Below, piece after piece: positions 1 through 64,000 of a DNA stretch of 64,000 nt. The translations under genes were made by a program, and so were the position numbers. This stretch comes from an uncultured Tateyamaria sp. (GTDB taxonomy: Bacteria; Pseudomonadota; Alphaproteobacteria; Rhodobacterales; Rhodobacteraceae). How positions within the stretch are numbered: the first letter of the stretch is position 1; each line of letters opens with the position of its first letter. The notes below the pieces were generated by a model that did no database searches, was not told where the DNA came from, and was given only the letters and a program-made list of their open reading frames with translations. The DNA lies in contig NZ_CANNES010000004.1 in the NCBI RefSeq assembly GCF_947503705.1, positions 1 to 64,000 of the forward strand. Direction: 5' to 3'.

Positions 1-87
1 AACAGAACTTCTATGCACAGCGCGACGTGCTCGATATGGTCGCGTGAAATGAAGCTATAGGTCTCCGGTAAACCCGGGGCGGTTCAC

Positions 88-3000
88 TTAGACAAATATG
101 AGATCATCGTTGCTAAAACCTGACAAGTCGCCGACTGATTGCAGAACAGCCACCGCATCGGCGCCCACAGAGACGGTGATCTCATTGGTTTCGTTGTTGT
201 AGACGAACGAGGTCGAGCCAGCGCCGGTGATTTGGAAAGTGTCCAAACCCAGTTCGAAATCGGTTACCAGATCGGTGCCGGAGGCCGAGTCTGTCGCGAA
301 AAAGACAAACGTGTCTGCCCCAGCTCCGCCAATCAGAACGTCATTACCGGCGCCGCCCGCGATCTCGTCACTGTCAGCCCCTCCGCTGAGAGTGTCGCTG
401 CCACCGCCCCCCAGCAGCAGATCGTTGCCGTCCTCGCCTGCCAGAACATCCGACCCGTCGCCCCCATCCAGCACGTCATTGCCGTTTGCACCCAGAAGCG
501 TGTCGTCGCCGCTCCCCCCAGTGGCGGTGTCATTGCCTTGCCCCATCCGCAGTTCGTCATTGCCTGCCTCGCCATAGATCAGGTCATCGCCCTTGCCCGC
601 CCCCATAAGGTCATCGCCCGATCCGCCCCAGAGCGTATCGTTGCCTCCATTGGCCCACATCGTGTCGTTGTCCGCCTCGCCATAGAGCAAGTCCTGACCG
701 GCTCCACCGCCCACGACATCGTCGCCCGCGCCGCCCCACATGGTATCAGCGCCGCGCCCGCCCCAAAGAACGTCGTCGCCGATTTCGCCAAAGACCACGT
801 CATTGCCTGTCCCACCGCCCAGAGTGTCGTGCCCAAGGCCGCCATAAACCATGTCGTTGCCAGCGCTGGCCCAGGCCACGTCATTGCCGTTGCCCGCCTC
901 AATCGTGTCATTGCCACGCGCTCCGCCCAGGGTGTCATTACCTGTTCCGCCGATCACCAGATCGTCGCCAACCCCGCCCCAGACCTGATCGTTGCCCTTC
1001 GCGCCATCCAGTGTGTCGTCGCCATTGCCTCCAAAGATGACGTCGTGGTCGTCTCCCCCTTCAGCTAAATCACTGCCATTGCCGCCTTCAATCGTGTCAT
1101 TGCCCCGGCCACCAAAGACAGAGTCGTGTCCGCTGTCCCCAAACAAGTCATCATGTCCAGCGCCACCATCTATCATGTCATTACCGTCGCCACCCGAAAC
1201 CCAATCACTATCATTCTCCCCCCAGATTTGATCAGCTCCTTGATCGCCAAAAATAGTGTCGCTCCCGTTACCACCCCACATTACGTCGTCGCCCGAACCG
1301 CCATCAAGATAATCGGAGCCGGCCCATCCCTTTAGATTGTCCCCTCCACCTCCACCAAAAAGTGAGTCGTCACCTCCCCACCCACGCAGACTATCTGAGC
1401 CTTCGTCCCCATGAACGACATCATTGCCCGACCCGGAGTTTACAAAATCGTCGCCAAATCCACCGAACACGGTATCGCTTCCTTCGCCAGACGACAAACT
1501 GTCGTCACCAGCTAACAAATCCACGATATCGTCATTGCTTCCAGTCTCCAAAACATCATTTAGAGCCGTTCCTTGAAATTCTGAGTAGTTTGGTAGTTCG
1601 TAGACAAGCTGAATCACTTCGTAGGGTAGAAGTTCAAACGTAAACCCGCCGTCACTCAAGACAGCGCTTTCGTCCAAAACGGTAACAGTCGCCTGAACAT
1701 CATGTTCATTTATATAGTACAATTCACCATTGACAGTAATTGATATCGCATCCTCCCAAGAATCCGTTCTATAATTAAAGTGAATGCCATCCGAGGTGGA
1801 CTGATCATACCCAACTTGTATAGCCGACGTTAAAGTGCTTCCGAGGAAGAGATCCCCAAGACTGAACGTTACTTCTTCAACATCATGAGACCTTGATGAT
1901 ACGTAAACTACGACGCGATCATCGTCAGCATATAAGTGCTGGATAACTTCCGAGCTGGATTGCGTCACTACCGTTGGGTGAAACTCTAATCCTTGCAGAT
2001 TAGAGGACATAAGATCAAAAATCGCTCCACCGACGCTATTGATAACAATGCCTGAGACAGGATCAACCAACACTTCATTTGGTCCAGTTAAATCACTTGA
2101 TGTATTGACATGAGGCGGCCAAATATATGCTTCGTCCGCTCCCAACTCAAGTATGTGAGTGAAGTGGGAAATTAGGCTGGAAGCAGCTCTCATACCAAGT
2201 TGGTCCAAGTTAGATACGCGGATGTTCCACTCAGTAATATTGAGTGTAATATCATCTCCAAGCGCCTCTACCCACATAGCGTAGTCAAGGCTAATCATTT
2301 GGTCATTGGCTAAGTCCTGCTCAATAAATTGCGATCCACCGCGTAAGTAAAAATGTTCAACGACACCATCGATATTTTCCCGTGCTTCTGGCGACAACAT
2401 ACTTAAAAGTGTCTCGTTTGCTTCAATCGTCCGTGTTAACCACCCGCGGTCATCATTTGTGATATGGAACTCACTCATACTGCCGCCAGCATCGCCCATT
2501 TGCACCCAGATAGGTATGTCTACGCCTTCTTCTTCAAACGCCGCAGATATTTCCAAAACCGAGTCGTTAGCAACTTGACCATAGGAAGTTTCCGTTTGGT
2601 GATTCCAATATTCATTTCCTATTTCGATGGCATGAACAACGTCTGCAAAGTCTCTTGCGATTAAATGGGCAAATTCACCCACTTCTTCCGCACCTGGGTA
2701 GGCTTCATGTGTTGGAGTTACAACTAAGACCTTTTGCCCATTGATCCTTGCATTTTCTAAAAAAGACACCAAGTGAGCGGGGAGTTCACCATCAATAACC
2801 ATGCCATCCAAATACGCGATGTCTGGTTGTCCAGCCGGATATCTGATGTGTTGTATGTCCAGTGCATCTACTGCGTCAACATAGTCTGAGTCTGGAACGC
2901 CGTTATCTGTGTTATGAGTATATAAAGCGTTACCGCCAAAGTGCTCAGAAGATACCACATGGCCCGTTTCATAATACTGCTGTAAAGTTAGTTCTGGCAT
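88..3000 (-). CDS. Secreted RTX protein: N-terminal clan GH-A (TIM-barrel) glycoside hydrolase-like domain fused to a long block of GGxGxD calcium-binding nonapeptide repeats; type I secretion substrate
   Basis: 970-aa ORF. N-terminal region carries the 'IEIGNEYW' (acid/base NE) and 'NITEWNI' (nucleophile TE) motifs typical of clan GH-A hydrolases. The C-terminal half holds >40 GGxGxDxx(L/V/I) RTX repeats. It ends in ...DDLIFV, a type I secretion-like C-terminus. ATG at 3000 has a GGGGG Shine-Dalgarno. Confidence 0.8.
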   Translation of the reverse strand: MPELTLQQYYETGHVVSSEHFGGNALYTHNTDNGVPDSDYVDAVDALDIQHIRYPAGQPDIAYLDGMVIDGELPAHLVSFLENARINGQKVLVVTPTHEAYPGAEEVGEFAHLIARDFADVVHAIEIGNEYWNHQTETSYGQVANDSVLEISAAFEEEGVDIPIWVQMGDAGGSMSEFHITNDDRGWLTRTIEANETLLSMLSPEARENIDGVVEHFYLRGGSQFIEQDLANDQMISLDYAMWVEALGDDITLNITEWNIRVSNLDQLGMRAASSLISHFTHILELGADEAYIWPPHVNTSSDLTGPNEVLVDPVSGIVINSVGGAIFDLMSSNLQGLEFHPTVVTQSSSEVIQHLYADDDRVVVYVSSRSHDVEEVTFSLGDLFLGSTLTSAIQVGYDQSTSDGIHFNYRTDSWEDAISITVNGELYYINEHDVQATVTVLDESAVLSDGGFTFELLPYEVIQLVYELPNYSEFQGTALNDVLETGSNDDIVDLLAGDDSLSSGEGSDTVFGGFGDDFVNSGSGNDVVHGDEGSDSLRGWGGDDSLFGGGGGDNLKGWAGSDYLDGGSGDDVMWGGNGSDTIFGDQGADQIWGENDSDWVSGGDGNDMIDGGAGHDDLFGDSGHDSVFGGRGNDTIEGGNGSDLAEGGDDHDVIFGGNGDDTLDGAKGNDQVWGGVGDDLVIGGTGNDTLGGARGNDTIEAGNGNDVAWASAGNDMVYGGLGHDTLGGGTGNDVVFGEIGDDVLWGGRGADTMWGGAGDDVVGGGAGQDLLYGEADNDTMWANGGNDTLWGGSGDDLMGAGKGDDLIYGEAGNDELRMGQGNDTATGGSGDDTLLGANGNDVLDGGDGSDVLAGEDGNDLLLGGGGSDTLSGGADSDEIAGGAGNDVLIGGAGADTFVFFATDSASGTDLVTDFELGLDTFQITGAGSTSFVYNNETNEITVSVGADAVAVLQSVGDLSGFSNDDLIFV

Positions 3001-3885
3001 TGGCGCCCCCGAGATTTCTTTTCAAAAGGGGTATTTGCGCTATCTCATCATTGCCATGTAACGTCAGTGGGTATTTTATTTATGTTCTATTGAAGTTCTC
3101 GAGGTTCCTTATTTTTGAAATTGTTCCGCCATAATTTGGACATTTTCCACCCATGGATAATTCATTTTGAGTGCTTTTGGGAACCAATGTTTAGTGCTTA
3201 TGGTTGGATTATGGCAGTCACCTAAAATTCGATTTTTTTTGATCATCAACCAAATTGCAAGGAAACGTGTTTTTTGTAATTTGACGTACCTGCTTGTCAG
3301 CTTGGTGCCCGTTTGATCTCTGGCGATTCGTTGTCTAGAGTCAGGGCTCATGCCCAAAATATGATGGTTGCTACGAAGTCGATTATCGAGAGGAAAACCT
3401 TCTGGCGGCGGTCCCAGCAGATTGCCACGCGTCGGCAACACTTGAGCCTGCCTACCGTGATCTCGACCCGGTTGCGCCGTTTGTATCAACGCCTGTTCTC
3501 TTCCCGACAATGTATTATGCAGAAGTGTCACGAGAGGGGTATTTGAAAGTTTTCTTCAGCTGGTCTGGCCAGGGGCACATGAGCGTATCCCTTTGTCTGT
3601 TAACGATTATCTGGAGTATTTGGCATCGTTTACGTATTCTCTCAACAGCCAGCCGAAATCTGGCAATCTGCTTCGCAATTCTCGTGCGCAAACGTAGTCG
3701 CTGACCTGACCGGCCGTGACGGACAGGTTGGGCGGACTGCCCTGACTATCGCAAATCGCGTTCAGCTTGGTGTTTCATCTCTGCATGGGTGCGTCCGATC
3801 AAGCGTCCGCACCCTGTTTCTTCATGCCCATGCTGCTCGCTGTTCGGTAGGGTTTGAGATGCGGCGGGTTATTCATGACTAACTT

Positions 3886-4584
3886 TTGATCGCCATGCTC
3901 GGCTGTCAGGCTCGCTATTGTGCCCGATTACAGTACGTTGTGTCGTCGCCAGAAGTCTTTGAACGTGAACTTACCCTATCGCGGGGGAACTGGTTCGATG
4001 AACTTCTTGATCGTCAGCGCAGGAATCAAATTGGAGGGCGAAGGCGAGTGGAATGCACGCAAACATGGCTGCCCGAAATGCCGGATCTGGCGCAAGATGC
4101 ATATTGGGTTGAATGGAAAAAGTACTAGAAGTACGGGCTGTAGAGATCAACACCAGCAATATAGGTGGTGCGCCGATGCTGCCAGAATTGCCAAAGTAAA
4201 CTCCACCAGATCCGAACATAGGATCATGGACAGCCGATGGAGCAAATGATACGCGCAAATGCCACGAGGCGATTGCCGCCAGTAACGCTTATCAGCGATC
4301 CCGCCGCGCAAGAACGCCAAGCCCTGGAAAGCGACAAGCGCCGGAGCTATTGCCTAAAACGACGCGGTCAATGCGCCGCGGCACTTGGGGCGTACAGTGT
4401 TGCTGCGCTGAAGTGGATGCCATCGCCGAAGTCGCATCGCAACCAAGATGTAGTGTCTGAAACTGATGGGCTAATCGTTCATGGCACGGGACTTCGACGG
4501 GAGGTAGCGGAGATCCAAATCCGCATCGCCGTGCTCAATCGCTACGCTACGCTTCGCATACCCGTCACTGAATCTGTAGGCTAA
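3886..4584 (+). mobile_element. Degraded IS5-family (IS903-group-like) transposase relic, split over at least three frames
   Basis: Translated fragments 'PDYSTLCRRQKSLNVNLPYRGG...MNFLIVSAGIKLEGEGEWNARKHGCPKCRIWRKMHIGL' match the IS903/IS5 transposase core (DYSxLxxRxKxLxV ... DSTGLKVxGEGEW ... RRxWRKLH). The downstream fragment '...LNRYATLRIPVTESV' resembles the IS903 C-terminus. There is no intact ORF and the surrounding sequence is AT-rich. Confidence 0.55.
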
Positions 4585-5470
4585 CCGTATTTGAGTTAAG
4601 CGGAAGAAAGTCATTCGCCCAATTTGTGCAAAAAAGCCGTTTCAGAATAATTAGTTACCCCCTGGTTGGTCGGACTTTTCAACACAAGAAATTCGCGCGA
4701 GGCGTTCTGGTTTGCGCGAACCATCGCCAATGCGATGACGCGTCTCTGTGACGTCAACCTGTCGTTAATGAGAGCCGTGAGGTATTTTACTGCCGTTTAT
4801 GGAGGTAAACAATGAGCCCTTCAATAACTTCTCGCATGGCGTTTGCAGTGTTTGGGAATCCTCGTAGTTTAGATTCATTTGCTACGGCTCTTACCAGCAG
4901 TATCAAATCGATATGTTTCATATGTCTTCCTCGTACTCGCGCCTTGTTCTAAATTGAGATACTTTTGATTCAGACGTGTTAAAAAAACGTAAACTGGTAG
5001 GACCGCGGTCAAAATTCAGCTCATCTCGGGGGTTGGAACTTCAAGATGTTGTGGTTAGCTGTAAACTTTTGCTGACACTTTGATCTGCGTGAGGGTAGAT
5101 CGTTCTGCTCTCGGGCTTTTGGGAAATGCAATTTCCAACTGCTCAAGCAAGACTCGAGAGACCAAAACTTGGAAAGTTGCCTACGCAGTATTTTTCAAGC
5201 CGGAACCCAAGTACTTTGAATGCCTTGCACAATATAGGCACTGTGGTTCAAGTGGCACTGACCTGCTCCCCGTTCGAGTAAGAGTTTTCCAACGAAATAG
5301 GCCCATAACGTAATTGCTGCCTGGGGTATGCATGGGGCACATCTGGTTAGCGGCGCTGGGGCTAGTGTAAGTAACGGTTAACCAACTCGCCAGATTTGCT
5401 TTGTCAGCGCTTACGACAGGGGCGTATGGTATCTTGGGCACTTTGCCGTCCGTTGGTTTAGGAAACAGAT

Positions 5471-6409
5471 ATGCTCTGGTTGGCAGGTTTGATGAGTATC
5501 ATGGTTGTTGGCGCGGTTGGGATCACTGATATGGGTGGGGGCTCGAACGTGGACGATGAGGCCAACACGAATACCGGCGAGAGCGATGCGGCCACGAACA
5601 GCGACGACACTATCGATTATCCTGATGCGCCGGATGACACTGATCTGAGCGATGGTTCTGCGGATGATGAGACCCTGACAGGCACTGTAGAAAGCCATAG
5701 CCACTATGGCGGTATAGGCGATGACACAATTGCGGGCGGAGCAGGCAACGACACCCTGCACGGCGAGGATGGTTCCGACTTGATAGATGGCGGCGCGGGC
5801 GCTGACCAATTGTTTGGCCACAACGATAATGATACGTTGATCGGCGGGACGGGTAATGACACGATGCAGGGCTCTGCTGGAGATGACATCCTAAACGGCA
5901 ACGCGGGCGATGACGCGGCGCATGGCGGGTTGGGCAACGATACGCTGAGCGGAGACGCAGGTCAGGACAGCCTCTTTGGCGGCTATGGCGACGATGTGAT
6001 AAACGGTGTCCAGGACGATCCAGACACTCCCGAAATGGACGATACCGATACCGGCGATTTGCTGAACGGGGGCAGCGGTGAGGATCTGATCATCGCGGGC
6101 GAAAATGACGTTGTAATCCCCGGCAATGGCAACGACACCATTGTCCTCGGCAGTTGGATCAACGAAGGGCACGCGGCGGATATAATCAATTTCGATGCCG
6201 AAGATGACAATATCCTTCTGGTCTATGAAGATGGCGCGGCGGAGCCCGAGATCACGTTGCAACCCGACCCGCACGACGCGCAAACCACACATGTTTTGAT
6301 GAACGGCGTGGCCGTGGCCCATGTGGGCAATGGGACCGTTTTGTCGCTTGAGCACATCGCGGTTATGCCGCTCAGCCTTGCGCAGTCATCGGGCATAACG
6401 TCGCTGTAG
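5471..6409 (+). CDS. RTX calcium-binding repeat protein (type I secretion substrate candidate)
   Basis: 312-aa protein. A hydrophobic N-terminus and an acidic linker are followed by ~12 consecutive GGxGxDxL repeats ('[28 protein letters not shown]...'). Confidence 0.8.
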
Positions 6410-6590
6410 AAGCGTGTCACACCCGTGGATCGTGGTGTCAATAAAGCTTTGACATCGCAGTGCTTCTTTTACAATGCATCGTCACTTCCTGCGTTCCCCT
6501 CAGGGGCTGTAAACATGATACTCCGCAGGACGATTTCCTGGGCGACGTCAAAATCAAAAAGGCTTAACTTGAACGACGCCCGTTGTTGGA

Positions 6591-6911
6591 TCACTTGACG
6601 ATCAGCAGATCGTCCATGGATGCGCCATTTGCGACGGCGTCCTTCACCCAATTCGGCTGGCGGCCTTTGCCGGTCCAGGTCATAGCAGGGTTTTCGGGGT
6701 GGCAGTATTTTGGGGCTGCTTTGCTGCCTTTGGTTTTGGTGGCCCCGGTCAGTTCTCCAAGCGCAAAGCCCATTTCAGCCGCTTTGGCTTCCACAGCCGC
6801 CAGCGCTTCCTTGCGCTTGCGTGCCTGGAACGTATCAATGGCTTTGGTGGCTTGTTTTTGAATGGCCTTCAGTTCTTCGAGCGACAAATCATCCCAGTTG
6901 ATGTCGGTCAT
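6591..6911 (-). CDS. H-NS-like histone-like nucleoid-structuring protein (xenogeneic silencer family)
   Basis: From the internal ATG (6911): 'MTDINWDDLSLEELKAIQKQATKAIDTFQARKRKEALAAVEAKAAEMGFALGEL...KYCHPENPAMTWTGKGRQPNWVK'. This combines a coiled-coil N-terminus with the C-terminal H-NS DNA-binding motif (Y/C-x-HPENP-x-x-TW-x-G-x-GR-x-P-x-W), the alphaproteobacterial H-NS type. Confidence 0.8.
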   Translation of the reverse strand: MTDINWDDLSLEELKAIQKQATKAIDTFQARKRKEALAAVEAKAAEMGFALGELTGATKTKGSKAAPKYCHPENPAMTWTGKGRQPNWVKDAVANGASMDDLLIVK

Positions 6912-7196
6912 GTTTGTATCCTTTCTTGCGTCTCCAATTATGGCGCTAGTACAATCGGCAGTCCGTCGCAACGTGTAGAACGATTTGTTTGGTTTATTCG
7001 CGCGGAGCGGGCGTTTATGTGCCCATGCCCGTTCAGAATGGCGTTAAACCAATGGGTTATGATGCCGATGCGCGTCAAATTGGGGGGTGGTGACCGCATA
7101 CAACTGTATGTGTTTGATGGGTTTTCTTGATTTATTGGCTGAAGTGTGTTCCTTATTTGTTCCAATTGTTGAACCTGTATTGAGTAAGGAGTTTTT

Positions 7197-7454
7197 ATGA
7201 GTAACCAACAAGACACCCGATTATCACCGACCCGCAAGCCCAGCCTATTGGGGTATTCAGTGCGCCCCATTGGTGATGGCAAGAGATCCTCGTGGAGCAA
7301 GATTGCGGCCGCCTGGGCGCATAAAGACGGGGAAGGCTATGAGGTGCGCTTTGATGCGCTGCCTGTGGATGGCCGGATGGTGTTTAGAGCGCCAAAGGAA
7401 GACGACCGAGAGACTGGCGATGTGATTGAACGAGAGCCGTCAGGCCTTGGCTAG
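7197..7454 (+). CDS. Small conserved hypothetical protein (85 aa), possibly DUF736-like, of the kind seen next to ardA/parB on alphaproteobacterial integrative elements
   Basis: ATG ORF. 'IAAAWAHKDGEGYEVRFDALP' loosely resembles the DUF736 core (IGAAWxK...DYLSxKLDDP). The similarity is weak. Confidence 0.4.
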   Translation: MSNQQDTRLSPTRKPSLLGYSVRPIGDGKRSSWSKIAAAWAHKDGEGYEVRFDALPVDGRMVFRAPKEDDRETGDVIEREPSGLG

Positions 7455-7914
7455 AGTTTCTGCGTAAACACTGTGTGGGGAAGAAGCGTGCCGTTCGAGT
7501 GCGCCTCTTTTCTTTTGGGCGCATCCCTTCGGGCCAGGCTCGCGTGAACTGAACCCGCAAGTGCGGTTTCAACCCTACGGGCTTTGATCCTTTGCGCTGA
7601 ACTTTAGCCGATCCAATTTATCCCTGCAGCAAGTCAAATCCAGGTTCGTTGGCTTCTCAATTCATTTGAGGCGGCTGTGCCGCCGCTTTTAAACCTTAGT
7701 CGGGGAGGCCGAGAGGCGTTGCCTCTTCTCTCCCCGCAAGAAAAACAGATCGAAGAGAAGCTTGTTTTGTCGGCTCCCCCTAAAGGTTGCCCCCAACAAA
7801 ACAGAGCTTCTTTCGCCGATTTTTCTTGTCCCCTCCCATCTCCACTCTCGGCGAGAGCCAAGGGTTGCAGGCGCAACCCCTCCCCAAGGGAGGACAAAAG
7901 AGAAGGACAAGACC

Positions 7915-8420
7915 ATGACCATTCAATTGCACGCACAGCCCTATGATTTGGCGGCAACAGGTTTTTGTTTTGAGGACTATGACGACTACGCCCAGAAGGC
8001 CACCAAGCTGCGCAACGACTACGGCGATCCCGTCGAAGAGTTTGAGATTCAGTTTATTGATGGCGAGGCCATTGATTGCGACTTGCGCAGGCCATCGGGA
8101 TCAATCAGGCCAATCTCAAGCAGTTTCTTGAGGCTGTAGATGCGTGGGACGAGAACGACAAAACCCGCGTGATCCTCGCCGTGGGCGAATGTGGGTATCA
8201 GTTCAACGAAGGCACCCAGCCCAGCGAGTTCGACGTAGACATCTACCGCCTCGACACGATGCGCGACCTCGCCGAGCAGTTTGTCGAAGACGGTCTCTTT
8301 GGCGATATCCCAGCACCTCTTGCCTATTACATCGATTATGACGCCATCGCCCGTGATTTGAGCATGGATTACGCGGAAGCAACCGTTGCAGGACACCCCC
8401 TGATCTATTGCTGCGGATAA
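7915..8420 (+). pseudogene. ardA: ArdA-family antirestriction protein gene disrupted by a frameshift near 8083-8090
   Basis: Frame 1 (from ATG 7915 with a GGGAGGA RBS) gives 'MTIQLHAQPYDLAATGFCFEDYDDYAQKATKLRNDYGDPVEEFEIQFIDGEAIDCDL'. Frame 3 continues 'AQAIGINQANLKQFLEAVDAWDENDK...APLAYYIDYDAIARDLSMDYAEATVAGHPLIYCCG'. Both halves align to Tn916 ArdA ('YEEYAIHDYE...YIDYQAYGRDLDLSG...HGIFEIVY'). A 1-nt indel is needed to join them. Confidence 0.7.
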
Positions 8421-8502
8421 CGGGAGTGCAGCCCCAAGCTGTCCCATGCGGACGGTTTGAGGGTGCAATTCCGCGCCAATCCAAAAAAATCAGGAGATTA
8501 TT

Positions 8503-10221
8503 ATGACACTGCAACATATCAACATCGAAGACCTTTCCGTGTCCCCCCTTAACGTGCGCAAATACGGTGCCAAAGACTGCGCCGATCTGGTGACCAGCAT
8601 TCGCGCCCTTGGCGTGCTGCAACCGCTGCTCGTGCGCCAATCCGTAGACGGATTTGAAGTCATCGCAGGCCAGCGCCGCTTGAATGCGTGCCGCATCATT
8701 GCCGAGGACGGGGACATTGACCCGCTGCCGTGCCTTGTGATGGCAGAAGGGGACGATGCCAAAGCCATCGAGGCCTCTTTGGCAGAGAACATTGAGCGTC
8801 TGCCCATGGACGAGGTCGATCAATACAAGGCCTTTGCCAAGCTGATCAAAGAGGGGCGAGAGCCTGCGGATATTGCCACCACCTTTGGGATCACGGAACG
8901 CATGGTGTCGCAGCGTCTGGCCTTGGGGCGACTGCACGCACCCATTCTGACCGCCTATCGCAAGGGCGATATCCACGCCCGCGACATCCGCATTCTGACT
9001 ATGGCGACAATGAAGCAGCAAAAGGCTTGGTGGGCGCTTGTGAAGGATGACGAGGCCTACGTCCCCACAGGCCACCGCCTAAAGGGCTGGCTCTTTGGCG
9101 GGGCACATATCCCCGTTGCCAACGCGCAGTTTGATGTCAAAGCCTCTGGTCTTGCCGTGGTGTCCGACCTGTTTGGCGAAGAGGCCTATTTTGCCGATGC
9201 CGAAGCGTTTTGGGTCAAACAGGAAGAGGCCATCCAGATGATTGCCACAGGCTATGAAGTGCTGGGCTGGGCGGAAACCGTTGTCATGGAACGCGGCGCG
9301 TATTTCGCCGGATGGGATCATCAAAAGACGACCATGAAGGACGGAGGACGGGTATTCATCACCGTGAGCCATCAGGGCGAGGTGACCGAACATGAAGGCT
9401 ATATCACCCGCGCTGAGGCCAAGCGCCGCGAGAAGGCCGCAAACGCGGAGGCAGGGGACAAACCGCCCAAACCCGAACTCACCAAAGCCGCACAAAATTA
9501 CGTCGATCTGCACCGCCACGCCGCTGTGCGCAGTGATCTGTTGGGTCAACGCAGGATCACCTTGCGTCTGATCGCGGCGCACATGATCGCAGGATCATCC
9601 CTTTGGCGGGTCGAGGCCGATCCGCAAAAAGCGGCAAAGCCCGAGATTGCAGACAGTCTGGAACGCAATGCAGGCCATCACCGGATGGAGGCCGAGCGCG
9701 CCGACATCAAAGCTTTGCTCGGTATAAACGACGACACGGCACTCATGGACACCGCGAATGCGTGGTCACCGCGTCCCTGCATCACAAAGGTCTTTTCCAC
9801 ACTCCAAAGCCTGTCGGATGCCGAGGTCACCCGCATCCTCACCTTCCTGATGGCAGACAGCCTGTCCGTTCACAGCCCGCTGATCGGCACCTTGGGCGAG
9901 ACCATGGAAACCGACATGCGCAACCAGTGGTCACCAGAACCGCTCTTCTTCGACCTTGTGCGCGACAAACAGGTGTTGAATGCCATGGTGCGGGAATATG
10001 CGGGTGAAACAGCGGCGGATCAAAACCTGACCGCAACCGCCAAAACCCAACGCGCAATCCTGACCGCCTGTTTGGAGGGAACCCGCGCACCAGAGCGCGA
10101 AGACTGGATGCCCGACTATATGGCGTTTCCAATGGGCAGCGATCGCTATGAGGTGGACGAGACGAACGGTGACGTTGAGGCTTCCGATCACACCGACCAA
10201 GCGCAGGCGGAAGCTGCATAG
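8503..10221 (+). CDS. ParB-like nuclease domain protein (ParB/KorB/Srx superfamily), ICE/plasmid-type
   Basis: 572 aa. The N-terminal 'IEDLSVSPLNVRK...LVTSIRALGVLQPLLVRQSVDGFEVIAGQRRLNA' matches the ParB N-domain (GxxRxxA box). The long C-terminal extension is typical of ICE-borne ParB-like proteins. Confidence 0.8.
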   Translation: MTLQHINIEDLSVSPLNVRKYGAKDCADLVTSIRALGVLQPLLVRQSVDGFEVIAGQRRLNACRIIAEDGDIDPLPCLVMAEGDDAKAIEASLAENIERLPMDEVDQYKAFAKLIKEGREPADIATTFGITERMVSQRLALGRLHAPILTAYRKGDIHARDIRILTMATMKQQKAWWALVKDDEAYVPTGHRLKGWLFGGAHIPVANAQFDVKASGLAVVSDLFGEEAYFADAEAFWVKQEEAIQMIATGYEVLGWAETVVMERGAYFAGWDHQKTTMKDGGRVFITVSHQGEVTEHEGYITRAEAKRREKAANAEAGDKPPKPELTKAAQNYVDLHRHAAVRSDLLGQRRITLRLIAAHMIAGSSLWRVEADPQKAAKPEIADSLERNAGHHRMEAERADIKALLGINDDTALMDTANAWSPRPCITKVFSTLQSLSDAEVTRILTFLMADSLSVHSPLIGTLGETMETDMRNQWSPEPLFFDLVRDKQVLNAMVREYAGETAADQNLTATAKTQRAILTACLEGTRAPEREDWMPDYMAFPMGSDRYEVDETNGDVEASDHTDQAQAEAA

Positions 10222-10280
10222 CACATCTTTGTTGGATGGGTGATTCCATCCGGCAAGGTTTTTGTTGGGGGATAAAAAAA

Positions 10281-10312
10281 GGCGCGGGGGCCAAGTCCCT
10301 GCGCCGCACTGC
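10281..10312 (-). terminator. Candidate intrinsic terminator on the minus strand (GC-rich hairpin followed by a U7 tract)
   Basis: Minus-strand RNA reads GGCGCAGGGACUUGGCCCCCGCGCC followed by UUUUUUU. The stem has one mismatch. There is no annotated minus-strand gene upstream within the ~1-kb AT-rich gap 10.3–11.26 kb. Confidence 0.35.
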
Positions 10313-11262
10313 GACCCAACAGGCCGCAATCTGATTGACGGCTCGCGCCGCCAACTTCTTTTTACCTATCAGTAGCCGAATTAAGCAGTTGGAATTTGCT
10401 ATTGCGAACCAAAGCATGGCTTGGCAATTGTGTTGAAAACGGCAGCAAGCGAACAACTGCTGGCAGCCAAATGCAGCCACAGACTTCGTTGTTGATCAAA
10501 TTGCATAAATTGCAAGCGAACCTCAGTCTATGACAGCGCCATATCATTGCAACAATCACGGATCGCAAATGCATATTCCCTTTGGTCGAGACGAGATCGC
10601 ATCCTTCTTAGAGATAGTTCCTCAAAAAATTGACCTCCCTTGGCGTCGAGGCTTTTTAATTAAGTTGCCGCATTGCAACCGTCGTCCCGTCGCATCTTTA
10701 AGCTATTCAAAGATATACGATCTTCTAGAATATGCACTCGGTCACACCGATCTTCCGGATCGCATCCTGGCGCGGCATACCTTGCCCTGTCAGAACCCAA
10801 ACTTGCCGTGACCTCGTAACAATCTCGTCGGGCTTGGGTCGCTTGGTTGCTATTGCTGGTTCTCCGTTTCCTAAACATCGGAGCGGACCACTTCAAAGGG
10901 GGAACTTGAGCAGTCGTTATGCCACCACGTATACTGGTATCGGTCTCATTCTGTATTGTCCAGATGAGTAAGCTGTCCCAGCGGCACCCAACCTTCTGCG
11001 AAAACGATGAGACCACGGCTGACCTGCTTCGATATTCGCTTTCGTGATCCAAGACCATGCCCACAACACGCGAACGCAATTTGTACGGATATCCCTTTCC
11101 AGAGTTCTATTTTTGCATAACCCAGTATCACTACTTTTGGGTTTCCGGCAAGAACGGAGCGGTTCATAGCAGTCGTAAAGTTTTTATCAAGATTACCATG
11201 CGACTGATGGCAACGGTCGTAGTTGCTTCAACGTCAGTTGCTTCAGGCCTTGAGTTAAATCG

Positions 11263-12816
11263 ATGGGAGACGTCAGGATGACGGGTATTGAGTGGAATCT
11301 TGGTTTGCCAGTCGGCGATGATCATGCTGACACAAACAGAAACAACGGTTGGGGAGATACCGGTGGGCTGAAGACCCTCCCAGCCTTCCACCATTTCGCA
11401 GATTACTATGCGGTTCTGGAGGATACGGATATTCTCGCTGTGAACAATGGAGTGGTAACAGACTGTGTTAGCAACACTGACTCGACCTCCGATACAGGTT
11501 CGGGGTTCGGCAACTACGTATTTATTGAACATACTCTCCCTTGCGGAAACAACGTTTACTCGATGTACGCCCAACTAAGCTCTGTACATGTGACTGGGAG
11601 GCAACCCGCAGGAATTGGTGACAAAATCCGAGGTCACAACGGTGACAATACCATCACAAGTGCAGATGATGATAACGTGCTCTGGGGGGACACGGCAAAT
11701 GACCTTATCCAAGGCCTAGTCGAGGATAAACTGCTCGGGGGGCTTGGTTCGGACACGCTCTACGGCAGCACTGGCGACGAACACCCGCGCGGCAAGCATG
11801 GCAATGACATGATTGACGGTGAGGCCGGGATAGACACCGTATTTTCTTGGGGAGAGTTTGAGAAGATTTCCAGTGTCGAAATCTCACCTAGCGTCACCCA
11901 CATCGCTGGCATTCGGGCAGACGGTCAAGAGGGCGTCGATACGTTGACGGATGGAGAGTACCTAGAGTCTTTTGACACTACAATTGCTGCGAGCGACTTC
12001 TTTGAAGTAGCCCGCTCTGCGACAACTAACGCAGCGGATACGCAAGCTGAGTGCCTGATCTCCGTCGATGTGCGGGCGAATGATCAGACCAATGCCACGG
12101 ATGCCTGGCTTGCCGAAGGATCAGTTATTCGCGGCAGCGGCGTCGTCTCAATCATCAGCGGTCAATTGGTGTACGACCCCCAAAACGACTACTCGCGTTT
12201 GCTGGGAGACCAGTCAGAAGATGTCACGATGAGTTACGCGTTTGAGACTTCCGGTGGTCAGACTGCGGAAGGGGCTCTAAACGTGGCGGTCAATTGGTCA
12301 ATAATGGCAATGAGTGGTACAACGCATGACGACACCTTTGATGGCAACTGGGCCAATGACTTGCTTCACGGGGCCGGAGGTAATGGTACTTTGAACGGTG
12401 GCGCTGGCAATGACTCATTTAAGGGCGGGGTTGGAGCAGACATTTTAGTTGGAGGCTCAGGAAACGACACTTTGACGGGTGGTGCTGGGGCCGACGTGTT
12501 CGTGTTCGATCGGGAGGCTGGATTTGATACGGTGATCGACTTCGAGGTAGGTACTGACAAGATTGACCTGTCCGCGCATCTAGAAGATGTCGGGTTCGTA
12601 TTGTTCGATCTCAATGGTGATAGCTACGCAAAGATATCCTGCTTTGAGGACTTCGCATTTGGCCGCCTAACACTGGATTTTGTGCAGAATGGCGACGATG
12701 CCGAAATATTCGCCCTATATGACGGTTTGGAAATAGGTCGTGATGGAAAAGGGCTCGTTGTGACACTTGAGAATATTAGTGTTGCTGATCTCTCCATTTC
12801 GGATTTTGTTTTTTAA
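11263..12816 (+). CDS. RTX protein with an N-terminal M23 (LytM-like) metallopeptidase-type domain; probably N-terminally truncated or decayed
   Basis: 517 aa. 'FHHFADYY' supplies the HxxxD motif and '[32 protein letters not shown]' the M23 GxGNxVxIxH...YxHL core (YAQL replaces YAHL). The C-terminus has [46 protein letters not shown] RTX repeats and ends ...SDFVF. There is no signal peptide or normal N-terminus, and 1 kb of AT-rich non-coding DNA lies upstream. Confidence 0.7.
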   Translation: [517 protein letters not shown]

Positions 12817-12967
12817 GGTATGCAAGGCTCATTGGTGCATCATACTGGTTCATACGAATAAATACTCGCATAGTCTTCTAAAACGATGGACCAACTGGTT
12901 GACCTGCCCCGCGGAACTTCCCTCGTTCTGATGTAGAGTTTGCTCAACCTTTCGAAGGAGCAAACAC

Positions 12968-13231
12968 ATGCGAAAGAGCCGTTTCACTGAAGCGCAGATT
13001 ATCGGGATGATCAGAGAGCAAGAAGCCGGAATGCCGACAGCGGAGGTTTGCCGCAAGCACGGTCTTAGCCAAGGCACGTTCTACAAATTCAAATCCAAGT
13101 ATGGCGGCATGGAAGTGTCTGATGCTGCTAAGCTGAGGGCGCTGGAAGATGAGAATGCCAAGCTGAAGCGTCTGCTCGCGGATCAGATGCTCGACAACGT
13201 TGTGTTGAAGGACTTGCTGGGAAAGAGCTGA
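12968..13231 (+). CDS. IS3/IS407-family transposase OrfA (HTH)
   Basis: 'MRKSRFTEAQIIGMIREQEAGMPTAEVCRKHGLSQGTFYKFKSKYGGMEVSDAKRLRALEDENAKLKRLLADQMLDN' is the canonical InsE/IS407 OrfA. Confidence 0.85.
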   Translation: MRKSRFTEAQIIGMIREQEAGMPTAEVCRKHGLSQGTFYKFKSKYGGMEVSDAAKLRALEDENAKLKRLLADQMLDNVVLKDLLGKS

Positions 13232-13269
13232 CGACATAGAGCGAACGGCGGGACGCAGCGCTTCGAGCA

Positions 13270-14130
13270 ATGCGGGATCACGACATCTCGCAGCGCCGGG
13301 CCTGCTAGCTCGTTGGTGTCGACCCCAAAACCGTCCGGCGCGAACGCCCGCCTGACAACCCAGAGATACGGAAAGAGATGAAGGCTATCGCGGCCAAGCG
13401 GCGTCGGTTTGGCTATCGCCGGATCGGCGTGATGCTGGAACGTGAAGGGTACGTAATGAACCACAAGAAGCTGTATCGGCTTTATACAGAGGAGAAGCCG
13501 GGTGTCAGACAACGACGGGGCCAGAAACGGGCGCGTGGCTCGCGGACACCGATTCCTGAGGCGCTGAGGCTGGGCAAGCGCTGGTCGCTGGACTTCCTGT
13601 CCGACACCTTCGGGGCATCGCGGAGGTTCCGCATTCTGGCGGTGAACGATGATTGCTGCCGCGAGAACCTGGGTTTGATGGCCGATACCAGCATCTCGGG
13701 TACCCGTGTTGCGCGAGATCTGGACGCGCTCGTCCGGCTCTATGGCAAACGGGTCAGCATTGTCAGCGACAATGGAACCGAGTTCACCAGCTGAGCGATC
13801 CTGAAGTGGGCCAACGATAACGGCGTCGACTGGCGCTACATTGATCCCTGCAAACCCCAGCAGAATGCCTTCATCGTGTCATTCAAGGGCAGCCTGCGAG
13901 ACGAACTTCTGAATGAGGAGATGTTCGACTGTCTGGATGAGGCCCGCCGCAAATTGGCGCTCTGGCGATACGACTACAACAACGTCAGACCTCACGCATC
14001 TCTGGAAACCAAACGCCCGCAGAAGCGCGCCGAACGCTTGAGCAATTTGAGGGCTCCGCGCCCGGCGCGCTTGCCCAAACTGACGACGAAGAATATGAAA
14101 ACCAGACCCGCAAACTCTCGTTATGAATGA
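13270..14130 (+). pseudogene. IS407-group transposase OrfB (DDE integrase core) inactivated by two in-frame nonsense codons
   Basis: One continuous frame reads 'MRDHDISQRRAC*LVGVDPKTVRRERPPDNPEIRKEMKAIAAKRRRFGYRRIGVMLEREG...[57 protein letters not shown]...'. TAG at 13306-13308 replaces the conserved Q (RRACQ, CAG to TAG). TGA at 13792-13794 replaces R/K (TEFTSRAILKW, CGA to TGA). Both are C-to-T transitions. Confidence 0.8.
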
Positions 14131-15322
14131 GGGAGCCTCGGGGGGCAGGTCAGGTGTGTGCGAGCGTGGCAAGGCATTGTGAACTGCGTTGGTCTTGTGG
14201 CGGGTCCCTTGTCCCAGTGGCTTTACAGACACCTGGCCGAGGCCACGTTTGAGACTGTCGTGATGGACACACGGCAGGTTAAGGGCGCCCTGAAGCGTAT
14301 CGGGGTGGTACTGCATCGCATGTGGCGCGATGAAACCCCGTTCCTGTTTACCCGAGCGGAGCCGATCATAGCCTAGCAATCTGATACCAAGAGGGAAAAA
14401 GCCCACGCGCAGTTGCGTGTGCTTTGAGGTCCCAACCGGGACGCAGTCCCCGATGACGTTGTCAGCGGACTAGATGCTGGAAAACCACCTCCAAGCACGC
14501 GCAAAGATGGGCGCTCGGGACCTGCACTGGGACCAGGCATGATGTGGCAGCTCTGGCGCTGACTACGGACGGAAGCATCACCCCAGTTTGGATCAATCAT
14601 GGCACAACCAAACGTGGCACAAAGAAAGTCAGTAAAATGCCAGAAGCACTGTTCATACGCGAGAACCCTATTGTTACGACAGCAATGGGCTTGACACACG
14701 CCCCAATATGGAAGCCTGCTTTCTGCGCATAGCAGACGTCTCGGCTCGCTAGGTACGGAGCCTAGCGACGCTTACCTAGCCTAAGGTGTATCGAGCGCGC
14801 TCTTATGAGGAAAAGTACCAAACAACTTCCCAAATCCATGCGACGTGGAAGGGGCAGATTCCGGCGAAAAATAATGCCCTACCCAGCTTTGCTGGTTTGG
14901 CATTATTATTCACCGGTTCTAGTGTTTGCATCTTTTTTTAACATGTGAAGAGAAGTGGCTTCACGCCCACATTTGTTGGTTTCAGTTCGTTGATAAGTTT
15001 AGTGGCCCTGCTCAAAGCACCCCAACACTATCGAAACCTGGTTAATTATGAATGAACTCACCATCAGGCCATCTGCCTCTTGTCATGTCGTTGCGGCACA
15101 CCTTTACCGCATGGGCGACCCCATCCGGCAAGCCTCTAAAAACGTTGGACAAAAACAGATTTTTGTGACATGATTAGGACTGCATTCCTAGAAATCCGCC
15201 CAAATTTTGGACCGCAGCCCGCCCGGCTGCGGCCCGCGCCCTTTGGCGCGTGCGGATTTGTTTTCTTAACCAGTAACTTCGAAACGCGCGCCCCAACAGG
15301 GGCGCGCGGGAAAGTGTTTTAC

Positions 15323-15538
15323 ATGTCCCCCGATCTCGACAAATACCGCCGCATCGGTGAGGCGGAAGGCGAATACGGGCTCAGCAATCAGGCTCTGCTC
15401 GCCCTTTGGGCGTCTCTTGAAGACCTTGCGGCCCGCCCCGACGATTATCCACCGATTTGCGTATCCACACCCCACGCTAAAGGCGACTCTGACCCCTCGC
15501 CTGCGCTACACTCAAACCAGAAGGAGGCCAGCCCATGA
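15323..15538 (+). CDS. Small hypothetical protein translationally coupled (ATGA) to the serine recombinase; possible recombination directionality factor
   Basis: ATG 15323 opens a 71-aa ORF 'MSPDLDKYRRIGEAEGEYGLSNQALLALWASLEDL...'. Its stop overlaps the recombinase start at 15535-15538. Confidence 0.35.
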   Translation: MSPDLDKYRRIGEAEGEYGLSNQALLALWASLEDLAARPDDYPPICVSTPHAKGDSDPSPALHSNQKEASP

Positions 15539-17142
15539 CCACAGCCGTGATTTACGCCCGCGTTTCCTCAAAAGCGCAGCTCAAAAAGGGGGACGGCCTT
15601 GCCGGACAGGAATCCCGATGCCGCGATTTTGCAACCTATCGCGGCTATGACGTCGCAAAGGTCTTCTTTGAGCGCGGCGTCACAGGCCGCATCGACAACC
15701 GCCCCGCCATGCGCGAGATGCTCACATGGCTGCGCAAACACCGCAAAGACAGCCCCGTTGTCATCATTGACGACATCTCGCGTCTTGCCCGCAATCTCGA
15801 AGCCCATATCAAGTTGCGCGCCACTATCGGCGCGGTCGGCGCTCAACTGGAAAGCCCCTCCATCGAGTTTGGCGACGACAGCGACAGCCGCCTGATCGAG
15901 AACATGCTCGCCAGCGTGTCCCAACATCACAGCCAGAAAAACGCCGAACAGGTGCGGCACCGGATGAGGGCACGGCTCAAGACGGGGTATTATTGCTTTT
16001 GGGTGCCAACGGGTTATGCCTATGTCAAAGGGGCGGGCGGTGGCAAAGTCCTTATGCGCGATGAACCCGCCGCTAGCCTGCTCCAAGAAGCACTGGAAGG
16101 CTTTGCCTCAGGCCGCTTTGGATCACAGGCAGACGTGGCACGGTTCCTCGCCCCGCACCCGATCTTTGCACGAGACGCCAAGGGCAACATTCACCCGCAG
16201 CGCATCAAGAACCTGCTCACAAACAAGATTTATGCGGGTTACTACGCTTATCAGCCGTGGGGCATCGGCCTGACAAAAGGAAAGCATGACGCGCTGATCT
16301 CATGGGACACGTTTGAGCGTATCCAAGCCCGCATGAAGGACACCACAACGGCACCACAGAAGATCGCCAGCACCGACGATTTCCCTTTACGCGGTTACGT
16401 CGCCTGCGACGGCTGCGGACATCCCATGACGGGTTATTGGGCGAAGGGGCGCAACAAGCGCTATGCCTACTACGAGTGTTTCCAGAAGGGCTGCGAATTA
16501 CGCCGCAAATCCATCAAGCGGGCGGACATCGAAGACGCGCTCGAGAGCCTATTACAGTCTCTGACGCCAAGTCGTGGATTGATCGCCGTCGCCGCTGAGA
16601 TGTTCAAAGACATCTGGGACGGGCGTATCGCGCAGTGGCAAACCCAGCGGAAAGCGCAAAAGACCGAACTGGCGCGGATTGAGGCGCAAATCAGCAAAAC
16701 GGCAGATCGTTTGATCGACACGACCAGCACCGCCACCGAACGCGCGCTCGAGGCCAAGATCGACAAACTCGAAGCACAGCGGGTCAAACTCGCCGAAGAC
16801 CTGGCCTATTCCAAGCCAAAACCCGATGACTTCCAGCGAAAATTTCGAACCGCTCTGGCGTTTCTCGCAAACCCTTGGAAACTCTGGGAAACAGGCCGAG
16901 GCAGTGATCGCCAAACCGTCCTGAAACTGGTTTTTGACAATCCCATCCCATATGCGCGTGAAACAGGGTTTCGAACCGCAAAAACCACCATACCATTCAA
17001 TACCTTAGACGATATCGAAGGGGCGAAAAGGAAAATGGCGGAGACTGTGGGATTCGAACCCACGGGACGCTCTCACGCCCAACGGTTTTCAAGACCGCCG
17101 CATTCGACCACTCTGCCAAATCTCCGTCAAACCATGCTTTAG
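15535..17142 (+). CDS. Large serine recombinase (resolvase/invertase N-domain, recombinase domain and zinc-ribbon), island integrase; its 3' end reads antisense through the tRNA-Ser gene
   Basis: 'MTTAVIYARVSSKAQLKKGDGLAGQ' contains the catalytic serine motif (YxRVSS). Further motifs are 'VVIIDDISRLARN' and the zinc-ribbon Cys cluster 'CDGCGHPMTGYW...YYECFQKGC'. A coiled-coil C-terminus follows. There is no stop codon until 17142, so the ORF covers the tRNA at 17036-17125. Confidence 0.85.
   Translation: MTTAVIYARVSSKAQLKKGDGLAGQESRCRDFATYRGYDVAKVFFERGVTGRIDNRPAMREMLTWLRKHRKDSPVVIIDDISRLARNLEAHIKLRATIGAVGAQLESPSIEFGDDSDSRLIENMLASVSQHHSQKNAEQVRHRMRARLKTGYYCFWVPTGYAYVKGAGGGKVLMRDEPAASLLQEALEGFASGRFGSQADVARFLAPHPIFARDAKGNIHPQRIKNLLTNKIYAGYYAYQPWGIGLTKGKHDALISWDTFERIQARMKDTTTAPQKIASTDDFPLRGYVACDGCGHPMTGYWAKGRNKRYAYYECFQKGCELRRKSIKRADIEDALESLLQSLTPSRGLIAVAAEMFKDIWDGRIAQWQTQRKAQKTELARIEAQISKTADRLIDTTSTATERALEAKIDKLEAQRVKLAEDLAYSKPKPDDFQRKFRTALAFLANPWKLWETGRGSDRQTVLKLVFDNPIPYARETGFRTAKTTIPFNTLDDIEGAKRKMAETVGFEPTGRSHAQRFSRPPHSTTLPNLRQTML
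17036..17125 (-). tRNA. tRNA-Ser (anticodon UGA) with encoded CCA
   Basis: Reverse complement reads GGAGATTTGGCAGAGTGGTCGAATGCGGCGGTCTTGAAAACCGTTGGGCGTGAGAGCGTCCCGTGGGTTCGAATCCCACAGTCTCCGCCA. It has a 7-bp acceptor stem (one G·U), a D-arm, anticodon loop CTTGAAA (anticodon TGA), a long variable arm typical of Ser, a T-loop GGTTCGAATCC and discriminator G. Confidence 0.9.
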
Positions 17143-17342
17143 GCACGCCCGCGCGATTCGGCAAATAGGCAAACGCACGAGGAAAATTGCCGATCACGCA
17201 GACCCACGCTTTTCAGAACGGCCATCGCGCGCTATGGTGATCCCATACATCCGCTTCGGCGGACCATAAATACGTGTCGCAAACGGCGCGATCGGCCCAA
17301 AAAACGGGCCACACAGGCATATAGCAGGCAAGGACGCAGTCC

Positions 17343-18230
17343 ATGAGCAGAGCATTCACATCCCCTAGGTTGCGCACAGGCGCGGCGCTGATCCTCGCAA
17401 CCAGCCTATTGGCCGCTTGCGACGAAAGCGGCCAGTTTGTCGCCATGCAAGCGTTCCAGCCCAAAAACACCGACACGCAAGGCGCGCCAGACCTAACTGC
17501 CGCCATCAAGACAGTTGAGCGGGATGTCGAAGCGCCAGATGTGTTCTCTGCCACCGAGGCAGGCCTTTGGGACGGTCGCCCATCGCTTGGCGGCGTCTGG
17601 GTCGCGCATCCCGACGTGAAAGAGCCCGAGCGGGTGATCATCCGCAACCCCAGCAATGACAAGTTTGTTGTGGGCGCGCTCTTCCGGCGCGAACGGGACA
17701 TCCCCGGCCCGCGCATCCAGATCAGTTCGGATGCGGCAGAAGCCCTTGGCATGCTGGCAGGTGCGCCTGCGGAGCTGAACGTGACAGCCTTGCGCAAGGA
17801 AGAAGTTGCCGTGGCCCCAGAAACGCCGCCACTGGTCGAAGCCGTGGAGGCTCCGGGCGAGATTGCATCAACGACACTTGACCCGATTGCCAGTGCCGCC
17901 GCCGCGATTGACGCACCCACGCCTGGCATCCAGCCTGCAGCAACCACTCCGGCGCCAGCACAAGTGGCCGCGACAACGCGGCCGGCGGCGTCCAGACTTT
18001 CAAAACCTTTCATCCAGATTGGCATCTTTTCGGTTGAGGCCAATGCCGAACGCACCGCCAAGCAGATGCGCGGCGCGGGCATCATCCCAACGGTCAAGCA
18101 GTTCGACCGGGACGGCAAGCCGTTCTGGCGCGTTGTGGTCGGCCCTGCCGCCACATCGGGCGAGCGCACGCAACTGTTGGGCAAGATCAAGGATGAGGGA
18201 TTCACTGACGCATACGCTGTCTCAAACTGA
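17343..18230 (+). CDS. SPOR-domain lipoprotein (septal peptidoglycan-binding)
   Basis: Lipoprotein signal 'LILATSLLAAC', a Pro/Ala-rich linker, and a C-terminal SPOR domain 'KPFIQIGIFSVEANAERTAKQMRGAGIIPTVKQFDRDGKPFWRVVVGPAATSGERTQLLGKIKDEGFTDAYAV'. Confidence 0.8.
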   Translation: MSRAFTSPRLRTGAALILATSLLAACDESGQFVAMQAFQPKNTDTQGAPDLTAAIKTVERDVEAPDVFSATEAGLWDGRPSLGGVWVAHPDVKEPERVIIRNPSNDKFVVGALFRRERDIPGPRIQISSDAAEALGMLAGAPAELNVTALRKEEVAVAPETPPLVEAVEAPGEIASTTLDPIASAAAAIDAPTPGIQPAATTPAPAQVAATTRPAASRLSKPFIQIGIFSVEANAERTAKQMRGAGIIPTVKQFDRDGKPFWRVVVGPAATSGERTQLLGKIKDEGFTDAYAVSN

Positions 18231-18250
18231 TCCTGAAGAGGACCCAAACC

Positions 18251-19414
18251 TTGATCCGCACCCTCGCTGCCACTGCTTTGCTGATCGCAACGGCTCTGCC
18301 CGTCACCGCGTTTGAAACGCGGGCGACGGCGGCATACGTTTATGACCTGAGCACAAGCACGGTCCTGTTGAACAAGAATGCAGACGCGCCTCTGCCGCCT
18401 GCATCAATGTCCAAGCTCATGACGCTTTATGTGGCGTTTGAGGCGATTGAACGGGGTCAATTGCGGATGACGGACGAGCTTGTCGTCTCGGCTCATGCCA
18501 ACAGCTTTGGCGGCTCGACCCTGTTTCTGAAAACCGGCGAACGCGTCACGGTCGAAGAGCTTATCCGCGGGATCATCGTCTTGTCGGGCAATGATGCCTG
18601 CGTGGTGATCGCCGAGGCGCTCAGCCCCGATGGGACCGAGGGCGGCTTTGCCAGGATGATGACCCGGCGGGCGCAGGATATGGGCATGACCAACTCCACT
18701 TTCGCCAATTCCAGCGGCTGGCCTGCTGCGGGACACCGGATGTCGATGCGCGATCTGGGGCTGCTGGCCACGCGCCTGATCGAGGATTTCCCGGAATACT
18801 ATCCGATGTTTTCGGAAACCGAGTTTCTCTTTGATGCCACGGAATCGGCCAACCGGTTCAACCGCAACCCCCTTCTCAAACTTGGGATCGGGGCCGATGG
18901 GCTCAAAACCGGCCACACCCAAGAGGCGGGTTATGGCCTGACCGGGTCGGCCAAACAGGGTGACCGCCGCGTCGTTTTTGTGGTGTCGGGCCTCGACAGC
19001 ACAGCCGCGCGGGCGCAGGAATCCGAGGCCATCGTCAACTGGGCCTTCCGGCAGTTTGCCGAACGCACCTTGGCGACCGAAGGCGAACGGATCGCAACAG
19101 CGCAGGTCTGGGAAGGCGCGGAACCGATTGTCGGGCTTGTTCCAGCCGCAGATATCTCCGTGCTGCTTCCCGTGCTTGCCGGAAATGAGGTCAGCGCCGA
19201 AGTGGTCTATAATGGCCCCGTTCAAGCCCCGATTGCCGCGGGCACACCACTGGCCGAACTGGTGCTGCAACCCGAAGGACTGCCAGAGCAACGCTTTGCG
19301 CTGGTGGCTGAGGCAGACGTGGCGCATGGCGGTTTTCTTGCGCGGATCTCAACGGCAGCCATGTCCCTCATCGACCGGATCAGCAGCAGGTCCACATCCG
19401 AAAGCGGCGCGTGA
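18251..19414 (+). CDS. dacC: D-alanyl-D-alanine carboxypeptidase (PBP5/6 type, peptidase S11)
   Basis: Signal peptide, then SxxK 'ASMSKLMT', SxN 'LSGNDA' and KTG 'LKTGHT' motifs, and a PBP5 C-terminal domain. Confidence 0.9.
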   Translation: MIRTLAATALLIATALPVTAFETRATAAYVYDLSTSTVLLNKNADAPLPPASMSKLMTLYVAFEAIERGQLRMTDELVVSAHANSFGGSTLFLKTGERVTVEELIRGIIVLSGNDACVVIAEALSPDGTEGGFARMMTRRAQDMGMTNSTFANSSGWPAAGHRMSMRDLGLLATRLIEDFPEYYPMFSETEFLFDATESANRFNRNPLLKLGIGADGLKTGHTQEAGYGLTGSAKQGDRRVVFVVSGLDSTAARAQESEAIVNWAFRQFAERTLATEGERIATAQVWEGAEPIVGLVPAADISVLLPVLAGNEVSAEVVYNGPVQAPIAAGTPLAELVLQPEGLPEQRFALVAEADVAHGGFLARISTAAMSLIDRISSRSTSESGA

Positions 19415-20067
19415 GCACCGGCACTTTCATCAGTTTTGAGGGGATCGACGGCTCGGGCAAGTCCACCCAGGCCCGCATGTTGGCCGATCACTTGCGCAGC
19501 AAAGGCCATGATGTCGTGCTAACCCGCGAGCCGGGTGGCTCACCGGGCGCTGAAGAAATCCGCGCGCTGGTGCTGCAAGGCGATCCGGACCGCTGGTCCG
19601 CCGAAACCGAATTGCTGCTCTTCACCGCCGCGCGGCGCGATCATATGGAGCGGTTGATCCTGCCCGCCCTGGCGCAGGGCAAGATCGTAATCTGCGACCG
19701 CTTTGCAGACAGCACGCGAATGTATCAGGGTCTCAGTCGCGGTGACTTGCGCGGTACAGTGGACGCCTTGCATACCTTGATGATCGGCCGCGAACCCGAT
19801 CTGACACTTCTGATCGACATGGACCCAGAACAAGGTCTGGCGCGCGCCAAGGGGCGACAGGGTAGCGAAGAGCGGTTTGAGGACTTTGGCACCGAATTGC
19901 AAACCAAGATGCGGGCCGGTTTCCTTGCCCTGGCCCAAGAATTCAACAGCCGTTTTCGGGTAATAGACGGCGCGCGTAACATCGAAGCTGTCGCCACAGA
20001 CGTAACAAACGCCGCACAAACACACCTCGCACGCAAAACCGACGCGTCCGCTTCTCTCAGCGAATAG
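19411..20067 (+). CDS. tmk: Thymidylate kinase
   Basis: 'FISFEGIDGSGKSTQARMLADHL...VLTREPGGSPGAEEIR' contains the P-loop and the Tmk signature. Its start overlaps the dacC stop. Confidence 0.9.
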   Translation: MSTGTFISFEGIDGSGKSTQARMLADHLRSKGHDVVLTREPGGSPGAEEIRALVLQGDPDRWSAETELLLFTAARRDHMERLILPALAQGKIVICDRFADSTRMYQGLSRGDLRGTVDALHTLMIGREPDLTLLIDMDPEQGLARAKGRQGSEERFEDFGTELQTKMRAGFLALAQEFNSRFRVIDGARNIEAVATDVTNAAQTHLARKTDASASLSE

Positions 20068-20210
20068 TATCCTCAGGTTTTGGGGAGTGGCCCCAATGCA
20101 CACCCTGTCGAAATGCACGCAATGAACTTCGCGTACCCTACACAACATGGGTTGCAAAGTTCATACGAATTTCCTGTCCCCCCGCCGCGCCGCAATGCTA
20201 CATCCCGCAC

Positions 20211-21329
20211 ATGGCAGACGACACCAATGACCCAACCCGCGTGCCCGGCGCACCGCATCCGCGTGAAACCAAGGCGTTGATCGGCCAAGACGCCGCCCAG
20301 GCTGCTTTTCTTGATGCATTCACCACCGGTCGCCTGCATCACGCCTGGCTGTTGACCGGCCCGCGCGGCGTGGGCAAGGCTACCTTGGCCTGGAAGATCG
20401 CGCAGTTCCTGCTTGCCACGCCGGACATTGACGCCGATGACATGTTTGGCGCGCCCGTTCCAACCTCGCTCGACATCGCCCCGGAACATCCTGTGGCCCA
20501 CAGGGTCGCGGCCGGGGCCGAGCCAGGTTTGAAATCCGTGCACCGTAGCGAAAATGAAAAAACCAAGCGGTTGCGCGATCAGATCACCATTGATGACATT
20601 CGCGCACTTGCCGGCTTCTTTCAGCTGTCGGCCACCGATGGGGGGCGCAGGGTCGTGATCATCGACGCGGCCGACGAGATGAACGCAAACGCCGCAAACG
20701 CCTTGCTCAAAATGCTCGAAGAACCGCCCGCTCGCACCACACTGTTGCTGGTCTGTCATCAACCCAGCCGCCTGCTGCCTACAATCCGCTCGCGTTGCCG
20801 CACTTTGCGGCTGGGTCCGCTGAACGCTGATCAAATGACCCACGCCATGGCCCAGGCGGGCGTTACCCCCGGCGCCGACAGCACCGCACTGGCAGAACTG
20901 AGTGCCGGTTCGGTGGGCGACGCGCTGCGCCTGGCCTTGCTGGACGGGTTGAAAATCTATGCCGAAGTGATCGCCCTCTTGGGCACCATGCCAAACCTGG
21001 ACCGAGCGCGCGCTTTGGCGCTGGCAGAGGCGGCGGCGCAGCGCGGTGCTGATCAACGGCTGGACTTGCTTTATACGCTGATCGACATCGCGCTGACGCG
21101 GCTTGCCCGGACCGGCGCGACCGGCCAGCCCCCCGCAGTCGAGGCAGCACCAAACGAGGCCGCAATCCTGACCCGACTGGCTGGCACGCAATCCCAGGCC
21201 CGCGCCTGGGCTGACACCGCGCAATCCGCGCTGGCACGGGCGCGTCATGGCCGGGCGGTCAATCTTGACCCCGCGGCCCTCGTGCTCGATACGCTGTTCA
21301 AGCTTCAGCAAACGGCGCCCCCGCGATGA
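20211..21329 (+). CDS. holB: DNA polymerase III subunit delta'
   Basis: 'HAWLLTGPRGVGKATLAWKIAQFLL' is the AAA+ clamp-loader motif. It sits in the conserved tmk-holB-tatD synteny. Confidence 0.85.
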   Translation: MADDTNDPTRVPGAPHPRETKALIGQDAAQAAFLDAFTTGRLHHAWLLTGPRGVGKATLAWKIAQFLLATPDIDADDMFGAPVPTSLDIAPEHPVAHRVAAGAEPGLKSVHRSENEKTKRLRDQITIDDIRALAGFFQLSATDGGRRVVIIDAADEMNANAANALLKMLEEPPARTTLLLVCHQPSRLLPTIRSRCRTLRLGPLNADQMTHAMAQAGVTPGADSTALAELSAGSVGDALRLALLDGLKIYAEVIALLGTMPNLDRARALALAEAAAQRGADQRLDLLYTLIDIALTRLARTGATGQPPAVEAAPNEAAILTRLAGTQSQARAWADTAQSALARARHGRAVNLDPAALVLDTLFKLQQTAPPR

Positions 21330-22129
21330 CCCCACCCGAGATTACCGACAGCCATTGCCACCTCGATTTCCCCGACTTCGAAGGGCAACTGGACACGTTC
21401 ATCGAAAATGCCGCCGCAGCAGGCGTCACGCGCATGGTCACGATCTGCACCAAGCTGAAAAACGAACCCAATGTGCGCGCTATTGCCGAAGCGCACGCAC
21501 CGGTTTTCTACGCCGCAGGCACCCACCCGATGAGTGCCGCCAGCGAACCTTTGGCCAGTGTGGAAGAGCTGATCACCCTGTCGCGGCACGGCAAATTCGT
21601 CGGGATCGGTGAGACGGGGCTCGATTACCACTACACTGCCGACAGCGCGGACATCCAACAGCAATCGCTGCGCATCCATATCGCTGCGGCCCGCCAAACG
21701 GGCTTGCCACTGATCATTCATGCCCGCGCCGCCGATAAAGACATGGCCCAAATCCTGTCCGAGGAATACCAAAACGGCGCTTACACCTGTGTCATGCACT
21801 GCTTTTCCTCGACCCAGGCGCTGGCCCACGCAGCCCTCGATCTGGGCTTTTACCTCAGCATGTCCGGCATTGCCGCGTTCCCCAAAAGCCAGGAACTGCG
21901 CGACATCTTTGCCAGCGCACCTATCGACCGGATCCTGATCGAAACCGACGCGCCCTATCTGGCACCGCCTCCCTACCGGGGTAAGCGGAACCAACCCGCT
22001 TATGTGGCGCACACTGCCCAAAAAGGGGCCGAGATTTTCGGCCTTGGCTATGCCGAATTTGCGGCACAGACGCAAAAGAACTTCGACCGCTTGTTCTCCA
22101 AGGCGGCCGCGTACAAAGTAAGCGCATGA
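21326..22129 (+). CDS. tatD: TatD-family metal-dependent hydrolase/DNase
   Basis: 'ITDSHCHLDFPDF...' HxH motif, plus 'IGETGLDYHY' and 'IIHARAAD'. ATGA overlap with holB. Confidence 0.9.
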   Translation: MTPPEITDSHCHLDFPDFEGQLDTFIENAAAAGVTRMVTICTKLKNEPNVRAIAEAHAPVFYAAGTHPMSAASEPLASVEELITLSRHGKFVGIGETGLDYHYTADSADIQQQSLRIHIAAARQTGLPLIIHARAADKDMAQILSEEYQNGAYTCVMHCFSSTQALAHAALDLGFYLSMSGIAAFPKSQELRDIFASAPIDRILIETDAPYLAPPPYRGKRNQPAYVAHTAQKGAEIFGLGYAEFAAQTQKNFDRLFSKAAAYKVSA

Positions 22130-22929
22130 CCGACACGCTGACCTTCACGATCCTGGGCTGCGGCTCTTCCGGGGGTGTCCCACGCTTGGGCGGGCATTGG
22201 GGGGATTGCGACCCGGCGAACCCGAAAAACCGGCGGCAACGCTGCTCGCTTTTGGTGGAACGGTCCGGGCCCGATGGCACGACCTCCGTTCTTATCGACA
22301 CGTCACCTGACCTGCGCAACCAGTTGCTGACGGCCGAGGTCGGACGCCTCGACGGGGTCATCTATACGCACGCCCATGCCGACCATGTGCACGGGATCGA
22401 TGATCTGCGAATGGTTGTCTTCAACATGCGCGCACGGCTTCAGGTCTGGGCCGACGGCCCGACCCAAGACGCGCTGCTCAGCCGCTTTGGCTATGTCTTT
22501 GTCCAGCCCAAAGGGTCGCCCTACCCACCAATCCTGGAACTGAACACCATTGACGGAAACGTTACCATCGACGGCACGGGTGGGCCAATCACGCTCCAAC
22601 CCTTTGAAGTCGGACATGGCAGCATCGACGCCCTGGGCTTTCGGATCAACGATGTGGCCTACCTGCCCGACGTGGCCGACATTCCCGACACCGGCTGGGC
22701 CAAGTTGCAAGGGCTGGACTGCTGGATCGTGGACGCGTTGCGTCGTGACCCGCACCCCACCCACAGCCACCTGTCCAACACGCTGGACTGGATCGGACGG
22801 GCCGAACCAAAGCGGGCGGTGCTGACCAACATGCATATTGATCTGGACTATGACACTGTCCTTGCCGAAACCCCTGACCACATTGAACCCGCCTATGACG
22901 GCATGAAGCTGAGCTTTCCCGTCCGGTAA
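22126..22929 (+). CDS. MBL-fold metallo-hydrolase (PhnP/GloB-like)
   Basis: 'VIYTHAHADHVHGIDDL' is the HxHxDH motif. ATGA overlap with tatD. Confidence 0.85.
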   Translation: MTDTLTFTILGCGSSGGVPRLGGHWGDCDPANPKNRRQRCSLLVERSGPDGTTSVLIDTSPDLRNQLLTAEVGRLDGVIYTHAHADHVHGIDDLRMVVFNMRARLQVWADGPTQDALLSRFGYVFVQPKGSPYPPILELNTIDGNVTIDGTGGPITLQPFEVGHGSIDALGFRINDVAYLPDVADIPDTGWAKLQGLDCWIVDALRRDPHPTHSHLSNTLDWIGRAEPKRAVLTNMHIDLDYDTVLAETPDHIEPAYDGMKLSFPVR

Positions 22930-22994
22930 CGTCTCTGTTCCAAAAAATCCCCGCCGGAGGCATTTGCCGCTTCCGCACGCGCAAAGGCCCGATC

Positions 22995-23924
22995 ATGCAA
23001 GCGCTTCTCGACGTCATCCTGCCTGTCTTTCTGGTGATAGGCTTTGGCTATGTCGCCGTATGGAAGGGGCTTTTTCCGGCAACGGGCGTAGATGCGCTGA
23101 TGAAATTCACCCAGCAATTTGCGATCCCTTGCCTGCTCTTTTCCGCCATCGCCAAGCTTGACCTGTCGGCCAGCTTGGACGCGCGCCTGTTGATCAGCTT
23201 TTATGCGGGCGCGGCATCCGGGTTTTTCTTGGGCTTTGCGGGCGCTCGGATCCTCTTCAAGCGCGATTGGGAGGATTGCGTGGCCATCGGCTTTTGCTGC
23301 CTCTTTTCCAACTCTGTCCTTCTGGGGCTGGCCATCAACGAACGCGCTTACGGTCAAGAGGCATTGGCCGGGGCCTATGCTATCATCGCATTTCATTCGC
23401 CCTTTTGCTACGGCCTTGGCATCACGGCAATGGAGATCGCGCGCAATCGGGGCCAGTCGCCGCTGGTCATGGCGCGCGGTGTTGCCCGGGCCATGTTCCG
23501 CAATGCGCTGGTTCTGGCGATTGCCGCAGGCTTTATCGTGAACCTTACCGGTCTGGTGTTGCCCAACGTGCTGAACGACGCGCTTGATCTGGTGATCCGT
23601 GCCGCCTTGCCCACCGCGCTTTTTGCCCTTGGCGGCGTGCTGATCCAGTACAAGCCCGAAGGCGACGCGCGGGTCATTGCCATGGTCTGCGCCATCTCAC
23701 TGATTGCACATCCCGCAATCACATGGATGCTGGGAACGTCCCTTTCAGTACCCCGTGATGTCTTCAATCCGGGCGTGTTGACGGCTGCCATGGCACCGGG
23801 CGTAAACGCCTATATTTTTGCCAATATGTATGGCCGGGCGCGTCGGGTGGCTGCGTCATCGGTTTTGGTGGCGACAGCGGCATCGGTGATTACGGCGTGG
23901 CTGTGGTTGATGGTTCTGGGATAG
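22995..23924 (+). CDS. AEC-family (auxin efflux carrier-like) membrane transporter
   Basis: The protein is polytopic over 309 aa. 'MQALLDVILPVFLVIGFGYVAVWKGLF' is typical of the AEC/malate-permease family N-terminus. Confidence 0.75.
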   Translation: MQALLDVILPVFLVIGFGYVAVWKGLFPATGVDALMKFTQQFAIPCLLFSAIAKLDLSASLDARLLISFYAGAASGFFLGFAGARILFKRDWEDCVAIGFCCLFSNSVLLGLAINERAYGQEALAGAYAIIAFHSPFCYGLGITAMEIARNRGQSPLVMARGVARAMFRNALVLAIAAGFIVNLTGLVLPNVLNDALDLVIRAALPTALFALGGVLIQYKPEGDARVIAMVCAISLIAHPAITWMLGTSLSVPRDVFNPGVLTAAMAPGVNAYIFANMYGRARRVAASSVLVATAASVITAWLWLMVLG

Positions 23925-24801
23925 ACAGCCGCGCGCGACGCGCCCGCGCCAGTTGTGCATTGAGGGCCGCGCCCAACAGCACCAGATAGGCGCTGATGAA
24001 CAACCACATGAGCATCGCGATCACCGCCCCGATGGAACCATAGACCTCGTTATAGGTCCCGAAATTTTGCAGGTAGACCGAAAACCCGACCGACGCGCCG
24101 ACCCAGCCGATCGCAGCAAAGACAACACCGGGAGAGATCAGGCGGGGCCGCGCGGCACCCAGATTTGGACCCAAGCGGTAGATTAGCGCAAAGCCCGCCA
24201 ACAGCACACCGATCCCCACGACCCATCGCAGAACCTCGACCCCAAAGACAGCCCAGGCGCCAAGGGGCACAAAGGCCAGCACGAGGGGCAGCACCACAAT
24301 ACAGGCCATCGCGACCAGCACGACGCCCATCAGGCTCAGCGTCAGTAACAGCGCACGCAGGTAATGCGCAAAGCCACTGCGGTTCGGCGCTTCATAGATC
24401 GCGTTCAATCCCCGGATCAGGGCGGCAACCCCGGCCCGCGCAGACCACAGCGCCAGCCCAAAAGACAGCACCGACGCCCAGCCCAACGTCAGCCCGTCAG
24501 TCGTTGCCAGCCGTACCAACTGCCCCGCCAGCAAACTGTAAACATCCGCCGGGATCAGCGCCTGAAACTCCTCTAGCTGCGTTAGGGCAAAGGCCGGATC
24601 GCCCACCAAGCCCCAAAGCGCAATAGTGGCGGCAAGCCCCGGAAAGACTGAAAGGATCGCATAAAACGCGACGCCTGCCGAAATTAGCCCAAGGTTCTTT
24701 TCATCAATAATCTGAAAGAGTTGCCGCAGTGCCTGCCACCAGACACGTGGGTCCAAAGGCGGGCGGGCCTGCAAAACGGGGTCAGACATGAAACAAGGCA
24801 C
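23890..24801 (-). CDS. YihY/BrkB-family inner-membrane protein
   Basis: 'GLISAGVAFYAILSVFPGLAATIALWGLVGDP' is the YihY signature. It is convergent with the AEC gene and overlaps it. Confidence 0.8.
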   Translation of the reverse strand: MPCFMSDPVLQARPPLDPRVWWQALRQLFQIIDEKNLGLISAGVAFYAILSVFPGLAATIALWGLVGDPAFALTQLEEFQALIPADVYSLLAGQLVRLATTDGLTLGWASVLSFGLALWSARAGVAALIRGLNAIYEAPNRSGFAHYLRALLLTLSLMGVVLVAMACIVVLPLVLAFVPLGAWAVFGVEVLRWVVGIGVLLAGFALIYRLGPNLGAARPRLISPGVVFAAIGWVGASVGFSVYLQNFGTYNEVYGSIGAVIAMLMWLFISAYLVLLGAALNAQLARARRARLSIPEPSTTATP

Positions 24802-24870
24802 GAACAGAGGTAAACATGCGTGCGATTGTGACGACCCGCCACCAAATTGGCAAACCGTTTGCCGGATCGG

Positions 24871-25059
24871 CTAGCGCATGCGCCGGGGCCGCGGGTCAGA
24901 GGCGGACAGCAACAACAATCCCACCAGCGGCGTCAAGATCAGCGAGGTAAAGAAATAGGTCCAGCCGCCCAATTTCCGGTTGCGGCCCAACAGACCAAAG
25001 AATGCGGCAATCGAGATATAGATCACTGCGATCCAGATCGTACTGACGTGAATAACCAT
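24871..25059 (-). CDS. Small membrane protein (62 aa)
   Basis: ATG at 25059 has a GGAGA Shine-Dalgarno. 'MVIHVSTIWIAVIYISIAAFFGLLGRNRKLGGWTYFFTSLILTPLVGLLLL' has two TM helices. Confidence 0.5.
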   Translation of the reverse strand: MVIHVSTIWIAVIYISIAAFFGLLGRNRKLGGWTYFFTSLILTPLVGLLLLSASDPRPRRMR

Positions 25060-25072
25060 ATGTGTTCTCCCC

Positions 25073-26209
25073 TTAGTCGGTGACCTGCGGTTGGGCGGCG
25101 ATGCGCCGGATCGTGATCGGCTTGGACGTGATGCGCCCATGTGCGTCAAACACGTGAGCGCCAGTTTCGCCCTCGAATGTCAGAATCGTGCGGAGCCCCG
25201 AAGCGATCAAGGCAGGGTCCGTCGTACGCAATTCATCCGCGGCCGCCGCGATCATATGCACCGCATCAAACCCTTGTTCGGCCCACAGCGTCTTCGCTCC
25301 CGAAAAAGCCTGGTCCATCCGACTTTCAAACCCTGGCACGTATAGGCGCAGATTTGGCGTGTTGGTGACCGGGTCAAGCACGGCAAAGCGCGTGGGGTGC
25401 CCCAGAACCACCGCTTGCGTCATCCCGATCAGGGCCATCTGATCGACAGCCGCCTGCAATTCCTCGCCCTCCAGCAGCAGGACCAGACCTTCAGCACCCA
25501 GATCGGACAGCGCGGTCAACTCGGTCAGATATCCGCCTTGCGCCGAGGCCCGCGTGCGATCGAACACCACTTCGATGTCGCGGGCCGCCGCCGCATCCGC
25601 AATTGCCACGCGCAGCTCCAACCCAGCCCGGGACCGATCCCCAAGGATCGCCAACGTGCGCATCTCTTGGTCTGCCAGCCCGCTCACAATGCCCGCGCCC
25701 AGCATTTCAAGTGTGGGCAAGGTCGAAATGGAGTGGCGAAAGCTAGGTTTGCCAACCCCGGTGTCAAAAACCAGCGCATTGATGTGCACGATACCGGCAT
25801 CATTGAAAAAGGCGCGCGCAAGGTTCAACGCTGACCTGTCGCGGTGGCCGATGGCTGCAATGGTATGATCCTTGTGCACCTTGCGCCGGGCTGCCAGGTT
25901 GCGATCCGCCTCGCGCCAACTCAGGTCCGTTTCATCGACCTCGATCAATTCAAGCGGGCTGTCAGCGATGCCACCCCTGGCGTTCACCTCGGCCACCGCT
26001 TGGCGCGCGCCATCCAGAAAGCCGGGATAGGTCTCCTCGTCATAAAACAGACCGATGGCGTAACGCTCTTGCGGCTCCGTCAGGTGGGGCGGCTCGGGCT
26101 TCACCCAAAAGCTCTGAGTGCCAATGTTGAGGCCGAAATTGACCAACCCCGTCCATTGCAGGATCAGAATAGACACCAGTGCGATTGCAATGATGCGCAG
26201 CCGGGTCAC
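25073..26209 (-). CDS. Membrane-anchored periplasmic-binding-protein-like (type I PBP, Leu/Ile/Val-binding-like) protein
   Basis: GTG start overlapping the upstream gene's stop (GTGA). One N-terminal TM helix is followed by a PBP-like fold with an 'AIGHRDRSALNLARAFFNDAGIVHIN' pattern. Confidence 0.6.
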   Translation of the reverse strand: MTRLRIIAIALVSILILQWTGLVNFGLNIGTQSFWVKPEPPHLTEPQERYAIGLFYDEETYPGFLDGARQAVAEVNARGGIADSPLELIEVDETDLSWREADRNLAARRKVHKDHTIAAIGHRDRSALNLARAFFNDAGIVHINALVFDTGVGKPSFRHSISTLPTLEMLGAGIVSGLADQEMRTLAILGDRSRAGLELRVAIADAAAARDIEVVFDRTRASAQGGYLTELTALSDLGAEGLVLLLEGEELQAAVDQMALIGMTQAVVLGHPTRFAVLDPVTNTPNLRLYVPGFESRMDQAFSGAKTLWAEQGFDAVHMIAAAADELRTTDPALIASGLRTILTFEGETGAHVFDAHGRITSKPITIRRIAAQPQVTD

Positions 26210-27570
26210 GGCAACATGTCCAACGGTGCCTGCAGGAACTCGGCCGCCGTCAAGGCCCGTCCCCCAACTTTGGCCCGAGGCGAGTTGTTGTTTGACGGCA
26301 AAAGCGTGCCCTCAATCGGTTGCGGCGTGACCCCATGCGGCTCAAACAGCGGATCGGGCTTCAACTCATAACGGGGCGCAGGTGTGGTGCCCGGTGTGAA
26401 AAAACCCGGCGCAACACCTGCGACCGAAGAGCGGTCCTGCTCAAACACATGACGGTTGCGGCGGCTGGGTTCCAGCAAATCCTCTGCATCGGGAAAGGCG
26501 ACAACCTGATCGCCGTCAAGTTCGGGCTGCGGTTGCTCGATCTCGCGCACGGTATCGGCCACCTGATCGCGGATCGCAGGCAGCGCAGGGGTCGGCGCGA
26601 TAGCAGCAGGAGCGGTAGCCGGGGCCGTTGGCGCCAAAAGAGCAGTATCGGCAGGCGGCGGCGCCGTTTGCACCGTGTCAGGGCCAAGGATCAAAGGCAG
26701 GCCTTTGTCACCTGACCCAATCACGACCACCTTGGAATTATTGGATTTGGCCAGATCAACCGTCGCCTGAATACCCCGCCACGTCAAAAGCTGGTCATTC
26801 AGCGTCTCATTGACTGTCGCCTGATAGTCGCGGATCCCTTCGGCCTCTATGCGCAGGCGCTGCGCTTCCTGCTCTTGGGTGCCAAGGCGGAATACGTAGG
26901 CCGCTTCGCGTTGTTGATGCACCAGCTTTTCGGTGATGGCCGCCGAAATCTCTGCGGGCAAGACCACTTCGCGGATGATCACGTCGTTGATCTTGACGTA
27001 GCGCTGTCCAACCTCTTCTGCGGCATCCGCCAAAACACTGGTCAGAATGCCCGCCTCGTTATTGTAGATGTCCTCAGGATGTTCGGCCCCCAACCGTTTC
27101 CTGAGCACGCTTTCAATCTGATAAACGATGATGGTTTCAGCGTAATTGGGGCCCACATGTTTATGTAGCTGGCCGATCATATCTGGTTCGGGACGAAAGC
27201 GGATGGCCAAACGCAGGGTCACGGGCAACCCTTCCTGCGTCAGGACGGTAAAGTCGTGCAGGATGGTCTGAATGCGGATGTTATACACATAAAGCGTGTC
27301 CCAGGGATATTTGACATGCACCCCTTCGCCATAGACGCGGTCAACCATCGTACCGCCGCTCAGCGGCTTGAAAATCACGCCTGCCGCGCCGGCGGGGATC
27401 ATACGGACGATCGCTGGATAAAGCGCTGATAATAGTAGAATGAACAGGATCAGGAAAATGATCGTGCCCTGCCCGATCCGCTCGAACAGTCGCACGAAAA
27501 ATCCCACGACCGGATAGCGGTCGCGCAGTCGCTCGCCTTCCGGCGAAATCTCACCCTCTGAGACGTTCAC
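26206..27570 (-). CDS. SPFH/band-7 (prohibitin/HflKC-like) domain membrane protein
   Basis: An N-terminal TM helix, then the SPFH domain ('YNIRIQTILHDFTVLTQEGLPVTLRLAIRFRP...') and a coiled-coil 'QQREAAYVFRLGTQEQEAQRLRIEAEGIRDYQ'. The C-terminal tail is Pro/Ala-rich. Confidence 0.8.
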   Translation of the reverse strand: MNVSEGEISPEGERLRDRYPVVGFFVRLFERIGQGTIIFLILFILLLSALYPAIVRMIPAGAAGVIFKPLSGGTMVDRVYGEGVHVKYPWDTLYVYNIRIQTILHDFTVLTQEGLPVTLRLAIRFRPEPDMIGQLHKHVGPNYAETIIVYQIESVLRKRLGAEHPEDIYNNEAGILTSVLADAAEEVGQRYVKINDVIIREVVLPAEISAAITEKLVHQQREAAYVFRLGTQEQEAQRLRIEAEGIRDYQATVNETLNDQLLTWRGIQATVDLAKSNNSKVVVIGSGDKGLPLILGPDTVQTAPPPADTALLAPTAPATAPAAIAPTPALPAIRDQVADTVREIEQPQPELDGDQVVAFPDAEDLLEPSRRNRHVFEQDRSSVAGVAPGFFTPGTTPAPRYELKPDPLFEPHGVTPQPIEGTLLPSNNNSPRAKVGGRALTAAEFLQAPLDMLP

Positions 27571-27650
27571 AGGCCTTCCCCCACATCAAAGGCTGCCGCC
27601 GAACCCGGCGGCAGCCCCAGCCTTTTGCCGGATTGGCAGCTATTGGCGTG

Positions 27651-28367
27651 TTACGCGGGCTGTGCGGCGCCGGTGTCCACTTCGACATCAGACCCTTTTT
27701 TGCCCGATGCTACCAAATCCTTGGCCCGGGACAGCGAGGCCTTGGCAACCTCTTTGCCCTTATGGAACTGCTCGCGGAAACCCGCGCGCAATGCGGACAT
27801 CTCCACATCTGTCAGGTCCCCACCCCGATCCAGATGCGCCGACAGTACCTTACCTGACGCGTAAGTCGCGGCACCGGCCAGCAGAACCATACCCGCCGTG
27901 CCACCCAGCGTGCCGACAAAGGGAATGGATTTGGCCAGGCTGGCCGCGCTCAAGCCCAGCGCGACAGGAGCCACGCCCCCGATCAGCGACACAATGAGGC
28001 GCTGCGCCAGCTTGTCGTTGAACGACACGCCATAAAGGTTGGTCAGGCTGTGCACCATCTTGACCTGCAGGGCGACAATCGCCGCCGCATCGAAGGCAGG
28101 CACAGGCACCAGTGCCACGGCCATTGAGCCGATGACAAAGGTCTTGATCAGGCTTTCAATTTCAGCCTCGGAGGGCAGTTCGACAACGGCCACCTCTTCG
28201 CCTTCGTTTGTACCAGCCTCTGCTTCAACGGCTTTGCGCGCAGCGGCGGCCATTGTCTCTTCGGTCTCTTCTGTTGTTTCTGATGTGCTTTCCACCTGAT
28301 CACCACTGTCTTTTGCGGCAGCGCTGCTTTTGGTGCTCCGGCTCTTTGATTTTGGAGAGTTCGCCAT
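27651..28367 (-). CDS. DUF697 (YcjF-like) domain protein with an acidic low-complexity N-terminus
   Basis: Starting from ATG 28367: 'MANSPKSKSRSTKSS...ETTEETEET...' then 'IVALQVKMVHSLTNLYGVSFNDKLAQRLIVSLIGGVAPVALGL...'. This resembles the DUF697 membrane-associated domain. Confidence 0.5.
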   Translation of the reverse strand: MANSPKSKSRSTKSSAAAKDSGDQVESTSETTEETEETMAAAARKAVEAEAGTNEGEEVAVVELPSEAEIESLIKTFVIGSMAVALVPVPAFDAAAIVALQVKMVHSLTNLYGVSFNDKLAQRLIVSLIGGVAPVALGLSAASLAKSIPFVGTLGGTAGMVLLAGAATYASGKVLSAHLDRGGDLTDVEMSALRAGFREQFHKGKEVAKASLSRAKDLVASGKKGSDVEVDTGAAQPA

Positions 28368-28474
28368 TTTCAATCCCAGACATTCATAAAATAATGCTCC
28401 AACCATACACCAAATGCGCGAATCATCTAGCTTCTTATTCTTGTATGGGTGGAAAAAACGGGGCCGCGCTGGGG

Positions 28475-29317
28475 TTAAGCGCCTGATTCTTGACCATTCG
28501 TCGCCCAAAGCTCGCTTTCGCGCGCGATGTTGAGAAGCAAAACTCCGATCCGGTCCAGAAACAGCATCACGAAGGCCACGAGTGTCAGTGACGCTGGCGG
28601 GGTGGACGAAAAGACCGGCAGCACAAACAGCGCAGAAAACAACACTGCATACCAACGCAAACGGCTCCAGAGTGTCATGCGCCAGGCCGTTTGCTCTGCC
28701 GCGACCGCATGTTTACCCGCTGTAACCAAATCCTGGCGCATGTCGCGGCGCACCCATTCCAGCACCTCTTCACGCCACGCCTGGGCAGATGCACCTGCCC
28801 CCCCGAGCGACGCCGCCTGCGCCGCCACGTGGTGCTGCAATGCCAATTCGGCCTGCGCATGACGCCGCGCGGTGACAGTACTGGGCACCAAGGCCTGCCA
28901 AAACGCGATCGCCAGCCCGATGGTGATGGCAAAAAGGACAAAGCTCTGCACAAACAACAAAAGGGCAAACACGATAACGTATGTCATGGCGCTGACAATT
29001 TGCACCTGTGCGGCCGCCCACGGGGCGTCCGGCACGTCCATCTCAGTCAGGTCTTGCACCAGTTTATTGCAAGCCCGCGTCATCAACGCGGTGACACAGA
29101 CCAACAGGACAAAAGTGGCCAGAAACGTCCAAAAACCTCCCGGAACCATGCCCCGTTGCGCCAGGCTGATCACGGCCCATGTGAGCTGCACCAGCGACAA
29201 GGCAAGGATCAGGGCCGCCGCCGCCGATAGAGCCAACAGATTCAGCGTTGCGCGCGGCGCGCTCAGCATCATGTTTTGAACCATCGACACCAGCATCACG
29301 CTCGCGCCCCGGTCCAT
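28475..29317 (-). CDS. Polytopic membrane protein, hypothetical
   Basis: 280 aa with about 6 predicted TM segments. It overlaps the upstream gene by 22 bp, so an operon is likely. Confidence 0.5.
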   Translation of the reverse strand: MDRGASVMLVSMVQNMMLSAPRATLNLLALSAAAALILALSLVQLTWAVISLAQRGMVPGGFWTFLATFVLLVCVTALMTRACNKLVQDLTEMDVPDAPWAAAQVQIVSAMTYVIVFALLLFVQSFVLFAITIGLAIAFWQALVPSTVTARRHAQAELALQHHVAAQAASLGGAGASAQAWREEVLEWVRRDMRQDLVTAGKHAVAAEQTAWRMTLWSRLRWYAVLFSALFVLPVFSSTPPASLTLVAFVMLFLDRIGVLLLNIARESELWATNGQESGA

Positions 29318-30558
29318 GTCAGCAACAAATGATCTGCGCCGACATCCCGAGCGGCGCCTGCATGGACCACCACCAGCGTCTTTGCCAACGCCTCGGCGCC
29401 CTTCATCACATCGTTCAGATCCAGCTTGAACGGCCCGTCAAACACTCCCGCGCGAGCCTCCACGGCGACAACCGGCGCGTCACTGGCAAAGGCGGCGAGC
29501 AGCGCCCAATGCGCGCCACGCCGCGCGCTGAGTTCGGGGGCAAAGCCGCCTTCCCATGGGGCGTCAGTGACTTCGATCCCTGCACCGCGCAAGAGCGGTG
29601 CGTAAGTGATCCGAACAGGATCAAAGGGGGGGATGAACGGCCACGGCACGTCAAACACGCCTGCGACATAGGGTTGGCCATCGCCCCGGTACGTCGCCAG
29701 CGTCGAGACAAGCGCTTGGCACTGCGCCGCGTCACCGGTCGCAATATGCACGACGCGGCCTGCGCCCATCTGAAAGGGCACCGCCCCCGGCACATCCAGA
29801 ACCTGATCACTCTGTGCGGCCCAAACGCGACCGGGGGTCTCCGCGACGGGCCCCGGTTCCTTTGGCAACCAATTGAGGCGTGGAAAGTCGCGGTAGGTCG
29901 CAATAATCGCATGGGCAGGCAGCACACAGGCCAGGCTCAGCAGAGCAATCAGCGCCAGATTGGTGGCAGACAGCCCGCCCGCCAGCACCGGCAGGGCATG
30001 GACTTGCACGAAAGTCGCAAGCAACAGAACCGCGATCGCGCCAACCTCATACCACGGGCGTAACGGATCAGGGGCATAGCGCGACAACAGCATCGCCACA
30101 GCACTTAGAACCAAAAACACCACCTGAATGAACAGCGCCAGTCGCGACATGCTGGCCATACCAATCAGCAGCACAAGGGTGATGAAACCGGCCCCCAAAA
30201 GCGTGGTTACCGTGCCAATGGCCGCAACCGGGCTCAAAACGTGCAACGCGGCCCGGGTCGTGTCATCACCGGGCGCATCAATCAAACGCTCAGCGGCCCG
30301 CAGCCGCAGATTGACCCAGGCCAGAATCTGGCTGGTGCGCACCGCATGGCGCAAAACGGATTCCGTGGCGATGGCCCCAATGGCCAACAATACAAAGATC
30401 ACGATATGGTCGTGAAACGGCGCTCCCGCCGCCTGGCTGCGCAAAACCGAAAGTGTCGCCAGCCCGATCAGAACAGCAAACACCCCGCGCAGCGCCCAGA
30501 GAAGGACCATGCGCCACCGGAATGCACCGCGATCAACTATGTGAATTGTATCGGCCAC
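29296..30558 (-). CDS. Membrane protein with a C-terminal soluble domain that loosely resembles a degenerate ABC nucleotide-binding fold lacking Walker A
   Basis: 420 aa. About 6 N-terminal TM helices. The C-terminal 190 aa ('RVVHIATGDAAQCQALVSTL...APVVAVEARAGVFD...TLVVVHAG') has ABC-NBD-like spacing but no GKS/T P-loop. Confidence 0.45.
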   Translation of the reverse strand: MADTIHIVDRGAFRWRMVLLWALRGVFAVLIGLATLSVLRSQAAGAPFHDHIVIFVLLAIGAIATESVLRHAVRTSQILAWVNLRLRAAERLIDAPGDDTTRAALHVLSPVAAIGTVTTLLGAGFITLVLLIGMASMSRLALFIQVVFLVLSAVAMLLSRYAPDPLRPWYEVGAIAVLLLATFVQVHALPVLAGGLSATNLALIALLSLACVLPAHAIIATYRDFPRLNWLPKEPGPVAETPGRVWAAQSDQVLDVPGAVPFQMGAGRVVHIATGDAAQCQALVSTLATYRGDGQPYVAGVFDVPWPFIPPFDPVRITYAPLLRGAGIEVTDAPWEGGFAPELSARRGAHWALLAAFASDAPVVAVEARAGVFDGPFKLDLNDVMKGAEALAKTLVVVHAGAARDVGADHLLLTWTGARA

Positions 30559-31183
30559 GCGGCAAATTGCTTTCTAAAAATGCGCTCAATTCCGCAACTC
30601 ACCCAAAAGCAATGCGTGGGCTTCTGCCGTCTTGACACAACACGCACCTTCCCCTCACGGTAGAGCGCATACTCGTTTTCGTAGCAGCACCACCCGCATT
30701 TTTTCAACCCTTTTAAACCATTCGAGTGACGTATTGACCGCATCTGCCTCTGCAATAGCCCAACCGCAACGCCGACGGCGCGCTGCCGCGACGCGTACGC
30801 GGATTGAAAAAGTGGCCGGGTTTGGGCCATCTGTCGGCGTGGCAGAGCTTGAGATGCGCGGACCGCCACCCGCTGCGCGCCCTGCCCAATCGGACACACG
30901 GCGCAGTCCGGCCCGCCTGGCCTGGACGCCCCCCACCAAGTTGCCCGGTCTGGAAAACCTCTATGCCAGCAGCGCAATCGGCCCCACCATCGCGCCCGAA
31001 GGTGTCGGTACAACCAAGGTTTTCACCACCGCCATCACAGCCCAGGCCGAACGCCTTTTTGCCTTTGCCCTGGCCCAGTTCGGTCTCGTCCAGGCGCAAG
31101 CACAAGCGCGCCGGGCCGTGCGTGCGGGCACGGGGCCCTCGACGCTGGATCGGCTGCGCGAATGGCGCGGCAAGACCAACGCC

Positions 31184-32557
31184 ATGGCCGCCTTTGGCGC
31201 GGTGACGTTGGCCTATTGGGCCTTTATGCTGACCGACGGCGCGTTGCGGATGCTGGTGCTGTTGCACTTTCACACGTTGGGGTTTTCGGCAGTCCAACTG
31301 GCCTTCATGTTTTTGCTCTACGAGATCATGGGGATCGTCACGAACCTCTCGGCGGGCTGGCTGGCGGCGCGGTTCGGGCTGACCGCCACGCTTTACACCG
31401 GGCTGGTCTTGCAAATCGTCGCTTTGGTGGCGCTGTCGGCGCTTGATCCCACCTGGACGCTTTGGTTTTCGGTCCTGTTCGTGATGCTGGTGCAGGGCCT
31501 TGCCGGCGTGGCCAAGGATTTCACCAAGATGAGCTCCAAAAGCGCTGTCAAATTGCTCGCCCCCAAGGATCAGTCCGGCGCACTTTTCAAATGGGTCGCG
31601 GCGCTGACGGGGTCCAAGAACGCGATCAAAGGCCTAGGTTTCCTATTGGGGGCGGCCCTTCTGGCGCTCTTTGGTTTCACCGGATCCGTGCTGATGATGG
31701 CCGCCGGGCTGGGGGCCGTCTTGCTGGCGGTCGGGCTGTTCATGCCGCGTGGTTTGCCTATCGGGCGCAAGGATGCAAAATTTTCCGAAGTTTTCTCAAA
31801 AAACAAAAATATCAACGCCTTGTCTGCGGCAAGGGTATTCCTGTTTGGGGCGCGCGACGCGTGGTTCGTTGTCGGCATCCCCGCCTATTTCTACACCGTG
31901 CTCAGCACCGGCACTGCTGCAAGCATGCAGGCCGCCTTCTTTGCCATCGGCACATTCATGGCGTTGTGGCTGGTGGGCTATGGTCTGATCCAGGCCCTGG
32001 CCCCCAAACTGCTCAAGGCCAAGGACAAACCGTTGCGCGATGTGGTGCACATGGCCCAACGCTGGGCGGCAATCCTGGCCCTTGTGCCCGCCGGGCTGAC
32101 ACTGGCGGCGGTACTGGCGGGCGGGCCTGCGCTATGGCTGACGCTGACACTGGTTTTGGGCCTGTTGCTTTTCGGGGCCGTCTTTGCGGTGAACTCGTCG
32201 CTGCACTCCTACCTCATCTTGGCGTTCACCAAGGATGAGCGGGCGGCGATGGACGTGGGATTTTACTACATGGCCAATGCAACGGGCCGCTTGATCGGGA
32301 CGCTGCTGTCCGGGCTGGCCTACTTCCTGGGAGGCTTGCCCACGGTTTTGGCCGCCTCTACAGGAATGGCCGCGCTGAACTGGATTTTCGCCCGTCGCCT
32401 CAGCGACACGTTCACCGAAGAAGAGACCGACCTTCCCACTCCGGTCGCTCCAGTTGAACAACCGGTCAAGGGCGCAGGCGAAGCCGAGCCCATCCGCATC
32501 CGGCGCAGCCCACCCCGACGACAAAGGCGGATCCATGGGGCGATGGCCACGGGTTAG
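31184..32557 (+). CDS. MFS transporter, ArsJ-like (organoarsenical efflux permease family)
   Basis: 'LAYWAFMLTDGALRMLVLLHFHTLGFSAVQLAFMFLLYEIMGIVTNLSAGW...DFTKMSSKSAVKLLAP...KWVAALTGSKNAIKGLGFLLG' matches the conserved N-terminal ArsJ block. The ORF is open back to 30632 (a 184-aa GC-rich extension with no TM segments). ATG 31184 is the conservative start. Confidence 0.7.
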   Translation: MAAFGAVTLAYWAFMLTDGALRMLVLLHFHTLGFSAVQLAFMFLLYEIMGIVTNLSAGWLAARFGLTATLYTGLVLQIVALVALSALDPTWTLWFSVLFVMLVQGLAGVAKDFTKMSSKSAVKLLAPKDQSGALFKWVAALTGSKNAIKGLGFLLGAALLALFGFTGSVLMMAAGLGAVLLAVGLFMPRGLPIGRKDAKFSEVFSKNKNINALSAARVFLFGARDAWFVVGIPAYFYTVLSTGTAASMQAAFFAIGTFMALWLVGYGLIQALAPKLLKAKDKPLRDVVHMAQRWAAILALVPAGLTLAAVLAGGPALWLTLTLVLGLLLFGAVFAVNSSLHSYLILAFTKDERAAMDVGFYYMANATGRLIGTLLSGLAYFLGGLPTVLAASTGMAALNWIFARRLSDTFTEEETDLPTPVAPVEQPVKGAGEAEPIRIRRSPPRRQRRIHGAMATG

Positions 32558-33477
32558 GCGTGCGTTTTTGGTGTTTTCCCGGCGCTTGCTTTTCGCTCAT
32601 CCGTCATCGCGGCGATGGTTGGCACAAAAAGATGGGCAATGATCGCCCGTGCCACCGTCCAATTCACTGCAAAAACCAGCAGGGGCAGAACCAGCCCGTG
32701 CATAGTGTGAAACACCACCAGTCCGGTGACATATTCAAACAAATCCCCCACCTTGCTCATGAAGGTTTCATGCAGCGTGTTCAGCCCCGCCTTGATGTTG
32801 TCGCCTTCGCCCCAATGGGCAACCACATCCTTGCCTTTGAACGTGTCGCGCGCCGCGTTGGCCAGATCATGCGCCGCCGCCTTGGGCGCCAGCAATGCAT
32901 GCATATCCACCAGGCTGACCACCCCACCGGCAAGGTACAGGCTGAGGGGAAAGATCACCGTAACTGCAACAAAGACCATCAGCACAATGCGTAGCACATC
33001 GAGCGCTATCACATGCGCCGCACCTTGATGGAATAACCACGCGGCACCCAGTGCCGCCAAGATGATCACCAGCACCGCCTTGTAGATATAGGGGCCAAGC
33101 GACGCGGCCACATCCGACAGCACCCGCAGCCCCTCAAGCACTGCCGCGGCCCCAATCGCCACATATTGCGCGCGTTGCAACAGAGCCTGCGCTTCGGACA
33201 CCGCGTTGCCAATCTGAATATCCGCCTTAACGATCAGCGCCACACCCACATCAGTTGATGCGGTCACGTTCAGCACCGTCAGCGCCTCGGTAAATGCCAC
33301 CAGATCTTCGGCATTGCTCTTGATGGCGGTCTCGAGAGTTGCGGTATTTTGCGCCTCCACATAGGCGAACGGATGCAGGTTCGACAAAGAGGACAGCGCC
33401 GGCACAAAGCTGAGCACCAGAAGGATTGTAACCGCGATGGCGGCCCATCCAGAAGACGGGACTTTACCCAACTGCAT
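32554..33477 (-). CDS. Hypothetical polytopic membrane protein
   Basis: Start taken as ATG 33477 (MQLGKVPSSGWAAIAVTILLV...). About 6 TM helices. It overlaps the GH25 gene's 3' end. Confidence 0.45.
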   Translation of the reverse strand: MQLGKVPSSGWAAIAVTILLVLSFVPALSSLSNLHPFAYVEAQNTATLETAIKSNAEDLVAFTEALTVLNVTASTDVGVALIVKADIQIGNAVSEAQALLQRAQYVAIGAAAVLEGLRVLSDVAASLGPYIYKAVLVIILAALGAAWLFHQGAAHVIALDVLRIVLMVFVAVTVIFPLSLYLAGGVVSLVDMHALLAPKAAAHDLANAARDTFKGKDVVAHWGEGDNIKAGLNTLHETFMSKVGDLFEYVTGLVVFHTMHGLVLPLLVFAVNWTVARAIIAHLFVPTIAAMTDERKASAGKTPKTHA

Positions 33478-34210
33478 CGAGGGCACCACAGCGGAGTTTC
33501 GACAGATCGGACGCCGAGCCAAAGAACCAATCGGCATCCACATCGCCGGGTACGCCGTCCACGCGTCCAGTCTCAGCATATTGCCAGAACCACAGTGTTG
33601 GCGGCAGCCCTTCGGACGGCAGTGACGAGGAATATTCGGCCAGCCACACCGGCTGCGTCGGCGGTATCATGGGCGCAAGCGCCTTATAGTGGCTGAGGTC
33701 AATATACAGCAGCGGCTGACAGTTGGTCACCTCTTTGACATGGCTCATCCACGCCACGGCCTGCTTGTAATCCTCCTGGGTCAGCGTTCCTTCCAGATCA
33801 AGCGTCGGTGGCAGTTGCAGCGCCTGACCAGCAACGGTTTTCAGAAAAAATTCTGCTTGTGCGACGCCATCATCCCCGGTCTGAAAAAAATGATAGGCCC
33901 CAACCGGCAGGTCCACCGCATTGGCCCCCGCCACATGTTGGGTAAAATCCTTGTCGGGGGAGCTGATGCCCTGGCTTGCCTTGGCGAACACAAAGGAACT
34001 GCCGCCCGCCTTGACCGCGTTCCAGTCGATATTGGTGCCTTGAAAATGCGACACGTCAAAGCCGGGTGTGCGTTCGCCGGGATCAGGGGTAAAGCCGCCA
34101 AGACCAAGGCTGATCCCCGCGCACCCCGCCACAGTCAGCGTGATCGCAAGGCCAAGGGCGGCAATGCGGTGATGGTTCAAAACATGGTTCATCATCTTTG
34201 TGTCTTTCAA
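33464..34210 (-). CDS. GH25-family lysozyme/muramidase lipoprotein
   Basis: Lipobox 'TLTVAGCAG'. 'GFDVSHFQGTNIDWNAVKAGGSSFVFAKASQG' and 'VGAYHFF' are GH25 (Cpl-1/LytC-type) catalytic-region motifs. Confidence 0.8.
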   Translation of the reverse strand: MKDTKMMNHVLNHHRIAALGLAITLTVAGCAGISLGLGGFTPDPGERTPGFDVSHFQGTNIDWNAVKAGGSSFVFAKASQGISSPDKDFTQHVAGANAVDLPVGAYHFFQTGDDGVAQAEFFLKTVAGQALQLPPTLDLEGTLTQEDYKQAVAWMSHVKEVTNCQPLLYIDLSHYKALAPMIPPTQPVWLAEYSSSLPSEGLPPTLWFWQYAETGRVDGVPGDVDADWFFGSASDLSKLRCGALDAVG

Positions 34211-34549
34211 TATGTGTCGCGGAAGGGGCCGCGCCGCAGGCTCAAATCATCGTGTCCCGGTGGCGGTCGCTAGGCCCGCTGACAGCACCGCAATCAGCGC
34301 CGTTGATCAGAATCGATCCACCCTGTGGTTGAGTATCTTGGACAGGGACGGCTCAAAAGTCCAATCCCGGCTTCAGCCTGACATCCGCCATTCCAGGAAA
34401 AGACACGGCCCGGTGATTGCAAAGCCAAGGGAAATCAGGTTCAGACATTGCTGCCGCCCTTGCGCAAAAACCCCAATGGCTCTGGACATTTATCCGGCAT
34501 CAGGTAGGCACAGGCGGGTATTGCAGCCCTCCCAAGACAGGATTTTCTC

Positions 34550-35686
34550 ATGGCAACGCTTCCTGATTTTCGATTGGAAACCCACTTTGCCAAATGGGAG
34601 TTCAAAGCCCGCCATCATATGACCGCCTCCGACGCGCAAAGCATGTCGCTGCGCGATCTGATGGCCATGGCCACGCCCGAGGAACGGGCCGGTTTCGACG
34701 ACATGTGGCTGGGCTATACCGAAACCTATGGAGCGACCGATCTGCGCACGGCCATCGCTGGCACCTACGCGGCGCAACCGGTGGAAAACATCCTGTGTTT
34801 TGCGGGCGCCAGCGAAGGCATTTTTGCCGCCAACACGGTGCTTTTGGATCGCGACAGCCATGCCATCGTGGTCACGCCGAACTACCAATCCCACGAAAGC
34901 CTGCCCGCCACCATCTGTGCGGCCACAGCCGTACCGCTCGACCCAGATGACGGCTGGTCACTCGACATTGACCGGGTGGCGGCGGCAATCAAACCCAACA
35001 CCAAGCTGGTGACCATCAACTTTCCGCACAACCCAACTGGCGCGATCCTGCCGCTTGACCGCTATCACGCGCTGATCGAGCTATGCCGTCACCACGGCAT
35101 CTACATCTTGCATGACGAAATCTTCAACGGCCTTGGCCCGACGGGGGCACAGCATCTGCCTTTTGTTGCTGACCTCTACGAGAGGGGCCTGTCGCTGAAC
35201 GTCATGTCCAAATCCTATGGCCTGCCCGGGCTGCGCATCGGCTGGATCGCCTGCCAGGACCGCGACGTGCTGTCCCGAATGGAGCGGCTCAAGCACTACC
35301 TGTCGATCTGCAACTCGGGGCCAAGCGAACGGTTGGCATTGATCGCTCTGAACCACCGCGACCAAATTCTGGCGCGCAACTGCGCCATCGTTGATGAAAA
35401 CCTGCCCAAATGGGACGCATTCTTTACCCGCCACCCCGACCTGTTTGACTGGAAACGACCCGATGGCTCTTGCATGGCCTTTCCCCGCTACAAAGGGGCT
35501 GACGGCGTCGAGGCGTTCACCAAATCACTTGTCGAAGACAGCGGAGTTCTTTTCCTGCCCAGCACAATCTACCGCTCTGATCTGGGCGACACACCCACAG
35601 ACCGGTTCCGGCTTGGGTTCGGGCGCACGGGCCTGGACGAAGGGCTGGCCGCCCTTGAGGCCCACATCATGCGCAACCGCGCCTAG
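34550..35686 (+). CDS. PLP-dependent aminotransferase, class I/II
   Basis: Fold-type I pattern and the 'NVMSKSYGLPGLRIGW' PLP-lysine motif. Confidence 0.8.
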   Translation: MATLPDFRLETHFAKWEFKARHHMTASDAQSMSLRDLMAMATPEERAGFDDMWLGYTETYGATDLRTAIAGTYAAQPVENILCFAGASEGIFAANTVLLDRDSHAIVVTPNYQSHESLPATICAATAVPLDPDDGWSLDIDRVAAAIKPNTKLVTINFPHNPTGAILPLDRYHALIELCRHHGIYILHDEIFNGLGPTGAQHLPFVADLYERGLSLNVMSKSYGLPGLRIGWIACQDRDVLSRMERLKHYLSICNSGPSERLALIALNHRDQILARNCAIVDENLPKWDAFFTRHPDLFDWKRPDGSCMAFPRYKGADGVEAFTKSLVEDSGVLFLPSTIYRSDLGDTPTDRFRLGFGRTGLDEGLAALEAHIMRNRA

Positions 35687-36351
35687 TCGAGGCCCAAACC
35701 CTCAACAAACTGCATGAAATCGGCCAACGCGCCCTCGTCCAACGGGCGGCCCGTGAAGCCTTGCACATAAGGGCCTACGCGGCCCATGCGGATGTCCATT
35801 GGTTCGCGAACTTCCAGCGCGTGGTAGCCAAGCTGCATGAAATAAAGGATGCGGGCACGGGCATCCGCCTCGGCCGGGGGGTAGCCAAAGCGCGCAAACA
35901 TCCCGGTCACCGCCTTCAACCGTACCGCATCGGCCGCATGGACGCGCGTGCCCAACGTTGCATCCCGGCGCGACCATTCGCGCACCGCAAAATCAAGGCC
36001 GGTGTCAAACAAGGCAGGATCGACGAAGCAGCGAAAAAAGTTGCACAACGCCTCGGTGATGCTGTTGGCGGGGCGAGCGCAATATGCTGTGAGCGTCGCG
36101 GTATTGCGCGCCTCCCATTCATCCAGCAGGGCCGCCAACAGGTCCGCGCGGTTCTGAAAATACCAGTAAAAACTGGACCGCGAAACTTGCAGCCGGTCGC
36201 TCAGCGTCAAAATCTTCACCTCGGCCACGCCGTGATGGACCAGCACGTCGCGGGCAATATTCAACCAATCCTCGCGGGTGACTTTGACATGGCCCACCAG
36301 CGGGGACTTGTCCGGATCATCTCGGTGCAACAGGGGGGCGGGACGGCTCAT
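35683..36351 (-). CDS. TetR/AcrR-family transcriptional regulator
   Basis: N-terminal HTH 'LTLSDRLQVSRSSFYWYFQNRADLLAALL'. It is adjacent to catabolic genes. Confidence 0.8.
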   Translation of the reverse strand: MSRPAPLLHRDDPDKSPLVGHVKVTREDWLNIARDVLVHHGVAEVKILTLSDRLQVSRSSFYWYFQNRADLLAALLDEWEARNTATLTAYCARPANSITEALCNFFRCFVDPALFDTGLDFAVREWSRRDATLGTRVHAADAVRLKAVTGMFARFGYPPAEADARARILYFMQLGYHALEVREPMDIRMGRVGPYVQGFTGRPLDEGALADFMQFVEGLGLD

Positions 36352-36354
36352 CGC

Positions 36355-37902
36355 TTAACTTTCCGGCGGCGCACCGCCCTCGGCGGTCCGCTTGGCGATA
36401 AAGGCCTGCAACTGGTCAACCTTGTCCCCGTCCACATCGGGCCGTTGGTCCGCCGCCAGAATGCCCTTCCATATGTCCGTCGCGCGGGTGCTGGCGTCCT
36501 GCGCGCCACGTTCGGTCCAGGTGCCAAAGTTCGCATAATCATGCACGACAGGTTCATAAAACTCGGTACTGTACCGTTCCATCGTTTGGGTCGTGGCAAA
36601 GAAATGGCCGCTGGGAGCCACCTCTGACAGTGCGTCAAACCCGATCTCGGCCTCCCCCGCTTGCGCGCCCGCACACAACTCCGCCACCATGTTCAGCACT
36701 TCCACATCAGTGATCAGCTTTTCATAGGACACGCTCAGCCCCCCTTCGAGCCATCCGGCCGAATGGATGATGATGGTGGCCCCGGCCATCAGACAACCCC
36801 AGAGGCCCATCTGGTTTTCATTCGCCGCCTGCACGTCATTGAGGTTCGAGGCCGATCCCGCCGCCGACCGCCACGGCAACCCCGTGAACCGCGCCAATTG
36901 CCCAGCGGCCAGAGAGGCCTGAAAATGCGCGGGCGTTCCAAAGGCGGGGGCGCCCGATTTCATGTCCACGTTCGAGGTGAAGGTGCCATAGCACACCGGC
37001 GCGCCCGGGCGCACCAATTGGGTCAGGGCAATGGCGGCCAAAGCCTCCGTATGGCTCAGCGTGATGGCCCCTGCCACAGTGATCGGGGCCATCGCCCCCA
37101 TCAGCGTGAACGGCGTGACAATCGACACCTGCCCGGCACGGGCAAAGTCAATGAGGCCCTGGGCCATCGGAATGTCCAGCGTGCGCGGACTGTTGGTGTT
37201 GATGATCGTATAGCAATGCGGATGGGCCGCGAATTCGTCATCCGACACCCCCCTGAAATCCCGAAGCATTTCAAAGTTGTCCATCGCCTGCGGCGTACCC
37301 CGCGAATAGACAAATGGGAATTTGTCCGTCAGCGTCAGTTGCGCGTCCATGGTGAAATAGTGCCGGATGTTTGTGGCGATGTCTTGCGGCTCGACCAAGG
37401 GAGGCATCATCTGGAACACGTCGAAATGGTGGGTCAGTTGGATCAACTCGCGGAAGTCCACGCCGCGCCCGGGGCGCCGTCCCCGTTCCAAATCGGTGGC
37501 ATGGGGTGCGCCGGCCCCGGGCTGAAACACCAGACTGCCCAGTTCCAACAGCACATCGCGCCCCGGCGCACCCGCCTTGCACGCGATGGATTTCGGGGCC
37601 GAGGCCAGCGCCGCCTCGACAATATCGCGCCCGAGGAAAACCATCTCGGTCGCCTCATCGACGCGCGCACCTGCTGCGGCAAAGATCCTGCGCGCCTCGG
37701 CCAGGTTCACCTTGACCCCCAGCTCTTCCAACGTGCGCAGCGCCGTCACGTGCATGTTCGCAATCTGATCTGCCGAAAACACTTCCATCGGTGGAAACGG
37801 ATTTTTTAGCTGGCTATAGTTGGTCTGCCGCGCAGGCGCGCTTGCCCCCTCGCGGCCCCGTCTTCGCCCGCTGCGGGCGGGGCGTTTGCTCACGATGTCC
37901 AT
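36355..37902 (-). CDS. MttB-family (trimethylamine methyltransferase-like) protein, probably glycine betaine:corrinoid methyltransferase
   Basis: 'MEVFSADQIANMHVTALRTLEELGVKV' and the overall 515-aa TIM-barrel MttB pattern. It has no in-frame UAG, which is typical of the non-Pyl betaine-type enzymes. Confidence 0.75.
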   Translation of the reverse strand: MDIVSKRPARSGRRRGREGASAPARQTNYSQLKNPFPPMEVFSADQIANMHVTALRTLEELGVKVNLAEARRIFAAAGARVDEATEMVFLGRDIVEAALASAPKSIACKAGAPGRDVLLELGSLVFQPGAGAPHATDLERGRRPGRGVDFRELIQLTHHFDVFQMMPPLVEPQDIATNIRHYFTMDAQLTLTDKFPFVYSRGTPQAMDNFEMLRDFRGVSDDEFAAHPHCYTIINTNSPRTLDIPMAQGLIDFARAGQVSIVTPFTLMGAMAPITVAGAITLSHTEALAAIALTQLVRPGAPVCYGTFTSNVDMKSGAPAFGTPAHFQASLAAGQLARFTGLPWRSAAGSASNLNDVQAANENQMGLWGCLMAGATIIIHSAGWLEGGLSVSYEKLITDVEVLNMVAELCAGAQAGEAEIGFDALSEVAPSGHFFATTQTMERYSTEFYEPVVHDYANFGTWTERGAQDASTRATDIWKGILAADQRPDVDGDKVDQLQAFIAKRTAEGGAPPES

Positions 37903-37905
37903 GGC

Positions 37906-40314
37906 TCAGCCTCGCATCGCGGCGCCAGTGGGATCATAGGGCGACGGCGCGATGACCTTTGCGGGCCGCTCGACCCCCACGATATGCACCTGCAGGTCAG
38001 TCCCCTCGCCCGCCACATCGACGTCCACCATGGCCATAGCAAGCGACTTGCCCACCGTGTGGCCATAGCCGCCCGAGGTCACAAAGCCGACCTTGCGGCC
38101 GTCCTGCCATACGGGTTCGTATCCACTGGCATCGGCATCCGCCGCGTCAATCTCAAGCGGGACAACGATCTGCGCAGGCCCATTGCCGTCCCGCTCGGCC
38201 AGCGCCGCCTCGCGGCCCACAAAATCGCCCTTGGTCCAATCGATCCAACGGTCCATGCCCGTCTGCGCCGCCGTATACCCTTGGGTGAACTCTGCACTCC
38301 AAATGCCAAAACTTTTTTCCAGCCGCAGGCTGAGAAGCGCGTTGAACCCCACCTCGCGAATGCTCAGATCGGCCCCCGCCTCCAGCAGCATCTTGCGCAG
38401 CCCGATATGCTCGGAAGCGGCGCAATGGATCTCGTACCCCAACTCACCCGCGACTGACAAACGGCCGACTTTGGCGCGGATCAGGCCCAGATCAAACGGC
38501 GCACAGCCCATAAAGGGCAGGTCGCCCACAGGCTGATCCGTCAGCTTTTCCATAACCTTGCGACTGTTTGGCCCCGACAGGCTGAACCCCACCACAGCGT
38601 CCGAAATGTCTCGCACATCAACGGCGTCGGACATGTGATCATGGAACCAGCGCATGTGCCAGTCGCGCAGGTAATAGCTGCCCATGATCCACCAGGTGCC
38701 GTCGCCCCAGTTGAACACGGTCAGGTCACCGCGCATCTTGCCCGTGGGCGACAACATCGGCGCCAGACGGGCGCGGCCCGGTGCCGGCAACTTGGATGCC
38801 ATCACCCGGTCCAACCACGCCTCGGCCCCCGGCCCCGACACCTCGAAGCGCGAAAAGGCGGTGATGTCCAACAGGCCCACAGCCTCGCGGACCGCCTTGC
38901 ACTCGTCCGCCACAACCTCGAACGCATTCGACCGTTTCAGGGTCGGCTTTTCCTCAAACGCCTCATTGGGTGCAAAATACAAAGGTAGCTCAAGGCCATA
39001 GCTGGCCCCCCAGCGCGCGCCTGCCGCCGTCATATCCGAATAGGCAGGGGCCATTTTCAAGGGCCGTCCGGCAGGCAACTGCTCGTTCGGGTAGGTCATC
39101 ACAAAGCGGCGGGTATAGAATTGGCCGGTCGTTTCCTTGATGAACCGCTTGTTCTGCGCATAGTCGCCATAACGGGCCACATCCATGCCAAAGACATCCG
39201 CTTCAGGCTCTCCATGGATCATCCATTCGGCCAAGGATTTTCCGACGCCGCCACCCTGCAGGAAACCCGCCATAACTGCGCAAGCGCACCAATACCCTTT
39301 CTTGCCCCGCACCGGCCCCACCAGCGGATTGCCATCGGGCGAGAAGGTGAACGCCCCGTTGACCCAGGTCTTGACGCCCACATGCTGCAAAGCCGGATAA
39401 CGTTCAAAGCCCAGCGTCAACTCGTGTTCGATCCGGTCGGTGTCTTCCTGTTGCAGCTCGAACCCGTATTCCCAGGGCGCGCCGTCCATCATCCAGTGCT
39501 CGTGATCGACCTCGTAGATGCCCAACAGGATGCCCTTCTGGTCCTGCCGCATATAGGTGAACCCTTCGAGGTCGACGGTCATCGGCACCTCGAAATCCAG
39601 CTTCTCCAACTCAGGAATCGTATCCGAAATCAGATAGTGGTGGTTGAGCGGCGACACAGGCAGCTCGATGCCGGCCATGCGGCCCACCTGCTTGGCCCAC
39701 AGGCCCGCCGCATTGACCACATGCTCGCAGGTGATGGTACCCTTTTCGGTCACAACCTGCCAGCCATCCGCCGTCTGGTTCAGCTCCAGAACGCGATTGT
39801 TCTCGATCACGGTCGCCCCGTGTTTCTTGGCAGCCCCGGCATAGGCATGGACGGTGCCGGTTGTGTCCACGTACCCTTCCCGGTCAGCCCACATGCCGCC
39901 CAGGATGCCATCGGTGGACATGATCGGGCACAGCTCGCCCGCCTCTTCCGGCGTGATCAGGCGCACATCGTCAATGCCGATAGATTGGAACGTGCGATAC
40001 GCCGATTGCAGCCATTCCCAACGATCAGGCGTGCCCGCCAAAGTCATGCCACCCGTCATGTGCAAGCCGATATCCTGGCCCGATTCTTCCTGGATTTCGG
40101 ACAAAAGGTCGATGGTATAGGCCTGCAATCCCGCAATGTTGGGGTCCGCATTCAGCGCGTGAATGCCGCCCGCTGCGTGCCAGCTCGAGCCTGCGGTCAA
40201 AACCGACCGTTCAATCAAACACACGTCTTTCCAGCCGAATTTCGCCAGATGATAAAGCACGGACGTGCCCACAACGCCGCCCCCGATGACAACAACGCGG
40301 TAATGAGTGTTCAT
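37906..40314 (-). CDS. Dimethylglycine/sarcosine dehydrogenase-family FAD oxidoreductase with a C-terminal GcvT-like folate-binding domain
   Basis: Start at ATG 40314 with a GAGGGG Shine-Dalgarno. 'YRVVVIGGGVVGTSVLYHLAKFGW...SSWHAAGG' is the DAO FAD motif. The C-terminal half carries an aminomethyltransferase fold. Confidence 0.85.
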   Translation of the reverse strand: MNTHYRVVVIGGGVVGTSVLYHLAKFGWKDVCLIERSVLTAGSSWHAAGGIHALNADPNIAGLQAYTIDLLSEIQEESGQDIGLHMTGGMTLAGTPDRWEWLQSAYRTFQSIGIDDVRLITPEEAGELCPIMSTDGILGGMWADREGYVDTTGTVHAYAGAAKKHGATVIENNRVLELNQTADGWQVVTEKGTITCEHVVNAAGLWAKQVGRMAGIELPVSPLNHHYLISDTIPELEKLDFEVPMTVDLEGFTYMRQDQKGILLGIYEVDHEHWMMDGAPWEYGFELQQEDTDRIEHELTLGFERYPALQHVGVKTWVNGAFTFSPDGNPLVGPVRGKKGYWCACAVMAGFLQGGGVGKSLAEWMIHGEPEADVFGMDVARYGDYAQNKRFIKETTGQFYTRRFVMTYPNEQLPAGRPLKMAPAYSDMTAAGARWGASYGLELPLYFAPNEAFEEKPTLKRSNAFEVVADECKAVREAVGLLDITAFSRFEVSGPGAEAWLDRVMASKLPAPGRARLAPMLSPTGKMRGDLTVFNWGDGTWWIMGSYYLRDWHMRWFHDHMSDAVDVRDISDAVVGFSLSGPNSRKVMEKLTDQPVGDLPFMGCAPFDLGLIRAKVGRLSVAGELGYEIHCAASEHIGLRKMLLEAGADLSIREVGFNALLSLRLEKSFGIWSAEFTQGYTAAQTGMDRWIDWTKGDFVGREAALAERDGNGPAQIVVPLEIDAADADASGYEPVWQDGRKVGFVTSGGYGHTVGKSLAMAMVDVDVAGEGTDLQVHIVGVERPAKVIAPSPYDPTGAAMRG

Positions 40315-40458
40315 GGTCTTTCCCCTCGACAGATGCGCGGGCGGTGGGCCGTGCGCAGGCTCTAAACAGTTCTGTCCAATACTCTGCAAATCTTTGGACA
40401 GGACTGTCTAGAGCCGTTTGCGACATCCCTAACCTGTAATCCCGACAAAGTGGCGTGT

Positions 40459-41217
40459 TCAGACCAGCGTCTGCATCCAGCCCAACGTGGCGTCCGTATC
40501 GCCGCCGGGCTTGTACTCCGCCCCCAAGGGTGCGTCCCATCCCATCTGGTCAATGGCGGCAAAGATCGCCGCATAGTTCAGCTCGCCCTGATCCGGCGCG
40601 GCCCGCTCCGGGACAGAGGCAAATTGGATGTGCCCGATCTGCGTCTTCAAAGCTCCAAGACGGGTGATCACATCACCCTCATTCCGGCCCACATGATAGC
40701 AGTCAAACATCAGCTTGAGGTTCGGCGCATTGACCTCCGCGATAATCTGCGCCGCCTGATCGGTGGTCTGCAAATAATACCCGGGCGCATCATGCCGGTT
40801 CAACGGCTCAATCAAGATGGTCCGATCCCCCGCTGCACCGCAAGCATAGCGCAAGTTCTCAACAAACGTCTCACGGGCCGCCGAACCACTGGCAAAGCCC
40901 GCCATCACATGCACCGCCCCGACCTTGACGACCCGGGCATAGTCCAGAGCCTCGTCAATGGCCGCCCGTGCCTCGGCCTCGCGCCCGGGCAAAGCGCACA
41001 GGCCATTCTCACCCGCCGCAACATCGCCTCGCCGCGTGTTCAAGCCCAACATCGGCAGGCCCGTGTCGTCCAGCGCGGCGCGCACGGCGTCGGCAGACAC
41101 ATCATAGGGCCAATGGCATTCCACCGCATCAAACCCTGCCGCCTTGGCCGCCCGAATGGCATCGGGCAACGCGCGATCGGTCCATAAGAACCCAAGGTTG
41201 GCGGAAAAGCGGGTCAC
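40459..41217 (-). CDS. Hydroxypyruvate isomerase-family (xylose-isomerase-like TIM barrel) protein
   Basis: 'ANLGFLWTDRALPDAIRAAKAAGFDAVECHWPY' is the Hyi signature. Confidence 0.8.
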   Translation of the reverse strand: MTRFSANLGFLWTDRALPDAIRAAKAAGFDAVECHWPYDVSADAVRAALDDTGLPMLGLNTRRGDVAAGENGLCALPGREAEARAAIDEALDYARVVKVGAVHVMAGFASGSAARETFVENLRYACGAAGDRTILIEPLNRHDAPGYYLQTTDQAAQIIAEVNAPNLKLMFDCYHVGRNEGDVITRLGALKTQIGHIQFASVPERAAPDQGELNYAAIFAAIDQMGWDAPLGAEYKPGGDTDATLGWMQTLV

Positions 41218-42113
41218 TCGCCCTCTCCCGGCAGGGTCAGCCCCGCATTGCGGGCATAGACCTTGGCCACTGCCGCATCATCCTCGTGCCCCAGCCCCAT
41301 GCCCGCCGCGGCAATGAACTGCTGCAAGGCGGTGGCGGTAATGGGCGCGCTGAAATTGGCGGATTTCGCAATGTCCAATACGATCCCCAGATCCTTCGGC
41401 CAGATATTCACCTGACTGTGCGGCGTATAATCGCCCGCCACGATATGGGGCGCCCGGTTCTCCAGCATCCAGCTTGAGCCGGCGCATTTGCTGATCACCT
41501 CAACAAATTTTTCAGGGGTGACGCCTTGGGTCATCCCAAAGGTCAGCGCCTCGGCCATCGCAGCGATATGCACTCCGGCCAAGAGCTGGTTCACGGCCTT
41601 CATGGCCGACCCCGGCCCGGCCGTATCGCCCAGCTCAAAAACCGTCTCGGCCGTCGCCTCCAGCACCGGATGGGCGGCGGCAAAAGCCTCCGCCGTACCG
41701 GCCGCCATCACCGACAGCTGTCCCGAAGCGGCCTTGATCGACCCACCGGAAATGGGCGCATCCAGGTAATGCACGCCCAAAGCAGAACAGCGCGCTTCCA
41801 TCTCCTTGGCAAAAGCGGGTGGCACAGTGGCGCAGGCCACAACCACCGCGCCCTTCCGCATCAGAGGCGCAATGCCATTCTCCCCGAACAATACACTCTC
41901 GGTCTGCGCCGCGTTGAGCACAACAACCATCGCCGCATCCAACTGCCCCGCGACATCGGCCAAAGCACCCGGCACACCTCCTTCCGTACGGAACCGCGCC
42001 ATCGGTGCGTCGGCCACATCAAACCCATAGGTCTCGTGGCCCGCCGCCAGGCAGGACTGCGCCATGCCATAGCCCATTGACCCCAAACCAATAACTGCCG
42101 TCCGCTGCCCCAT
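41214..42113 (-). CDS. NAD(P)-dependent 3-hydroxyisobutyrate/tartronate-semialdehyde reductase-family dehydrogenase
   Basis: 'AVIGLGSMGYGMAQS' Rossmann motif and the HIBADH-family catalytic region. ATGA overlap with the hyi-like gene. Confidence 0.8.
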   Translation of the reverse strand: MGQRTAVIGLGSMGYGMAQSCLAAGHETYGFDVADAPMARFRTEGGVPGALADVAGQLDAAMVVVLNAAQTESVLFGENGIAPLMRKGAVVVACATVPPAFAKEMEARCSALGVHYLDAPISGGSIKAASGQLSVMAAGTAEAFAAAHPVLEATAETVFELGDTAGPGSAMKAVNQLLAGVHIAAMAEALTFGMTQGVTPEKFVEVISKCAGSSWMLENRAPHIVAGDYTPHSQVNIWPKDLGIVLDIAKSANFSAPITATALQQFIAAAGMGLGHEDDAAVAKVYARNAGLTLPGEGE

Positions 42114-42188
42114 ATTCGATCCCTCCAGGTTCAGGCACGTACCCTAACGACGCGGCGCACAACTGCAATCACGCAGGGGGGGCCAATG

Positions 42189-42214
42189 CTTCATTGTTCC
42201 AAAAATACTCAAAT
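42189..42214 (-). repeat. Copy (c) of the conserved ~25-bp AT-rich motif TTTGAGTATTTTTGGAACAATGAAG, lying about 75 nt upstream of the dehydrogenase gene start
   Basis: Minus-strand reading is ...TTTGATTTGAGTATTTTTGGAACAATGAAGCATTGG. It matches 59591-59615 and 61705-61723 exactly over the core TATTTTTGGAACAATGAAG. Confidence 0.7.
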
Positions 42215-42231
42215 CAAAGTACCGTGTCCCA

Positions 42232-43683
42232 TCAGCGCGTCGCAGCCAGCAATCCATCCACATCCACATGCGCCTCCAACCAGTCGGCCAGACCATCCAA
42301 CGTTTCCTGCACGGTGTGGTCATAGGTGGCCTCCGCCGCCCTCACGCCAAAACCCGCAAGCCAGGCCCGGCGAAAACCATCACTGCGAAACATCCCGTGC
42401 AAATAGCTGCCCGCAATGCGGCCATCGGCACTCATCGCGCCCTCATCCGCGCCATCAATCCGTGCGAAAGGGCGCGACCGATCCGGCCCCTCACTGCGCC
42501 CCTTATGCATCTCATAGCCCGAAATCGCGCAGCCTGTCGGCACATGCACCGCGCTGACTTCGGTCAATCGCTTGTCCCCGGTCATCACCGTCTCAAGGTC
42601 CAATAGGCTCAGCCCAGCTTCCGTCCCCGGTAGCCCCTCGATCCCCTCAGGATCAGCCACGGAATGACCCAGCATCTGCAACCCCCCGCAAATGCCCAAC
42701 ACATGACCACCCCGCCGGTAATGCGCCCGCACATCCTCGTCCCACCCTTGGGCACGCAAAAAGGCCAGATCGCCCCGCGTCGACTTGCTGCCGGGCAGGA
42801 TCACCACATCCGCATCCGCAGGCACAGGCTGGCCCGCCTGCAACATGGTCAAACGCACGCCGGGTTCCTGTGCCAACGGGTCCAGATCGTCAAAGTTCGA
42901 GATGCGCGACAGCTTCAGGCACACAACATGAAGGCCCCCCGCCCGCTCCGGCGTCTTGATGTCAAGCGCGTCTTCGGCAGGCAGTTTCCAGGCATCGCCA
43001 AACCACGGGATCACGCCAAATCCGCGCCACCCTGTCTGGGCTTCAATCATGGCATAACCATCGTCAAACAGAGTCGGATCGCCCCGAAACCGGTTCACGA
43101 GAAACCCCTGGATCATCGCCGCATCGCCCGGATCAATCACCGCCTGCGTGCCCACGATCTGCGCAATAACACCGCCCCGATCAATGTCGCCCGCCAGGAT
43201 CACAGGGCAATCAGCAGCACGGGCAAAGCCCATATTAGCAATGTCGCCGGGGCGCAGGTTCACCTCCGCCGGACTGCCAGCCCCCTCGACCAGAACCAGA
43301 TCATGCTGCGATTTCAACCGGTTAAAGCTGTCCAAAACAGCCTCCATCAACCCCGGCTTCATCTTCGCATAGTCCCGGGCCTTCACAGTCGCAACGCGCT
43401 TGCCCTGCACGACGACCTGAGAACCCACATCCGTCTCGGGCTTCAACAGAACGGGGTTCATATCCGTATGCGGGGCCAACCCACAGGCCATGGCCTGCAA
43501 CGCCTGCGCCCGCCCAATCTCGCCCCCATCGGACGTCACGGCTGCATTGTTGGACATGTTCTGCGGCTTGAACGGCGCCACAGAAAGGCCCCGCCTGACA
43601 GCCGCCCGACACAGGCCCGCCACCAACATAGATTTCCCCACATTGGACCCGGTGCCCTGGATCATCAAAGATTTGCTCATCAC
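42232..43683 (-). CDS. cobQ: Cobyric acid synthase
   Basis: '[22 protein letters not shown]' P-loop and a C-terminal glutamine amidotransferase domain (GATase1 Cys). Confidence 0.9.
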
Positions 43684-43759
43684 CCCGCCTTGACGCCGTT
43701 CAGGATCACTTCCAAAGTTCGCACGCTCGGGCGTAATTTAGTTTGTGGGATTGAACCAG

Positions 43760-44782
43760 ATGGAAAAACGATACCAGGTGTTCATCTCATCAACATTTCA
43801 GGACTTGCAGGGGGCGCGGCAAGAGGTGTCTCAGGCACTCTTGCGCGCGGATTGCTTTCCGGCGGGGATGGAACTGTTTCCTGCGGCGGATGAAGAGCAG
43901 TTTGAGTTCATCAAGACGGTGATAGACCAATCGGACTACTACATCATCATCTCGGCAGGCCGGTATGGGTCGATCCACCCGGAGACGGGGCTGAGCTATA
44001 CCGAAATGGAGTATGATTACGCGGTGGAGATTGGGAAGCCGGTGATCCGGTTGCTGCACAAAGACCCATTCAATGAGTTGAAAGGCGCGCATATCGAGCA
44101 TGCCGACAAAGGGCGTGCGCAATTAGCCGCATTTAGAAAGAAATTGTCGGCTTCCAGCCTTGTACGTTTTTGGGAGAGCCCGGAGACACTTGGAGGGGAA
44201 GTTCTTCATAGCTTAACTCACTTAAAGACAGCAAAACCGTCTAAAGGATGGGTTCGTGGAGAACACACAACCGCATCCGTGTCTCCGGTCGCGGGCTTAG
44301 AAAAAAATCTCAGCTTCGAAAGTTTGGCGCCTCTGCGAGTCAAATTGCGGTTCATGGACTTCGATCCGAACTCAATGAATTTTCTAATTAGTGATGACGA
44401 AGAACAAGCTTACGAATTGTCCAACGACTCATTAATTTTGAACGGCGCACAATTTGCCCAGCTACTGCTGGGCGGATTCCTATATGCCTCTGAGTTTGAC
44501 GAGGCGCTCAGCATGGTCACTGGAAAAGAAAGGGAGCGAGGAAAATCAAAATTAAAGCCCACGAAGTTGGCGCAGGTCCGCCCGATATTTGAATTCTTGG
44601 AAACAGAAGGGATTTTGATCGCTGTCAAACAGCGAGGATCTCGTCTTTCAATTTGGCGAACTGCGACACGCCAGCGTCCCACTCCTAGTCAAGTATATAT
44701 CTATGGAACAGATTGGACTTTGTCGGCCAGAGGACGTGCTTTCGCGGTACAGAACCGCGAAGCGATCGAATCCTTGACTTAA
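43760..44782 (+). CDS. DUF4062-type N-terminal domain protein with an uncharacterised ~230-aa C-terminal region; low-GC, horizontally acquired
   Basis: 'YQVFISSTFQDLQGARQEVSQALLRADCFPAGMELFPAADEEQFEFIKTVIDQSDYYIIISAGRYGS' matches the DUF4062 pattern (VFISSTFxDLxxER...L......P.GME.F.A). The gene's GC content is visibly lower than both flanks. The ORF is open from GTG 43745; the first ATG is 43760. Its stop overlaps the cobO stop (TTAA). Confidence 0.65.
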   Translation: MEKRYQVFISSTFQDLQGARQEVSQALLRADCFPAGMELFPAADEEQFEFIKTVIDQSDYYIIISAGRYGSIHPETGLSYTEMEYDYAVEIGKPVIRLLHKDPFNELKGAHIEHADKGRAQLAAFRKKLSASSLVRFWESPETLGGEVLHSLTHLKTAKPSKGWVRGEHTTASVSPVAGLEKNLSFESLAPLRVKLRFMDFDPNSMNFLISDDEEQAYELSNDSLILNGAQFAQLLLGGFLYASEFDEALSMVTGKERERGKSKLKPTKLAQVRPIFEFLETEGILIAVKQRGSRLSIWRTATRQRPTPSQVYIYGTDWTLSARGRAFAVQNREAIESLT

Positions 44783-45390
44783 AACTCCACCCCCCTCTGC
44801 GCCTTCACCCCCAAATCCTTGAACGGGTGCTTGACCAGGGTCATCTCCGTCACCAAATCCGCCGCTTCGATCAACTCGGGCTTTGCGTTCCGCCCCGTCA
44901 AAACCACATGGGTCATCGCAGGCTTCTGCTCCAACAGGAAATCGACGACCTCGTCGATGTCCAGATAGTCGTAGCGCAAGGCAATATTGATCTCGTCCAG
45001 CAACACGAACTGTATCTCCGGGTCCAGGATCTGCTCTTTGGCGATCCGCCAGCCGTTCTGGGCCGCCGCGATATCGCGCTCCCGGTCTTGCGTTTCCCAC
45101 GTAAACCCCTCACCAGAAACGAAAAACCGGCACTCCTCAGAAAAACGGTCCCGCAGAAACGTCTTTTCCCCCGTCGCCCAGTTCCCCTTGATGAACTGCA
45201 CCACCGCGCACGGTATCCCATGCGAAATGCACCGCATGATCATCCCGAAACCGCTTGAGGATTTCCCCTTCCCCGGCCCCGTATGAACCATGATCAGGCC
45301 CTTTTCCTCGGTCTTGGTCGCCATCATCTTGTCGCGGGCGGCCTTGATCTTTTTCATCTTGGCGTTGTGGCGGGTGGTGATGTCGTCCAT
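44779..45390 (-). CDS. cobO: Cob(I)yrinic acid a,c-diamide adenosyltransferase
   Basis: From ATG 45390: 'MDDITTRHNAKMKK...KGLIMVHTGPGKGKSSSGFGMIMR' P-loop and the BtuR/CobO family pattern. Confidence 0.85.
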   Translation of the reverse strand: MDDITTRHNAKMKKIKAARDKMMATKTEEKGLIMVHTGPGKGKSSSGFGMIMRCISHGIPCAVVQFIKGNWATGEKTFLRDRFSEECRFFVSGEGFTWETQDRERDIAAAQNGWRIAKEQILDPEIQFVLLDEINIALRYDYLDIDEVVDFLLEQKPAMTHVVLTGRNAKPELIEAADLVTEMTLVKHPFKDLGVKAQRGVEF

Positions 45391-45460
45391 GGCGTCCTCC
45401 GGGATGTGTCGCGGGTTTGGTGCCACTAATTTCAACCATGTGCCAGAGGGCATCGCACAC

Positions 45461-46069
45461 TCAGGGCAACTGATCCAGAAACGCCCCCAGCCCTGAGCGG
45501 TTGGCATCGGTGAAATGAAACCCGTGCCAGCCACGATCAAGCGCAGCCGCCACATTGCGTTCGGTGTCGTCAATCAGCACATGGGCCTCCGCCGCCGCCC
45601 CGCTCCACGCCTCGATATGGTCGAAATAGGCAGGGTCCGGCTTGGCACATCCCAACCGGCCAGAGGCAAAGATGCGCTCGACCCGCGCCCCAAATCCCAT
45701 CTCACGCTCAATATAATCTGCGCGCCGCGCCTCGTTGTTGGTGCCTATCACGTGGCGGGCCTCGGGCCGGTTCAAATGCGTCATCACGCCGAAATCAGGA
45801 TGGGCATCGCGCGCAAACCAATAGGCCAAGAACGCCTCCACATCGATCTGATGCCCTGCCGCGTGAAACCACTGCGCCAGCGCGTCACCCAGATCCATCT
45901 GCCCCCGCATGATCTGGCCAATGCGGGCCGGATCAAACAGGTGCGCAACCATGGCTTGTGTGTCGATGCCCCAATCCTGCGCCAGCCGGTCGGCCCAGAT
46001 GAAGCGCCCGTTAACGACATTCGCATTCAAAACGCCGTCAAAGTCCCACACGATGATCCGGTCCGGCAT
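45461..46069 (-). CDS. HAD-family hydrolase
   Basis: 'IIVWDFDGVLN' HAD motif I, with motif III later in the sequence. Confidence 0.75.
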   Translation of the reverse strand: MPDRIIVWDFDGVLNANVVNGRFIWADRLAQDWGIDTQAMVAHLFDPARIGQIMRGQMDLGDALAQWFHAAGHQIDVEAFLAYWFARDAHPDFGVMTHLNRPEARHVIGTNNEARRADYIEREMGFGARVERIFASGRLGCAKPDPAYFDHIEAWSGAAAEAHVLIDDTERNVAAALDRGWHGFHFTDANRSGLGAFLDQLP

Positions 46070-46169
46070 GGGGTCATCCTCCTCACGCGGTTCGGACCAA
46101 CATAAATCAAGCCGCGGTCAGCCTCCATCTCGTTCTCGCTTGACTCTGTTTCGGACCCCGCGCACTACG

Positions 46170-46360
46170 GATGCGCTGGTGCCCGAGGTTCGCTTTGGGT
46201 GAAAAGGGAATGCCGCGGGCCTCATGGCCCAAACGCAGCCGCCCCCGCGACCGTGACCGGAGAGGTGCCCCGCGCCACTGGCAATTGCCGGGAAGGTGGG
46301 GCCACCGACAGAGCAACCCTCTGACATCCGCAAGCCGGGAGACCTGCCAGCGTCGAGACG
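46170..46360 (+). promoter_or_regulatory. Cobalamin (AdoCbl) riboswitch in the leader of the DUF1636-cobW-cobN operon
   Basis: Conserved elements are present in order: GGTGCC...GGGTGAAAAGGGAATGCCG, then GCAGCCGCCCCCGCGACCGTGACCGG (compare GCUGCCCCCGCAACUGUAA), then the B12-box GCCACTGGCAA...GGGAAGGTGGGGCC. Confidence 0.85.
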
Positions 46361-46442
46361 ATTGAAACCGGACGGGGTGTTCCGGGTGTCGGGTCCAACG
46401 GCGCTGCCGTCCCGCCATTTTGCCCCGCCCTTTTGGGATGAA

Positions 46443-46835
46443 ATGATGGCCGAACTGCCTCCTGTCGAACTGCCCCCGGTCGAGCTTCTCGTCTGTGTCA
46501 AATGCCGCCGTGAAACGGACGTGCCCGAGGGCGGTCAGCGCCCCGGTGAAAAGATGCACGCCGCCCTGGCCGAATGCGTCATGCCCGATGGCGTGACCCT
46601 GAAAGCCGTCGAGTGCCTGTCCAACTGCTCCTCCGGCTGCTCGGTCGCCGTGCGCGGCGGGGCAAGCCGCTGGACCTATGTCTATGGCAACTTGATGGAG
46701 GACCGCGACGCCGACATGGTCGTCGACGGCATCACCAAATACGCCGCCACCGCCGACGGCATCGTGCCCTGGCGCGAACGCCCCGAACATTTCCGCAAAA
46801 ACTGCATCGCCCGCATCCCCCCGCAGGAGTTCTGA
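46443..46835 (+). CDS. DUF1636 metal-binding (Cys-rich) protein commonly found upstream of cobW
   Basis: 'LLVCVKCRR...VECLSNCSSGCSV' is the Cys cluster of the DUF1636 family. ATG 46443. Confidence 0.75.
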   Translation: MMAELPPVELPPVELLVCVKCRRETDVPEGGQRPGEKMHAALAECVMPDGVTLKAVECLSNCSSGCSVAVRGGASRWTYVYGNLMEDRDADMVVDGITKYAATADGIVPWRERPEHFRKNCIARIPPQEF

Positions 46836-46837
46836 TC

Positions 46838-64000: not shown

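Follow-up and report, generated by a model that had tools for sequence, protein, structure and literature searches.

Large serine recombinases (LSRs) of the phage type, such as those of A118/LI, Bxb1, phiC31 and TP901-1, act at protein-coding or intergenic sites, and tRNA and tmRNA genes have been held to be targets of tyrosine integrases only (PMC4383910). The only later literature note that we found on serine integrases at tRNA sites concerns 14 computational cases: the TIGER analysis placed 14 of 297 serine-integrase elements at tRNA or tmRNA sites, and its authors stated that such use 'has not been reported previously' and that experimental proof was needed (Mageeney et al. 2020, PMC7192596). 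Among tycheposon-like marine elements, ~27 of 937 carry an LSR (Hackl et al., bioRxiv 10.1101/2020.12.28.424599). Both papers give counts only, without a family, a fixed register, an overlap of ORF and attP or an att anatomy. In mycobacteriophage BPs, where a tyrosine integrase acts, attP lies inside the repressor gene, and the tail exchanged there has been proven to be a degradation tag (PMC4557955, PMC3694055).

The locus that we compare with these systems lies in a window (the whole stretch of DNA analysed, 64 kb) from a Tateyamaria (Rhodobacterales) chromosome, in which ARAGORN found a single tRNA gene, tRNA-Ser(tga), that is tRNA-Ser(UGA), at 17036–17125 on the minus strand. Positions 1–17035, directly downstream of this host gene, probably represent the recombinase-proximal part of an integrative island. 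The original prediction for this DNA had described a decayed island at the tRNA-Ser beside an LSR reading through the tRNA, and empty or scarred sites in relatives, the GC contrast and the gene content all bear this out. The features of the locus are as follows, with L001/L003 standing for another Tateyamaria genome (isolate 203), L002 for a further strain, L092 for T. armeniaca and L093 for Tateyamaria sp. SN6-1.

1–17035, unstranded: probable visible part of the island (lower GC, no similarity to L002, site empty in L092, scar in L093)
88–3000, minus strand: RTX-repeat protein, 970 aa (HemolysinCabind, E 1.4e-88)
3920–4249, plus strand: IS5-type transposase fragment (DDE_Tnp_1_5, E 6.4e-10, C-terminal end of the profile only)
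5471–6409, plus strand: RTX-repeat protein, 312 aa (HemolysinCabind, E 3.6e-23)
6591–6971, minus strand: H-NS-like gene (Histone_HNS, E 3e-16; 76% identity to the H-NS of the L001 island)
7915–8420, plus strand: ardA pseudogene, frameshifted (match to L001 ArdA in two reading frames)
8503–10221, plus strand: ParB_N-domain protein with its 3' end replaced (ParB_N, E 1.1e-12)
10155–15120, unstranded: insertion of ~5 kb relative to the L001 island (collinearity with L001 interrupted from 10154 to 15120)
11263–12816, plus strand: M23/RTX protein (HemolysinCabind) inside the ~5-kb insertion (Pfam)
13378–13794: IS3-family rve/HTH_21 fragment inside the ~5-kb insertion (Pfam)
15170–15538, plus strand: 122-aa ORF with an ATGA overlap with the recombinase start codon (no Pfam match)
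15535–17142, plus strand: 535-aa ORF of a large serine recombinase (Pfam domains Resolvase, Recombinase and Zn_ribbon_recom)
17036–17125, minus strand: host tRNA-Ser(UGA), intact, with the T-arm TTCGAACC at 17053–17060 (ARAGORN)

The low-GC left flank was confirmed, with 53.6% GC at 1–17035 versus 62.0% at 17126–64000 (~8 points below the core), as were the genes named in the prediction (H-NS, a split ardA, a ParB-like gene, three RTX ORFs, and IS5-type and rve/HTH_21 fragments) and the housekeeping block of SPOR, PBP5, tmk and holB genes that begins directly right of the tRNA. The 'multi-kb AT-rich non-coding gaps' also described there were not found: the lowest GC (~1500–3000) falls within the 970-aa RTX ORF, and the stretches without main ORFs are at most ~1.4 kb long and hold short ORFs without family matches. 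This 970-aa ORF is cargo or possibly lies outside the island, and a counterpart is absent from the other Tateyamaria loci. The 168-aa ArdA of L001 matches the window in frame 1 at 7915–8133 and in frame 3 at 8082–8417, with a Pfam ArdA match to the second piece only, and the ParB-like ORF aligns with its 581-aa L001 homologue over residues 1–549, up to position 10155. With ardA frameshifted, parB truncated by a 5-kb insertion holding IS remnants and the left end out of sight, the island is decaying, although its recombinase looks intact. The 122-aa ORF upstream of the LSR is kept in the closest relatives only (74% in L001, 30–43% in L004–L009) and may encode an accessory factor, such as one for recombination directionality. 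No recombination directionality factor was identified.

Related genomes were compared for empty tRNA-Ser sites, as had been suggested with the prediction. The tRNA-Ser/SPOR/PBP5/tmk/holB block recurs in T. armeniaca with the island absent, its empty site reading ABC-transporter genes, a ~245 bp spacer and then the tRNA-Ser, and in Tateyamaria sp. SN6-1 the island position holds only an 85-bp scar with a P'-like arm. In the L001/L003 genome this position is occupied by a compact island with H-NS, ArdA, ParB and LSR genes. Strain L002 is 99–100% identical to the window right of the tRNA, and its similarity stops exactly at 17036; divergence from L002, L092 and L093 alike starts immediately left of that position. 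The 3'-terminal 28 nt of the tRNA-Ser are identical in L001 and L002, and over 95 nt counted from its 3' end L001, L002 and L093 agree everywhere save at the far (5') end. The empty and scarred sites of L092 and L093 contradict, for Tateyamaria, the idea that the tRNA next to the LSR is cargo borne by the element. They also bear on a second reading, in which there is no mobile island at all and the region is an old, vertically inherited variable stretch with a domesticated host recombinase at a tRNA locus. The degraded state of the island, the failure to see an excised form and an LSR that is 91% identical at the same site in the L001/L003 genome would fit such a history. We nevertheless consider it extremely unlikely, given the patchy distribution within Tateyamaria (the site is empty, scarred, occupied by an island or holding other DNA), a GC content 8 points under that of the core, close homologues of the recombinase in Alpha- and Gammaproteobacteria, Nitrospinaceae and others at different tRNAs, and near-identical element ends in one alphaproteobacterial MAG and one Alcanivorax MAG.

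The domains, catalytic-stretch and zinc-ribbon residues, predicted coiled coil and A118 match of the window enzyme identify it, at the level of sequence and model, as a large serine recombinase. PF00239 matches residues 4–151 (E 1.4e-24), and PF07508 (E 7.4e-8) and PF13408 (E 2.1e-7) are also matched. In the R-V-S-S active-site stretch, R9, V10 and S11 are invariant among 13 aligned sequences and conserved to at least 90% when 70 are aligned; the zinc-ribbon cysteines C291, C294, C315 and C320 are invariant, and all family-invariant residues are present in the window protein. Comparison with solved structures gave a distant match to the A118 integrase (E ~4e-4). An AlphaFold2 model predicts a coiled coil at 347–424, with helices at 347–395 and 399–424 (block-mean pLDDT ~72–90), and pLDDT falls below 50 from residue 491 onward. 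As had been predicted, the ORF is open to 17140–17142 and covers the entire tRNA in antisense, so that the protein consists of a folded part (residues ~1–491, 15535–17007), a linker (492–500) and residues 501–535, which are encoded by the antisense tRNA and flanking DNA and are predicted to be disordered and outside the fold. An exact-protein look-up found no record of the window LSR or of fragment P0037.

This passage of the ORF through the tRNA is not peculiar to the window locus and is the conserved architecture of a whole recombinase family. The family comprises at least 564 loci among species-representative genomes, and its homologues, among the matches listed, span Alpha- and Gammaproteobacteria, Nitrospinaceae and other groups, beside different tRNAs. 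A complete antisense tRNA with its 3' (CCA) end at an identical offset was present in 64 of the 80 loci examined, representing 17 isoacceptors of 7 amino acids, and a tmRNA gene takes this place in one more locus, bringing the total to 65 of 80. Where a complete tRNA comes after the gene, the LSR tail is tRNA-encoded; elsewhere it is different. The tRNA target tracks recombinase relatedness: 13% of recombinase pairs share the tRNA amino-acid class at 40–50% identity, versus 88–100% above 70% identity. Together, these enzymes apparently form a large, undescribed LSR family aimed at tRNA and tmRNA 3' ends, and we think it likely that a member of this specialised family placed the island at the tRNA 3' end in the window.

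The same counts weigh against the possibility that a classical tyrosine integrase, lost or beyond the window, inserted the island and that the serine recombinase is mere cargo (a resolvase or invertase) beside the tRNA. A cargo gene would not hold single-nucleotide register with 17 tRNA species and a tmRNA across 65 of 80 loci, nor would its relatedness predict tRNA type. L056 and L078 share a small element that lacks a tyrosine integrase, and none of the window ORFs scanned matched the Phage_integrase domain. P4-like tyrosine-integrase elements also often strike the tRNA genes of these loci, which could favour this origin, but where present they sit between LSR and tRNA as later arrivals. With the island's left end out of sight, and with a literature that assigned tRNA and tmRNA genes to tyrosine integrases only (PMC4383910), insertion by a tyrosine integrase retains some appeal, and we judge it very improbable.

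A separate matter is whether the overlap of ORF and tRNA, as opposed to the placement of the island by the LSR, has any biological meaning. In all 78 distinct family sequences the reading frame stays open up to the tRNA end; first stops are scattered from +20 to beyond +800. In our estimation there is an even chance that the overlap is meaningless, the protein effectively ending at ~residue 491 and the tail being a harmless by-product of an attP at the gene end, with neither tail-swap regulation nor accessory sites. This proposal concerns the significance of the overlap only and is compatible with LSR-driven insertion. It is favoured by the predicted disorder of the tail, by a tail conservation no greater than the tRNA sequence imposes, and by the scatter of first stops. 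It is harder to reconcile with the complete absence of stops from the 11 codons that precede the tRNA end (0 of 78), which looks constrained, since only ~59% of sequences would be stop-free by chance (our own estimate), yet the constraint could act on the DNA, as an att arm, and not on the protein.

Conservation upstream of the tRNA shows that the 3' end of the recombinase gene is under an additional layer of constraint. The features of this region, together with the adjoining core, are:

16843–16851, plus strand: first TTTCGAACC motif, coding F-R-T, family position −193 (position and synonymous-site conservation)
16969–16977, plus strand: second TTTCGAACC motif, at family position −67 and coding for (G)F-R-T, earlier read as a 'degenerate tRNA-like' sequence (codon and position conservation)
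16996–17035, plus strand: probable P arm of attP/attR inside the ORF, with TTC-AAx (−40 to −35), the Leu codon TTA (17005–17007) and an A-rich linker
17036–17044, unstranded: core region TGGCGGAGA, antisense to the 9 terminal nt of the tRNA, which comprise acceptor strand, discriminator and CCA (junction comparison)

The sequence TT[TC]CG[AG]AC stands at exactly −193 in 41 of 78 loci, with the A at −188 invariant, and synonymous-site conservation in this motif is 0.76 versus 0.28 expected for the Arg codon and 0.81 versus 0.29 for the Thr codon. The second motif stands at exactly −67 in 43 of 78 loci, and its Arg codon is CGA in 62 of 79, a codon that makes up only 10% of Arg codons gene-wide. 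It corresponds to the sequence at 16957–16980 that had been taken for a degenerate tRNA 3' end; the string GGGTTTCGAACC is indeed there, at 16966–16977, but it is a G-F-R-T coding motif, conserved at the DNA level too, and not a leftover att repeat. In the P arm, TTC is present in 76 of 79 loci and TTA in 69 of 79, although TTA accounts for only 10% of Leu codons gene-wide, and synonymous-site conservation is raised over the last ~75 codons of the gene. A search of the LSR 3' end for an intrinsic terminator that could serve the tRNA predicted none. The TTTCGAACC motifs at −193 and −67 and the tRNA T loop at +17 are spaced by 126 and 83–84 bp, or ~12 and 8 helical turns. It is conceivable, and in our view doubtful, that the last ~200 nt of the gene are dual-use, the two phased, T-loop-like TTTCGAACC copies acting as accessory recombinase-binding or regulatory sites and the extension of the ORF across the core tying the C-terminal tail, and hence recombinase level or directionality, to the integrated or free state. 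To our knowledge, no such accessory sites have been described for large serine recombinases. A related possibility is that the motifs represent fossil tRNA ends absorbed into the ORF; reading the G-F-R-T regions as fossil T arms was unsupported, with only ~2 bp of flanking complementarity.

An att repeat was sought within 1–17035 of the window using a 28-mer (3 mismatches allowed), a 15-mer (2 allowed), anchored 9-mers and also the P' motif, and none was found, in agreement with the original statement that the left repeat is missing from the window. Neither an attL nor an excised or free form of the window island was found, and its left boundary has probably decayed or falls outside the window, to the left of position 1. 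The far-end junctions of other loci match the tRNA 3' end over 9 nt in L056, 8 in L093, 10 in L021 and 12 in L019. Since these junctions share only 8–12 nt with the tRNA, the crossover probably falls within the final ~9 nt of the tRNA gene, with attP probably overlapping the 3' coding end of the recombinase itself; a repeat of 20–60 nt from the tRNA 3' end, which had been put forward as a probe for the far end, is for the same reason unsuitable. The core at 17036–17044 would be the sole part of the tRNA gene that the element need supply, and it is the probable crossover site.

Crossover mapping leans mainly on the one element pair L056/L078. The attL of L078 reads GCGCC, and its junctions overlap in GCGC at +4 to +7; alternatively, it could be a decayed tRNA-type attL with 2 mismatches. 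Palindromic core dinucleotides only, as in the candidate core GCGC, are unusual for an LSR. A dyad-symmetry scan of the junctions gave no significant centre, with a weak maximum at +4/+4.5. The sequence AACC is found at +26 to +29 in the P' arms of L056/L078, L093 and L021, and at +21 to +24 in the tRNA T arm. A true attP was not seen, because the phage collection holds no homologue of the family and the plasmid collection one partial match. A metagenome pattern scan with the core and the P' motif returned a single match, probably by chance. An unexplained feature of L056 is a direct repeat of 118 bp, 109 nt of which belong to the recombinase 3' end.

Several candidate att sites were rejected. 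In viral contigs considered as a source of attP, the LSR lies at the edge of prophages with their own P4-like tyrosine integrase; the 14-nt tRNA fragment of L089 is the insertion mark of that prophage, not an attP, and L086, L088 and L091 read like L089, with the integrase not identified in these three. Fragments of 14 nt in L010 and of 44–56 nt in L026, L029, L045 and L065 reflect later, secondary insertions at that tRNA: L010, L026 and L045 have tyrosine integrases next in line, and in L029 a full tRNA copy lies 3.1 kb away. L013 was discarded as a P' arm, with a tyrosine-integrase remnant and then tRNA-Ser(gga) at that position, and L072, a candidate attL, coincides with the start of a gene and probably matches by chance.

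From the junctions and the conserved motifs we infer the following mechanism. In the free circle, attP would overlap the 3' end of the recombinase gene, its P arm being formed by the last folded codons and the 9-codon linker, followed by a core of at most ~9 bp identical to the tRNA gene end (antisense TGG-N-acceptor strand) and then by the P' arm; the circular junction would be expected to read LSR 3' end, TGGCGGAG, P' arm. LSR dimers would assemble on attP and on attB, the latter comprising a B' half-site made of the acceptor 3' strand and T arm and a B half-site made of the DNA downstream of the tRNA. The universal T-arm TTCGAACC is probably the outer (zinc-ribbon-domain) recognition motif, and acceptor-stem sequence probably decides the tRNA choice of each lineage. 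Catalysed by the LSR, strand exchange at a dinucleotide within the core would therefore rebuild an identical tRNA, leave a very short repeat at the far end and join the recombinase ORF to the antisense tRNA, swapping its unstructured C-terminal tail. With a crossover inside the ORF, the integrated and free forms would encode different C-termini, a change that may or may not have a regulatory effect.

A family of hundreds of LSRs that appears to target tRNA ends systematically and with a defined geometry contradicts the generalisation that tRNA and tmRNA genes belong to tyrosine integrases alone (PMC4383910). Such islands will escape island finders built around a tyrosine integrase plus a long repeated tRNA fragment, because the repeat is only 8–12 nt, and recombinase ORFs with '...MAExxGFEP...' ends should be annotated as read-through into an antisense tRNA. 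The T-arm motif appears to be constant and the acceptor-stem part variable, a division that suggests a route by which such enzymes switch targets. Serine integrases do not need host factors and short sites suffice for them; a family with attB at tRNA ends could therefore offer ready landing sites in many bacteria.

Compared with the phage-type LSRs, the window family keeps the order of domains, a resolvase catalytic domain being followed by a recombinase domain and by a zinc ribbon into which a predicted coiled coil is inserted, and the identity between attP and attB would be similarly short. It may also resemble A118/LI, whose attP outer motif reportedly (Rutherford et al. 2013) lies 5 bp further out than that of attB, since the putative outer motif AACC is shifted outwards by 5 bp in the P' arms relative to the tRNA T arm of the B' half-site. 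It differs in its targets, tRNA and tmRNA 3' ends, in an attP that probably overlaps the coding end of the enzyme with no stop before the tRNA end, and in ~60 extra C-terminal residues after the coiled coil, which contain the two F-R-T motifs; its sequence similarity to the solved structures is only distant, and it resides on chromosomal islands, with none in the phage collection and one partial match in the plasmid collection. With Islander-type and P4-like tyrosine-integrase islands it shares an integrase gene adjoining an intact tRNA with the island downstream of the tRNA 3' end, a tRNA that would be regenerated from element-borne sequence, integrase clades that use different tRNA genes, and islands stacked in tandem in one tRNA. 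Its serine catalytic type is, however, unrelated, arm-type sites are not expected, and the displaced tRNA fragment is 8–12 nt versus 14–17 or ~44–56 nt for other, mostly tyrosine-integrase, insertions in the same loci. The gene affected in BPs is a repressor, whereas in the window family it would be the serine recombinase itself, with antisense tRNA as the new tail. What this family probably has in common with BPs and with the SSV1 integrase, whose gene contains attP, is a crossover inside an ORF through which integration alters the encoded C-terminus.

At the edge of a low-GC region in the window, the gene for a large serine recombinase (LSR) runs through an entire tRNA gene on the opposite strand. 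The features at this boundary are as follows:

17036-17125, minus strand: tRNA-Ser(tga), identified by ARAGORN, the sole tRNA in the window
15535-17142, plus strand: LSR ORF of 535 aa with Resolvase, Recombinase and Zn_ribbon_recom domains
1-17035: three RTX-repeat ORFs, an H-NS gene, a ParB_N protein, an IS5-type DDE fragment and an IS3-type rve fragment

The first stop codon of the LSR ORF lies at 17140-17142, so that the whole of tRNA-Ser is read antisense, as the original prediction had stated. GC content is 53.6% to the left of tRNA-Ser versus 62.0% in the remaining window. On the left, ardA is frameshifted and split across two reading frames, while SPOR, PBP5, tmk, holB and tatD follow immediately on the right. 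The mobile-gene and pseudogene content and the adjoining housekeeping block were thus found where they had been described, but the claim of multi-kb non-coding gaps was overstated: the lowest-GC stretch is inside a 970-aa RTX ORF, and stretches without any main ORF reach at most ~1.4 kb. A 122-aa ORF (15170-15538) overlaps the LSR start codon (ATGA); it has no family hit and is conserved solely upstream of the closest LSR relatives.

By its housekeeping proteins, the source belongs to Tateyamaria (Rhodobacterales). A comparison with related strains had been proposed as a check for an empty tRNA-Ser site, and such a site is present in T. armeniaca, where branched-chain ABC-transporter genes and a ~245 bp spacer precede the tRNA. 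In Tateyamaria sp. SN6-1 (locus L093), only 85 bp are added to the left of tRNA-Ser, opening with a second TGGCGGAG copy followed by GGTTTGGACAAAGTGCGAACC. Within this scar (L093 9612-9696, adjoining tRNA-Ser(tga)), the tRNA end occurs twice in partial form, as TGGCGGAGC and as TGGCGGAAG. Its arm, GACAAAGTGCGAACC, matches at 13/15 nt the far-end arm of an element found in two unrelated hosts (L056 and L078), and it lies at the same distance as the L056 arm, after 8 nt of tRNA-Ser identity. The island of the uncultured Tateyamaria isolate 203 is compact: besides H-NS, ParB and an intact ArdA, it encodes a small ORF and an LSR that shares 91% identity with that of the window. The metagenomic contig L002 shows 99-100% identity to the right-hand part of the window as far as 17036; leftward it is unrelated and has a small ORF, IS481, and capsid and portal genes of a phage. 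The boundary of variability among these relatives is therefore exactly the tRNA 3' end, and the island predicted at this site is real.

In L002, two IS481 copies flank tRNA-Ser (5725-8864), with the phage capsid and portal genes to the left, and a 304-aa LSR fragment that is 90% identical (P0037), presumably of the same contig, lies away from the tRNA; this arrangement suggests an IS-mediated rearrangement. Relative to the island of isolate 203, the window has a ~5 kb insertion (10155-15120) that removes the 3' end of parB and brings in an M23/RTX gene and the rve fragment. Together with the frameshifted ardA, this makes "decayed" a fair description. Neither a tRNA-end repeat nor a P'-type arm was found in 1-17035, in agreement with the reported absence of a left att repeat; the left end of the island is outside the window or lost.

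The overlap between LSR and tRNA is a property of a family. Nearly all of the best 120 homologues (48-91% identical, mostly from marine Alpha- and Gammaproteobacteria) end alike, with ...GFRTAKTTLPFKxL, nine variable residues and M-A-x-x-x-G-F-E-P..., the last part being antisense tRNA, although the tRNA differs between homologues. One homologue (P0043) is labelled Symbiodinium microadriaticum by its source, and most likely comes from a contaminating or associated bacterium whose DNA entered the assembly. When the trimmed family alignment was used to scan one genome per species, at least 564 family loci were found. In 64 of the 80 loci examined, the opposite strand bears a complete tRNA whose 3' end has an identical offset from the conserved Leu codon, with an identical reading frame across the tRNA end (xTG-G..); most of the remainder are contig ends or later disruptions. 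One further locus, from a Nitrospinaceae MAG (L066 11493-11860), has a tmRNA gene (tag peptide ANDYEIAVAA) at the same offset. The tRNAs involved span 17 isoacceptors and seven amino acids (Arg, Ser, Thr, Ala, Val, Glu and Leu). In all of 78 distinct sequences, the 11 codons that precede the tRNA end are free of stops, and first stops fall from +20 to beyond +800, where position 0 is the T of TGG (antisense of the tRNA 3' CCA; window 17036) and negative positions run into the island.

Two recombinases that are 40-50% identical have their tRNA amino-acid class in common in 13% of cases; above 70% identity, this share rises to 88-100%. Such tracking of protein relatedness would be expected if the recombinase sets the target, and would not be expected of a passenger gene. 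In L007, a visibly different LSR of 558 aa (12471-14442) lies ~1 kb to the right of the family LSR. Its end is ~220 bp away from tRNA-Gln(ttg), and it may likewise be a tRNA-associated serine recombinase. Alcanivorax MAG10 has at least three family LSR copies (L047, L049 and L078), two of which, L047 and L049, have a common right flank after 22 nt of tRNA-Ala-like sequence.

The last ~75 codons of the gene show unusually strong constraint at synonymous positions. CGA makes up 10% of Arg codons gene-wide versus 62/79 at the G-F-R-T motif and 46/78 at the upstream F-R-T motif, and TTA makes up 10% of Leu codons gene-wide versus 69/79 at the invariant Leu (-31). Both F-R-T motifs are TTTCGAACC, fixed at -193 (window 16843-16851) and -67 (16969-16977); each shows a strong preference for CGA, a rare Arg codon, and position -188 is always A, including in sequences that encode another amino acid there. 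Both look like the T-loop TTCGAACC at +17, and the three are spaced 126 and 83-84 bp apart. The "degenerate tRNA-like" sequence noted earlier inside the island is the second of these motifs, at -67. Neither motif has T-stem complementarity, so a simple "fossil tRNA" is not supported. An AlphaFold2 model built from 70 family members (mean pLDDT 78.8) has the LSR layout, with a coiled coil at 347-424 and a small C-terminal region to ~490. Since pLDDT is < 50 at residues 491-535, the linker and the tRNA-encoded tail are predicted to lie outside the fold. On the tRNA sense strand, a T-rich run directly follows CCA (window 17008-17035, minus strand; CCA-TTTTCCTTTTC; family consensus CCA-TTTCnnTTTTC) and corresponds to the linker's Glu/Lys codons. 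The run may contribute to terminating or processing the tRNA, although prediction gave no canonical terminator.

At many loci, and in all informative viral contigs, the LSR is followed by just a tRNA piece of 8-56 nt. We considered these pieces as attP, the site of the free element, and mostly rejected them, as these arose when other elements subsequently entered the same tRNA. A P4-like tyrosine integrase follows the piece in L010, L026, L045 and L089; in L013, a tyrosine-integrase remnant and then tRNA-Ser(gga) follow; and in L029 a 3.1-kb insert, not assigned to any type, separates the piece from the full tRNA. Later elements push the LSR element outward from the tRNA and leave tRNA fragments of 8-45 nt next to the LSR; the tRNA genes at these six loci are stacked-island hot spots.

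The far end of the element was located in L056 (an alphaproteobacterial MAG) and L078 (an Alcanivorax MAG), which carry the same 6.4-7.5-kb element with a helicase and without a tyrosine integrase. At tRNA-Arg(ccg) in L056, the far end reads TGGCGCGCC joined to TTGACCGACAAAGTGTAAACC, and tRNA identity ends after 9 nt. Anchored far-end matches are similarly short in L021 (10 nt, 7.0 kb upstream) and L019 (12 nt, 4.5 kb upstream). At the opposite junction, divergence of the window and its relatives from the empty sites begins immediately left of position 0. The element therefore contributes at most ~9 nt of the tRNA gene, namely CCA, the discriminator base and a few acceptor-stem bases, and these alignments indicate that the crossover should fall between 0 and about +8. 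The element in L056, 7.5 kb long, is also flanked by a 118-bp direct repeat (3811-3928 and 11390-11507, 96.6% identical) comprising the last 109 nt of the recombinase gene and 9 nt of tRNA-Arg, which is probably what is left of a related element that occupied this tRNA before.

In L078, the element has ordinary host genes on both sides and no tRNA. Its junctions, ...GGTTGT/GCGCC-TTGACC... and ...GAAATGGCGCGC/TCAAT..., overlap in GCGC alone (+4..+7), and if this is a pseudo-site insertion, the crossover would be narrowed to these 4 nt. However, all dinucleotides of GCGC are palindromic, which would be unusual for a serine integrase core, and the far-end junction (attL) of L078 may alternatively be of the tRNA type and slightly decayed. 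A dyad-symmetry scan of the junctions found no significant centre. AACC occurs at +26..+29 in the far-end arms of L056/L078, L093 and L021, and at +21..+24 in the tRNA T arm. In the A118/LI integrase, as reportedly described by Rutherford et al. (2013), the zinc-ribbon-domain motif lies 5 bp further out in attP than in attB, the host site; by analogy, the AACC offset would match this outward shift.

From known serine integrases, we infer how such an element might integrate. The attP of the free element would consist of a P arm formed by the recombinase's own 3' coding end, a core of at most 9 bp of tRNA 3' end, and a P' arm with AACC. LSR dimers would bind attP and attB, the latter being the tRNA 3' end, with the acceptor strand and T arm as one half-site and the downstream flank as the other. 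Strand exchange at a central dinucleotide in the core would restore an identical tRNA, leave a minimal repeat at the far end, and swap the unstructured tail of the recombinase for antisense-tRNA-encoded residues. Excision would need a directionality factor, for which the 122-aa ORF is a candidate and nothing more. More speculatively, the enzyme might be regulated by the swap of its tail or by convergent transcription that starts at the tRNA promoter.

Only tyrosine recombinases were known to target tRNA and tmRNA genes according to the Islander paper (PMC4383910). The TIGER paper placed 14/297 serine-integrase elements at such sites, stated that this "has not been reported previously" and called for experimental proof (PMC7192596). 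Surveys of marine and Mesorhizobium elements mention serine recombinases only in passing. Among open-access papers and bioRxiv, we found no earlier account of such a family, nor of its fixed register, overlap of ORF and attP, or att anatomy. The window LSR is only distantly related to solved structures such as the A118 integrase (E about 4e-4), and is recognized as an LSR by its domains and predicted fold. Systems whose attP is inside a gene, for example the integration-dependent immunity of phage BPs, are analogous as regards the tail swap, but the window LSR is not a member of such a family. As a decaying island, that of the window is ordinary. What makes it interesting is the recombinase, through which a large and apparently uncharacterised family comes to light: serine integrases that appear to target tRNA ends and that have an unusual overlap of gene and att site. 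The island is functionally like the tRNA islands of tyrosine integrases, but differs from them in integrase family and in the length of the displaced tRNA fragment.
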